Shown here piece after piece: positions 1 to 64,000 of a DNA stretch of 64,000 nucleotides (within the stretch, counting starts at the first letter, position 1; the number at the start of each line of letters is the position of its first letter). Under the pieces are notes generated by a model. It made no database searches. It saw only the letters and a list, made by a program, of their open reading frames with translations, and had not been told where the DNA came from. This DNA comes from Octopus sinensis. Lineage: Eukaryota. Position numbers and translations under genes: made by a program. The stretch spans positions 101,060,001 through 101,124,000 of the forward strand of contig NC_043002.1 of assembly GCF_006345805.1 (NCBI RefSeq), read 5' to 3'.

Positions 1-102
1 CGTTAATAGATTTTTTACTGTATCTCAGTCTTTATACGCTAGGCCACTTGGTGTTTTAAAATGATGTTATTAATTAATATTCAATTTTTTACCCTTATTG
101 GG

Positions 103-174
<72 letters not shown>

Positions 175-195
175 CATACATACATATATATATTG

Positions 196-2719
196 GCGGT
201 AGTAGGAAATTGTATCAGACTACGAAAAGAGAAGCTAGGAGACAGTTTTATTTAGCCAGAGGGGAAGCAGATAAGAAAAAAATTTGCCAATGCTCTGCGC
301 CGTGAGGACCAAAGACTTGAAGTATTTCGTGCTGCAAGACAGTGTGTGCGAGAGAATCGTGATGTGGTAGGAGAGAAATGTGTCTGCATGGATGATGTTT
401 CACTTGCACTAAATGAGGATGCAAAGAGAGAGGTTTGGAGATGCCACTATGAAAGGTTGCTCAAAAAAGAGAATGAATGGGATAAAGAGAGTCTGCCGAA
501 TGTCGACCCAATAGAGGGACCAGCTATCCGAGTTGACAGTTCCATAGTAGTTAAGGCAATTAGAAGCATGAAGACAGGGAAAGCCCCAGGCCCATCAGGA
601 ATTACTGCTGAGATGTTCAAAATATCTGGCAGTGTCGGCTATAGCCTAGTCACCCGTATACTTAACCAGGTGATACATGAAGGAGTCATACCCAATGACT
701 GGTGTAGTAGCATAATAGTCAACTGCTACAAAGGTAAAGGTGATGCTCTAGATACAAGTAATTACAGAGGTATCAAGCTGTTGGATCAGGTAATGAAGGT
801 TACGGAAAGGGTCATAGCCCAGCTGATTAGGGAGAGAGTCAACCTGGACGAGATGCAGTTTGGTTTCGTGCCAGGGAAAAGCACCACCGATGCCATATTT
901 CTGGTGAGACAGCTGCAGGAGAAATACCTAGCCAAAGATAAAACTCTGTACCTGGCTTTCGTTGACTTGGAGAAAGCCTTTGACAGGGTCCCCTGATCCC
1001 TTATCTGGTGGTCAATGAGGAAACTAGGGATAGATGAATGGTTAGTGAGAGCTGTGCAAGCCATGTACAGGGACGCTGTTAGTAAGGTGAGGGTTGACAA
1101 CGAGTACAGTGAAGAATTCCGGGTTGAGGTTGGCGTCGACCAAGGCTCAGTCCTCAGCCCCCTCCTATTTATCATAGTCCTCCAGGCAATAACGGAGGAA
1201 TTCAAGAGAGGATGTCCCTGGGAGCTCCTCTATGCTGATGACTTTGCTCTAATTGCTGAGTCACTATCAGAACTGGAGGAGAAGTTTCAGACGTGGAAGC
1301 AAGGATTAGAATCGAAGGGCCTCAGAGTCAACCTAGCTAAAACCAAAGTCCTAATAAGTAGGAAGGTAGACAAATCACAAACGCCTTCGGGTAGATGGCC
1401 CTGCTCGATCTGTAGAAAAGGCGTAGGCAGGAACTCTATAAGATGCACCAAGTGTAAGCTATTGACACATACGAGGTGCAGCAATGTCAAAGGAAGGCTA
1501 ACTAGGAATATAGTTTTTGTATGTGGCAGATGCTCTGGTGCAATAAACACTGAAAATGCGCAGAGACCATCTTCCGCCACATTCCAGGGAGAAAAACTAG
1601 AAATACTTGATAGTTTCCGTTACCTAGGTGATCAAGTCAGTAGCGGAGGCGGGTGTGCCGAAAGTGTAACTGCTAGAGTAAAAATAGCCTGGGCAAAGTT
1701 CAGAGAGTTCTTACCTCAAAGGCCTCTCGCTCAGAATAAAAGGCAGACTGTATGACGCACGTGTACGAACAGCCATGCTACATGGCAGTGAAACATGGGC
1801 CGTGACTGCTGAGGATATGCGTAAGCTTGCAAGAAATGAAGCCAGTATGCTCCGATGGATGTGTAATGGCAGTGTTCATACCCGACAGAGTGTAAATGCC
1901 TTGAGAGAAAAGTTGGACTTAAGAAGCATCAGATGTGGTGTGCAAGAGGGGCGTCTACGCTGGTATGGAAACGTGGTAAGAATGGATGAAGATAGTTGTG
2001 TGAAAAAGTGCCACACCCTAGCGGTTGAGGGAACCTATGGAAGAGGTAGACCTAGGAAAACCTGGGACGAGGTGGTGAAGCACGACCTTCGCTCTTTAGG
2101 TCTCACCGAGGAAATGACCAGAGACCGAAACCTTTGGAAGTATGCTGTGCGTGAGAAGACCCGGCAGGACAAGTGAGGCCATAACCTGTGGCCCCTACCT
2201 GGGACGTAGTCAGTCCACCTGTGCATACCTTCCTTCTTGGGACACATAACTCTAATTGTGTAGACCTGTTGAGGCAAGTGAAAATCAAAAAATCAAATAA
2301 AAATCGAAATCGATCAACATCAATGGAATTTGTAGTTGTTTCCAGTGCCGGTGACACATAAGAGAGCCATCCGAACGTGGCCGTAGCCAGCACCGCATTG
2401 ACTGGCCTCCGTGCTGGTGGCAGGTAACAAACACCATCCGATCATGGCCGTTGCCAGCCTCGCTTGGCATGTAAAAATCACCATCCGAGCGTGGCCGTTC
2501 GCCAGCCTCGTCTGGCACATGTGTCGGTGGCACATAAAAAAGCACCCACTACACTCACGGAGTGGTTGGCGTTAGGAAGGGCATCCAGCTGTAGAAACAC
2601 TGCCAGATCTCACTGGCCTGGTGCAGCCTTCGGGCTTCCCAGACCCCAGTTGAACCGTCCAACCCATGCTAGCATGGAAAGCAGACGTTAAACGATGATG
2701 ATGATGATGATGATGATGA
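196..2719 (+). mobile_element. 5'-truncated RTE-clade LINE (RT with internal PHD-like finger, 3' UTR, (GAT)n tail), disabled
   Basis: ORFs 346-996 and 1015-1755 are in the same frame, separated by TGA at 994 (probable CGA>TGA). A frameshift leads to ORF 1775-2176. RT motifs seen: NYRGIKLL, QFGFVPGKSTTD, DLEKAFDRVP, QGSVLSPLLF, LYADD, MLHGSETW, GRGRPRKTW. Ends in gatgatgat repeats at ~2693-2719. Confidence 0.93.
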
Positions 2720-3776
2720 TATATATATGGTAGTAATTAATAGATTATTAAAAGCCCATAGAAATAAATGTTGCAAGGTTCAAATTACAGCTAAGTTTGC
2801 ATTATATGCAATGTAATAAACTTGGACTTCCTACAGAGTATTCCCAGCGTGCAGTAGAAAAGTTTAGGAAAAGAAGATATGACCTGACATAATCGCACAA
2901 TAAAATGCGCATTTTTCTCTATTCAGGTTAGTCTCCATTCATTTTTTGCTGACTGTGAGGTTGTTATGTGACTGGCTCGGTTGACACGTCTACTGGTGCA
3001 CAGCCAGAGAGATTTATGACTACAGTTATAATTGTAAGATACTTTGTGAACCTAATAAATAACTTAACTATTACCTTATCGACACTAAGCAATAATGTTC
3101 AATAAGAGATTAATAATAGAAGATTGTACACTGTCATCAAAGAAAGCCATCAACGTCGAGCTGGGACCAACAATGTTTAACTTTACACTGCATTCTCGAA
3201 CGCATTGATATTTTGTGTGACATAAGATACATTTTCGTGCTTTTTTAAAAACAGGGATTACTTATTCAGCAAATTGTCCGATTTCGACACATTGGTAAAA
3301 AAATTTAGTTAATGGGTTGACGATAACATTCAATATTGATCCAATGTTATGATTATATATTTTCTAGAAACATTATCAATACTGTTAGATTCTTTTCGTT
3401 TGTGTGTGTACTTAAGTGATGATTCTGCTTCCGCTTCATCAGCCACGGACATATACGTTGAGTGCACGGCTTTGTTTCATGGAACTGAACAAGTTCTGGT
3501 TTCCCCTAGGAATCGGAATGCGTTTTCTAATTTTTTTTCCTATCGTTATAAAATAATTATTGGACATTCCAACCTCTTTCCTAATTATACTACCTACTTT
3601 TTTTTTGTAGTAACCACATATATCATTCTTTTTGTAAACAGATGCATTGTGGTGGTATTTGCGGCATTGTGTAATATGATAATCCCGAGTCACGGATCAG
3701 CTTCTCAAACCAATACAATTTTACCATTTTGCATTGTTTGATTTGCATTCAAGAACATAATTAATCCTTTCTATTG

Positions 3777-3912
3777 GGGGTACTTGGCCTCGAATTTGGG
3801 GATAGGGATTAAGTCGATTACATCGACCTCAGTGCCTAAATGGTACTTATTTAATCGATCACCAAAAGATGAAAAGCAAAGTCGACCTCGGACCGTAACG
3901 GCAGACGAAATA
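3777..3912 (-). mobile_element. tRNA-derived SINE with Deu/Nin-like core, older copy, interrupted at 3912
   Basis: Contains the core aaggatgaaaggcaaagtcgacctcgg-like sequence on + strand and stops at gcagacgaaata, where a second SINE tail begins. Confidence 0.75.
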
Positions 3913-4146
3913 TCTATTTCATTACTACCCACAAGGGGCTAAACACAGAGAGGACAAACAAGGACAGACAAACGGATTAAGTCGATTATATCGACCGCAG
4001 TGCGTAACTGGTACTTATTTAATCGACCCCGAAAGGATGAAAGGTAAAGTCGACCTCGGCGGAATTTGAAATCAGAACGCAGCGGCGGTCGAAATACCAC
4101 AAATCACATCCCCGGCGTGCTAATGATTCTGCCAGCTCGCTGCCTT
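3913..4146 (-). mobile_element. tRNA-derived SINE, tailed subfamily
   Basis: Tail (tatttcattactacccacaaggggctaaacacagagagg), core and head (ctgccagctcgctgcctt); matches the copy at 25196-25428. Confidence 0.85.
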
Positions 4147-4149
4147 TAC

Positions 4150-4334
4150 CTATTTCTTTACTACCCACAAGGGGCTAAACACAGAGAGGACAAACAAGGA
4201 TAGACAAATGGAATAAGTCGATTATATCGACCCCAGTGCGTAACTGGTACTTATTTAATCAACCCTGAAAGAATGAAAGGCAAACTCGACCTCGGCGAAA
4301 TTTGAACTCAGAACATAGCGGCAGACGAAATACG
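4150..4334 (-). mobile_element. Tailed SINE, 3' part; split by the Tx1 insertion (5' part at 9694-9755)
   Basis: Tail and core run to cagacgaaatacg (4322-4334). The SINE resumes at 9694 with the same 13-mer followed by gctacgcatttcgcccggcgtgctaacgtttctgccagctcaccgcctt. Confidence 0.88.
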
Positions 4335-4578
4335 AATTTCTTTATTGCCCACCGGGGGCCAAACATAGATATGGACAGTACAACTGATGGGATCAGTGAA
4401 TCGATATGATTTTACATAAATGTGACATCAAAAATAAAATACAATACATAAAAATCGAATGGAATACACAGTACAAAAACAATACAAATGAAGCGATGAT
4501 CAAGTTACGCTCCGATCCCACAAGCCCCGATCTACCGCTGATACCTTTTTATTTTTCCTTTTTTTTTTTTTTCCTCGT

Positions 4579-7500
4579 CTATTCACACGGTTCCTTGCAC
4601 GCACAACACTCGTGCAACATACTTCCATCTCTTTGGAACGTACACTCTGACAGACACCTCTTCTCCAGCCACAGTTTCCTTTTCAAATGAAAAGAAAAAA
4701 AGGATCGTAAATTGTCACCAGAGATAAAGTTGCCTGTCTTAATTCCTTTTATCCTAGTATTCCATACAGCCTCTTTTGCTATTGCTACAACTGTGAGAAA
4801 ACAATTCTTACCTTCGTTCGTTAGAACTCCCGGTGGGTCAATTTTTATAATTGACTCAGTCGACAGCCGTACTCTTCCTTCGCCGGACAACAGATGTTCA
4901 GCATAAGCCCACATTTCAGTTATCTCCGGACACTGAACAATAGCGTGAGGGACGGTTTCCCTGTCCCCCCCCCCGCATCTTGGACAGGTCGGCGACTGAC
5001 GTTTACCATGTCTTGCGAGCTTATCCCAAACGGGCAAGGCACCTCTGTAGCATTGCCAGGTTAAGGACTTTTGGAAGTTGTCCAACGTTCTCAACCCGAA
5101 TGTACGATGAAAAAGCTGTCCAGTTGAATAAATCCGAGACCTAGAGTCGACCCCAGGCCATCGTCGCATTCAGACTCTACCAACCCACTATATAAAATCC
5201 GTGTGGAACCCCCACCGCTGGCGTTGCCCGAGCGCCGGAACAGCAAGAGGGCCTTACGGCACTCTTTATGCCACTCACTCGACCTCGGTCTACGAGAACA
5301 CCAGGCTTCCTGTTCGCAAAAACTCTTGAACTCAGGGAACATTTGTCTGGCCAGCGGAGACCACACCCGTTCACTATCCAGGAGAATCCAGAGGTGCCTC
5401 AACCTCAACGCATGTCTGCGCATCATTAACCAAGGCATCCCTAAACCTCCATTTAAAGGCTTTTGACAGCAGACAGAGCGTTTCACAAGTGGCGACCTGC
5501 CCTTCCACAAAAAGCGAAAGAGCTGTCTCTCCAACCTGATCAACCACGAATCCGGACAGGGCACGACAGTCAGGCGGTAGGTAATGACCGATGCGATAAA
5601 CACATTGGCCACTTCCGCCCTCCCTTTCAGGGATAGCCACCGCCAAGACCAGGTCTTGACTACTGCAGCCACCCTGCTCAATACCTCCGTCCAGTTCTTC
5701 TCTATCTGGAGGCCTGGTCCAAACCAGACTCCCAGCAACTTAACCGGTCCCTCCGTCCAGCGCCTAACAACACTGTCTGAAGGCATCGACTTGCCAACCC
5801 AGGTGCCGAGCTGCAAGCCGACCGACTTTTCCCGGTTAATCTTTGCTCCTGCTACCTCCTCGTAAGCCTCAATAGTCTTACCTACTTCACGTAGGCGTGC
5901 CACTGTGGTTACACTGATAGTGATATCATCCGCGAAAGCCGTAACAAACTCCTCTAGTCCTGGTTCTCTCGGGATGCCACTCAACCTTTGCAGTAATGGC
6001 TCGAGAGCCATCACATACAAAAGTGGTGAAAGCGGACATCCTTGACGAACCGAGCGTCTGATGCAGAACGGCTTCGAAAGGAAACCGTTCACCCGAACTA
6101 TCGAGTCAATGTTGTGGTACAAAGCGATAAACCACCTGAGGAAGCCAAGGCCCAGGCCAAACCGCGCAAGTACAGTCGCTAGGTATCGATGGTCAACCCT
6201 ATCAAAAGCTTTAGACTGGTCCAAATGCACCAATGCCCCACCTTTGCCAGATTTATTACCAAACCTCTCTATGGTATAGCGAATAAGATGGAGGGTATCC
6301 TGAATGGTTCTGCCTGGGATGGCACATGTCTGTGCCTCCCCGACTATACCATTCGCGACACGCGCCAACCTTTTTGCTAGAACCTTGGCCAAAATCTTCA
6401 CTTCTGCGTTTAACAGAGTGATGGGCCTGAAATTCTCTAGAACGTCCCCCTTGTCCGGGTCCTTTCTGACCAACGTCACTACTCCCCGGCGCACAGATCT
6501 GGGGATAAACCCATTCTGTTTCCAGTTCGCGTACACGTCAGTCAGTAGTTGCCCGAACAAGTCTGGCATACATTTATACAGCTCGTACGGAAGACCATCA
6601 AGTCCCGGTGACTTACCCGCTTTACAATCGGCCAAAGCCTCCATCACCTCCTCAAGTGTGATTGGCCCTTCGCAAGACTCCGCATCCGACCCCGAGAGGC
6701 ACGGCAGCCCGGTAAGAAAGTCCTCGAGGGCTCTCCCACCACCAGGACCGCCGTCACCCCCGAACAGCTGGGCGAAGTACTCCCGAAAGACCTCACACAT
6801 TTTCTCGGGTTCGTTTATCAAGACACCATTTTGATTCGTCAAAGACCGAATAGAGGAACTATTTCCTTGCCGAGCTTCCACCACTCGGGCCCATCCAGCG
6901 GCTTTGATTCCTTCACTTCCCATTGCACGTAACTTAGCTCTGGTAATACTTCCCATGTGGTGGGCTTCAAGATGCTGGTTTAACTCCAGTCTTTTCACCC
7001 TCGCTTGGTCTGTATTACCAGTCCTCCAGGCTTCTTCTAGTTCCTTAACTAGACCATCTCCTATTTTACGTCCCTTCTTAGCTAAACTTATGCTAAACCT
7101 AATAGACTCATATTTGATGGCTCTTTTTAGGGCGTACCACCATTTGTTATTAATGATGGTACCTGTTAATGCCCTCTGTATTAACATCTTGATCCGCTTT
7201 CTGTACTCCTCAATCGCCAAAAGGGACGTATTGAGTTTCCAGTAGCCAGATCCCTGTCTATGCAACTTATCTACCGTCAGTTTACAGGTAACCATCTTGT
7301 GGTCACTGTAGCTGACTAGAAAAAACTGTGGACACTCAACTATGGACTTATCTTTTTCTCTAATTAAAATCCTATCTAGATATGTTCTGGTAGACCCGTC
7401 ACTATTTGACCACGTCCACTGTGGAGTGTTCGGGTGCTCCAACCTATATGGATCTGCTAGCTGAAATTGACTTAGCAGATCCCGAAAGCCTGTGTTACAT

Positions 7501-7988
7501 TTTCTGTTCATGTTCGAGTTTGAGCCAACACAATCTGTGTGTGCTGCACATATTGTATTAGAGTCTCCTAACACTACTAGTGAATGCGACGTGGCTAGGA
7601 ACTTTCCTAGGCCACGAAAATATTCAGTTTGCGGGCCAATAATGTTTGGTGCATAAATAGCGACCAGCCTGATTGTCTTGCCACAACTGAATGTCAAGTC
7701 GAGAACGACCAGCCTGCCTTCTGGGTCAGAAAAAACCAACTTTTTCTCGGCTACCCGGTTTCTTTTTAGTAGGACCAACACCCCACCCCCACCTCCCGCC
7801 CGACTCGGAGAAACGTATTTCTCGTAGCCGTTCAGGAGGGGGAGCAGATCTCTTGGCCCCTTCACCCGGGTTTCCGTTGCAACAATTACATCCAAATTTC
7901 TCGACCTGATGTCATTCAGAAAGCGTCCTTGCTTCCAGCTTGACAACAGGCCATGAACATTTAAACAACCAATGTGAATAGCCATCAC
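4579..7988 (-). CDS. Tx1 ORF2 (AP endonuclease + reverse transcriptase + C-terminal CxxC...H zinc motif), one frameshift at ~5110-5114
   Basis: ORF 5091-7988 has HIGCLNVHGL, LGDSN, YLDRI, SDHKMV, RPITLLNAEVKILAK, KAFDRV, QGCPLSPLLY and FADD. ORF 4579-5169 has CPRCGGGDRETVPHAIVQC. Adding 1 nt to the A5 run fuses them into ~1136 aa. Confidence 0.9.
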
Positions 7989-9526
7989 TTACCTGTTTAA
8001 TTAGGATTGTCCGGTGGAGGGGTCCCTCCACCTTTTTTTTATCCAGGGTCGGAGGTGGACGGTCTTGGGAAATAGATTTGTCAAAATCCCGTCTCACCAC
8101 CGACACAGAATTATCAGGTGGAGGGGGAATCTCCACCTTTTCCTTTTCTCGCGGGATCGGAGCTGGTAATCCATGAAATATCGACTTGTTAAAATCTAAT
8201 CTCAATGAAGATACAGTCTTTCTGTACTTATTTTGTAGAATTCTATAAGTCTTATTTGAGACTTCATATATGTCGTAATTGATAAATTCCTCTGAAAGGT
8301 TATCAATTTTTTTTACAGTCTTTATGAGTTGAATGTCTCTCATGAGCTCAGTATCTTTAGTGTATACGGCTATTATGCCTTTTTCTTCTTTTTCTCTTCT
8401 GGCAGTCTTTTTTGGTCGTTGTTCTGTAGTAGTCGCCGCTCTCGGCTGGGTTGCTGGTTGTATTTTTCTTTTGTTTGTTGTTTTTTTCTCATCTGTTTCT
8501 TCTTTATCTTCTTCCTCTTTGTCTTTTTTCTCCTCTTCCTCCTCTTCTTCATTTTCCTTGCAGTTCCTTCGAATGTGGCCTAATTGACCACATAAAAAAC
8601 ATCGAGGTTTTCGGCCCTCAACAAACACCACGAGGTTCTCCTCCCCTACCTCAATTGTCTCAGGAATTGTTTGAATTATTTTAGGGTCCGCTTGAATGAG
8701 AAGATTAATTGTTTGACCATCCCAGCGTGGGTTTTCCGTAGCGGTAGCCTGGAGGAGAGTAATTTTTTCTACCTCTTTGATTAGGACTGCCGCCAACAAC
8801 CACATAGGTTCGACCTCTGGCGGGACCCTTGTAATTTTTATTCGCGACGTCCTCATCCCCATATAATAGGGTATTAACTCCACGTCGTTCGTTTTCAACG
8901 TTTCAACTGAGTTCTTGTGTGCTATTTCTTTATTGGTGAACCTTACTTCCACCGTTCCGAATTTTTTTCCTCTTCTCAGAAATACTACGTCGCCCAATAT
9001 TGGCTTTAAGCACTTTTCTATTTTCTCTTCTGACATTCTTTCAATTTTTCTATGTTGTAGACAATATGTTTTGAAAATTATTGTTTTTTGCTTTTCTTCC
9101 TGTAATAACTTTTGCGGAGGTTCAATTTTCACACTGTTGTCAGTTATTTCCATCATTTTTGCTGTATTTCATAATTTCGCTTTTATTCGTCGACAGTATC
9201 TGGGTTCCACCCCCAGCAGCCAACGCAAAACTTTTTTTTCCATTTTTTGGTTCTATCTGGATGCTAGGCACATCAATTATTCTCTTCGACACAATGCCTT
9301 TGTTCTCTGGCAAAGTCGGAAACTCTTCTGGTGAAAGTTCTGACGAGCTCTCAGACACATCTCCAAAAATATCAAATATATTATCCTCTCTGCTATTCCT
9401 TCTTGTAGCGGGGGAAACCCCTATTTCCTTGTCTGTAGTTGGCTCCTCGCCGGACATGTATTTCCTCCTCTCAACAGGAGAAACAAGTATTTCTGCTCCA
9501 ACGGTAGGCTCCATGCTAGACGACAT
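7912..9526 (-). CDS. Tx1 ORF1 (RRM-like region + CCHC zinc knuckle), one frameshift at ~9156-9160
   Basis: ORFs 9140-9526 and 7912-9156; knuckle CFLCGQLGHIRRNC. Removing 1 nt from the T5 run fuses them into ~537 aa. Overlaps the ORF2 start by 77 nt. Confidence 0.82.
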
Positions 9527-9693
9527 TCATCCCCCCAAAGGGGGAATGAACAACGCGTGCTACCACAAGCACTAAGTGTTTTCAATTGAAAACTCCAACA
9601 GTTAAGTTATTCAACAGTTTAACAAGAAACAACAGTTGTTAACAATATTAACACCACGAAACAGCAATTCTTACTTCACGAACACATGTGCGA

Positions 9694-9755
9694 CAGACGA
9701 AATACGGCTACGCATTTCGCCCGGCGTGCTAACGTTTCTGCCAGCTCACCGCCTT
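9694..9755 (-). mobile_element. SINE 5' head (A-box part) left behind by the Tx1 insertion
   Basis: Reverse complement aaggcggtgagcTGGCAGAAACGttagcacgccgggcgaaatgcgtagccgtatttcgtctg matches the head of the SINE at 25196. Confidence 0.88.
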
Positions 9756-9756
9756 A

Positions 9757-10330
9757 TTTAAAAGCATAATTAATACCTCCGTTTTTGTTTTTTCTGGGAT
9801 GTATGATTTGAAGGGGCGGCTCCTCATCCGCCATTAATTCAACCAAATCGTGGTTCATTTCTCGTATCATACTTATAACGTTTTCCTTTGTGATCCCAGG
9901 ATCAACGTGGTGTAACAGCACGGATTTCGTCATTGTAGAAAATTGATGCTTTGGCAAAGCATCAAGGGCATCATATCTTTGTCTGAAGGGAAATTTTCAA
10001 GAATAATTCCATTCAGTGGTTTTTTTTGTACTTACCATTAGAATTGTTTTCCAAGCCTTTCAATGATTTCGTTTGCCGTGTTCTCAGAATCATTCGTAGA
10101 TAATATTAATAATACTGATAATATCTATCAGGATGAGATTCTTTTAGTTAATGGTTTTTCACTCTTAATCATAGGTTCAGCGTAAATATTTTACTTAATA
10201 GCGTCCGAGAGAACCTCGTTCATTTGATTCGTTTGCTCCTTTAATTCAAAAATCTCTGACATGGGTTTTCCTTATTTCGATACCTTTTCTACTATTTGAA
10301 AGTTCATATAACCAACGAAAGTTGGTTTTG
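9757..10330 (-). mobile_element. Degenerate LINE ORF1/gag-like remnant
   Basis: ORF 9754-9957 (VLLHHVDPGITKENVISMIREMN) and upstream broken frames resemble LINE ORF1 sequence; judged by recognition only. Confidence 0.4.
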
Positions 10331-10801
10331 TTTCACAGCTCAACACTTCGATCATTGCACATATATTTTGCTGTCTATCCCCATCTCTTATACCTTCTCC
10401 TCCTGAAAGGGTAGCTACAAAGATGTAAAAGATATAAAGACTAGAGTATAAAATATTATTTATAAGAAAGAATTTTAAAATCTTTTATGGCTGTTTTTCC
10501 GCTTTCGACAATTTTTCGACACGTAAGCAATGAGAGTTGCTTTTGTTCTTTCACCCACTTCTTGTTCTGTTTTTGCACATATCTGTTGCTGTCTATCCTG
10601 TTGCTTTCCATCTTGAAGTGTCCCTCCTCATGAGAGAGTAGATTACACAGTATCTCAAAACTGGAATATACAATAATATTATTTATCAGATGTGTTGCTA
10701 ACCCCGCAACACATTTCGGAATTTTTATATTCCGAAATACTATATCAGACTATAGATGATTAAATTACAACAGTTATTTAAGTGCATTGTTGTTGTTATA
10801 G

Positions 10802-10944
10802 TAGTACTAAAGAGCGTAACGTCCCAAGAAAACACTACAGGGGTCTGACGAAATCCGGCTTCCCCGTCCCAGGCTGTGACGGGGAAGCCGGATTTCGTCA
10901 GACCGCCGTAGTGTTTTCTCGGGATGTTACGCTCTTTAGTACTA
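10802..10944. repeat. 143-bp near-perfect palindrome (fold-back/MITE-like), TA at both ends
   Basis: 67-nt arms 10802-10868 and 10878-10944 with 4 mismatches and a short central loop. Confidence 0.9.
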
Positions 10945-13290
10945 GTGAGCGATTGGAAGGCCATTTTGGATGCACATGTGGACGGGGTAGGGCTAGCCGA
11001 CAAGAAGGGTGGGTATAAAAGACTCACAAACCTGCTCAGCCACTTCCAACTGGCTGACAGGTACCGACTGGATTTCCTGAATGTGCCAATGTGGACATGG
11101 ACAAACAGCACCGGGTTTTATCTAGATACGGTATTCTGTAGGCCAGTAGACAAAATAGCAAAGGTTGTCTACTCTTCAAAGTCTTCGCCTACTCAGACCA
11201 CATTTTGTGATCTGCATGGACCCATAGGGCACATAGGTAGGACTCCCGGAACTGGAAGCTGAACGTGTCTTTACCGGTGCGTCAAGCATTCAGGAACCAG
11301 GTTAGCAAGTTAGTCCATCGGAAGTTGTTGGGTGTAGTCAACAACCATATGTGAATAGTCCTGAAAAGAGCGGCGGAGAGATTGGCACTTGATCATTCTC
11401 CAATGCCAAGCACAAAGGTTGCGTTGTCAGAGCTCGGGTGTAAGGCATGAGGGGGACAAAAGCCATTCGATGGGCCTGGGAGATGGAGGAGCAGCATGGC
11501 AACAAAGCCGCAATTCGAACTTTGATACGCCAGAAAGGGTGCATGCTCCACGAATCTAAACAAATGTGTACACAATTTCAGCAGAACTCCCCCGAACTGT
11601 TCGGGGCACGCGGTATGTCGAGGATTGAAGTGGATTTCACTTCCTACTCTGTCAGCATGTCACACCTTTCCGCCAGGGAGGTAAAGTTCTGCGAAGGGTC
11701 GATAACAGCCGATAAAGACATACAGGATGTGATGACGGGTTGCACAAGTGAGGTTTCCGGGAAAGAATGGTCTGCACTTCGAACTTTATCTACATTTACC
11801 TGACTTGTTCGGTGATCACTTGGCGGATGTCTACCGCAACTGGCAACAGAACGAGAGAAGACACAGTGCTGTGAGCCGTGACGAGGCGGTGTTACTGAGA
11901 AAGGACCCGAACAAGGGTGACCTAATAAATGATTTTAGGCCCACACCACAGATTATAACGCAGATTATAAGATTTTGGCCAAGATATTACGCTTGTCGAT
12001 AAGTTGGTCGGTGACACGCAGACAGTTGCTATCCATAGCAGATCTATCCACAACTTCCACCTCACGTCCTACATAGAGAGCGTAGCTCAGGAACATGACA
12101 TGGGTGTGTCCCTGATCAATTTAAATTAATCAAAAGCTTTCGACAGGGTCGATCATTAGTACTTGGTTGCTGTCCTCGTGGCGGCTGGCTTCGGTCTTGT
12201 TTTCAGAGGGTAGATCACTGCAAAGTACGGCGATATCTGTTCGGTGGTCAAAATGAAGGACTACCTATAGGAACCGTCTATCATCGCTCGTTCAATCAGA
12301 CAAGGATGACAACTCTCTCCTCTTCTGTACGTGTTGGCTCTCGAGCCGTTGCTAAGGAAGTTGGATATTTCGAGGGGCATCTCACAGTGATCTAGAATGT
12401 GGAAAGTTCGTGTCGGCCTATGCGAACGACGTCACTGTAATAGTGTAGGACAGCTCGAAAATCGAGGTGATCGGCGCTACTTTAAGTTGGTACGAAGCAG
12501 TGAAAGGAAAAGTCGATGGGCCTGCAGCTCGCCACCTGGGTAGGGTGCTGGACAGAAGGACGGGTTAAATTACTTGGGGTTTGTTTTGGTCCAGATCTCC
12601 AAGTAGAGAAAAGCTGGAGGGAGGTGACGAATACGGCAGCCACTCTCACCCAGAAGTTAGCAGAGAGGAAGCTATCCATGAAGGGTCGGGTGAAGGTGGC
12701 GAATACATACATCATCTCCATCATCTACTACTGTCTGATCGTCGTTTCTTGTCCTGATAAAGCTGGAGCGCTTGCTCTTTCGCCTTCTGTGGAGTGGACA
12801 TGTTCCGTTCATCAGACGCTTCATCCGTTCACAACTGATGCTGAGTGGAGGACTGGGCATGCTGTGGCTAATGATGCACAGGCATGCGCTAACACTGCGA
12901 TATCTCCAGGGCTTTCGAAACGGTGAGAGGGTGTAGTCGCCGTCAGTCGGACAGGATTTTCCGGAGTTCGTCTGTTTGAGGGAACTGCTGTCCCGAATCA
13001 AGTGTAAACCTAGAAAGAAGGCTTGGCACTTGGAGAGTTCACAAGTGCCCACAGGTTTTTGCCAGACGGGCATCGTGGTCGGTGGAAGTTCAACTATGGA
13101 GTTGTATAGAAGATTAGTGGCGAACAAGAATGGCGGTATCCTCGGGAAAACTCTGGGCGTTGGAAGGAATCAATTAACTGGTCTTTTTGAAGAAAGTTAG
13201 CCTGGTAGTTTTTTTGTGAGCAAGCTTTGATCTTCAGCTGCCAGTATGTTTACTTTCAGTCTCTGCTTTCAGACCTAAGCTTCTCAGCCG
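10945..13290 (+). mobile_element. Degenerate Tx1/L1 ORF2 remnant related to the 4335-9693 element
   Basis: Fragments LLSHFQLADRYRL..WTWTN..YLD, SKAFDRVDH, SPLLYVLALEPLL and VKLLGVCFGPDLQVEKSW parallel the intact ORF2; many stops and frameshifts. Confidence 0.85.
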
Positions 13291-13399
13291 CTGATGGGTT
13301 GTTATATTTTCGGCTTCGAAGTATATACTGTCCATGCTGGGGCGTCTGGCTCCATCGTTTCTCAGTTTGTTTCTGCCCGTTCTTTTGGCAATCTGCTTG

Positions 13400-16200
13400 T
13401 TCTGTTGTTATTGTTGTTGCTGTTGTCATTTCGTTTATTACAGATTTTGTTGGATCTCTTGGAGTCTTACATGCGTTGCGGGCTTGCTACCTGCAGACTG
13501 TGGTATCATGCTATCCGTTCTTTTCAGCTATCTAATACTTTACTGATTATTATGGCCGTGCCAAGGAGGCAAACCTTTTGTAGCAATTCTACTGGGTACT
13601 CTATTCCAATTTCGTTTATATTTCTTTTGATGCCTTCTGATGCTGTTCCCAAGGACCAAACAATAATCGACACTATCTTCACCTTTTTCATGATCCATAG
13701 CCGGGCTACTTCGTGCTTTAGAGGATTGTATTTATCTCTTTTTTTAGCTCCCTTCTTCGGTCAAAAGGGCCAAAAAGAACACGCAACATCAACTATATAC
13801 CACATGTCGGGCATCTTGTCGACCACTACCAGTTCCCGTCTGTTATGCTCTCGCACTTGATCTGTTTAGATTGCTAGTCTCCGATTCCGCCAATCTCTGC
13901 GGTTTATACCACGTCTTACCTCTCTCTAGCCCCCACTTTTCGTAGTTTCCAATGTAGCACTTTCCCTACCTGATCATGTTGCCGCAGCTTGTAGTAGTTT
14001 TGAGTAGGTCTAAGGCATTTGTTTGTGATATGAGCAATGTTTTCATCCACTCTATTACAAATGCGGCACAGCAACAACACTTGCTCTTTCCTAAGGTTGA
14101 CCCTCCACTTCGTGACCAAACCTTAGTCTTGCACTGCCACTATAGTGCTCTCGGTCTCCTTTTTTAGTTTGCCTTCCGTCAGCCAATTTTCCCACCTTTT
14201 TTGGCAGCAACGCCTGTTGTGGCTACATGGAATTGATTCTGTAGTCCTTTCTTGCGTAATTCTTCTTCATATCCATTTTGTACATCTTCCTACATTTTTT
14301 CCTTTCGACTCTGCTTTCAATATTCTCTCGTTCCTGACACTCGCAAGGTTTCCTTACTTTGGGTTACGTATCTTATTAAGCCCTCGAGTTCGACATGTAC
14401 ACGGTCTTCCACACTTATCAGTCCCCTTCCCCCATTTGCTCTCTTCATGTATAGGTGATGAGTTCCATGCATCATTAGGAACTTTCTTGACTTCCTGTCC
14501 ATCTCCTTTCGCTCCTTCTCAGTCCACTTCATGAGTCCAGGGCCATAAAGCACTACTGCAACTGCGCGCGAGTTTATTGCCGAAGTTTCTGGCATTCAGC
14601 TTTCAGGCAAAATTTTTTCTCACTCGCCACAGATTCTCTGTTTTTGTCCTTTCCTTCATGTGGTGTTTGATTCCACCTGCCTGAAGTATTCCCATATATT
14701 TATAGCTAGATTGAGGTTGAATTGCCTTCATCATCTCACCACTTGGCAAACCTAGGCTTTCTGTCCTCGTCTCATCACCATCGTAGCACATTTTGAGAGT
14801 CTAAACTCCATCTTAATATAATTAGAGTAGATCCGCACAGAAGGGACTAGGCTGTCCAGTTCTGCCTCACGTATGAACAACTTCAAGTCGTCTATGAATA
14901 TCAAGTGGTTCAGTTTTCCTTTACCTCTTTCCAGGTCATAGCCCAACCTTGTTTTCTGTAGTATTTTACTCCAGGGTATCAATTTTAGCACAAAGATCAG
15001 TGGTGACACACTGTCTCCCCGGAAGGTTCCACTCCTGATTTTCACCTCACCCTGCTGTCAATTCCGTTCTCCATTATTCCATACTCTTCCGTATAAGGCA
15101 TCTCATGTTTTCTGCTACTCTATACATTTTCCATTATTCTTATTATCCAGGAGTATGGTATCATATCGTATGCTTTCCATTAGTCAACCCATAACTTGCA
15201 CAGGTTTGTGTATTTTCTCTTGCATTTCTGATAACTAGATTATCGATTAAGAGCTGACCCTTCGTTCCCCGGTTCCTCTTTCGGCACCCTTTCTATTCAA
15301 TAAGTATCCGCCCTATCTTTTTCTAAATATCTACACAGTTCACAGGCCAAAGCACTTGACATTAGTTTCCACATTAGCGGAAGGCACGTTATTGGTCTAA
15401 AGTTGGATGCAACATCTCCCTTTTCAGGATCCTTCGCACATAACAACGTCTTCCCTTTTGTCATCCAGCTGGGTACTGCGCCTTTCCTAAACACTCATCT
15501 AGCTGTTGCGCTATTCTTTCATGGAGCCATTTCAGCTTTTTCCTCCAATAATCTTGGATCCCATCTGTTCCTGAACTTTTCCAGTTTGGGAATTTTCTTA
15601 CCTGCTTTTTTATCATTTCTGTAGTTATTTTTACGTCTTGGCATTCTGCATTTCTTGACCAATCTTTGATTTCATTCAGCCACTCCGCTTTATCATTATG
15701 CTCGACAGGTTGGTCCCAGATCCCTCTCCAGAATGCCCTGCTTTCCTTTGCATCTCGTTTCATTGTTACGTGTAATTGCTCATCTAGTTCCTGAAACAGT
15801 TTCTTCTGATTTGCTTTCAACAATCCGTTTTGCCTGAATTATTTTGCTCTATTCTTATATCTTTCCAGGCTTACTTTGCTTCAATTCTTCCAATATCACA
15901 TCATATCCTTTATCTCTCATTCTGTATATTCTTTCTAGAATTTTATTCCTATATTTTCGTTCTGCACTTCTCCTCTTCGCAATCTATCAATTTGTCCTAG
16001 TTCTCTTTTTAATTTTGTTTCTCACGAATTCGTTTACATTCTGTTTCTTCTAATTTCGTACACTCAAGAACAATGTGTCATATTGTTTCACCATTTACAC
16101 CACACATTCGGCATTTGTCGCTCTAGATTGTTTTCCCAAGAACGTTACCAGCAGGCGGCTACAGAGAATCGAACTCTGTACTTCTCAGATACTGGCTGAG
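13400..16200 (-). mobile_element. Degenerate R4/Dong-like LINE (RT + CCHC + restriction-like endonuclease)
   Basis: Fragments NFRPITCLPLMWK, FRGDSVSPLIFVL, NHLIFIDDLKLF, RANGGRGLISVE and CRICNRVDENIAHITNKC..Y..RQHDQVGKVLHW. Confidence 0.88.
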
Positions 16201-16589
16201 TTCCCTGTACTCGAGAGAAGGCAACTATTGGCAAAGGCGCGAGAACGAATTGGCCTCAATATCCATTGGTATGCCAAATAATGAGAAACATTTAATTTTT
16301 ATATCAAGTTTAGAAATAGATATAATTTTTCTTTTCCTGCGAAAGGGAAAGAAGGAAGTAATTGTTTTGAATTTGGAACCACATCCGATGGGGGGATGAA
16401 AGAAGGACACAATCCAATAATATTTTCTTGGGTTTTACTAGTTTTACGTAGTAACTATAAACCTACCAATCTTCATTCGTTTGTTGATGGATTAAGAGAA
16501 TAAGTGTAATTCTCTAGTTTATTTGTACCAATTATTTTGAGAGTATATTGTTTAAAACAATCAGGTGTTTGAATTTGTGGATATCTTTT

Positions 16590-17110
16590 AGCCAGGGTCG
16601 GAAGCTTGACATGCCCAAATCAGATGATCTTTATCAATTCTGAACATAATGATGGTTATGGCGACCATGCCTCATACATAATAGTCCAGTGGATTGAGGC
16701 CCGGTGAGCTAGGAGGCCATATCTCTGGGTCAACATGATCGTGGAGATTGGAACGCATACACGTTTGTCTTAGCTTTACGAAATGGTGCAGAGTATTGTT
16801 GGAAGACGTTCGGTCTTCATTGCCTATTCTGTCTATCCAGGGCCTCACAGTATTCTCCAATACTTAGGTATATACAGCGCCATTACCCCTTAAGCCCTGT
16901 GAAAAAAAAAGGAGTGTTGTCATGTCCGTTGTTCAGCAAGCGCTTTGTACGAATGGAACCAGCCATTCTTGAAACGTCCGACAAACTCCGACAAATTCTA
17001 CATCACATACGATTTGTACCGTATGTTCTCACGCATGCTGTCCTCAGCGTGCCTTTTCATTTGCTGGGGCATCTTGTTGTCTGTCATGGGTTATCTGAAA
17101 ATAAAGGTGG
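16590..17110 (-). mobile_element. Tc1/mariner-superfamily transposase remnant
   Basis: WPPSSPGLNPLDYYV matches the conserved WP..SPDLNP motif (ORF 16672-16860). Confidence 0.75.
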
Positions 17111-17626
17111 TAAATATAAATTAAGGCTTTTCAAGCAGCCTATATAAATAATGTGGGTAGAATTATATGCACACCATATAATCCCTCATAACTTCTTTAT
17201 TTTTGGGAATTCATTCGTGGTAATTCATACGATTATGAAAAATAGTTTAATTTTGATTGATCAATCTTTTTTGAATATCAGAATTTTTAAAAAAAAGGAC
17301 AGTCCAACGTTATTGCTTATATATCTGCAATGGCCCATTGAATATCTTTAAGGAGAGAAAATATTGAAAAACATCAATATATGTCAGAATTTTAAAGAAT
17401 GGAGAAATTACTGGGTGGTCGAAAGATGTAATAAAAAATAACAGCTAAATAGGCTTTAAAGTACACACAATCTTTTATTTATTTATTATTATTATTGTTA
17501 TTATTATTATTTGTTTGGCTTTTGCATAATCACAAAAAAAAATTATGAAAATTTCATAAAATAAGAGAATCTGTATGAGAAGCAGAAATCAGAATTATGC
17601 CTGCATGTGTATATATGTCTGTTTGT

Positions 17627-17714
<88 letters not shown>

Positions 17715-18050
17715 GATATCCATTATATTGCGTGGATGGGTACAAACATGTTTTAGAGGCAAACAATACCTTATGTCTTTTAGACATTTATAACAGCAAT
17801 ATAAGTTAAAGCGAGATGTGACAGAAGGAAGTGTTTAGTACACGGAGAATGGATGTGATTAATGATTGATGAGAATATTCATATAAGTGACAATTTAAAT
17901 CAGGGTCAGAAGTAGAAACCATTGTTTCCACTTCTCTTCCAGTGAAATCTTTTGATGTAAGCTAGTATTTTATGGCATGTCGTTATTATCCCATTAAATT
18001 GTGGGATAGTAAAAATTGGGATTAATTGACACCAACTGTGTTACGTTAGA

Positions 18051-18084
18051 TATAAATACGCATCGTTTTTCGCATTCATCATTC
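18051..18084 (+). promoter_or_regulatory. Gene A core promoter: TATA box + initiator
   Basis: TATAAATA at 18051-18058 and TCATTC with A at 18081 (30 nt downstream). The whole block is homologous to 39193-39225. Confidence 0.7.
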
Positions 18085-18121
18085 TTCCAATTTTCTTTGC
18101 CGCTTTCACCTTTTGGTATAA
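18081..18121 (+). other. Gene A exon 1 (5' UTR, ~41 nt)
   Basis: Runs from the Inr to donor GTAAGT at 18122; the paralogous exon 39222-39262 has the same length and donor. Confidence 0.7.
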
Positions 18122-18368
18122 GTAAGTGAACCTTTAACAATATCTTGTGAAATATTTTTGTGTTTTGAATTGTAGCTCAGATCTGGTTTCAAAAATTGAA
18201 TGTATTTTCAGTCTTTTCATATAAATTGTTATTTAATACATAAATTCAGAAACGGGTCTAATATAAAGATATCTAGCAGTATCTTGATTTGATTTTATTG
18301 GTAAAGAAAGGAAAATATAAGGTCTATGTCTAAAATTGTATTTTTTCCTTTCTGTATGCGTACATTTG

Positions 18369-18442
<74 letters not shown>

Positions 18443-18599
18443 GATACCTATCTAGTTATCCATCTATCATCTATGATACTGTACTTACTTGAAACATGGA
18501 AGTGGTTCTGACTTAGGTGTTAAGAGCGTGCATATTAATAACCAATCCTAAAACTAGAATGTATGTTTGCTGCCAAGATGGTGGATATACTTCAGTATG

Positions 18600-18770
18600 C
18601 GAATGTAGGTAAATGGTAATATGATTACTACGTTGCAGACTTTGCCTTTCATTCTATGGGGATCGGTTAAGTACGGGATGAGCATTGAGGTCGATAGAAT
18701 CAACTTACCCATTCACCCTAAATCGCTGACCTTGTACCAGAATTTGGAACCAATATTCCTACTACTTGGG
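18600..18770 (+). mobile_element. Old Deu/Nin-core SINE remnant
   Basis: gactttgcctttcattctatggggatcg...gaggtcgatagaatcaacttaccc. Confidence 0.65.
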
Positions 18771-19389
18771 ATATGGTTCATAGTATTGGTCACCGTAATA
18801 GTAGCCGTAGTATGAATATTAATCATGGACGTCATGATAGGAAAATAATCTTAACGATAAAATTAAATCCAATGGCAACATTATTAATAATGATAATAAA
18901 CAAAATGCAAGAATTAATGCCTCAAATCTGTGTGTCCTAACAACAACATAAATTATTTTAAATGTGCTTAAGTTACAAATTCCGATAAGATTTAATATGA
19001 ATGGCAACACATGCAAAAATGATTTTAAAATACTGCTCTGAGCACAAAAGATATAGAATGTGATAAGGAAAATATACAGTTAAATAAAATTGTACTCCAA
19101 ATAGCAATAATTACACAAGCGTTGGGATTCGTGTCAACAATAATAACCAGACGAGGAAAGAATATATTAGCAGAAACGAGGAGGGTAATATGGAAGTTTA
19201 TAATTAGGCAGATGAATACAAGTATAAGAATAGTTCAATAAATTCGTATTGGCCGAAGCATTTTAATACCATAATTGGGACTAAACCTAAAAAAATAAGA
19301 ATGTGATTTGTCTACTCGACGTACCAAAGTTAGTATTGATTACCTTATTGATTACCTATAACACTACTCGGACAGGTGCAAGAAATAAT

Positions 19390-19510
19390 AAAGGCTATCG
19401 ACGATTACGTAAGAGAATTTCCGCCTCGTTTAATATTCCTTTCAGCTTAAATGATACAACTAATATGTCCACGAAATTTTTCACAGCCTTGGATAAGCAT
19501 TTTCGTAAAA
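19390..19510 (+). mobile_element. Penelope-like element fragment
   Basis: [32 protein letters not shown] resembles the PLE R..IWFNPP.S..V.TN....FL.L.DKHF motif. Confidence 0.6.
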
Positions 19511-19532
19511 TCCCTCTCTCGCTCCCTCTCTC

Positions 19533-20140
<608 letters not shown>

Positions 20141-20159
20141 CACATACACACATAAGCCA

Positions 20160-20520
20160 AGGTGCATCGCTCAGTGATTAGAGCGTCGAGCTTACGATCC
20201 TGAGGTTGTGAGTTCGATCCCCGGACAGGACTGGGTGTTGTGTTTTTCAGCAAGCCACTTTTACGTTGCTCCAATTAACTCAGCTGTAGAAATGAGTTAC
20301 CATATCACCGGTGCGAAGCTCTATCGGCCCCTTTGCCTTTCTCTTGGATAACATCGGCGGCGTGGAGAGGGGGGAGGGCGGTATGCATGGGTGACTGCTG
20401 GTCTTCTATAAAAACAACCGTATGTTGTGCGTTCGCCGGTCGGGCCATTTTCTGCCCAGACTTGTACCCCGAAGGGGAACCTCTGATGTGCACCCATGGT
20501 CATTGGTGACCGACGGAGCC
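20160..20520 (+). mobile_element. tRNA-derived SINE (second family)
   Basis: tRNA-like head ggtgcatcgctcagtgattagagc...gagttcgatcccc, followed by gtgttgtgtttttcagcaagccactttt core. Confidence 0.75.
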
Positions 20521-21165
20521 GAGAATATATTACGTATTTATGCGTGTGTTTATAAAATTAAACATAGGCATATACATAACTTTGGGAAAAGTCTAAGAAC
20601 AAAGAGAATTAATTAGAAAAAGAATCAATGCTTGTTATACTGGAGCATATTAAGTTACATGAGAAGACTTAGATGTTTTAAGTAAGCAATCCTCTTTTAA
20701 AATGTTCCATAAGCCTGGATACACTCTGCCATCTCCGTGAATGAAACTTTGATGTGAAAAATATCTCTAATATATATTAAAATAGATGCTCTTAAAAACG
20801 TATATCATACAAATACATATATTCAAATGCTTGCACGAATTATATTTAAATGCTTGTACGAATTATATCTTATAGATATATATGTGGGTGTTTGTGCGAA
20901 TGTTTTTGCGTAGGCAACTGTGTGACTGAGCGTCTGTATGGTTTGTCCAAAATTTCCCAATCCTGACGGGGAATTGGCATGTAACCTTAAGTTCTGTGAT
21001 TTCTTGAATCACAGCCCAGAGCTTTACGTTGCGAATTATTCTCACAATTCAAGAAAGGAAGAAGTGTAATATTGAATAAGGAAAAATATTTGTAAATATA
21101 TCGAAATACAATTATTTAAACGTGACTGTTTAGCAGAATGTAAACCAACACACACACATACACAC

Positions 21166-21206
<41 letters not shown>

Positions 21207-21252
21207 ACACACATACACACACACACATGTATGTATGTATGTATGTATATGC

Positions 21253-21298
<46 letters not shown>

Positions 21299-21445
21299 TT
21301 CGAGACAAAACCACTACTTTGCAAAACAAACAAGGAAAGACTTAATCAATACATAAAATATTATATAATATTTTACTATAAAATTGGATTTAATCCTAAA
21401 TCTGATTTTTTCCCTGTAAATTTGGATTTATTCCCTAATATTTAT

Positions 21446-21481
<36 letters not shown>

Positions 21482-21844
21482 TATATATATATATATTTAT
21501 ATATATATATATATACATGTCATCATGCACTCATATATACACGTGTATGGGTATATAGATACATATATACATTTGTAATACATATATATATATATGTGTG
21601 TGTGTTTGTGTATGCAGATAGAGTTATGTACACACACACGAGCGTACACGCGCGGGTACTCTCACACACATACGAACGCACAGACGTACACACAGTCATA
21701 TACACACACACTTACAACCAAATATGTATATTCCCAGAGAATACACACACACACACGTATCTATTTGTGTTACTCCCTTTTTTTCTCTAAATTAGTTACT
21801 AGTTCGATCTTTTCGAATTATATATATACTTTCAGATCTATACG

Positions 21845-21914
21845 ATGCGAGCCTTCATTTTTTGCCTGTTGGTCTTGGCAGCAGAAATAGCTTTTAACCG
21901 AACGGTTAATGCGG
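21845..21914 (+). CDS. Gene A exon 2 coding part: signal peptide of a secreted Cys-rich protein
   Basis: Acceptor ttcag|atcta at 21835/6; ATG at 21845; MRAFIFCLLVLAAEIAFNRTVNA + G; phase-1 donor GTAAGT at 21915. Downstream intron is homologous to that at 50112. Confidence 0.85.
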
Positions 21915-22176
21915 GTAAGTTTCCAATCATAGGTGAAAATACTGAATAATTAAACTTTTGAAAATTACCTGAGCATCAATTCTTTAATCTACTTACTCAC
22001 TCACACTTCTTGTGCTATAGTTTTTCACTTTGCGATATTTGATATCCGCTATCATAACTTAGTATATATATTTATCTGTATGTACGTATATACGTGTGTG
22101 TGAGTGAATGTGTGTATATGTATATAAATACGCATATATGTACACATGTGTGCGTGTAAGTGTGTGCAAAATATCG

Positions 22177-22550
22177 TGGCACTCCGTCGCCTACGACGAC
22201 GAGGGTTCCAGTTGATCCGATCAATGGAACAGCCTGCTCGTGAAATTAACGGACAAGTGGCTGAGGACTGCATAGATATGTGTACCCTTAACGTAGTTCT
22301 CGGGAAGATTCAGCGTGACACAGAGTGTCACAAGGCTGGGCCTTTGAAATGCATCTATTACAGAAACAGGAAGAAAGAGTGAGAGAAGGTTGTGGCGAAA
22401 GAGTACAGCAGGGTTCGCCACCACCCACTGCCGGAGCCTCATGGGGCTTCAGGTATTTTCGCTCACAACACCCGGTCTGGGAATCGAAACCGCGATCCTA
22501 CGACCACGAGTACACTGCCCTAACCACTGGGAAATTGTGCCTTCACGTGT
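22177..22550 (-). mobile_element. tRNA-derived SINE (third family)
   Basis: Reverse complement begins ccagtggttagggcagtg...ggtttcgattcccag and ends gatcaactggaaccctcgtcgtcgtaggcgacggagtgcca. Confidence 0.75.
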
Positions 22551-23059
22551 AAAATATAGAACAATTAAGTGACAAAATTTAAATACTGTTTGTTTACAAT
22601 TCTTTCATCTGTTTCAATTATAACCAATCTTTTCTTATGCTACAAGTATGTGGTGAACTGTCAATATATTTCAATTCACTGATTTCAATATCCTTCACAT
22701 TTCACGTTGAAAGCAACTAACCTGTACTTAGAAAAATAATATGGCGACCCGTGTTGAAATTTCGCCAATAAGCTACTCCATACGATTCCGAAGTGCACGG
22801 TCCTAGCTAATCATATTAATACAAGATAAATACCGGAACAGAACAAATCCGGTAAATAAAGCCTGAAGGGAAGTAGGAATAATTTGATTGCATAATTAGT
22901 TGCGTTCCACCTTGAGAATTCTGTTTGTTATTATAAAAAAGTATCCATCTCCGTCATCTTCTATAACCCTCTAGTAGCTTCAACATCAACAAAAATACCA
23001 TCCCCAGCAGCAATATACGTAGGTACATCGGATGTTCCGGAAACAGCTTCAAGGTGTTT

Positions 23060-23345
23060 CCCAGTGGTTGGATAGCAAGCTTCTTACCACACAGCGACGC
23101 CTGCGCCTTCGTATACACATAGTGGTGCGAAACTAGGTAAACAGTTATGAAAAGAATATAAAGGAAATAGTCTTGATACCTTCTGAGAGTGTCCCTAAGG
23201 ACCCAACAATAATTGGCACTATGTTCACCTTCTTCATTTTCCATAGCCGGGCTATTTCGTACTTAAGAGTGTTCTATTTTTCTATGTTTTCATCTTCGTT
23301 CTTGACTATTTGTGGGTCAAAGGGGCAGGCAACATCAACTTTATT
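23060..23345 (-). mobile_element. R4/Dong-like LINE endonuclease C-terminal fragment
   Basis: Homologous to 13560-13810 (DVACPFD, MENEEGEHSANYCWVLRD-type sequence). Confidence 0.7.
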
Positions 23346-23394
23346 TACATTATTTACATTCGACGGATATTTGTCCTCATCTTGTTTGTTGTTA

Positions 23395-23439
23395 ACACAA
23401 CGTTTCGGCTGATATACCCCCCCAGCCTTCATGAGGTGT
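23395..23439 (-). ncRNA. Minimal hammerhead-ribozyme-like motif (Penelope terminal-repeat type), core mutated
   Basis: Reverse complement ACAC-CUCAUGA-A-GGCUG[loop]CAGCC-GAA-ACGU-U-GUGU. Stems I and II pair, stem III is palindromic, G5 is changed to C. Confidence 0.65.
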
Positions 23440-23568
23440 CTTGGAGAAATTTCGAACCTGGGTTCTCATTCCTAAGATATTTTTCGATGTTGTTGTTGCT
23501 GTTGTTGTTATTATTATTATTATCATTATTATTATTATTACTATTATTATTATTATTATTATTATTAC

Positions 23569-23619
<51 letters not shown>

Positions 23620-23620
<1 letters not shown>

Positions 23621-24175
23621 GAGTGAGAAAGCAGTGCATGCCATCAAAGTGAGACTGGAGTAAAATATACAAAGCCCAGTATACCCATCATCACTACCCG
23701 TCTGATAAGGGTGCACTAGGCACATGCATCACAACCATATGTGCGTGACATGGTGATCTCATATCAAGATAAACAGCACATGAGCTTGCAGGTAGGGCCC
23801 AGTTAGAATTTTCTTCTGGTCCAGTAGCCCATTTCGTTCAAAAGGTCCCTGAATAAGGGTTGTTTAAGGATGTTGAACGAAGCACCCATGTTTCCAGAGG
23901 GGAATTATCCAAACCACCAACAATCCCTCTCAACACACAGCTATGTTGCTCCCCCACTACTTCTGCTCGTGATCAGAGATGCAAATATCGTCAGCCACTA
24001 AGGGACATGCTCAACTGGTTAAAGTCAAACAACTGACGAGCAAATATGTGGTATTGAGCAGAATATTTGCTGTAGCCCATCTTTTATACCAAGACAAAAC
24101 AATGTACAGGATAACACTTCCAATGAGTTAAGATCAGAAGCCACGAGATCCACTGTCTGGTACTGCATCAGGGCG

Positions 24176-24178
<3 letters not shown>
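23620..24178. repeat. ~550-bp interspersed element embedded in (ATT)n; paralogous copy at 52760-53325
   Basis: Runs gagtgagaaagcagtgcatgccatc...gcatcagggcgtttt, flanked by ATT repeats on both sides; aligns end to end with the gene B copy. Confidence 0.85.
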
Positions 24179-24206
<28 letters not shown>

Positions 24207-24261
24207 GTTGTTGTTGTTGTCGCTGTTGATGCTGTTATTATCATCACCATTATTATTATTA

Positions 24262-24318
<57 letters not shown>

Positions 24319-24728
24319 GTTTTGTTTTCCATTGTTCTCGTATATAAACTAGCAAGTAACACCTATACAAAAGCCTGAATACCGGAGTTTCTTCTACATT
24401 ACGCCGTTTTCCACTTCCAACCAAATACTTTTGGTTTTCCTAAACCACACCCGTGGGTAGGAGAAACCTTCGTAGTAGAGCCTATCTGTTTATTAAACGG
24501 GTGTCAATATACCGCTCACACGTATTTGTTTTATTAAAAGAGAACTGGGAAAAGAGAGAAATGATCAGCTTGAATTTCAAATATCAATTGGAAGGATGAA
24601 AAAGATATGATTTAAATCGGATATTATGAGGACATCATTTCCTAGTTTATATCAAATCTTCCTTAGAAAACAACCACTATATAATTTTGCTTATTTGATA
24701 TTTTTTGAATATATGTATTTTTATACAG

Positions 24729-24866
24729 GGTGTGTAGGATGTATGGTGGAGGGCAAATGCCGCGCACCCAAAGAGTCATGGATGGAAAAGAAGGGAAATA
24801 CGTGTGCCACGAAACGCTGTCAACCTAAGGTTAACAAAACATGGAGAGTGTATACACAAAAAGTGT
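24729..24866 (+). CDS. Gene A exon 3: Cys module 1
   Basis: tacag|GG...GTGT|gtaagt, phase 1-1, 138 nt. Encodes (G)CVGCMVEGKCRAPKESWMEKKGNTCATKRCQPKVNKTWRVYTQKV, with Cys spacing identical to 53754-53888. Confidence 0.9.
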
Positions 24867-25195
24867 GTAAGTTGACTAAGATAACTTTTTGCTTCCTCTC
24901 TTCACTACATGTTTTAAAACAGCATGACACCAAGAAACGTTTGTATTTGCATTCTTTTAAATGTGATAGGCCTTGTTTGGTAAGAGTTCATTACTGATCA
25001 TCAACCAGGGTTAACTGTGAGGCTCCAACACACAGACGGTTATATCAACCCCAGATTCTCGGTTTATTCAATTTGATTGACGAAAGGCAATGTCCAACAC
25101 AGAAGGGTTTGAGCTTAGTACGTAAAGAAAGTTAGCTAAATATGACAAAGCATTTTGGTAGGCGCACTAACGACTCTGGTGAGTTGGTAGACTAT

Positions 25196-25428
25196 AAGGC
25201 GGCGAGCTGGCAGAATCGTTAGCACGCCGGGCGAAATGCGTAGCCGTATTTCGTCTGCCGTTACGTTCTGGGTTTAAATTCCGCCGAAGTCGACTTTGCC
25301 TTTCATCCTTTCGGGGTCGATAAATTAAGTACCAGTTACGCACTGGGGTCGATATAATCGACTTAACCCGTTCGTCTGTCCTTGTTTGTCCCCTCTGTGT
25401 TTAGCCCCTTGTGGGTAGTAAAGAAATA
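25196..25428 (+). mobile_element. Full-length tailed tRNA-derived SINE
   Basis: A box TGGCAGAATCG, B-box-like gggtttaaattc, core gtcgactttgcctttcatcctttcggggtcgataaattaagtaccag, tail gtgtttagccccttgtgggtagtaaagaaata. Confidence 0.9.
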
Positions 25429-25994
25429 TATTTAGCAGGCCGAAGAAAATGTTTGGGTGCATTTCGTCCGGATTCTAAATTTAAATCTCGCTAAATTCAA
25501 TTTTATTTTTCATCCCTTAGTCGTCGAAATTTAAGGTGCCAGTCAAATATCGAAGTCGATGAAATATACTAGTTCCCTCTCCTCAAAAATTGCTGACATA
25601 AAAACCTTTGGCGGATAGATCTCCCGTTCACAGAGAAATTGGTTAAACGCCATGGAAGCTGGGTAACCAGTGTTATGAATCCTAGGGTTAAAAACGAATA
25701 GATAAGTTATTCCCATACGAGTTTCATCCCTAATGTAGCAATCATATCAGTATGAATATCGTCGGCGGCTAAAACATTTTTTGCTGCAACTCAATAACAT
25801 CACGATGCTAAATTTAATCCATTTTCAGAATTGGCAACTAATTACTTTTCAAGTCTTTTTTGAACGATCAGATGTCAGTTTATTTGCAAAGAAGACCCAA
25901 AAAACAATGGAGTTAGTAATACAGAGTTAAAAGTTAAGCATGATATATTTTACAGCCCCAGTATTATTCTAAAACTTCTCGGCCCATCATTGTA

Positions 25995-28835
25995 TTGTTT
26001 ATTTTTATTTATTTTTTATTTATTTTATTTTATCCAGTTTCAGCTCACAAGCTGTGGCCATGCTGGGGCACCGCCATTTGGTGCTGCTACATGATTTTAC
26101 TTCACGAATGCTTTTTAGCAATTGCCATTTGGTGCATGAGAGAGTTCGATGCAGCTGCCCTCATCTGCACCTCCTGCCGTGAAGTAGGTTCATCTGGGAC
26201 ACCTGAAAAGAAGAGATCCAGTTTTATTTTAAAGACATCTGCATCCACCCCATGCAGGTCTCATAGGTTCTTCGGGAGGATATTGAAGAGCTGTGGGCTT
26301 CGGAAGCCCTGGCTATCACAGTATCTTGTCCTACATCTTGATGGCAAATTTGGAGTCATTGGCACTATGCAGTGGCGCCCAGTTCTGGCATTTGTGTAAC
26401 TCTCGATGCCAAAGTTTGGGACAAGTCCTTCTAGGATCTTCCAGATGTATATTATGGCATATCTTTCTCGCCTACGCTCTAAGGATTAGAGTCTCAATCT
26501 CTTGAGTCTTTCCCAATAGCTTATATGCTGTTCAGAGGCTATCTTCGTGTAGCTTCGTTGGATCGCCTCAAGTTCTGTGATTAACTTGACACTGGATGGT
26601 GACCATAGCTGAGAGCAATAGTCAAAGTGGCTTAGGACAGGTGTCCTCCAGAGGACCATCATGGTTTCCTGGTCTATTGTTCTAAAGGTTCTAAGAATCC
26701 ATCCGATCAGCCGCCTACATTTCATTGCCAATTTAGCAACATGCACATGAAAGGTTGCATCATCACTCATGTAAATACCCAGGTCTCGCACTGATTGTGC
26801 CTCTGGGATTGCAATCCCTCCAGGTCCAGTGTATTTATTGGGTATTGCATTTAGTTTTGCATGCTGATAGCATAAAGCTTGAAACTTTCAGCATTGAACT
26901 GCATGCTATTCTTTTCAGCCCACCTGTATATTTTGTCCAGCTCACATTGCAGGTGCTTAGTGTCTTCAGGGTTCTGTATTGCCTGTGAAACTTTTGTATC
27001 ATCTGCATAACTGGTGATTGTGGCTATCTGCGTGGCTGAGAGCATGTCTGAGAGGGCCATTATGAACAGTAGTAGTCCCAAAACAGTGCCTTGCGGAACA
27101 CCGCTCACTATTTGCGTGTTAATGGAAGTGGCATCATTGGCTACTACCACCTGACTTCTATCCTTCAGAAAGTCATGAAGCCATTCTCCCAATTTTCCAA
27201 CTATGCCAAGATCACGCAGTTTGTGACATATCATTCCATGATTGACTTTATCAAAGGCCTTTGCAAAGTCGAGATATATGACTTCCACATTTGAGTGGTT
27301 GAGCAGTCGTTTCAGCACCCAGTCATAGTGTTGTAAGAGCTGAGTTAAGCAGCTTCTTCCTGGTCGGAAACCATGTTGGGTGTCAGGCAGCAAGTCATTT
27401 TCTTCAAGGAAGGTGATTAGTTTCCTTCTGACTATTCGTTCCATGACCTTGCTGATGTGTGAGGTCAGAGAGATAGGTCTGTAGTTCTTGGCCTCCGCTC
27501 TGCTACCTCCTTTACGAATAGGGCATATTTTACCTTCCTTCAGTTTTCTTGGAAGTTTGCCAGTTGCAAGGAAGCTCTGAAAGAGGAACTGCAGTGGTCT
27601 TGCTAGGACTCTCTTACATACTTTTTGAAGGATTGCTGGGAATCCATCGGGGCCAGTAGCTGAGTTTGTTTTCATTTCATCAATAGCCTTTATTACATCG
27701 TCTTCCTTTATATTGATGTAATCAATCATCGCTGCCTCTGCTTTTATATCTGCAGTGGTAAAGAAGTCAGTTGGATTGCTGACTTGAAAATGCCCTAGGG
27801 ATGGAGGGAAAATACTCTTGAATTGCTCATATGGTATTTCACTTACCCTCATTGGATTTCCTGTGAGTGTGCCATCCTTTTCAAGGAGTGGCCCTATCCT
27901 ACAGTGCACCGTAGCTGTTACTTTGGCATACCTGTAGAAAGCTCTGGGGTTAGATTTTATGTTGTCTATAGCCCAGGCTTCTTTGTCTGGTCTTTCTTTT
28001 TCATGGGAGAGTTGCAGACATTTTTCAATTTCCAATAGTTTTATTTTCAGGCGGGACTTTTCACTGTTTTCAATTTGTTTGTTTAGGCGATTTGAAACTT
28101 TTGTACGCTGTCTCATTAGAATTTTCCTCTCTCTGGGGATTTTGCTTTTGTGTACAGTAGCCTTTCTCTCTGGGACACATTTGTAGCATAAAGCTTGCAT
28201 TACAGACATGAATTGTTGAAGTTTCATGTCGATGTCTGGCGAGGAGAAACATTCAGGCCAGTTTTGTTTGAGGATCTCTTTCTCAATTTGTTTCCAGTTT
28301 GCCTTATGGAAGTTCAAGCTGGAAAGATTCTGAGAGTTTCTTGTAGGCTGCATGTCCATGCTTTCCTTTGGCCCGTACATGGTCAGCTCTACCATGTTGT
28401 GATCCGAGAGTAGTGTCGGTGTAACTTTCACATTATGGATAAGATCCATATTATTTGTGAAGCAGAGATCCAGTATGTTACCTGCCCTGGTTGGTTGGAG
28501 TATTACTTGCTCCATGTACAGAGTGTTGATGAGGTTCAGGAGGGACCTCGCCTGTCCTCGTTCACATCGTGTCATTCCTGGGAGAGAAAGGCCCTCGGAC
28601 CATCTGACATTGGGTAGTTTGAAGTCTCCCATAAGAAATACACTTATGTGTTGTTCTTATGTGACTAGAACTTCTATTTTTATAAGGCAGTCTTCAAACT
28701 TGCCTATATGGCTGGGGGCATCTGGAGGGCGATATGTAGCACACACAACTACACCAAGTTGCCTTATATATACAATTAGTGTGTCACACACCGAATTTGA
28801 GTATGATAAAAGGACCTGGGGTATATGTACATATC
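25995..28835 (-). mobile_element. 5'-truncated CR1/L2/Jockey-group LINE, antisense in gene A intron 3
   Basis: APE end (YRPP at ~28735, MGDF, SDHN), RT, C-terminal HFDYCSQLWSP, and an (AAAT)n-like tail at ~25998-26033. Confidence 0.9.
26851..28632 (-). CDS. LINE ORF2 segment (APE C-terminus + RT), 593 aa open
   Basis: KNYRPISLTSHISKVMER, QHGFRPGRSC, YLDFAKAFDKV, GVPQGTVLG, YADDTK. Confidence 0.88.
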   Translation of the reverse strand: MGDFKLPNVRWSEGLSLPGMTRCERGQARSLLNLINTLYMEQVILQPTRAGNILDLCFTNNMDLIHNVKVTPTLLSDHNMVELTMYGPKESMDMQPTRNSQNLSSLNFHKANWKQIEKEILKQNWPECFSSPDIDMKLQQFMSVMQALCYKCVPERKATVHKSKIPRERKILMRQRTKVSNRLNKQIENSEKSRLKIKLLEIEKCLQLSHEKERPDKEAWAIDNIKSNPRAFYRYAKVTATVHCRIGPLLEKDGTLTGNPMRVSEIPYEQFKSIFPPSLGHFQVSNPTDFFTTADIKAEAAMIDYINIKEDDVIKAIDEMKTNSATGPDGFPAILQKVCKRVLARPLQFLFQSFLATGKLPRKLKEGKICPIRKGGSRAEAKNYRPISLTSHISKVMERIVRRKLITFLEENDLLPDTQHGFRPGRSCLTQLLQHYDWVLKRLLNHSNVEVIYLDFAKAFDKVNHGMICHKLRDLGIVGKLGEWLHDFLKDRSQVVVANDATSINTQIVSGVPQGTVLGLLLFIMALSDMLSATQIATITSYADDTKVSQAIQNPEDTKHLQCELDKIYRWAEKNSMQFNAESFKLYAISMQN

Positions 28836-28948
28836 TCGAGCTTTAAAGTTTGTTTTCACATAACTGAAATTAATTGCATAATATGAAAATTTAGATTAGT
28901 GATTTAAAAAATTAATGGCTTGATTATATCTCAGAAGTGTCACCTCCG

Positions 28949-29019
<71 letters not shown>

Positions 29020-29041
29020 TGTGTTTTCTTATCAACAAAAG

Positions 29042-29184
29042 CGTGTCTGAAAGAAGATGGCACGTGTGTTGGAAAAGGTACAACCTGGACGACCATGAAA
29101 GGCGGAAAATGCTGGCATTATGAGTGCATAATTTCACCACTTAACCAAGTCCAAATTTCATCAAAACAAGTTGGAAAGTGTTAA
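29042..29184 (+). CDS. Gene A exon 4: Cys module 2 and stop
   Basis: ttttcttatcaacaaaag|CG. Encodes (S)CLKEDGTCVGKGTTWTTMKGGKCWHYECIISPLNQVQISSKQVGKC*, TAA at 29182-29184, donor GTAAGT at 29190. Spliced protein is 116 aa. Confidence 0.88.
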
Positions 29185-29417
29185 GAAAGGTAAGTATATA
29201 TTTTAAGCTATTTAATTTAGCTTATGTGCATTTTCTCCATATCGCTGTTGTGTTATCCTTGTAACAGCCGTCTTCTTCCCTTCTACCTCTAATTCCAGTT
29301 AGCTTTCATTCAAATGTGAAAAGACAGTTGTAATCTTTTCCAGTTAAATGTTTCAAGTGACAAACCATAGAAATCCATTCTTTGTTTTAAGTTTTAATGT
29401 ATCTGTTTCTTTTTCAG

Positions 29418-29640
29418 GGCAGTCTATGACGGACTGCTCTCTATTTCTTAAGTAGCGCAGAAATACAATTGAAAGTCTTTTATCTATAACATGTTTCATA
29501 GTTTACATGATTGCGGCCATCTTGAATAGTTTAGTTGAACAAATAGACGCCAGTACTGTACTTATAAATTTTAAGTGTAGTTCTTAGTCTACCGGTGTGA
29601 GTGTGTCAGACCACTAAGACCTAAATAAATTGACATCGAT
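29418..29640 (+). other. Gene A exon 5 (3' UTR); 3' end approximate
   Basis: Acceptor ctgtttctttttcag at 29417; the 228-nt intron is conserved with gene B; AATAAA at 29624-29629. Confidence 0.6.
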
Positions 29641-29672
29641 CGACAAGTGTCGGAAGTGAGAAATACAGACAC

Positions 29673-30075
29673 CAGGAGTGGCTGTGTGGTAAGTAGCTTG
29701 TTTACCAACCACATGGTTCCGGGTTCAGTCGCACTGCGTGGCACCTTGGGCAAGTGTCTTCTACTATAGCCTCGGGTCGACCAAAGCCTTGTGAGTGGAT
29801 TTGGTAGACGGAAACTGAAAGAAGCCCGCCGTATATATGTATATATATATATATGTGTGTGTATGTATGTGTGTCTGTGTTTGTCCCCCTAGCATTGCTT
29901 GACAACCGATGCTAGTGTGTTTACGTCGCCGTCACTTAGCGGTTCGGCAAAAGAAACAGATAGAATAAGTACTGGGCTTACAAAGAATAAGTCCTGGGGT
30001 CGATTTGCTCGACTAAAGGCGGTGCTCCAGCATGGCCGCCGTCAAGTGACTGAAACAAGTAAAAGATTAAAAAGA
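29673..30075 (+). mobile_element. tRNA-derived SINE with internal (TA/TG)n (fourth family); second copy at 47510-47935
   Basis: Head ggagtggctgtgtggtaagtagcttg...ggttcagtc; 3' part gcggttcggcaaaaga...gactgaaacaagtaaaaga is shared with 47790-47935. Confidence 0.82.
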
Positions 30076-30084
30076 GTATATACA

Positions 30085-31450
30085 TACTAGCAAACGCACC
30101 CGTCCTTCAGACGGTTTAAGTTGCTTTCGTAGTATTTTCTTCTCCAAATAATTGAACTACCGAGAAGGCTTATGTGTAGCACGGTAATCTGTTTCCGATT
30201 AACCTAGGAACGGAAAATCAAATTGAAGGCTGGTTATTGTGGAGGTAGTTGCACTTTTAATGATCACAGAACATAGAAGTTTGCAAGCCATGTAAAGTAG
30301 AGCTACTGAAGTGTTTTGGGAGTAGATTACAGATAATGACTACAAAATATAGTTGTTTTACATGAAATCAAAATTTCTTGCCAGAAACAGCCACATAAAT
30401 GGTGTAAGGAAATTGAAGGAAAATGTTGAAACTTCCCCTCTGCGAGTTTATTTTTTTCAACAGCAATGGGGGCTATTTTTTTCGGAGGGAAAATCTAACA
30501 AAAGCCCCTATATTCTATCTTCCCACATAGCATGCACATAAACTAACAACGAATGCTGCATAAAGTTAATTGGTATGGAGCTTCCTGAAAGATACGTATA
30601 GCTTTCGCTGGTGGAAGCAAAACTTTTATTTAAAGGTTGATTCTTTGGAACGAACCATATGTGAGTGTTTAAAAAAAGTTTGGTATTGGATATTCCTCAC
30701 GTATAGTTTTCCTAGTCAACTGAATCACCGTCGTAAGTGGACAGCAGAAATAAATAGACAAAATCCCTTCACTTTTATAAAAAGATTGGTCACCGGCAGC
30801 TTGCATGAGCTTGCTAGCGCTTTGGCTTAATAAGTTTATGCAGCCGTGAAAAAAATCGATAATGCTTTTGCAGCAAAGTTGCTGCTCACACCGATGACGT
30901 CATTTGAAGCGTTACGTGCTAGGAAACATTCAACATTCTTGTTTAATTTTCAAGCTTTTTCGACCTTAAAAGCAAAATTTCGCGTCGACTAAAAATGTGC
31001 ATTATAGCCCTTCTCAAGTGCTACATACAGATGTAATTTTATTTCCTGAAAAGGCTTACAATGTGATCAGAAAAAATTTAAAAGTAAACGAGGGCAAAAA
31101 GCATTCGTATTTCACAATGAAAAATGTATGCTTAGTAGCCGGAATTTTGCGACAAAATGCATGATTATAAAGCACAACAGCCTAAAGTGCATGCTGTTGG
31201 GCGTTAGATGCCAATCGCGCCAATCTGGAGGGGCTTAGAGCCCCCTTGAATCGATAAAAAATCACTCTTCTCATCATAGCAACCGCATCTTTCCAGATGG
31301 CAAGTTTTAAGCTACTCAACTCTCTGCCTCATTACGCCTTCTATGCCTGTTTCAATTTTCAGCTCGATCCGACCAAACTGGTATGCCCACCAAACTCTGA
31401 CGTAGTAAAATGGGCACACAATTTTGACCCAAAGCCTCTGTTTTATATAT
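30085..31450. mobile_element. Possible non-autonomous Helitron-like element
   Basis: Starts actagcaaacgcacccgtc and ends ctgtttttatatatata, with internal small hairpins. Boundary motifs only. Confidence 0.3.
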
Positions 31451-31794
31451 ATATATTCAGATGAATATGCTAATTAAGTTGAGGCACCAGAATTGTGTAC
31501 GGTACTATCCATACAATTACAAAATAAGGTGATTAAAATCAAAATAAGCAACAAGGTTAACCAGAGGCAATGCTGTTCGATCGTTTCGTGCAACTCTATT
31601 TAATTGGACAATGCAATCATTATATCAATTTAAAATGTAGAGCAATCTTCAGCTGCACAAAGACATAGAACTTAATTAAATTAGAACAGATGGATACATT
31701 AGTATAATTATACCTAAAAATCTCTAAAAAGTTAAGGAGATAGACAAAGGGCATGTTGTAATTACAACAGCATAGCCGTAACTAAACATTTTCA

Positions 31795-33830
31795 AGAAGA
31801 CACTGCCTGTCACTGATTTTTTATGGGGTAATTCTTAATTTATAAACTAGTTTATCAAATCCCTTGTATATTTAAGGCTGAGAGAAACAAAGGGCAGTAT
31901 CCGATTAGGGTAGTGTTAAGGGAGTAAACAGACATTCTAGATGGTATAGTCATTAAACTCAAGATTTATTAGAAGCAATGTCATGAGGTTCAGTAAGGGA
32001 AAACTTAAAATAAGATGTTAGCTGATAATTAAGGAATGCCCTCTTGCAGACTATTGATAATGAAACAGAGGATAAACTTCTGGAAAGCTTTACAGATTTA
32101 TAGAGTTCCACTGATGGACTTGATCTGTAGTCTTCGAATTAGCTTTCTACTTTCTGGTTTTGAGAAGCCTGATTCTTCAAGATTGGTAAATAAGTGGTGC
32201 GTTACATATCCCAGGGCCCTAATACTTATAGGTATAAACCTGAACTTGTAATCTGGTTAGAGTAACTGCAGATATCTCAATAGTTCAGCATAGGTGTTCT
32301 CTTTTTCACTGTTTTCATGGTGTTCTCTTGTTCTCTTTCGTGCTTACATTTTATTGAGGTCTTCACTGGTACATTCCCCCAGTATTCCTTTCTATTATGA
32401 GTGGCAATGGCTTCTACCGTATTGCGGGTTCTTGTTTGTTTATCCTCTAGATTATCCTCCCGACAGATTTCATTACAGAGTGTCCTAGCTACATCACCAT
32501 GTCTCAACGGTAGATAATACCCTGATGACATTTTCGGGCAACTGCTTTTGATGTGGGTGATACCTTCAATGTGAACCTCACAAAGTCTGCATCGGTTGTC
32601 ACATTTTATGGTTTTTCCTGCATCGGTATCCATTTTGTGCATCAGGTACTTGGTTGATATTTCCTGTTCCTGGATTGCTATCTCATATCCTTCAAAGTGG
32701 GAGGTAGTAATCCGGGTACTGGTCAATGATAAACTGCTTTGATGATCGATATTACTATTATCACGAAACCGTCTAACAGCATATCCATGCATAGTCTTCC
32801 GCTCATATAGTCTCATCCTTTCATTTCATGATACGTTGCGGTAGAGTCATGCAACGTCTTTGAGCTTGTATTTTACGTTACCAGACAAAGAGTGTTGCTC
32901 AAGGAGCTGCCTTCCAAGTCTTATGGTGTTATCAGCCTCATTTACGGAAACTTGGTCAAGGGAAGCACTTCGAAACTTGGGGATTAAAAATGTTGCCGAA
33001 GGGATATGATGCGACATTCAAAGGCATTTTAGATCGATGTTAAGCCTCTGCCGCATTGTTTTCGTTTTAGGTAGGGGCGGTCTACGTTACTGTTTACGTG
33101 GAAATTATGCGAGCTTGTTATTATTTTCTAGGTTTTCACATCAATGGCTCGGATCTTATCAAGCAGCCCAAATGTTGGTATGTGTACTGGCACTGCAAAC
33201 ATATTGTGGGTCGCTGTTTTATTGAAAGCAGAGAGTTCTGAACTCCAAACTTTCTTTATTCCGCTGTAATATTCTTTAATGATACGTGTTTTGTTACAGG
33301 TGCCATGGTAAATTAGATTTCCATCTATCCCTAGACACCTGTAACATTCCTTGTCAGATACAAGGTAAACAGTTAAATCATTATCGGAGATGTTACTGGT
33401 CTGGTTTATAGTTTTCCCCCTTTTCACAATCATATATCAGCATTTATCCTCACCAAACTCCAACCCTACATCATTTGAGAATGCTGTAATTAGCTCAAGT
33501 CTCTTTTACATCTCATGCATATTCTTTGCATTGAGTTTTTAGTCATCCACCAAGAGACAGTGTGTAATTTTTTTGTATTTCTGTTTCCTTGTGAATCAGT
33601 GAAACACCCTTTCTTAACATGAATGACAATGGGTTTACAGGAAGTATAAAAAACATTACAGAGAATCTGTCCACTTGGAATACGCCTTTCCGATACTGTA
33701 TTATATCGGTGATAATACAATCACTCTTTCTCTTTAATTTCAAGATGGTAGTCCACGATGAAGTCAGGTTAGCTATGGCTTTGATTATTCTCACTGGAAC
33801 TTTAACAAGTTGAAGGTCTTCTAGCGTCCA
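31795..33830 (-). mobile_element. Degenerate R4-like LINE 3' half (RT end, CCHC, RLE, 3' UTR)
   Basis: CDNRCRLCEVHIEGITHIKSSC..YYLPLRH, PDYKFRFIPISIRALGYV, SSELSAFNK; 3' UTR 31795-32060. Confidence 0.85.
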
Positions 33831-33859
33831 TGAATGGGAAACAGAGTCAAATCATTATG

Positions 33860-33890
<31 letters not shown>

Positions 33891-34574
33891 CTTTGTATGT
33901 ATGTATGCATGTATGAATGTATGTGTGTATATTTATGCCTATTTTGTTAATGCCTTGTATAAATGTTTGTATATTTAATTACATACGTATAAAGTAGTCA
34001 AAGTGAGAATGTTATAGTATTTGTCTATATTTTAATATATATATATATATATACTTCGTGCTGTCATCGAAATTACACTGCACTTGAGATCTCAACAACT
34101 GGCAATTAAATTCATCGACGTTATCATAACTATATCGTTTAATGGCTGTAAATTTGTAAAGATTTAAATGCTGTTATAGTAAGAAAGATAATTAACAACG
34201 CTAGCCAATTTTATTTGGTAATATTTGTTTTCGCTCTATATAAATAATTATTTTATATAACTTATATTTTTATAGAAAGTGAGACTCACCAGTCTAGAAC
34301 CGAAAACGAAATCGAAACCGATGCCAGAATCAATTTGCAACAAACCGATGACGAAGGAGATAATCCTTATACCGGGCCAAGCTTTAACCTTTCTCTCTTA
34401 TAATTCTCACAGAAACACGTGTAATAAATAATACAATAAACTCATTTCACAGCCAACTGTGCTATTTCTTTTTCTTGGATTTTTCCTATGGATACACTGT
34501 GATCTTTAAGATTGTTAGAAACCATTAGGAGGAAAATCTGATTCAGTCCTTATTAAGGGAAATCGTTAATACGG

Positions 34575-34850
34575 TTGTCATAGACTGCCGGTCACTGATT
34601 TTTTTTTGTTTTTATGGGGTCAATTTTAATATATAGACTAATTTACCAAATCACTTGTATATCCAAGGTTGACGGAACAGAGTGCAGTATCTGTTAGGGG
34701 TAGGGCTGAGGGATCAGATAGAAATCATAGTTGGTATAGTCATAAAAATCAAGATTTATTAGAAGCAATATCATGAGAAAACTTAAAACAAGATGTTAGC
34801 TTAAAATTAAAGCGGTCGCCCAATAGCAGATCATTGATAATGAAACAAGG
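34575..34850 (-). mobile_element. Second copy of the same LINE 3' UTR
   Basis: Aligns with 31797-32070 (actgcc.gtcactgatttt...caagatttattagaagcaat...ttgataatgaaaca). Confidence 0.75.
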
Positions 34851-36044
34851 GAAGTTTTATCATTTAGTACTATAGTTAAATATTTTAAACAATGTTGCTA
34901 TATTGTATACGGTTAAAGTTTAGGGTTATTCAGAGGATTATTAAAAAGAATATTATGACAAAAGTACAGAAATTTATGAATACTTTTGAGTATATACCAA
35001 ACTTTTACCACAATAGAGGGAGGAAAAGAAATTATCTAGAAATAGTTTAATATTTATACATATTGTACACTTAAATACTAACTCATTAGATGCTATCTGT
35101 GAATATTAATTGGTATATACTGGTATTAATAAAGGAATATTGAGATAAAGGATCATGCTAATTATATATTTATAAAATTATAATCTAAGCAGTTTTTTTT
35201 TATAATAGTGAATATACCAGTATAGTTTTATATAAGCTAAATATGAATGTATAGAGATACAAAAATTAGATTAATTTTATAAATAAATAAAGGCTAATTA
35301 TGAAATAATAAAGAAATAAAATGAAATAATCAAGTAGGGAAGAACACCATAGAAAAGGAATAAAATAGCTTAATTATTAATACTATGGTAAAATATATGT
35401 AGCTTATTAACACCAATAGAGAAGATTTATAGAAAAAGCATAATAATTCAAAATATATTAAACTAAAAAATATATATTTACATATTTAGCTAATATCAAT
35501 AAAAGACTGATGTCTGGTATCAGCTAAAGGAATATTTAAGTTATTGAACAATCATATGTTACACTAATCTTAAAAAAAAAAACTAAGGGTTATATTATAG
35601 ATTTAAGAAGTTATTATTGTTACTCCCTACATGATATCCATAGTTTCTTAGTAGTACTCGTTTAGAAGAGTCATTTATATAAAGGCCCTTATAAATACTA
35701 AGATCAGGAGGGAAGAGCCATTTAAGAAAGAGATAAATAAAGTAATTTCTAAAGATCATTTCAAGCAATATTGTCTTATTGTATAAAGTTAAAATTTAGA
35801 AGATTATTAAGAATGAAATTTTAACAAAAGGATAAAACTTCTTCGAATATTTTGAATGTATACCAAATATTTAGCACAATAGAGGGAGGAAAAGAAAATT
35901 GCAAAGAAATAGATTAATATTTATTTACTTATTACTTATCTAAATATTAATTTATTACATGGTTTCTATGGAGATTGATCAATTGGATTTAACTGGTATT
36001 TAATAAGGGAGCAACTGAGGTTAAAGAATGTGTTAACTAAATAC

Positions 36045-37465
36045 TGATTTAATGAAATTAAACAGGATCGAAACGATCAATGCTTTAGCCATACCAGTCG
36101 TGACTAACAGTTTCAATATCGTTTACTGGTCAATTACTGAAATATGTAATCTTGACAGAAAAATACGAAAACTGTTGGCAATGCATAGAATGCACCACCC
36201 TAACGCAGATATAGAACGACTTTATCTGTCAAGAAAAGTGGGAGGCCGTGGACTTTTACAACTGGCAATAACAATGACAATTGCTACAATTGGCCTAGAC
36301 ACCTACCTGAAAAACCCTGAGGACTGGATGTTAAAACTTGTCTCAAAACATGAAAACAAGAAAGCATCATACTCAGTAACAAAACAGGCAAAGGAATATC
36401 TAAGTGAATTCCGAATACAATAAGTTTCGGAATTAGACATACAAGAAACAAGCACAGAAAAAGCTAAGCGCATGAAAACCCGTGCTAAAACTGCTGCCTT
36501 AGATATTCTGAATGATAAATGGCAAGAAAAACCTCTCAATGAGAGCGAATAATGCAGATGTTGACAAATGCCTTACCCATCAATGGCTAATGGCCTCTGG
36601 CGTAAAATCTGAAACAGAAGTGTTTATCATAGCAGTCCAAGATCAATGCCTACCTACAAGCAACTACCAGGCCAACATATTATAGACCGGCAGTAGCCCA
36701 ACATGTCGTGTATGTCAAGAACAAAATGAAACCATTGATCATGTTGTCTCCAAGTGCAATCTTCTTGCGCCTACAGAGTATCTCAACAGGCATGATAGAG
36801 CTGCACAATATATTCACTGGGTAAGTTGCAAAAGCCTGGACTTGCCTCATGATAAAAACTGGTGGGGACGCAAACCACCTCTAGTGCTTGAAAATGACCA
36901 CATCTCACTCCTCTGGAACTTCACTATTCAAACTGACAGAAGGATAGATGCGAATAGGTCAGAATTCATAGTAAAAGACTTCAGACAAAAAAAAAAACAT
37001 GCCTCCTCATTGATATGACTGTCCCAATCGATATAAACGTATCTGTCAAGACCTACCAAAAACTGAGCAAATATAAAGATCTTGAAATAGAAATCAGCAA
37101 AATGTGGAACCTGAAGACTAAAACAATACCTGTTGTCATAGGTGCCCTGGGAATGGTAGCAAAAGGGGCTGATCGCTACCTAACTCAGATACCGGGAAAC
37201 CCCAAAATGGCGGAAATTCAAAAGATAGTGCTCATGGGAACTATTCATATCCTACGCAAAATACTTTCTATGTAATCTCAAGTTTTAAAAGAAACATAAT
37301 TTTCGTATGGCTTTTTAGACATTCACTATTACAACACTGAGAACAAAACCAAATATATGGCACCCTAGGCATAACACCAACACGAACATCCAACTTGTTG
37401 TCTCTTGAGGTCTCTGGGTGAGACTTGGAGACAGCTTGTGCTAATGTAATGCAAAAGTCAAACAT
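36045..37465 (+). mobile_element. 5'-truncated R4/Dong-like LINE ending at an (AAT)n tract
   Basis: NRIETINALAIPV, RKVGGRGLLQL, CRVCQEQNETIDHVVS.C..YL.RHD, RLE C-terminus IPVVIGALG..VLMGTIHILRKILSM* (37275). Confidence 0.9.
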
Positions 37466-37469
37466 AGAA

Positions 37470-37480
37470 TAATAATAATA

Positions 37481-37566
<86 letters not shown>

Positions 37567-37590
37567 TTAATAATAATAATAATAATAATG

Positions 37591-37666
<76 letters not shown>

Positions 37667-37689
37667 TGATGATGGTGATGATGATGATA

Positions 37690-37768
<79 letters not shown>

Positions 37769-37810
37769 CAATAATAATAATAATAATAATAATTATAATT
37801 ATAATAACAA
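37470..37810. repeat. Compound (AAT)n-(GAT)n-(AAT)n microsatellite
   Basis: Direct reading. Confidence 0.97.
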
Positions 37811-39192
37811 TAAACATTATTTTAGTGCTGAAAGCAAAGAAAATATCTTTTGCTTCAGAAGCAAGGTCTTCGGGAATATATCTCTTGCTGATCACCTTCC
37901 ATACAAACACAAATGATCCAGACTAGCTTACTTGAAAGAAAACTGTGAGGTAAAGCGTGCAAGCATACCAAGAAGAGAGTTGTTGATTTTCAGGTTGGGT
38001 TGAAAACCATATGCTAATGTGTTTAGATTTATTAAGGATGGGAAAGAGAGAGAGAGGGAGTACCAGAGAAATACATCTAAGAGAGAAAGATGGCCAGTTT
38101 AGTCTCCGTTGGTCAGCGTTCTTGAAGTCACACATAAATTCTGCCACTTCTGCATTTAATACATCCCAACCCTGTTATTATCATCTGGTCTTCATCTCTG
38201 CACCACTCACAAGAGTATACACTTGTAAGCAATTGTCCATTTCTCCCATAATGCCATTTTCGTTTCTCGTTTGCTCAGAATTATCTGATACATCTTCGTG
38301 GGTAACCTTGCTACAGATGGTGTCTCGATAAAAATACCGGTCGGTGGCAAGCTAAAATCGCGCCTCATTTATGAGAGAAAATGCTAACGATAACGGTGTG
38401 AAAGGGACTAGAGCCAATGCTGGAGATGCCGCGTCTAGCAGGTGTCCCATTTTGCAACGGGGTGAGCCGGATTGTAATGCAAATAAAACAGTGGCAGAAG
38501 GTATGGGATTGAAGATGCATGAGAAGAGAGCATTGACGGAAAGAAAAGGAAATAAACAATATTGGAGGAAAAGGAAAATGTAAAAAGTTACAAGTTTCCT
38601 GAGCAGTTTAGTGTCGATACTTGACAGAAGAAGGAAAGAAGAATTGAAAAAATGATGGGAAATTTGAATAAAGGAAGAAGTATGATGTTGATACCAAAAG
38701 GTCTGAATATTGTGACTTCTGAGGGTTTTATCGATTATTTCTGAGACTTGTGTACAATCAATAAAGAGAAACTTTCATAGGGCAATTTATCTCCGTGTCA
38801 CAATGCTCCAGTTTTAAGGCAACGATTATATCGTGCCTTTTAAGTTGCTGAAGTAAGCTTTTAAAAACACTGAATTTGCAAGAAAATTAAAGCTTTGAAA
38901 CATGTGTCATCTAAAAACTGACTTAGGTTTCTATATGTGAGTATCTGTCTATCTCTCGATCGATTTATCTACGATGTTATCCTTTGTGTTGTGTGGATCG
39001 GTGCAAACTTGTTTTTTTTTTTTTTAGTTCAAGTGCAGAAGAAGAAACAATTGTTTCCACTTCTGTGCTAGCCATAAAAAGTCTATAGTTGTCAGCTAGT
39101 ATTTTATAAAATGTCATTATTATCCGATTCAGGTTTTGCACTGAGATATATTGTCAGCGGCTGTTTATTAATATTGGAGATGTTACGTTCGT

Positions 39193-39225
39193 TATAGATG
39201 CGCACCGTTTTCGCATTCGTCATTC
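39193..39225 (+). promoter_or_regulatory. Gene B core promoter: degenerate TATA (TATAGATG) + initiator
   Basis: Homologous position to gene A; TCATTC with A at 39222. Flanking block ~39030-39530 aligns with ~17905-18370. Confidence 0.62.
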
Positions 39226-39262
39226 TTTCAAATTTCTTCGCAGCTTTGTCCTTTTGGTATAC
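39222..39262 (+). other. Gene B exon 1 (5' UTR, ~41 nt)
   Basis: Donor GTAAGT at 39263; paralogous to 18081-18121. Confidence 0.68.
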
Positions 39263-39526
39263 GTAAGTGAACTTCTAAAAAGTATCTTATTTTTATAGAA
39301 TTTGTATGAAATGTTTACATGACTGTTTTGCAGTATAACTTAAATATGATTTTAACAACTGAATTTGTTCGTCAGTGTCTCCTTATAAGTCACGAGAAAC
39401 GCCCATAATATAAAGTTACTGGCATTATGTTCCTTTGATTTTGTTGGTAAAGAACAGAATATATAAGGTTTATATTTAGACTAAATACTGTTTCTGTTTC
39501 TGTATGAGAATATATATCCGTGCGTT

Positions 39527-39592
<66 letters not shown>

Positions 39593-39613
39593 CATCCATC
39601 CATCCATCCATCC

Positions 39614-39656
<43 letters not shown>

Positions 39657-39673
39657 AACCTACCTACTGTCCT

Positions 39674-39704
<31 letters not shown>

Positions 39705-39779
39705 CGTCCGTCCGTCCATCCGTCCGTCCGTCCGTCCTTCCATCCATCCATCCATCCATCCATCCATCCATCCACCTAC

Positions 39780-39854
<75 letters not shown>

Positions 39855-39856
39855 CC
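39527..39856. repeat. Compound tetranucleotide microsatellite (TCTA/TCCA/TCTG/TCCG)
   Basis: Direct reading; same intron-1 position as the pure (TATC)n at 18370-18441 in gene A. Confidence 0.95.
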
Positions 39857-40312
39857 TAGTCATCCATATCTATATATCATCACAATACTGCCAAAATACC
39901 GCATGGATTTACGTAGAATTCTAACCGAGGACCTGTACCTTCATGCAAATAACGACAAACACCCATATTCTCTGCAAAAAGATGAGTTCTGAAATATTAT
40001 TATCCTGCATTTATTCTTCTTTACCTTTTGTTTTCTTATTTACTTCTTTATTCTTCTATTTACTCTTTAAATGCTCTATTTTATTCATTATAAAATTGTA
40101 GATTTATGTGAATGTGCGTGTGTATATATATGTATATATATATACATCTATATATACATATATATACATATATACATACATATATATATATGTATATATA
40201 TGTATATATATATATATACATATATTTATATATATATATATATATACATATATATACATATATACATACATATATATATATATGTATATATATGTATATA
40301 TATATATACATA

Positions 40313-40348
<36 letters not shown>

Positions 40349-40353
<5 letters not shown>

Positions 40354-40615
40354 AATCCTCGAGGATAATCCGCACTTTTTTCCTAAAATTTAAAGGTCAA
40401 AATCCCTAGTGCCTATTATACACGAAGTTAAAAAGGAAAAATATTTTCTAAGCAATGTCCGAGTCTCTATTTGCTGTCCGGCAAGTAGCTGCTGCTGGCT
40501 TAATTACTCACGACTCAAGTTAGAGAAGGGGTGCATATTATACACAAGGTTTAGGATTTTCAGAAGTACAGCCCCCACCCAAATTATACTCAAGGGCGGA
40601 CTATACTCAAGGATT

Positions 40616-40620
<5 letters not shown>
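40349..40620. mobile_element. MITE with ~27-bp TIRs in TA context (pogo/Tc1-type)
   Basis: cagaaaatcctcgaggataatccgcac versus reverse complement of gggcggactatactcaaggatttacta. Confidence 0.75.
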
Positions 40621-40649
<29 letters not shown>

Positions 40650-40784
40650 AACTTCTGTTGGCTAGCTTCCCCGATTTCAGCACGACGTGTATCTATAGTG
40701 AGTATATAATGATATGTGGAAATTGACGATTTAAAGTCTGTTATCAGTATATATATATATTTCTTTTGCCCTTGTTTATAAGTT

Positions 40785-40863
<79 letters not shown>

Positions 40864-40964
40864 GAGAGAGAGAGATAGGTAGATATGTTTTAGTTTTCTC
40901 TGAATATATGTAGATATATATCTGCATGTGTCTCCCTACATATTTATGCATGAAGATCGAATGA

Positions 40965-41600
40965 AAAGTGCATTACCTGATACACTCATGGAATGTGTCC
41001 AAATGCGGTTTACTTTTCAAAGTAGTCCCCCTTGCTCTCCACACGCATATTCCATCCAATTGGAGAAGATGCGTTGATAATGGTGAAAAAGGTTTTCGGC
41101 AGCAGATATGATGTCATCATCATTAGTGTCATCCATCTCTTGTGACCGTTTTCTCCAAAGATACTTCGTCCTTGTCCTTATAGTGGTTAATTATGCGTAT
41201 GCGTTGCGGTAAGCTATCTCTGTACCCATCTCGAACAGACATCGCTGTAGTGAAGTTTCTCGTGATTAATTTCGCATGCCGAACCTTATCAGATTTTTCG
41301 AGAACATCCCTAAGGTAATTCGTCGAGATTATTGAATCTTCTCGTCATTGACGGAGGGTTATGTTTATCCGGCCCTCTCTTCGTGCTGTATACTTGTGAG
41401 GCTTTTTTAGATCTCCGATTCACACATCACAATTCCAGGCTGTAGACCGCAGACCCCCGTATTCGAGTAAAGACATAAGATAAACATCAGCCCATCTCAC
41501 ACATTCAGATAATCGATCACGGACCTCTGATCTTTCTTGGATGCATACTGCCAGCGGTGTAACCATGCTTGTTCTGTAGCACAAGAAAGAAAACTTGAGC
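40965..41600 (-). mobile_element. Mariner-like transposase remnant
   Basis: Reverse complement ends GDYFEK* (tacttttcaaagtagtcccc at ~41012-41031); N-terminal DQRSVIDYLN-like segment at ~41505-41540. Confidence 0.65.
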
Positions 41601-41624
41601 ATTGACGATGAAACCTCTATAATA

Positions 41625-43075
41625 TATCTCTCTCTATATAAAACTGAGAATGTGTATCTGTCTGTCTGTATGTTTCCCTAAAACTTGAGAACTACACAAC
41701 CAATTTCATTCAAATTTTACACATGCATTACTTAGGGTCCGGGGAGTGTCATCGGAAAAAAATGTTCAGCTTCTTGCCTAGGGCGAGCCCATAGCAATAT
41801 CATATCTTCTCCACTATTTCAGTATTACGTGTTAAAAGTGAAACAAAAACATTTCTCTATTTTATGTCAGATACTTTCACCTTAACAATAAAAATTAGAG
41901 ATAATAATAACAATTATTATATAAAGTATCATATAAAGTATCATATAATAGTAACATAACAAAAGTAAAAATAGCAATTGGTATAAAATTGCATCAATGA
42001 CTTGAACTTGAATAAGTGGTTTCACATGAATGGGAATAAATTTAAAATAATATTAGTGTGCAGAAATTGGAATAGTCCAGATGGAGCTGTGCACATACCG
42101 TTTACCACGGCTTTTACATTATATTATCTGCTAATTAGCTAGCATTAAGTATCTATATGAAGTTTGGCTGTATGTAATGTCAGTTTTCTCGAACAGTCAC
42201 TTCTACTGAGTACTGCTGTTGGTTTATTTCTTATACATAAAGGACTATAGCTTCAACTGCGTACTGCTTTTTGATTCACCGTAAGGTTTGTTGCTATTAT
42301 TATTACTGTTTAACTATTGTTATCACGTATGTTGGTTCCTCGTAAGAGAAACGTTGTTGTGTTGCATTTGTTAAATAATTGTAAACTGTAGCCCTCCACC
42401 TTTGGGAGAAGGAGCTTCGGTTATTGTTTAAAAATTGAATTGTGGCCCTGTTTCAGGAAATTGACAATATTTTCAACGTTTACACGGAAGCGTTTTTGTT
42501 AGAATGCCTTCGATAGAAGAAAGTCCAAAAACGAATTTCGCTGCAGCCGTCGGCGGGCGTGAACTCATTAAAATTAAAATGGAAAAAATACAAACCTATT
42601 TCGGATTGATCACCGACAAAGACGGTGAATCTAGGATTACACCACCAAACGAAATAAAAAATTAAATTAAAGAAAATACTATTGTCTGTAAAGTATACAA
42701 TGTAGAGAAAAAAAGATTTGAACACCTGGAGGAAAGCACAATCGAAAAGTGTCTTGGTGCGACTATGAAAAATATCTAACCAGAGGAGGTAAATTCGCCA
42801 CAATTGAAGCAAGGTTCGAGTCAACAGAGTGTGCAAGGGAGTACTCGACTCGAACCTTGGAAAGTGGAAATATTTTATTTTTACCTGTATATCTGGGACG
42901 TTGGACGTCCCGGATAAAAATTTAAAATGTCCCCCCAGAAGTAGCGGTAGGCTGGATTGTAGCCACACTTCTATACAAGAGGGAGGACAAGATATAATTG
43001 ATCGAAATTGCAAGAGACAGGCCTACAATTCCAGTCTGTTATATATTTTGAGTACTGTTATCACTAGCGATATCA
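41625..43075. mobile_element. Possible non-autonomous Helitron/HINE-like element
   Basis: Starts tctatataaaactgagaatgtgtatctgtctgtctg...caaccaatttcattcaaatttt and ends near cactag; typical termini only. Confidence 0.4.
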
Positions 43076-43933
43076 AGATATAACTTTGTATTTTGTATTT
43101 TATGTGTAGGTGTATATATATAGATGTACATATAATATGTACACATAAATATACACATATATACATGCACTAGCACTATAATAATGCTAGTATATATACA
43201 TACATGTGAGCGTGAATGCGCGCGCGCACATGTGTGAGTGTGTGTGCATTATGTATATATGTTTATGTATATACATTCACAAATATAGTTATGCATATGT
43301 GCCTTTGTATATTTAAACACATAAACACATCTTAACACAGATGGACTTTAACCAGAAAACAGCAATTCTCTTTTAAAATCTATGATAAACAAAGATATAG
43401 AGGGAAGTCCCCATTAACGAAACGAATGTGAAACTTAATATCTTTATACTAAAATATTTATATGTAAAAAAGCTTATTATATAAATAAAAATACATGCAG
43501 TACATCCAACCTCACGTATGCATTCGTTCAAGCACATTTAAAAGTATGTGCATATTATACCTTATGTGTGTGTGTGTGCGTTTGTTTCTTTGTACGTGTG
43601 TGTGGGCGTGTTTGTAAATCTGTGTCCCTGTATGTATTGCCGGTATGTAAATATGTGTGCCGGTATGTATTGTCGAAATTTGCCCAGTCCTGACAGAAGT
43701 CTACATATAACCTTAAATTCTATGAGTTCTTCAATCACAGCGCTGAGGTTTATGTTTCAATTATTCTCACAGTTAAAAACAGAAAGCAGCGTAATATTGT
43801 ACAGCGAAAAAATATTTGTACCTATATCGAAATATAAATACCACCTTAAGTTTCATCATTTACCAAAATGTACAGAAGCACATGCATACATATACACATA
43901 TATATACACAAATGTCTTCATATGTACACATGC

Positions 43934-43970
<37 letters not shown>

Positions 43971-44004
43971 AGAGTGTCTGTGAATACATACATGAATATA
44001 TATT

Positions 44005-44081
<77 letters not shown>

Positions 44082-44655
44082 GGATGAATGAATTATCCTT
44101 TGTTTACCGTTAACATGGAAAATTCAATAAACTGTTTCCAGGGTAGCAAAATTCACGCAAGTAACAAGGATGTAGCGACCTAATCAAAGGTAGAAACTCC
44201 GGGTTAATGTGCAGTAATTTGTGTAGTATAAGTAAATAAATGGAGTTGAACGCAAATGCTATTCTTTAATTTTCGACATATGTTTCGAAGACAACATTGG
44301 TTATATTCCAAGGAATAAACGGTGTAAAATGCTATCATCTCATCAGGAAAGAAAGAGGACCTATTTCAACAACAAGACATTATAACAATTTTGATGACTG
44401 CATAAATGATAAACAGAATGCTATTAAGTGTTTTTAAAAAAGACCGTTAGTAGATTCGACGTCAAAGGCAGACACAAGGAAGAGAAGGGGTAAGGAAATA
44501 ATAAGTAGAGAACAAATAAAGAGGGATATGTTGGTTGAAAAGTGTTCAAAGGCTTGGAAGTAGATTTCTCTATTGAAGTAAAGTGCAAGTCGAACTAACT
44601 GTTCAAACTATAAAGACTGGTAAAATCACTAAAATCAGCTAAAGGTATGTTTGTG

Positions 44656-44880
44656 TCAGTGTTTACATTTGTAAGATCGCTCTATAAGTGTGTTAACAAT
44701 GTGATTCTTAGAGAAGAGAATATGGAAGAGTTCAGAGTTGCAAATGTTACAAAATCCTTTGCCCTTATCATGAGGGAAAGATATGGACAGGATGAACCAA
44801 TCTAACTTAAACTCCTTATTGTTGTCTTTAAGATACCAAACCAATTTACTTAGCCCTGAAAAAAAGAATTTGAATAGCAT
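44656..44880 (-). mobile_element. Penelope-like GIY-YIG C-terminal fragment
   Basis: LSKLVWYLKDNNKEFKLDWFIL...CNICNSE..IL...ERSYKCKH matches the PLE ELSK..W.LK...W.I...C.LC..E...CRH pattern. Confidence 0.7.
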
Positions 44881-44902
44881 CTGTGTTCAACTCCATTTAT
44901 AT

Positions 44903-44995
<93 letters not shown>

Positions 44996-45899
44996 CATTA
45001 TGTATATAATGTACTGTTCCGTGATGGAAAAATCACCAAAGTTACTGAATCTGGTGAAATATATATATATTATTTCATACACACAATACATGTTTATATC
45101 GACTACTAAGGGCTGCACATATTAAGAATTACCTCAAACGTATTCATCAGGTGCAATCTGCGTATCATAATGAACTTAAAATTGAATGAGAGAAGAAACG
45201 CAGAATCGGAGAAGGAAATATAGGGAAATCGTGGAAAAACGGAAAACGAAAAAGTAAAAGTAGGAATTAAAATTAATTAAAATGGCAAAACAGTCATACT
45301 CGTTAGACTTTAAATTATAAGCCTGGAAAGATATCCACAAGTTTATCAGATATAGGCAGAAATTTCCATTTCTTCAAAATATACTTAGACATAGGCTGTG
45401 TGGTTAGTAGCTTGCTTACTTCCCATGAGTCTTTGTTATCAGTGTAAGCATGCGTTATTGTGTTGTGCACTGAAGAAGGTAGTTGACGGTGTTTAGCCGG
45501 TGAAAAAGTAGCTGCTGCAAGGTAAGGCTTTTGTCTCTTGGGACCAGTGGGGGTTGTTGTCTGTGGTAATATTTTTTTACAAACAAGGAGTCCTCACTGG
45601 ATTCAGGACTTGCAGTTAAGCAATATTGTTCACATTAAGTGAAAATACTTTTCTCATTGTGAGAAGTATAGTTTGGGGGCGTATACTGCCACCAACAGTT
45701 GTTCGCTGTTTGCGAATAGTGTGTATTTTACAACAACGTTTACCAATAATTGGAAAGCTGTATTTCAAGTGGAGCAGTCCAGGTTCTAATCGGAGTACCA
45801 TAGGGCTTGGAGTACCTGAATACCCAGAAGATTTTTGCTGCGTTTTGTTGAACTGTTGTTTTTTTCTATTTTTAATTGTGACTCTCCTTATTGAACTGT

Positions 45900-47050
45900 T
45901 TGCTTTCTTCTTATCTTTTCTTTGCTTTTGATTTCTCTTTTCTTTTTGAAATTTGTGAGCTATTGTTTTGGACGTTTTAATGAAGAACATGGCAAAAAAT
46001 AAGGTTGTAGAGTGGGAGATTGTCCCACCTAAGGAGTGGCTCAGACAGCAAGAGGAGAGGACGGTGGTGTTGAGAACCATTGCCGTCTTCTCAAAACAGC
46101 TGATTGAGCAGAAGTTAGCGGAACATCTGCCGACCATTAAGAGGCTTGCAGTTTTGCGAGCCAGCCGTTTGAGGGTAGAGAAACTTTGTTTCTTCCCGCT
46201 TATTGTAGGAAGAAGTTGACGAGGTCTTGGGTCTGTGGTTTGCCACCCGGAATTGAACCCGAGTGGATAGAGTATACTATCCGTCGGGGTCTGGGTGACA
46301 GCGGAGCCAAACTCCTCAATGTGAAAATTCTTCCTGTGGCTGATTGGGTTGGGTTAAAAGCTGTTTTGACCCTGTGGACCCAATCAGCCATGAATCTGGT
46401 TATGCCAGATTTTTTTTAAATGGCCGGGTGCATGTACCCGGTGATTCTTGAGGTTTGCCCACCCCAGGTGACATCGGTGCCTGGAGTCTGACCATATAAA
46501 GAAAAACTGTCCTCAGGAATAAATCAATGTCCTAGAGCAGTTGATTGAGACCTCTGTAGAAGAAGGAATGAGAGCGGTCGAGGAGGCGGAGGACTCCCCA
46601 AAGAAGAGCCGCAAGAGGAAGAAGTTGAGCAACAATGAGTGCTCACCGAAGGATCCTAGGGATGAGGGAGGGGAGTCGAATCTTCCGGTCACGGAGGAGA
46701 CGCACCCTCCCTCAGTTGAGAAGACAAAAAAGAGGAAGAGAAACAGGACATTGCCGGCAGTTGGTGACATAGCAACGGAATGTCCAGGAACCTCGTCGGT
46801 AAGGGTTGTGCCACCGGCAGGGGAAGAGATACCGTTGATGGGATTTGTGCCACCAACGGTAGAATTGACTACCTCGACCCCGGAGGAAGAAGAATTATTG
46901 GTCTTCTTCTACAGAGGCGGAGATATAGAAAAGGTGGTGGAAAAGCACCATAAGGGAGTACCTTTAACCTTCACACGGGATCCAGAATGGCTTCCGCAGA
47001 TAGCTGTGGAGGTCATACCGTTGCCCGTGATGTGTAGGCTGTAGATACTC
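45900..47050 (+). mobile_element. Degenerate Tx1-type ORF1 remnant
   Basis: WVCGLPPGIEPEWI parallels ITRVPPEVEPMWL of the intact ORF1; broken knuckle C..HRCLESDHIKKNC at ~46450-46510; K/E-rich tail. Confidence 0.6.
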
Positions 47051-47509
47051 AATGATGGATATCGTTTGTGAACGGGCGACGCCGACTCGGAACCCACCTT
47101 GGACGCGAATGAGGTGTAGGTGATGGCGGAGGATACGGGCAGAAGCGATGTTGGGAGGAATAGTGACAAGAGGTAGGAAAACCTCAGTGTTATATTGTGT
47201 ATTGTATGTTTTTGTGTGTAAGAGGCTTAGCGCCCTAATTTTTAAATAGACTATTAAGTACAATAATTGTAAGAACTGAAGTAAGAGGTTCAATACCTCG
47301 CTTTGTTTTGTTGTTTTTTTCAGTGTAAAAGAAAGCTAATTATGTTTTAGAGGAGCAAAAAGTCGGCGGGCGTTTTTTGTCTTCTCCCATTAATATCATC
47401 CTTTTTTCATCATTCAATCAATGTTTTTGTCCAGCCCGCAAGCTACTCTGTGTCATGGATTTATGGCAAAAATTTTGAAATAAAGTAGATTGCTTACCAA
47501 CTACGTGTT

Positions 47510-47612
47510 TCCGTGTTCAGCCGCGCTGGATGACACGTTGGGCAAGTATGTTCTACTATACCCTTGGGCCGACCGAGTGGATTTGATAAACGGAAAGTGA
47601 AGGAACCCCATC

Positions 47613-47692
<80 letters not shown>

Positions 47693-47935
47693 GTGTGTGT
47701 GTGTGTGTACTTGCGTGTGTGTCCGTGTTAGTCCTCCCCCACCATCGCTTGAGAACCAATTTTCGTGCGTGTACGTCGCCATCAACTAGCGGTTCTTCAA
47801 AACGACAAAATACACCGATAGAATAAGCACTAGGCTTAGAAAGAATAAGTCCTGAGGTCGATTTCTTCTAAAAAAAAGGAGGTGCTCCAGTATGGCCACA
47901 GTGAAATGACTGAGACAAGTAAAAGAATAAAAGAA
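47510..47935 (+). mobile_element. SINE, same family as 29673-30075
   Basis: Shared ttgggcaagt...gaaagtgaagg..ccc.tcgtatata and gaataagtcctgaggtcgattt...gagacaagtaaaaga. Confidence 0.78.
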
Positions 47936-48541
47936 TACGTTTACAACAGCTGAAAATTCCAGACGTAGAGCTCTGTAGTAGTAGATCTAAAAAGGACCTA
48001 GTGTATTTCTGCTAAACATAACATACATTTAATTGTTCCATTAATATGTAGTGTAGATTTTTCAATTATTTTCCACTTAATCACATGTGTTGTTGAATTA
48101 GATTTCAACGAAGCTTTGCTTTCGTCTTTATGTCGGAAGGGAGCTATGTGATAGGTATTGCGATTTTTAAATACGCATTCACGTAATGCAATATAAGTCT
48201 CCTTATCTGTGGTATTAACCTTCCACGTTTTCCATACACATCCTTCTCAGCTTTTCGCGCTTCTGCTCTCAATATAATTTTTAGTTCCTTATGATAAGTG
48301 GTTTGTACCTGATGAAAGTGTTTGAGGTATCTCTCGCATACCTGCGTAGCATGCATAAAACTTGGGTATTGCGTCATATAAATATATATGTGTGTGTTTG
48401 TGTGTATACATATATATACATATATATACTCATATATACACATGCATACATATATACTCACTCATATAAACACATACATATACATATACATATATAAATA
48501 TATATATATGAATATATATATATATATATGTGTGTGTGTGC

Positions 48542-48602
<61 letters not shown>

Positions 48603-48693
48603 CGTGTGTATGTATATCTATGTATATATGATAGATCATTAGCCACTACACACATTTTTTTCTCTCCTTGTTTCTCTCCTTTTTTCTGTGTCC

Positions 48694-48729
48694 CTTTCTG
48701 TAGAAAAGCGTAGGCTCGAAACGTAAAAG
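48694..48729 (+). ncRNA. Minimal hammerhead-like motif in a Penelope-type terminal repeat
   Basis: CUUU-CUGUAGA-A-AAGC[guag]GCUC-GAA-ACGU-A-AAAG. Stem I pairs and stem III is palindromic; core A6>U and a stem II mismatch. Confidence 0.55.
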
Positions 48730-48819
48730 ACTTTTTCTATTCCTGTGCGTTATACTAATACATCTGTTTGTTTTGTACACCACCTGTCTTCGTCTTTTGT
48801 TGTTTTTTTCGTAAACTCT

Positions 48820-48880
<61 letters not shown>

Positions 48881-49066
48881 CAGAGAGATACATATAGATG
48901 TAGATATATATAGAATTTAGAGACAAACCGCTATTTAGTTATTCTATCAATACTGAAACGATATTATCGATAATACTCACATAGAAATTAATTAAATATA
49001 TTATAATTATTAATCTAAAAATCACAAAACAAATCAAACATTAAATCGACTGTATATATATAAATT

Positions 49067-49590
49067 ATCAGAATGAGATAAAGATCCAAGGATGTGAATG
49101 ATTTCAGAACATTTATAAAGAGAAGGTCTTACAGCTGTTTCCGGGATATTTCGTAAATCCCTTCATCGGAGACGTTGCGAGAATATGGTTAAGCAATAGT
49201 TATTCTAGAGAAAATATGAAATAGTTAGTGAAGTGGAGGAATGAAAACAGACGTGGGATATGCAGGGATATTGTATATGCAGTTCCATTATTTGAGCAGA
49301 ATGGTATAAATATAAGTTTCCTGTACCTTGTGTGTAAGTTACAATAGTATTTTAAATTGGTCATTCCAGGCATAGATTTTGTAAGCCGGTTTTTTTCTCT
49401 CTTCCTGTTTTTGATTTGATCTTACAAACACATTCCCAACTTTTAAGTCACTTCAAAAAACCCTCGATCCAATATCACGATTTACAAACTCTGTGAAGGG
49501 ATTTACGAAATATTCCGGAAACAGCTGTAAGACCTTCTCTTCATAAATGTTCTGAAATCATTCACAGCCTCGGATTTTTATCTCATTATG
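49067..49590. repeat. ~100-bp inverted repeats (Penelope pLTR-like), each carrying a hammerhead-like motif
   Basis: 49067-49170 is the reverse complement of ~49490-49590. Motif on - strand at 49126-49173 and on + strand at 49491-49533. Confidence 0.8.
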
Positions 49591-50026
49591 TTAATTATAT
49601 TATATATATGCATGCTAATATATGACCTACGTTGGACTTCTCATTCGCATAATCACCGAACCTGAAGATTAACTAATGTCTGTCCATAGCACTTACTCAG
49701 CATTACCTGACCCCTTTGGGTCTTCTTGACACCATGACCTCCCATAACCTATATATATATGTACATACATACATACATAAATACATACATACATACATAT
49801 ATATATATGTATGGGTGCGTGTGTGTGTGTGTGTTTGTGTGTGTGTTTGTGCAGATAAACTTATATACACACTTAAATACATACAAACATATGCACACTC
49901 AAGCACATGCATGTATACTTATAAAATGCACACACATATCTACTTTCGTTGTTTCGCTTTTTCCTTGAAATTGAAAACAGTTTCTATTTCGATCCCGTCA
50001 AAATACCTTTGTACTTTCAGATCAAT

Positions 50027-50111
50027 ATGACACGACTACTTCTTGTTTTCGTGCTGCTTATGACTGCGATAACAATGGTTATGGCAGCATGCAAACCAGA
50101 TACAGATCATG
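50027..50111 (+). CDS. Gene B exon 2 coding part: signal peptide + short Cys-containing N-terminus
   Basis: ctttcag|atcaatATG; MTRLLLVFVLLMTAITMVMAACKPDTDH + G; phase-1 donor GTAAGT at 50112. Confidence 0.87.
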
Positions 50112-50276
50112 GTAAGTTACCAATTATATATCAAGATACTGAATAATTAAATTTTGAAAATTGCTTGAGCACCAAATCTTTTCCTTTATTCAGCCAATCA
50201 GTCTTTTCCTACTTTGATAGCAAAACTGTTGCCGGTGTATGGTTTCCATTGCCACGAATTGACAATTCATAAACAC

Positions 50277-50356
<80 letters not shown>

Positions 50357-50759
50357 GTACATATATATCTATGTATATATATATGTATGTACAGTACATG
50401 CATGCATACATTATTCACACCAGAAGAAGGATTTAAATGATTAAATTCAGAAAACACAGATACACATATATGTCTACAAATATACGTTTGTATGTGCAAA
50501 AGCAAATTATTTTAAATATATTGTTTACGTCAATTTCAACCAACCTTGCCGTATCTTTTAAATATTCCGTCAAATATTTATATTAATGTTGTGTGAAGTC
50601 TTTCTTCACAGCACGTTGTAAGTTCACCCAATTTGTACATAGAAAATGTAATATGGCGACTGATAAGCTCATCCATACGGTTCCGAACTGCGTCATTGTA
50701 AATAATCATATGACTACAGGACAAATTTAAGACAAGTTTTAACATTCAGTCATCAGAAT

Positions 50760-52050
50760 TTTACAGGTAGGTGTTTAGGCCAATTGTAGCAAACTTCATT
50801 GTTAATTCCAGTGTAAAAGTTCACGGCTTTAGCAAGTAAAGTCGTTCTATATCTGCCTTAGGGCGGTGCATTCTATTCATTGTTAAAGATTTCCATATTT
50901 TTTTTTTGTCAAGATTACATATTTCAATAATTGACCAGTTAATGACATTGAAACTGTAAGTCACGACCGGTAAGGCGGCTAAAGTATTGATCGCTTCGAT
51001 CTTGTTCTGCATTCAGCTCTCTCTTAACATTCTCTTCTGATCCTTTCCTTCATCATTGAATGTTTGATTCCATCACCGTCGCTGTTCTATTCTCAGTCGT
51101 TCTCAATCCCATCCTACTAGCAGCCTTGATAAGATTATTTGTTTGTGTGATGTTCTTTGTTTCGATGTGTCTCAGTACAATATTGACTTTATTCGTCTCT
51201 TATTTTAGTCTCCATTAGTTAGCCTTCTTAAAATCGCCAATAAATTCTGTCGCTTCCGTATTTAATAGATCCAAAATACTGTTTATTATTAATCGACCTT
51301 CATTATTTGAATAGCCACCGATCTCAATTCTTTCACAGTTCTCGGTATTATATTCTTGCGAACAACTTTTCAACTCTTCCACTTTACCACTTTCATTTCT
51401 CGCATGCTCAACCTCACCCGATATCCTTCTTTAAATAGCTTCTAGCTCCAATTCTGTAAACCATCCATTCTTTCGTAATTTCGAACAATTCCATTGCCTT
51501 CCATTCACTGTGTATTCGTTTCTTATACCTTCTAAAAGGCACCCAATTCGCCTTTTCTCATACTTCTCCTGTCGGTTTAGCAAAAGAGTCAACCAAGACT
51601 GCAGGACTCTTACTACCCATAAGTTGAACATGGTCCCTTCACATTTCTGTTGGGCACCATGATCATGATTCTCATTAGGAGATAGGTGAGCGTCAGTTGG
51701 TCCCGTATCTTCATCTAAATATTGCACCGGAGATTAAGTCCCGATTGGTGGGTCATTCACCTTCATCCTAGGCATGGAATCATTGGACACTGACAGGTTG
51801 TCACTCCTGTGACTAAGGACTCCTATATAAGCCAGTTTAAAATCAGGCTCCTTCTCCTAGATAGACTGCCAACAAGGGATCACGAGTTCTATCTACCCGT
51901 TTTCCGAATGGCCATTGACTCTTCCTCTGCCCTTTTCCAGGATATGTTTTTAATCCTGCAGGAAGTTGAAATCCACCCTCCTCACCAAGCAAGCAAGCAT
52001 AGTGGGGTTGTCGGTTTAGTCGCCGACGACTCGACGGTTTCATAACGCCA
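50760..52050 (-). mobile_element. R4/Dong-like LINE remnant
   Basis: NKIEAINTLAALPVVTYSF..MNRMHRPKADIERLYL matches 36052-36423; N-terminal KNGWFTELELE segment. Confidence 0.75.
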
Positions 52051-52759
52051 CTTGTTAATCATTCTGGTTAATTCTTGTTCTCTATTACAATTTCACTATT
52101 ACTACTATAATCCTTATCTTATTACTTCCTAGTTTACTATTATAGTTCCACAATTATTGCTATAATTATATTATTACTATAAGGACGGGAAGTGTTAGTA
52201 TTGTCACACGTGATTTCTTTAGACAATAAATGATGGCAGATTTACGACTGTTGTAATTCTTTATTGCAGATTTACGACTGTTGGTTTAGCTACTGCTTCT
52301 GCGACGTTAAATAGAGGTCCGAGCATGTGTCTACTAATACAAGCTGTTTGATTGGACTGGTAGTTGATAAAGCTGGCGGTCGATTAAGGGTGGGTGGGAG
52401 GTAATTTTTGAGAGTAGCGTCGGCAAGTTGAGACTACCATAGCTAAGTTATCAAAGTTTATAGACAACATTTCACAGATTTAAGAAGCTAAGGTATTCTA
52501 TCTATAATCACCCCATCGTACTTACGTTTACGATTTTATTTATGGCAAATTACATCGTACTTTGGATATAAAAATCTATACAGATCTCAAAGATTTAGCA
52601 AACATAGAAAGTTCTAGAAAAGGCTTACACATTTTTGGAAGGAGTTGTTAAATGACCGTGTTGTCGTGTGAAGGATTTCAGCAGCACTGAGAACCCATTG
52701 TAAGAAGAGGGAGACGTAGAGGAATGGGTCAGGTAAGCTTGACAAAATCCCATTATTAT

Positions 52760-53428
<669 letters not shown>

Positions 53429-53753
53429 TTTATTTTTTAACCCTTCACACCAAGTCCTTTTGCTCTGCGCAAACCATGCAGGTAGGAGAAACCTTTGTAG
53501 AAGAACGTATCATTAAATTGCTATCACTATACTCTTCACACGTATTTGTGTTATCAAAACAGGACTGGCAAAAGAGGTAATGATACGACTGAATTTCATA
53601 TATGGATTAGAAGGAAGCAAAGGATATGATTTCAGTTGGATATTATTGGAAACATTTTTACCTTCTAGTTTATAAAAAAAGTACCTTCGAAAATATCCAC
53701 TGTACAAAAGTGCTGGATAGATATTATTATAATATACGTTTTTTTTTTTTTAG

Positions 53754-53888
53754 GGTGTAGAGGATGTTTCTACAAGGAAAAATGCCATGAGGAGGGAAGA
53801 AGATGGTTGGAAAAGTATTCCTATAAATGTGCCAGGAACGAATGCATGCGTATTGATGGTAAATTGCAAGTAGCTGAACGAGAAGTGT
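53754..53888 (+). CDS. Gene B exon 3: Cys module 1
   Basis: (T)13ag|GG...GTGT|gtaagt, phase 1-1, 135 nt. Encodes (G)CRGCFYKEKCHEEGRRWLEKYSYKCARNECMRIDGKLQVAEREV. Confidence 0.9.
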
Positions 53889-54179
53889 GTAAGTTGACAA
53901 AGAAAACTTTCGTTTCCTCTATTCACTACGTGATTTTATGTATCAAAATCCCAATGAAAGTTTATATTTGCTTTGCTGTGTTTTGAATGCGATAGGCTTT
54001 GTTCAGTAACTCTTAATTATTGAGCAGCGTTAACTGTGAGACTTATACACAGATAATATGAAGACATCTTGAATGGTTCGTAACAATTGTTTCTGTACCA
54101 AATCTGATTGTGATTCCAGTTTACGCAATAATCGAAATTAAGATTAACGCAGTGGTTCCGCTTTCAGAAGTTAATGTAT

Positions 54180-54526
54180 CACTTGCTGGTCTGGCATCTA
54201 CAGTCTAGTTTCAGGGTATTTGTCACTTATTAATGCAGAGCGGCTGTACCAGTCATGTGTCGCTACTGCGCCTGCCATGTTTCCTGACTGCTATGTTAAC
54301 TTGGCGATAACTATTAATAACAAGTACTGCTGCCGTAGTCTCCATTAGAGAGACTTAGAAATATTAATATTTCTATTTTTGAAAACCAGTGGATGTATTC
54401 CACTGAATTTAGGTAAATAATCCTTCAAAGAGACGGTCAGTAGCAACATCTGGGTGGTTCGGCTGCTCTGCATTGATAAGGGACAAATACCCTGAAATTA
54501 GTCTGTAGGTGCCAGACCAGTAAGTG
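54180..54526. repeat. Fold-back element: ~89-bp inverted arms around a ~170-bp spacer
   Basis: 54180-54268 versus reverse complement of 54438-54526, about 85% identical. Confidence 0.85.
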
Positions 54527-54799
54527 GAAGCGGCTGACTTCCCCTATTCAAAGTTTATAATGGACACAGGTTTGTGTGTTACATAACTAGCTAGAGGCAA
54601 CGGCCTCTTGGAGTTATTCAACGGCAGCATTCATCCTATTTTCCTGGACTGCCATATTAGCTTGGCAATAACAATATATACACACATACATACATACATA
54701 CATACATACATACATACATACATACAAATATACATACATACATACATACATACATACATACATACATACATACATACATACATACATACATACATTATG

Positions 54800-54849
<50 letters not shown>

Positions 54850-55278
54850 TGTATATGTATATGTATGTATGTATACGTTACAACTAAACGTATAACGATA
54901 CTATTATACAAACTGTGGTTCCATACACACAATTTATAATTAAAAGCTAGGCACACGTATTGATGCACACACTCTCTCGAATACGAATGCCTACATACGA
55001 CAACACCTCGACCCAAATAAGCACAAAAAATATACCCAAGTTACTTCCATAAATTTGATGCACAACACCTCTATTCTACGCTGTTACATTAAACTTCAGT
55101 CAATATAATATTCAGTTTTGTCATCATGTTAGCAGCCCTCCCAAAATCAACTAAAATTTAGAAAAGAACAACAGTCAGTAACATTATCTAGCGTGGCTTA
55201 ATCCGTAGTATTTTGTTCATGCGACATTGAGGACACATTAAGGTGTTCAGTAGGTTCACTAAAAGATAACTTTTATAA

Positions 55279-55990
55279 GGTGTGAAGGCGCGTGGCCTAG
55301 AGGTTACGGCAATTGGCTCACGGTCGTGAGTTCGATTATTGTCAGCGCTTTGTGTTCTTGAGCAAGACACTTTAATGCACGTTGCCGCAGTAGGTTCACT
55401 AAAAGATAACTTTTATAACCTTTCTACTTTAGGCAGAAGGCCTGAAATTTGTGGGGAGGGGAAAGTGGATTAGATCGACACCAGTACGCCAATGATACTT
55501 AATTCATCGACCCAGAAAGGATGAAAGGCAAAGTGAACCTCAGCGTAAATTGAACTCAGAACATGAAAACGGACGAAATACCGATAAGCATTGCGCCCGG
55601 CGTGCTTACGATTCTTATTTCTTTACTACCCACAAGGGGCTAAACACAGAGAGGACAAACAAGGACAGACAAACGGATTAAGTCGATTATATCGACCCCA
55701 GTGCGTGACTGGTACTTAATTTATCGACCCCGAAAATATGAAAGGCAAAGTCGACCTCGGCGGAATTGGAACTCAGAACGAAATACGGCTACGAATTTCG
55801 CCAGGCATGCTAACGTTTCTGCCAGCTCGTCGCCTTTGATAAATTTTATAACGTGTGAAGGAACGTGGCTTAATGGTTAGGGCATTCGGCTCATGGTCGT
55901 GAGTTCGATTCTTGGCAGTGTGTTGCGTTCTTGAGCAAGACACTTTAATTCACATTGTCCCAGTCCATTCAACTAGCAGAAATGAGTCTT
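55279..55990. mobile_element. SINE cluster: two + strand heads (55279-55387, 55853-55990), an old - strand SINE (55419-55614) and a tailed - strand SINE (55615-55836)
   Basis: tRNA-like heads gtgtgaagg..cgtggc...gagttcgatt; core and tail as at 25196. Confidence 0.82.
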
Positions 55991-56583
55991 ACCTGTAATT
56001 ATCATATTATGAAACACCCTCAGAACTAAGTTAAGGGCACAAAACTAAAACCCTCGATGTTGTGACCGGCGTAATGTCAGTTTTACCTATATACCCGAAT
56101 ATAATGCTTCCAAATACCTTTCATGTTACTGGTGTATATAGAAACAGAAATGTGTTCTACCTGTCCTTTAAAACCAGCAACAAACAATACAAACGAATAC
56201 TTTAATCTATTCCGATTTTAGGAATATGAACTCAATATCCAAAATGCGTAATAAGTTACGTTAAATGAATATATATACCAGAATATCACTAACTGAAACG
56301 ATGAGAGGGCAAAATAGTTAGCACGCCGGGCATTTTCGCTTACCGGAAATTTTAATGGCTTTCTGACTTGAATTCATACTTCTTCGAGGTCGGTTTTGTA
56401 TTCGATCCCTTCCAGACGGATAAAATAATTACCATTTAAGCATTAGAGTCATTGTAATCGACTTACCCGTTCCTCTGAAATTGCTGACATTTTGCCGAAG
56501 TTTTGGGCCAGTATAGGCATAATTATGTCACCGAAATAGTTTAAATAGAATAATCAATACAGTGATCGTTTTCTTATCAACAG

Positions 56584-56731
56584 ATTGTCGGTTCTTTAAT
56601 GCCCTATGTTCTAAGGGAAACACAGATTATATAACCATCAAAAATGGCAACTGCTGGAATCACACCTGCGTATATCATTCAAAATATCGCATTCAAGCCG
56701 ACGTGTCATATGCCGGAAAATGTTCACGTCT
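56584..56731 (+). CDS. Gene B exon 4: Cys module 2
   Basis: ttttcttatcaacag|AT. Encodes (Y)CRFFNALCSKGNTDYITIKNGNCWNHTCVYHSKYRIQADVSYAGKCSR; donor GTGAGT at 56732; Cys spacing identical to gene A exon 4. Confidence 0.88.
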
Positions 56732-56958
56732 GTGAGTATATATTTTAAGCTATTTGATTTAACCCATGTAGTATATTTTCTCCATATTACAGTTGCGTTG
56801 TCCTTGTAATTCTTCCTCTTCAGTTCTAAATTTTACTCCAGTTAGCTCGAATTTAGATGTGGAAATACAAATCTTAACATTTCCAGTAGAATGATAAAAC
56901 TGTTAAAATCGCTATTTTATATTTTTTGAAATTTAAAACGTGTCTGTTTCTCTTTCAG

Positions 56959-57121
56959 GGAAACCCATGTCAAGCTGCTTTCTATTTGTTTAGTTGAGCA
57001 TGATTACGGCCACTTGAATGGTTTACATGAACAAATAGATACATGTATTTATCTATTTTTAAATGCGGTTCTCATTCCATCGGTGTCTTTGTGGGACACC
57101 GAATACACGGACAAAATATAA
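56959..57121 (+). CDS. Gene B exon 5: possible 54-aa C-terminal extension (homologous region is 3' UTR in gene A)
   Basis: Acceptor ctgtttctctttcag at 56958; frame continues LETHVKLLSICLVEHDYGHLNGLHEQIDTCIYLFLNAVLIPSVSLWDTEYTDKI* (total 176 aa). Confidence 0.5.
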
Positions 57122-57502
57122 AACCAACAAACATATAAGCACATTATATATATATGTGAGTGTGTGTGTATATATATGCATACATATATATACATATGCA
57201 CACACATACATATATATATATGACGGATTTTGACAAAGTTTCTTTCTACAGAATTTATCTAAATTCATTATGATCCAATCAGGTCTATAGGAAACTAAAC
57301 TTGCGCACGGAAACGTAAAAGTGGGAGTGAACGTGTTTGCACGTGGTTTGAAACCGATTATGGAGGTTCAAATAGTTCTAAGGGTTTTGTCATAACATTA
57401 AGAACTGAAATTATTATACGAAACATGCATAGCATGCATATATATATGCATGTGCATATAAATATATATAAATATATATATGCGTATATATATACATATA
57501 TA

Positions 57503-57572
<70 letters not shown>

Positions 57573-57579
57573 TAGTAAA

Positions 57580-58380
57580 CAAGGGCTAAATAAAATTATT
57601 TCTATGCCAATATGCTGATAACGGACTTTTAAATCGTCAATTTCCACGTATTATTTATTCGCTACAGAAAACACGTAGAGCTGAAATCGAGGAATGTTAG
57701 CCAACAGGATCTTTTAAGAACGTTCGTTAATTCTGTATTGAATCAATTTCGGAATTATTCTCATAATAGATTTTTTCCTCCTCAGTAGAAAATACGAAAA
57801 GAAATAAATGAAATACTTGTATGTGCCCATGGAAAAAAAAGCCGAAGAAAAAATCATGAGTACATATAAGTACCCCAGATATATCTAAATATAAAATTCT
57901 TTGGTCAGCCTCAGAACCCGTGTGAACTATTCTCCACTACAGCTTATAGTGGTTACCAGCCCCTATAGCGAAAGGTAATAAGTCTACTACTAATATAGGA
58001 TGAAGTTTTTTTATAGAAAAAAATTCCATAAAAAAATGTGGCAACATATTAAAATGCCCTTAAGGTTAAAATTATAAACAACTTATAAACAAGAGCTAAA
58101 GAAAATAATTTCTATGCCAATATGCTGATAACAGACTTTTAAATCGTCAATTTCCACATATTATTTATTCGTTACAGAAAATACGTACAGCTGAAATCGA
58201 GGAAAGCTAGCCAACAATCGAGGAAATCTAGGATTTTATATTTAGATATAGCTGGGGTACTTTATCCCTTGTTTATAAGTTGTTTATAATTTTAACCTTA
58301 AATGTATTTGAATATGCTGCCACATTTTTTGATGGAATTTTTTTTCTGTAAAAAAACTTCATCCTATATTAGTAGTAGTA
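57580..58380. repeat. Composite direct + inverted repeat (dispersed element; further copy on the opposite strand at ~40655-40790)
   Basis: Direct copies 57581-57705 and 58091-58215; inverted pairs ~57985-58093/58269-58378 and ~57870-57900/58231-58260. Confidence 0.75.
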
Positions 58381-58429
<49 letters not shown>

Positions 58430-59099
58430 TGTGTGTGTGTGTGTGTGTGTATGTGTTTGCTTGTATATGTATGTGTACGTATGCGTAAATGTCGAACAAT
58501 GAAATGATTGCTCAACACCACATTGGTGAATAATAATCTCTATATTTGTGAATTAAGGCTACCATTGATTTCCTGCTAAGAAAAGTAGGGAAATATCGTA
58601 GTGTCTTAACAATTTCCCAATGCGATCACATGGAGAAAGGTGTTCACCTCCATTGCAGAAAACAGTCTCGAATCGTTCATTCTAGTAAATTCTAGTCAGT
58701 AAAACAATGAACCAATGGATCAAGGGACGTTACTCTTGAGTGCCATCTTTTTGATGTTTGTCTCCCTTGGATTTGTCTTTAGAAGTAAATATTTTTATGA
58801 TTAATTTTTTGAATTATTTTTCATTATTTTGTTTTTGTTCTGTCCTTGGATTCTTTTTCTTGTATAATGAGGGAGTTCGTTATTAGGGCGTACTCCTTAT
58901 TCGTGTGAAGATAGTGTGCTATGTGTCTTCACCTTTAGGAAAGGGGTTATCCTGGGAGAGCTACCCAGGGGGTCTACTTTGGAATATTCGAGTCATATAA
59001 CGTCACGTTAAATGACTTGATGTTAAAGGACGTTAAATGACGTTACATGACGTGACGTTAAACGGAATGTCAAGTCACGTCATGGAATGGAATGGAATG

Positions 59100-59430
59100 T
59101 CATGTGTGGAATGTCTGGAATGTCAGGAATGTCTGACATTCCAGACATTCCAGATATTCCTGACATTCCTGACAATCCATACATTGCTGACATTCCAGAC
59201 ATTCCCAACTTTCCAGATATTCCTGACATTCCCGACATCCCAGGCATTCCAGACATTTCTGACATTCCAGATATTCCAGACAAGACATTCCAGACATCCT
59301 TGACATTCAAACATTCCTGACATTCCAGATATTCCTGACATTCACGACATCCCAGGCGTTCCAGACATTCCTGATATTCCCGACTTTCCTGTCATTCCAA
59401 ACATTCCTTACGTTCCAGACATTCCAGACA
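59100..59430. repeat. Degenerate 9-bp minisatellite (ATTCCAGAC/ATTCCTGAC) with a strand switch at ~59135
   Basis: About 30 units on + strand, preceded by ~3 inverted units. Confidence 0.9.
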
Positions 59431-59738
59431 TGAATATGCGTGAGGATTATGAGGAGGGCTGTTATGTTAGAATGGCACTAAAGGTGGGTACCAAAAGATA
59501 TATAGGGGTGTTCTAAAGTGAGTAGTAGATCACAAAAGGGAAGGGAGGAATACTAAGATATAATGGTCAAATTTCTATAAATAGACATATTGAGGTGGCT
59601 AGTGTGGGATGAGTTATCAGAGGGAAAGAAAGAAGTGTATATTGATATATCCACGCGTGCACACACATACATATGTGTGTGTATATTCACTATTATATAG
59701 GCCTGCGTAGCTGTGCACTTGGACACGTACGCATGTTG

Positions 59739-59805
<67 letters not shown>

Positions 59806-59948
59806 GTATATATACATGCACACGCACACACCAATACAGAAATGCATACGCGCATACACGTGCGTACATATACACACATGCACGTGACACAAACATACAC
59901 ACACATTTATACATATATACATATATATATACATACATACATACATAT

Positions 59949-59998
<50 letters not shown>

Positions 59999-60099
59999 TT
60001 ATCCGCATGCGTGCCCATTTATATAGTATTAAACAATTAAAAAAAGATTGGAGAGTGAAGAAATTAAAAACGGAGACAATAGAAAGTCAAATAGGGTTG

Positions 60100-61560
60100 T
60101 TAAGGATTACCTGAGTGGTGTTCGGATTAAGTGTTGTTTAAGCAGCATTTAGATTTAGGCAAAATTTGAAAGTATGAAAAAATCGGGTTTGCATGTACCT
60201 AGTGCCTCATTGCGTATATTTACTAGTATTGAAGCGTTGTGTTTTAATATGTGGAATGTCTCTTTTAGGCATAACTTACAGGCTAAGCGTTGACCTTTTG
60301 TATGGAAGCCTTGAGTTTTATGAACCATGACAAGATGTAGGGAAAATTTCTAATTTTGAGATGATGCATGTGACTGGCGTGTGTTGTGGATTTACTGTGT
60401 TTCTCGTACCTAAAAGAATTGATATGTACGGGATGTCTCTGTTAAAAAGTAATAGTTGATCCTACATATATGGTTGTAGTATTGTGTAACGTTTTTAGGA
60501 GGATGCATTTATAAATTACATTAGACATTTTGCAATGGTTTTGTAGAGGGCAGATGTTCCCAGAACGGCAGCTATGTATACACTGGGTGCACGTGTATCC
60601 AGAGATGTTACAATGTGAGTTTTGATAATAGAGAGAATGTTTTCGTTTATTAGAGGCTGTTATGATATATTCAAATTTGGGTGGGGAAGGGCAGGATAAC
60701 TTTAATGTAAATCTGTTAAAGATAGAGTGATATATATGTTGACACAGGAAAGTTGGTCTCTAGTATGTTAAAAATTTATTTAGCTAAGTTCTTAACTTTT
60801 AGTGTGAAGGTAGGTGTATACCATAGAATAGAGCGTCCGCCGCTTTTATGTTGGTTGTTTAGGGGAAGTATTATCTATATTTTTAGAAATTAGAGGGAGT
60901 AATATGGCACGTTATTGTTAGCCGTTATAGCTTTTGATCTACTGTTATATGTCTTGGAGTTTTAGTATAATGTATGTGTGATTCTGCTGGTTGGAATGTC
61001 GTTGTGATATGAATTGAGATATATGTTGCTTGAACCTTGTATTAGGGTTGTATTTTATTTGTCGGCAGAAGCCGTTGGCAGTAAGTTCATGGTTGTTATG
61101 TTGGTCTGGTTACTGAATATTTCCTCAGTGGATAATTTGTCAGATATACGAATCGAGATATCCTTAACTATATTATCAAAGGTGGATTTGTGCTGATTGG
61201 AATTAATGTTTAAGTAATTAAGGTTAGGTTTGTGATATGGGGAGTATTGCGACATTCCTAAGTTTAGAGTTACGACTAAAAATTAGTGGATTTGTGGAAA
61301 TTTTCAAAAGGATTAGCAAGGTGGATGCGAGAGAAAAAATTGTGTAGATCTTTCCTAGCTCGTTATAAAGAGGATTTATTTACGCTCTTGGTGACGAGCT
61401 AGTCGTCATCTCTAAAGAGGCTTTCCTTGATGTTAGGGAAATGTATTTGAGGCTAGTGGAGTATGTATAGTCCAACGAAGTCAGTGACTTGGACGGTTTC
61501 GGATGATCCTATTGTAATGTCAAACAATTTACTATGGTTAATGTTAGTTATAGTGGATCA
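60100..61560 (-). mobile_element. Degenerate Penelope-like element (RT + GIY-YIG)
   Basis: FDITIGSSETVQVTDFVGLYILH..LFRDD; PYHKPN..NSNQH...RISDKLSTEEIF; ILWYTPTF...ILETNFP. Confidence 0.78.
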
Positions 61561-61830
61561 GCAATTTTTGTCCTAAAAGACTAAGTGCTTTACGTGCATT
61601 AAGGATTATGTTAAATTCTAGTGGGGTTACGTTCCATTCTTTTCCCAAATGACTCCTTATATTGAACTCTAATATTTCCCTCTATTTAAACATCTCACAT
61701 TGTCTCTGGTGAAGGGAGATTCCTACTACCCAGAAACAGTTGCAAGACTATATTTCTCTTTGTAAATGTGCTGAAAATTTCGGACAGCTTTGGCTTTGTT
61801 GTCTCATTTATTTAACATGTGTGCGTGTAT

Positions 61831-61910
<80 letters not shown>

Positions 61911-62388
61911 GTATGTGTGTGCGTGTGTATTGCTTTTGTATCTGCTTTGCTAGATTCTTAATCGGAATTCTTGTGTTGAAAGAAAGTTTGTTGTGTCTGG
62001 GGAGCTAACGCATAAAATTAACAGACACAATATATTAACAAGGTACAATTAACATCTACAATATAATTAACACACACACACTGCTTCAATTCCACTCGTT
62101 TAGCACATTCCAGTTGTTTTCTTTTGTTTGTGAATGCTCTTTAGTTGCTTCTTGCAAACTTCTCTCTGATTTAGTCCGTTATACAGGCGGCATTTTTTTG
62201 TTTCTTTGAGGTTTTGTTGCATACGTGTATGCATAAGAACGTATGCGTGTGTTTGTGCATGTATATAATGTATATATGCATGTGTGTATGTATGCGTGTA
62301 TGTACGTATGTATGGCTATATTCTGTATATTTATGTATTTCTGTGTGTGCGTGCTTGTATGTTTGTGTTTGTGCTAGTTCAGCTTTAC

Positions 62389-62478
<90 letters not shown>

Positions 62479-62593
62479 CTCAGATTTTTCGACATTAAAT
62501 ATATAACTAGACAAAACTATATAGGCTTACTCATACCTCTGTTTACCGTCAACGTGCACATACTTAAAATCAAGAATTTAATGCATATATATG

Positions 62594-62672
<79 letters not shown>

Positions 62673-62700
62673 ATATATACATACATATATATATACATAT

Positions 62701-62731
<31 letters not shown>

Positions 62732-62760
62732 CATACATATATATATATATACATACATAT

Positions 62761-62823
<63 letters not shown>

Positions 62824-63199
62824 ATATAAAGCAAAACTAGAACAAGAACGTAACAGGCGACAACAAAACATCCGGACATTTAGACTACTAAAAAGGACAG
62901 GAAAAAAACCAGGACGAGGTATTCGGAGCTTCCTATTCTCAGTCGAGTACGAGATCATCTCAGTAGTTTCAGCCGGTTACACTCGGGACTGCTCCAATCT
63001 GGCCGGCTCCAAGAAAATCTAAGTTAAGAGCATTAGATTCCTTGGAAGAAAAAACAAGCGAATATATACGAAAACAAGGATGAAAAAACGGAAAATATGG
63101 TACAGAATTACAAATATAAACAACAGGACATTAACAACAGGTGTCTTTCGACTGGAAAACGTGAAGGATTCACTTCCCAGATAAAAAAAACACTATCTC

Positions 63200-63640
63200 A
63201 TCCAGATGCTCTTATTATACCACCAAAGCCATTTGTGATAAATCGACAATTTTAAGTGACGCTCTGCAGAAAATCATAAATATTGTTAACTGTACTCGTG
63301 CCAGTGCAAATAGGCATCGTTATTAATGTAACATGCTGCGGTTAGACAATTAGGTATTGAGTGTGAATTTGAAGTGTCATTCTAAAGTGCGTTAGTGATC
63401 GCAAGCATAGGTGTGAGAACTGTTTTGACTTTACCCGGCAGATAATGCAATTTTATGAAGAACGGAATGAACAATGTGAATTATTTGATGGATATTTCAA
63501 TAGAAATATTGCATTTCTTTGTGATAAGACAAACAGAATGACCTGAATATTTATTTACAGAGTAAAACAAAATCAGTTTATGACGTGGAAAAAATTGAAG
63601 CATTTCTTTTTCAAAGATTTTCTCCTTTAAAATGAAATTT
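63200..63640 (+). mobile_element. hAT (Charlie/SPIN, GTF2IRD2-like) transposase remnant
   Basis: Broken frames IINIVN..RASANRHR, HSKVR, IAFLCD..LNIYLQSK..IEAF. Confidence 0.6.
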
Positions 63641-63819
63641 GGACAGCACACTTAGCTAAAGTAATTTATGAACATGAGGTTGCGTATGAATCCTTTGATG
63701 AATAGCCACTAGATTGACTAGCCCACCCAAATCGGACTCAGATTTTTTTACGTCTGTTTATTGGCTACTTTCTCATTTTTATACATTTGTAGCTTTACCT
63801 TTGTCCCCAGGACTCCTTA

Positions 63820-63995
63820 AAAAATTCATAATGAAAATGCTAAGCATCATGCCATAACGCTGGAAGGCTAAATGGCTATGATAAAACGGCATGAGAAAGG
63901 TGAATAAATGGTACCAATTCCATGACCTTTTGGGATGAGTCGGACAGCTGTATTGAATATTGTACTTAATAAGGATAAGATTTTAGCATACATGG
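63820..63995 (+). mobile_element. Tigger/pogo transposase N-terminal HTH remnant
   Basis: HAITLEG*MAMIKRHEKGE...FGMSRTAVLNIVLNKDKILAH resembles the CENP-B/psq-type N-terminus. Confidence 0.6.
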
Positions 63996-64000
63996 ATTTT

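Follow-up and report, generated by a model that had tools for sequence, protein, structure and literature searches.

Two tandem paralogous genes, here called A and B, lie 29 kb apart on the plus strand of a 64,000-nucleotide stretch of the Octopus sinensis genome (the window; NC_043002.1, positions 101,060,001 to 101,124,000), and they raise the question of why the coding exons of two related genes should differ more from each other than the introns that adjoin them. The original prediction was that the exons are driven apart by positive selection around a fixed cysteine scaffold. This conclusion holds, supported by codon site models across the gene family and by the comparison of one exon of gene B with its orthologue, both independent of the contrast between A and B; the A/B evidence from which it had been drawn is, by itself, insufficient. 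The reading that we prefer, to which a probability of about 0.74 is assigned, is that A and B belong to an octopus-only, tandemly arranged family of secreted proteins in which the cysteine scaffold is fixed, the other positions are under recurrent positive selection, and exons consequently outdiverge introns.

Each gene consists of a signal-peptide (SP) exon followed by two 46-codon cysteine exons, with phase-1 introns at all junctions (Table 1). The exon boundaries implied by the original prediction were confirmed, its end coordinate (56958) being the acceptor AG of intron 4. A conserved acceptor (tactttcag) stands directly before the SP exon of gene A, which makes an untranslated exon 1 further upstream probable, and the signal peptide of A matches that of its O. 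bimaculoides orthologue, P0001. In exon 4 of gene B, TCA stands in place of the stop codon that is found in gene A and in the orthologue of B. Splicing of intron 4 in B would add a putative 54 residues before a stop at about 57119-57121, and if the intron is retained the predicted protein would end in ...GKCSRL and a stop.

Table 1. Features of genes A and B, in coordinates of the window
Gene	Feature	Position	Strand	Description
A	SP exon	21845..21914	+	MRAFIFCLLVLAAEIAFNRTVNA and base 1 of a split Gly codon; phase-1 donor gtaagt
A	Intron 2	21915..24728	+	First 50 nt 88% identical to B; last 300 nt 66-80% identical to B
A	Dispersed-repeat block in intron 2	23525-24321		(ATT)n on flanks
A	Exon 3	24729..24866	+	Cys module 1 (CVGC...QKV, 5 Cys); phase 1 at both ends
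A	Intron 3	24867..29041	+	Alignable with B only over first ~170 nt and last ~45 nt
A	SINE-like repeat in intron 3	25196-25431
A	LINE fragment in intron 3 (RT ORF)	26851-28632	-
A	(CA)n(TA)n tract in intron 3	~28960-29020
A	Exon 4	29042..29189	+	Cys module 2 (CLKEDG...VGKC, 5 Cys)
A	Stop codon TAA in exon 4	29182-29184		Shortly 5' of donor gtaagt at 29190
A	'Intron 4'	29190..29417	+	Falls in 3'UTR in A
B	SP exon	50027..50111	+	MTRLLLVFVLLMTAITMVMAACKPDTDH and split Gly; phase-1 donor gtaagt
B	Intron 2	50112..53753	+
B	Repeat block in intron 2	52752-53428
B	Exon 3	53754..53888	+	Cys module 1 (CRGC...REV); one codon less than A exon 3
B	Intron 3	53889..56583	+
B	SINE-like insertion in intron 3	55463-55837
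B	Exon 4	56584..56731	+	Cys module 2 (CRFFNAL...AGKC); donor gtgagt
B	Intron 4	56732..56958	+	56958 is the end of the acceptor AG
B	Putative exon 5	56959..57121	+	Putative, from translation only

The relatives of these genes are confined to Octopus. The product of gene A is 77-80% identical to the O. bimaculoides protein A0A0L8IDP9 (E 6e-43), a phmmer search with which returned nine more Octopus proteins (E 1e-25 to 9e-7), and B aligns with the family over its full length with all cysteines in register. In searches of 1.84e9 and 5.8e9 proteins, relatives were found only in Octopus bimaculoides and O. sinensis, all of them 'uncharacterized' (annotations of the type uncharacterized LOC106872057, LOC106872088 or LOC128248175, with no family name). 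Neither Pfam, nor a PDB sequence search, nor a family-profile search gave a named family for A, B or their relatives, and no paper on them was found by locus identifiers, UniProt identifiers or topic; the family is undescribed. At least nine of its loci are clustered in about 340 kb of one O. bimaculoides chromosome, and such an array may evolve by birth-and-death duplication.

The 11 genes examined share the gene plan of A and B, along with conserved splice contexts (gtaagttgac, ttcttatcaacag and gt[ag]agtatatatttt). They are predicted to encode secreted proteins of about 95 residues, the mature part of which begins directly after the signal peptide, with no propeptide in the family alignment. 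Ten invariant cysteines follow the signal peptide, all ten present in A and B, in the pattern C-x2-C-x5-C-x14-C-x4-C and then C-x6-C-x14/15-C-x4-C-x17/18-C. Mean amino acid identity within the family is 0.42 for the signal peptide and 0.38 for the mature part, so the signal peptides are indeed divergent as well, as had been claimed.

In a codon alignment of their mature exons, A and B share 139 of 276 nucleotides (50%) and 27 of 92 residues. Exon 3 contributes 14/46 residues and 74/138 nucleotides (54%), a near-exact match to the 15/46 and 73/135 (54%) originally given, while for exon 4 (65/138 nucleotides, 47%) the same 13/46 residues were obtained; in the SP exon, 5 of 23 residues are identical. 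Conserved residues mostly keep an identical codon, in 12 of 14 cases in exon 3 (13 of 15 had been counted without synonymous change) and in 23 of 27 across the whole mature part, and all ten cysteines are conserved, nine of them with the same codon. The intron figures were reproduced too: the first 42 nt of intron 3, put at about 86%, are identical at 36 of 41 positions, and the start of intron 4, put at about 80%, shows 86% identity over the first 50 nt and 82% over the first 57 aligned nt.

How large the contrast between exons and introns appears depends on the alignment. A comparison of the codon-aligned exons (139/276) with the 100 nt at the start of every flank (346/486) gives a Fisher p of 1.4e-8, a contrast in which the exon alignment is ungapped and the flank alignment gapped. 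When a single free-alignment method is used throughout, identity is 0.60-0.64 in the exons, where shuffling gives a null of 0.55, and 0.66-0.79 in six of the seven intron segments (null 0.55-0.58), most 138-nt intron segments lying at 72-79% against 60-64% for the exons (Fisher p=0.002 for all segments, 3e-5 after removal of the segment with a microsatellite in A). The exons are therefore more diverged than the adjoining introns, as predicted, and the contrast is genuine, but it is weaker than the 42-nt stretches imply, since A/B intron identity declines with distance from the exon: it is 0.79 in the 0-50 nt range, 0.62-0.69 in the 50-300 nt range and no better than the null past about 300 nt.

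The start of intron 4 (its first 100 nt) is 74-86% identical in every paralogue pair, whatever the age of the pair or the divergence of its exons. The intron stretches on which the original prediction relied are splice-proximal elements common to all paralogues, which makes them unfit as a neutral yardstick; constraint on such short elements would exaggerate the contrast near exons. Part of the similarity between introns reflects constraint and not neutral change. An 82%-identical block deeper in the introns (23612-24218 against 52752-53365) was also rejected as a yardstick: it is a copy of a dispersed repeat that recurs at non-homologous positions in L002, L005 and L007.

Another possible source of intron similarity is gene conversion, which would homogenise the introns of tandem copies while the exons escape, either by selection against converted alleles or through heterology that stops the conversion tracts. 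The tandem arrangement of A and B in the same orientation would suit this process, as would the sharp, mosaic-like jump in identity at exon-intron borders and the odd likeness of the intron 2 repeat block among paralogues. However, the flank identities of A and B, compared with those of other paralogues, give no sign of recent conversion between the two: A and B are no closer to each other than to paralogues in other species (i2_5p 0.76 for A/B against 0.85 for A/P0013; i3_5p 0.71 for A/B against 0.86 for B/P0009), and their intron identity of 62-80% is too low for a recent event. An excess of exon over intron divergence is, moreover, also seen between orthologues of different species, which conversion among paralogues cannot reach, and we regard this explanation as very unlikely.

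Taken alone, the A/B pair is no proof of selection. Its pairwise dN/dS, estimated by NG86 and with our own GY94 ML code, ranges from 0.8 (NG86) to 1.2-1.36 (ML, up to about 1.4) and does not differ from 1 (2dlnL 0.2-0.5), with an apparently saturated dS of 0.8-1.0, which is an outcome that the original prediction had itself named as speaking against it. Such values would also be produced by old, nearly neutral duplicates under relaxed constraint (omega about 1), the exons of which look fast only since some 50-300 nt of adjoining intron are constrained by splicing or regulation. The conservation of the intron 4 start in all paralogue pairs agrees with this, as does the fact that unique intron sequence can be aligned only within about 300 nt of the exons, with identity decaying over that distance. 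On the other hand, much of the unalignable intron stems from LINE, SINE and microsatellite insertions and not from saturation, orthologous introns align whole, and open frames, ten cysteines and canonical splice sites are kept in all 11 genes. In the conserved codons, 21 of 25 are identical between A and B where 11.7 would be expected at saturation (p about 1e-4); synonymous sites in these codons are far from saturated.

Orthologues offer a less distant comparison. Exon 4 of gene B in the window and in O. bimaculoides shares 23 of 46 residues, with dN 0.42 and dS 0.18, and the introns flanking it differ by K 0.13-0.18 over 1687 nt; window introns at the B locus are about 13-18% diverged from O. 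bimaculoides, and intron 3 matches the orthologous intron (L002 823-1997) at 84-85% identity in two parts (54841-55391 and 55837-56583). Nonsynonymous differences exceed intron differences (Fisher p=4e-6), whereas synonymous differences do not differ significantly from them. The resulting omega is 2.35 (NG86) or 3.45 (ML), marginal against omega=1 at this length (p=0.06, 46 codons). A second orthologue pair, P0003/P0008, gave dN 0.13, dS 0.17, intron K 0.07-0.12 and omega 0.8.

These figures also bear on the possibility that hypermutation is targeted to the mature-peptide exons and spares the cysteine codons, as was once proposed for conopeptides. The apparent dS of the A/B exons does exceed intron divergence, and the retention of nine of ten cysteine codons recalls the position-specific conservation of cysteine codons in conotoxins (PMC3823881). 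Where dS is unsaturated, however, it equals the intron rate (0.18 against 0.13-0.18 for B exon 4, 0.17 against 0.07-0.12 for P0003/P0008), and conserved codons other than those of cysteine are also low in synonymous divergence, as a modest neutral distance combined with selection on the variable codons would lead one to expect. A better explanation of the high pairwise dS is that repeated replacement hits are absorbed by a model with a single omega, and hypermutation is in our view extremely improbable.

Relaxed constraint and recurrent positive selection were compared by codon site models, fitted with our own implementation on NJ trees to 10-11 family genes from three octopus genomes. Across the family, omega under M0 is 1.25-1.45, and M2a was favoured over M1a in five configurations (2dlnL 53.5, 38.3, 31.6, 29.1 and 18.2), remaining so when a gene was added, F1x4 codon frequencies were used, the B clade was removed or the window genes were removed (2dlnL 18-38). 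In the fit with 2dlnL 53.5, omega2 is 3.4 (p2 0.54) and omega0 about 0 (p0 0.14), so that some 14% of sites with omega near 0 form the scaffold and about half have omega near 3. Relaxed constraint corresponds to M1a, which was rejected in all five configurations but not in 24 null simulations of a parametric bootstrap, the largest 2dlnL of which was 3.7; with dN in B exon 4 above both dS and intron K, this leaves relaxed constraint an unlikely account. Tested by exon, the signal is strong in exon 4 (2dlnL 27.3) and weak in exon 3 (6.2, p=0.046). A site model of the SP exon (2dlnL 44, omega2 11.5) was discounted, its alignment being short and gap-rich. The site test is to be read with a long tree in mind (9-11 substitutions per codon), and recombination among paralogues, multi-nucleotide mutations and among-site variation in dS may inflate it.

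On the statistical evidence, purifying selection holds the ten cysteines, the Trp or aromatic positions and a few glycines, and diversifying selection acts repeatedly on about half of the remaining positions. In the orthologue comparisons, introns and synonymous sites evolve at about the neutral rate, so that replacements build up at two to three times the pace of intron changes, which leaves the exons more diverged than the introns adjoining them.

An AlphaFold2 model of a family protein (pLDDT 85) shows two predicted all-beta, disulfide-stabilised modules of about 46 residues, each on a phase-1/phase-1 exon of its own. A comparison of the two by hhalign gives a weak sequence similarity (E=0.002), with cysteines and Trp in register. 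The best PDB matches found by Foldseek are pairs of fibronectin type I (FnI) modules (3ejh, 2cku, 3cal, 2rky; prob ~1, E 2e-4 to 5e-2, TM 0.35-0.58 overall, 0.43-0.58 by target and 0.35-0.46 query-normalised), and the predicted fold resembles such a pair, with the FnI-like subdomain of VWC domains as a further comparison. The resemblance extends to a length of about 45 residues, an all-beta, disulfide-stabilised build, a conserved Trp and a separate exon for each module with phase-1 introns on both sides, an arrangement also seen in the FnI modules of vertebrate FN1 and tPA. In contrast, the octopus module has five cysteines, while an FnI module has four, paired C1-C3 and C2-C4. No match to Pfam fn1 (PF00039) came up in A, B or nine family members with a cut-off as loose as E <= 10, a PDB sequence-profile search gave no match, and VWC (PF00093) matched one of nine members at E=0.044, below threshold; the likeness to FnI may be convergent or very remote. 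Beta-microseminoprotein (PSP94/MSMB) was considered as well, a fast-evolving protein of about 94 residues and ten cysteines whose family includes a squid contact pheromone. It was rejected, with no PSP94 hit at E <= 10 and no MSMB among the top 50 Foldseek PDB matches, and the octopus cysteine spacing, which has no CC or CxC motifs, also disfavours it.

The biological role of the proteins is a guess: they may be extracellular binding or recognition modules engaged in an antagonistic or otherwise fast-changing interaction, with saliva or venom, mucosal immunity, reproduction and chemical signalling as candidate settings. The family combines a tandem array, predicted secretion, a confident predicted fold and a strong signature of diversifying selection, a combination that usually marks molecules facing prey, pathogens, mates or conspecifics, and its members are therefore good candidates for new chemical signals, immune effectors or constituents of octopus saliva or venom. 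A bolder and more tentative possibility is that octopods invented the family as a hypervariable set of secreted binders with two FnI-like modules, which might serve as effectors in saliva or venom, in immune recognition at mucosal surfaces, or as signals by which species or mates are recognised, and whose paralogue-specific C-terminal tails would be switched by a conserved element that opens intron 4; the switch would operate by retention or splicing of intron 4, or by shifts of the stop codon like that in B. If true, this would amount to a new cephalopod effector class and to an FnI-like fold outside chordates evolving in the manner of toxins. Cephalopod genomes are rich in lineage-restricted genes of obscure role, and the present family offers a compact, well-bounded example of them. 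As to method, a contrast of exons and introns in two paralogues can be right for partly wrong reasons, here constraint close to splice sites, "intron" similarity that stems from transposons, and a saturated dS.

Fast exons around fixed cysteines are a pattern known from venom and immune families, met here in an undescribed family. Among the nearest parallels are snake venom families (crotaline PLA2 isozymes and three-finger toxins; habu genome, PMC6062510), in which exon evolution is accelerated and exons outdiverge introns and flanks. Both they and the octopus family comprise tandem arrays of small, secreted, disulfide-rich proteins with a fixed cysteine scaffold, exons more diverged than introns and a replacement rate that reaches or exceeds the synonymous rate. 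The octopus family differs in fold and taxon, which are unrelated, in its divergent signal peptides and, for the pair in the window, in the moderate size of the contrast, with exons at 60-64% and introns at 72-79% under a single alignment method.

Conotoxin gene superfamilies (genomic features, PMC10561478; preservation of cysteine codons, PMC3823881) are likewise molluscan and secreted, with a hypervariable mature region, invariant cysteines whose codons are mostly kept (nine of the ten in A and B), large introns and a separate exon for each structural unit. Unlike them, the octopus family has no conserved signal sequence (0.42 in the signal peptide against 0.38 in the mature part) and no propeptide, its mature protein is much larger (about 93 residues with ten cysteines in two modules), and dS between its orthologues is not elevated above introns. 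Mytilus MgCRP-I and other mollusc cysteine-rich peptide families, which are lineage-restricted and secreted (PMC4558851, PMC10138031), share with it a hypervariable mature region, invariant cysteines and many paralogues, and from these the octopus family is set apart by its divergent signal peptide, the lack of a pro region and the arrangement of ten cysteines in two modules.

Genes A and B are paralogues on the plus strand, about 29 kb apart, and only these two copies are found within the window by tblastn with the exon peptides. All of their coding junctions are in phase 1 with canonical GT-AG sites, and since a conserved acceptor (tactttcag) precedes the signal peptide (SP) exon, an untranslated exon 1 is likely to lie upstream, in agreement with the exon numbering of the original prediction. 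The products (116 aa for A, at least 123 aa for B) consist of an SP followed directly, with no propeptide, by a mature part of about 93 residues with ten Cys. The start codons lie one codon apart (ACG ATG CGA in A, 21842-21850; ATG ACA CGA in B, 50027-50035), an O. bimaculoides protein starting MTR agreeing with B and not with A. At 56724-56740, B has TCA after the last Cys, where A and the O. bimaculoides B orthologue have the stop TAA; the B protein would end in GKCSRL if intron 4 is retained and would gain 54 residues if it is spliced (56959-57121).

Exons and short downstream introns of the paralogous genes A and B (window coordinates)
Feature	Gene	Position	Strand
SP exon	A	21845-21914	+
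SP exon	B	50027-50111	+
Exon 3 (Cys-rich, ~46 codons)	A	24729-24866	+
Exon 4 (Cys-rich, ~46 codons)	A	29042-29189	+
Exon 3 (Cys-rich, ~46 codons)	B	53754-53888	+
Exon 4 (Cys-rich, ~46 codons)	B	56584-56731	+
Short downstream "intron 4"	A	29190-29417	+
Short downstream "intron 4"	B	56732-56958	+

A is 77-80% identical to the O. bimaculoides protein A0A0L8IDP9; an exhaustive phmmer search with the latter and a family-profile search returned proteins from O. bimaculoides and O. sinensis and no others; each is annotated as "uncharacterized" and lacks a Pfam domain. The O. bimaculoides family genes are located on chromosome CM046606.1 (106.93-107.27 Mb), and the exon plan and splice contexts are common to all genes fetched, eight genomic loci (L001-L008) having been compared. 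The first 2.5 kb of the O. bimaculoides locus L002 contain an unannotated orthologue of B exon 4 (L002 1998-2146), whose flanks run collinear with window 54841-57311 at 81-85% identity; annotation of the family in the reference genomes is thus incomplete. This exon (CM046606.1 ~107,000,602-107,000,750, 8 kb upstream of LOC128248175) keeps its reading frame open and its splice sites intact, and encodes five Cys.

That the coding exons of A and B diverge faster than the adjoining introns had been claimed from hand alignments, whose counts are closely reproduced here: 14/46 identical residues in exon 3 by codon alignment (previously 15/46) and 13/46 in exon 4 (the same), 74/138 nucleotides in exon 3 (54%; previously 73/135), 36/41 at the beginning of intron 3 (~86% of 42 nt) and 86% over 50 nt or 82% over 57 nt at that of intron 4 (~80%). 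The codon is identical in 12 of the 14 conserved exon 3 residues (previously 13 of 15 without synonymous change) and in 23 of 27 across the mature part; nucleotide identity of exon 4 is 65/138 (47%), and 5/23 residues agree in the SP exon. As the codon alignment is gapless and the intron alignments gap-optimised, the comparison was redone using one free nucleotide aligner for both, with shuffle nulls. Exons then reach 0.60-0.64 (null 0.55) and six of seven intron segments of ~138 nt 0.66-0.79 (null 0.55-0.58), the seventh being interrupted in A by a microsatellite; Fisher's test gives p=0.002 with all segments and 3e-5 without the interrupted one. The contrast holds, although it is moderate in size: introns start at an identity of 0.79 over 50 nt, drop to 0.62-0.69 at 50-300 nt and are at null level past ~300 nt.

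These introns are of limited value as a neutral yardstick for three reasons, namely splice-proximal elements, a dispersed repeat and insertions. In all 28 gene pairs, identity over the first 100 nt of intron 4 is 74-86%, irrespective of how far the exons have diverged, and six of the eight genes compared carry gtaagttgac[at]aaga as the donor context of intron 3 (family member P0013 has gtaagttgccaaaga; the orthologue pair P0003/P0008 has gtaagtta, then unrelated sequence). The similarity originally quoted for these stretches is present but, since they are conserved across the family, does not measure neutrality, and their pattern of conservation points to constraint. The intron 4 start (gt[ag]agtatatattttaagctatttaattta..., window 29190-29290 and 56732-56830, with counterparts at that position in L001-L008) looks constrained and may be a candidate for control of retention versus splicing, and hence of the C-terminal tail.

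The deep-intron block of highest similarity (23612-24218 versus 52752-53365, 82%) was rejected as a yardstick, being a dispersed repeat with non-homologous copies elsewhere. A ~0.7-0.8-kb repeat with (ATT)n tracts at its edges occupies window 23525-24321 and 52752-53428, L001 20969-21692, L005 8744-9241 and L008 15707-16375, with non-homologous copies in L002, L005 and L007; most paralogues have it upstream of Cys exon 3, and its intronic copies are more alike (80-92%) than the adjoining unique intron (~70%). It may be either an ancestral element homogenised by conversion or the result of repeated insertion at a preferred site.

What cannot be aligned in intron 3 reflects mainly insertions rather than saturation: in A the intron contains a LINE fragment (593-aa endonuclease/RT ORF, 26851-28632, minus strand), which explains much of the unalignable part and of the difference in length (4175 nt in A, 2695 nt in B), and SINE-like units (A 25196-25431, B 55463-55837) and microsatellites occur in both copies. 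Recent gene conversion, a competing explanation for the intron similarity, left no sign in the A/B flanks, which are no more alike than those of A or B and paralogues from other species.

Elsewhere in the window, a LINE-type retrotransposon (5091-9156, minus strand) has an apparently intact ORF2 (5091-7988; 965 aa, endonuclease and reverse transcriptase) overlapped by ORF1 (7912-9156; 414 aa, CCHC zinc knuckle); together with a second LINE-type element with fragmented RT (346-2176, plus strand) it accounts for the first 16 kb being richer in G+C. Two families of short dispersed repeats (3806-4377, 9691-9757, 25196-25431 on the minus strand and 55463-55837; 29673-30086 and 47483-47934), a partly tandem ~235-nt unit and a ~410-nt element, are present in many copies (75-95% identity) at all fetched octopus loci. 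Very long microsatellite tracts (17580-20170, 37395-37830, 39460-40320, 59080-59460, 61820-61930), of (TA)n, (TATC)n, (AAT)n, (GA)n and 9-nt periodic types, dominate the repeat scan and yield many spurious long ORFs.

Positive selection, as originally proposed, is not demonstrated by the A/B pair, for which dN/dS is uninformative: omega is 0.8 by NG86 (dN 0.78, dS 0.98) and 1.2-1.36 by ML (2dlnL <=0.5), and dS is near saturation, the outcome that had been named as counting against the proposal. Among conserved informative codons, 21/25 are identical against 11.7 expected at saturation (p ~1e-4); synonymous sites there are far from saturated. The real neutral divergence is thus modest, with multiple replacement hits inflating the single-omega dS. 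Support comes from B exon 4 and its O. bimaculoides orthologue, with 23/46 identical residues, dN 0.42, an unsaturated dS of 0.18 and intron K of 0.13-0.18 over 1687 aligned nt; differences from introns are significant for nonsynonymous (Fisher p=4e-6) and not for synonymous sites, and ML omega is 3.45, marginal against omega=1 (p=0.06). The P0003/P0008 pair is milder (dN 0.13, dS 0.17, introns 0.07-0.12, omega 0.8).

Further support comes from site models (M0/M1a/M2a, our own implementation, NJ trees). For ten genes and 96 codons, M0 gives omega 1.45 and M2a is preferred over M1a with 2dlnL 53.5, fitting site classes with omega 3.4 (54%), 1 (32%) and ~0 (14%); 24 simulations under the fitted M1a reached at most 3.7. 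The preference holds with 11 genes (38.3), with F1x4 (31.6), and with the window genes (29.1) or the B clade (18.2, p=1e-4) left out, and is strong for exon 4 (27.3) and weak for exon 3 (6.2, p=0.046); these values are to be read with the long tree, the NJ topologies, possible recombination among paralogues, uniform dS among sites and our own code in mind.

The AlphaFold2 model from a nine-member family alignment is confident and all-beta (mean pLDDT 85, mature part >90), and its best PDB matches are fibronectin type I (FnI) module pairs (3ejh, 2cku, 3cal, 2rky; prob ~1, E 2e-4 to 5e-2, target-normalised TM 0.43-0.58). A Pfam search of family members gave no fn1 match and a single sub-threshold VWC match, and the protein is classed here as FnI-like on the basis of its predicted fold, not as an fn1 family member. 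In an hhalign comparison (E=0.002), modules 1 and 2 (exons 3 and 4) are in register, with both their Cys and their Trp residues matched, which suggests internal exon duplication.

The best-supported reading is that of a tandem family of secreted proteins with two modules, restricted to octopus, in which recurrent diversifying selection acts on the residues outside the scaffold. On this reading such selection, with silent sites and introns evolving at approximately the neutral rate and short intron elements near splice sites constrained, leaves exons more diverged than their neighbouring introns. Signal peptides are divergent as well, as had been noted (mean identity 0.42, versus 0.38 for the mature part). 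No literature on the gene family was found by locus or UniProt identifiers or by topic; the family is new as a described entity and the phenomenon is already known, from snake venom PLA2 and 3FTx genes (PMC6062510), conotoxins (PMC10561478, PMC3823881) and mussel Cys-rich peptides (PMC4558851).
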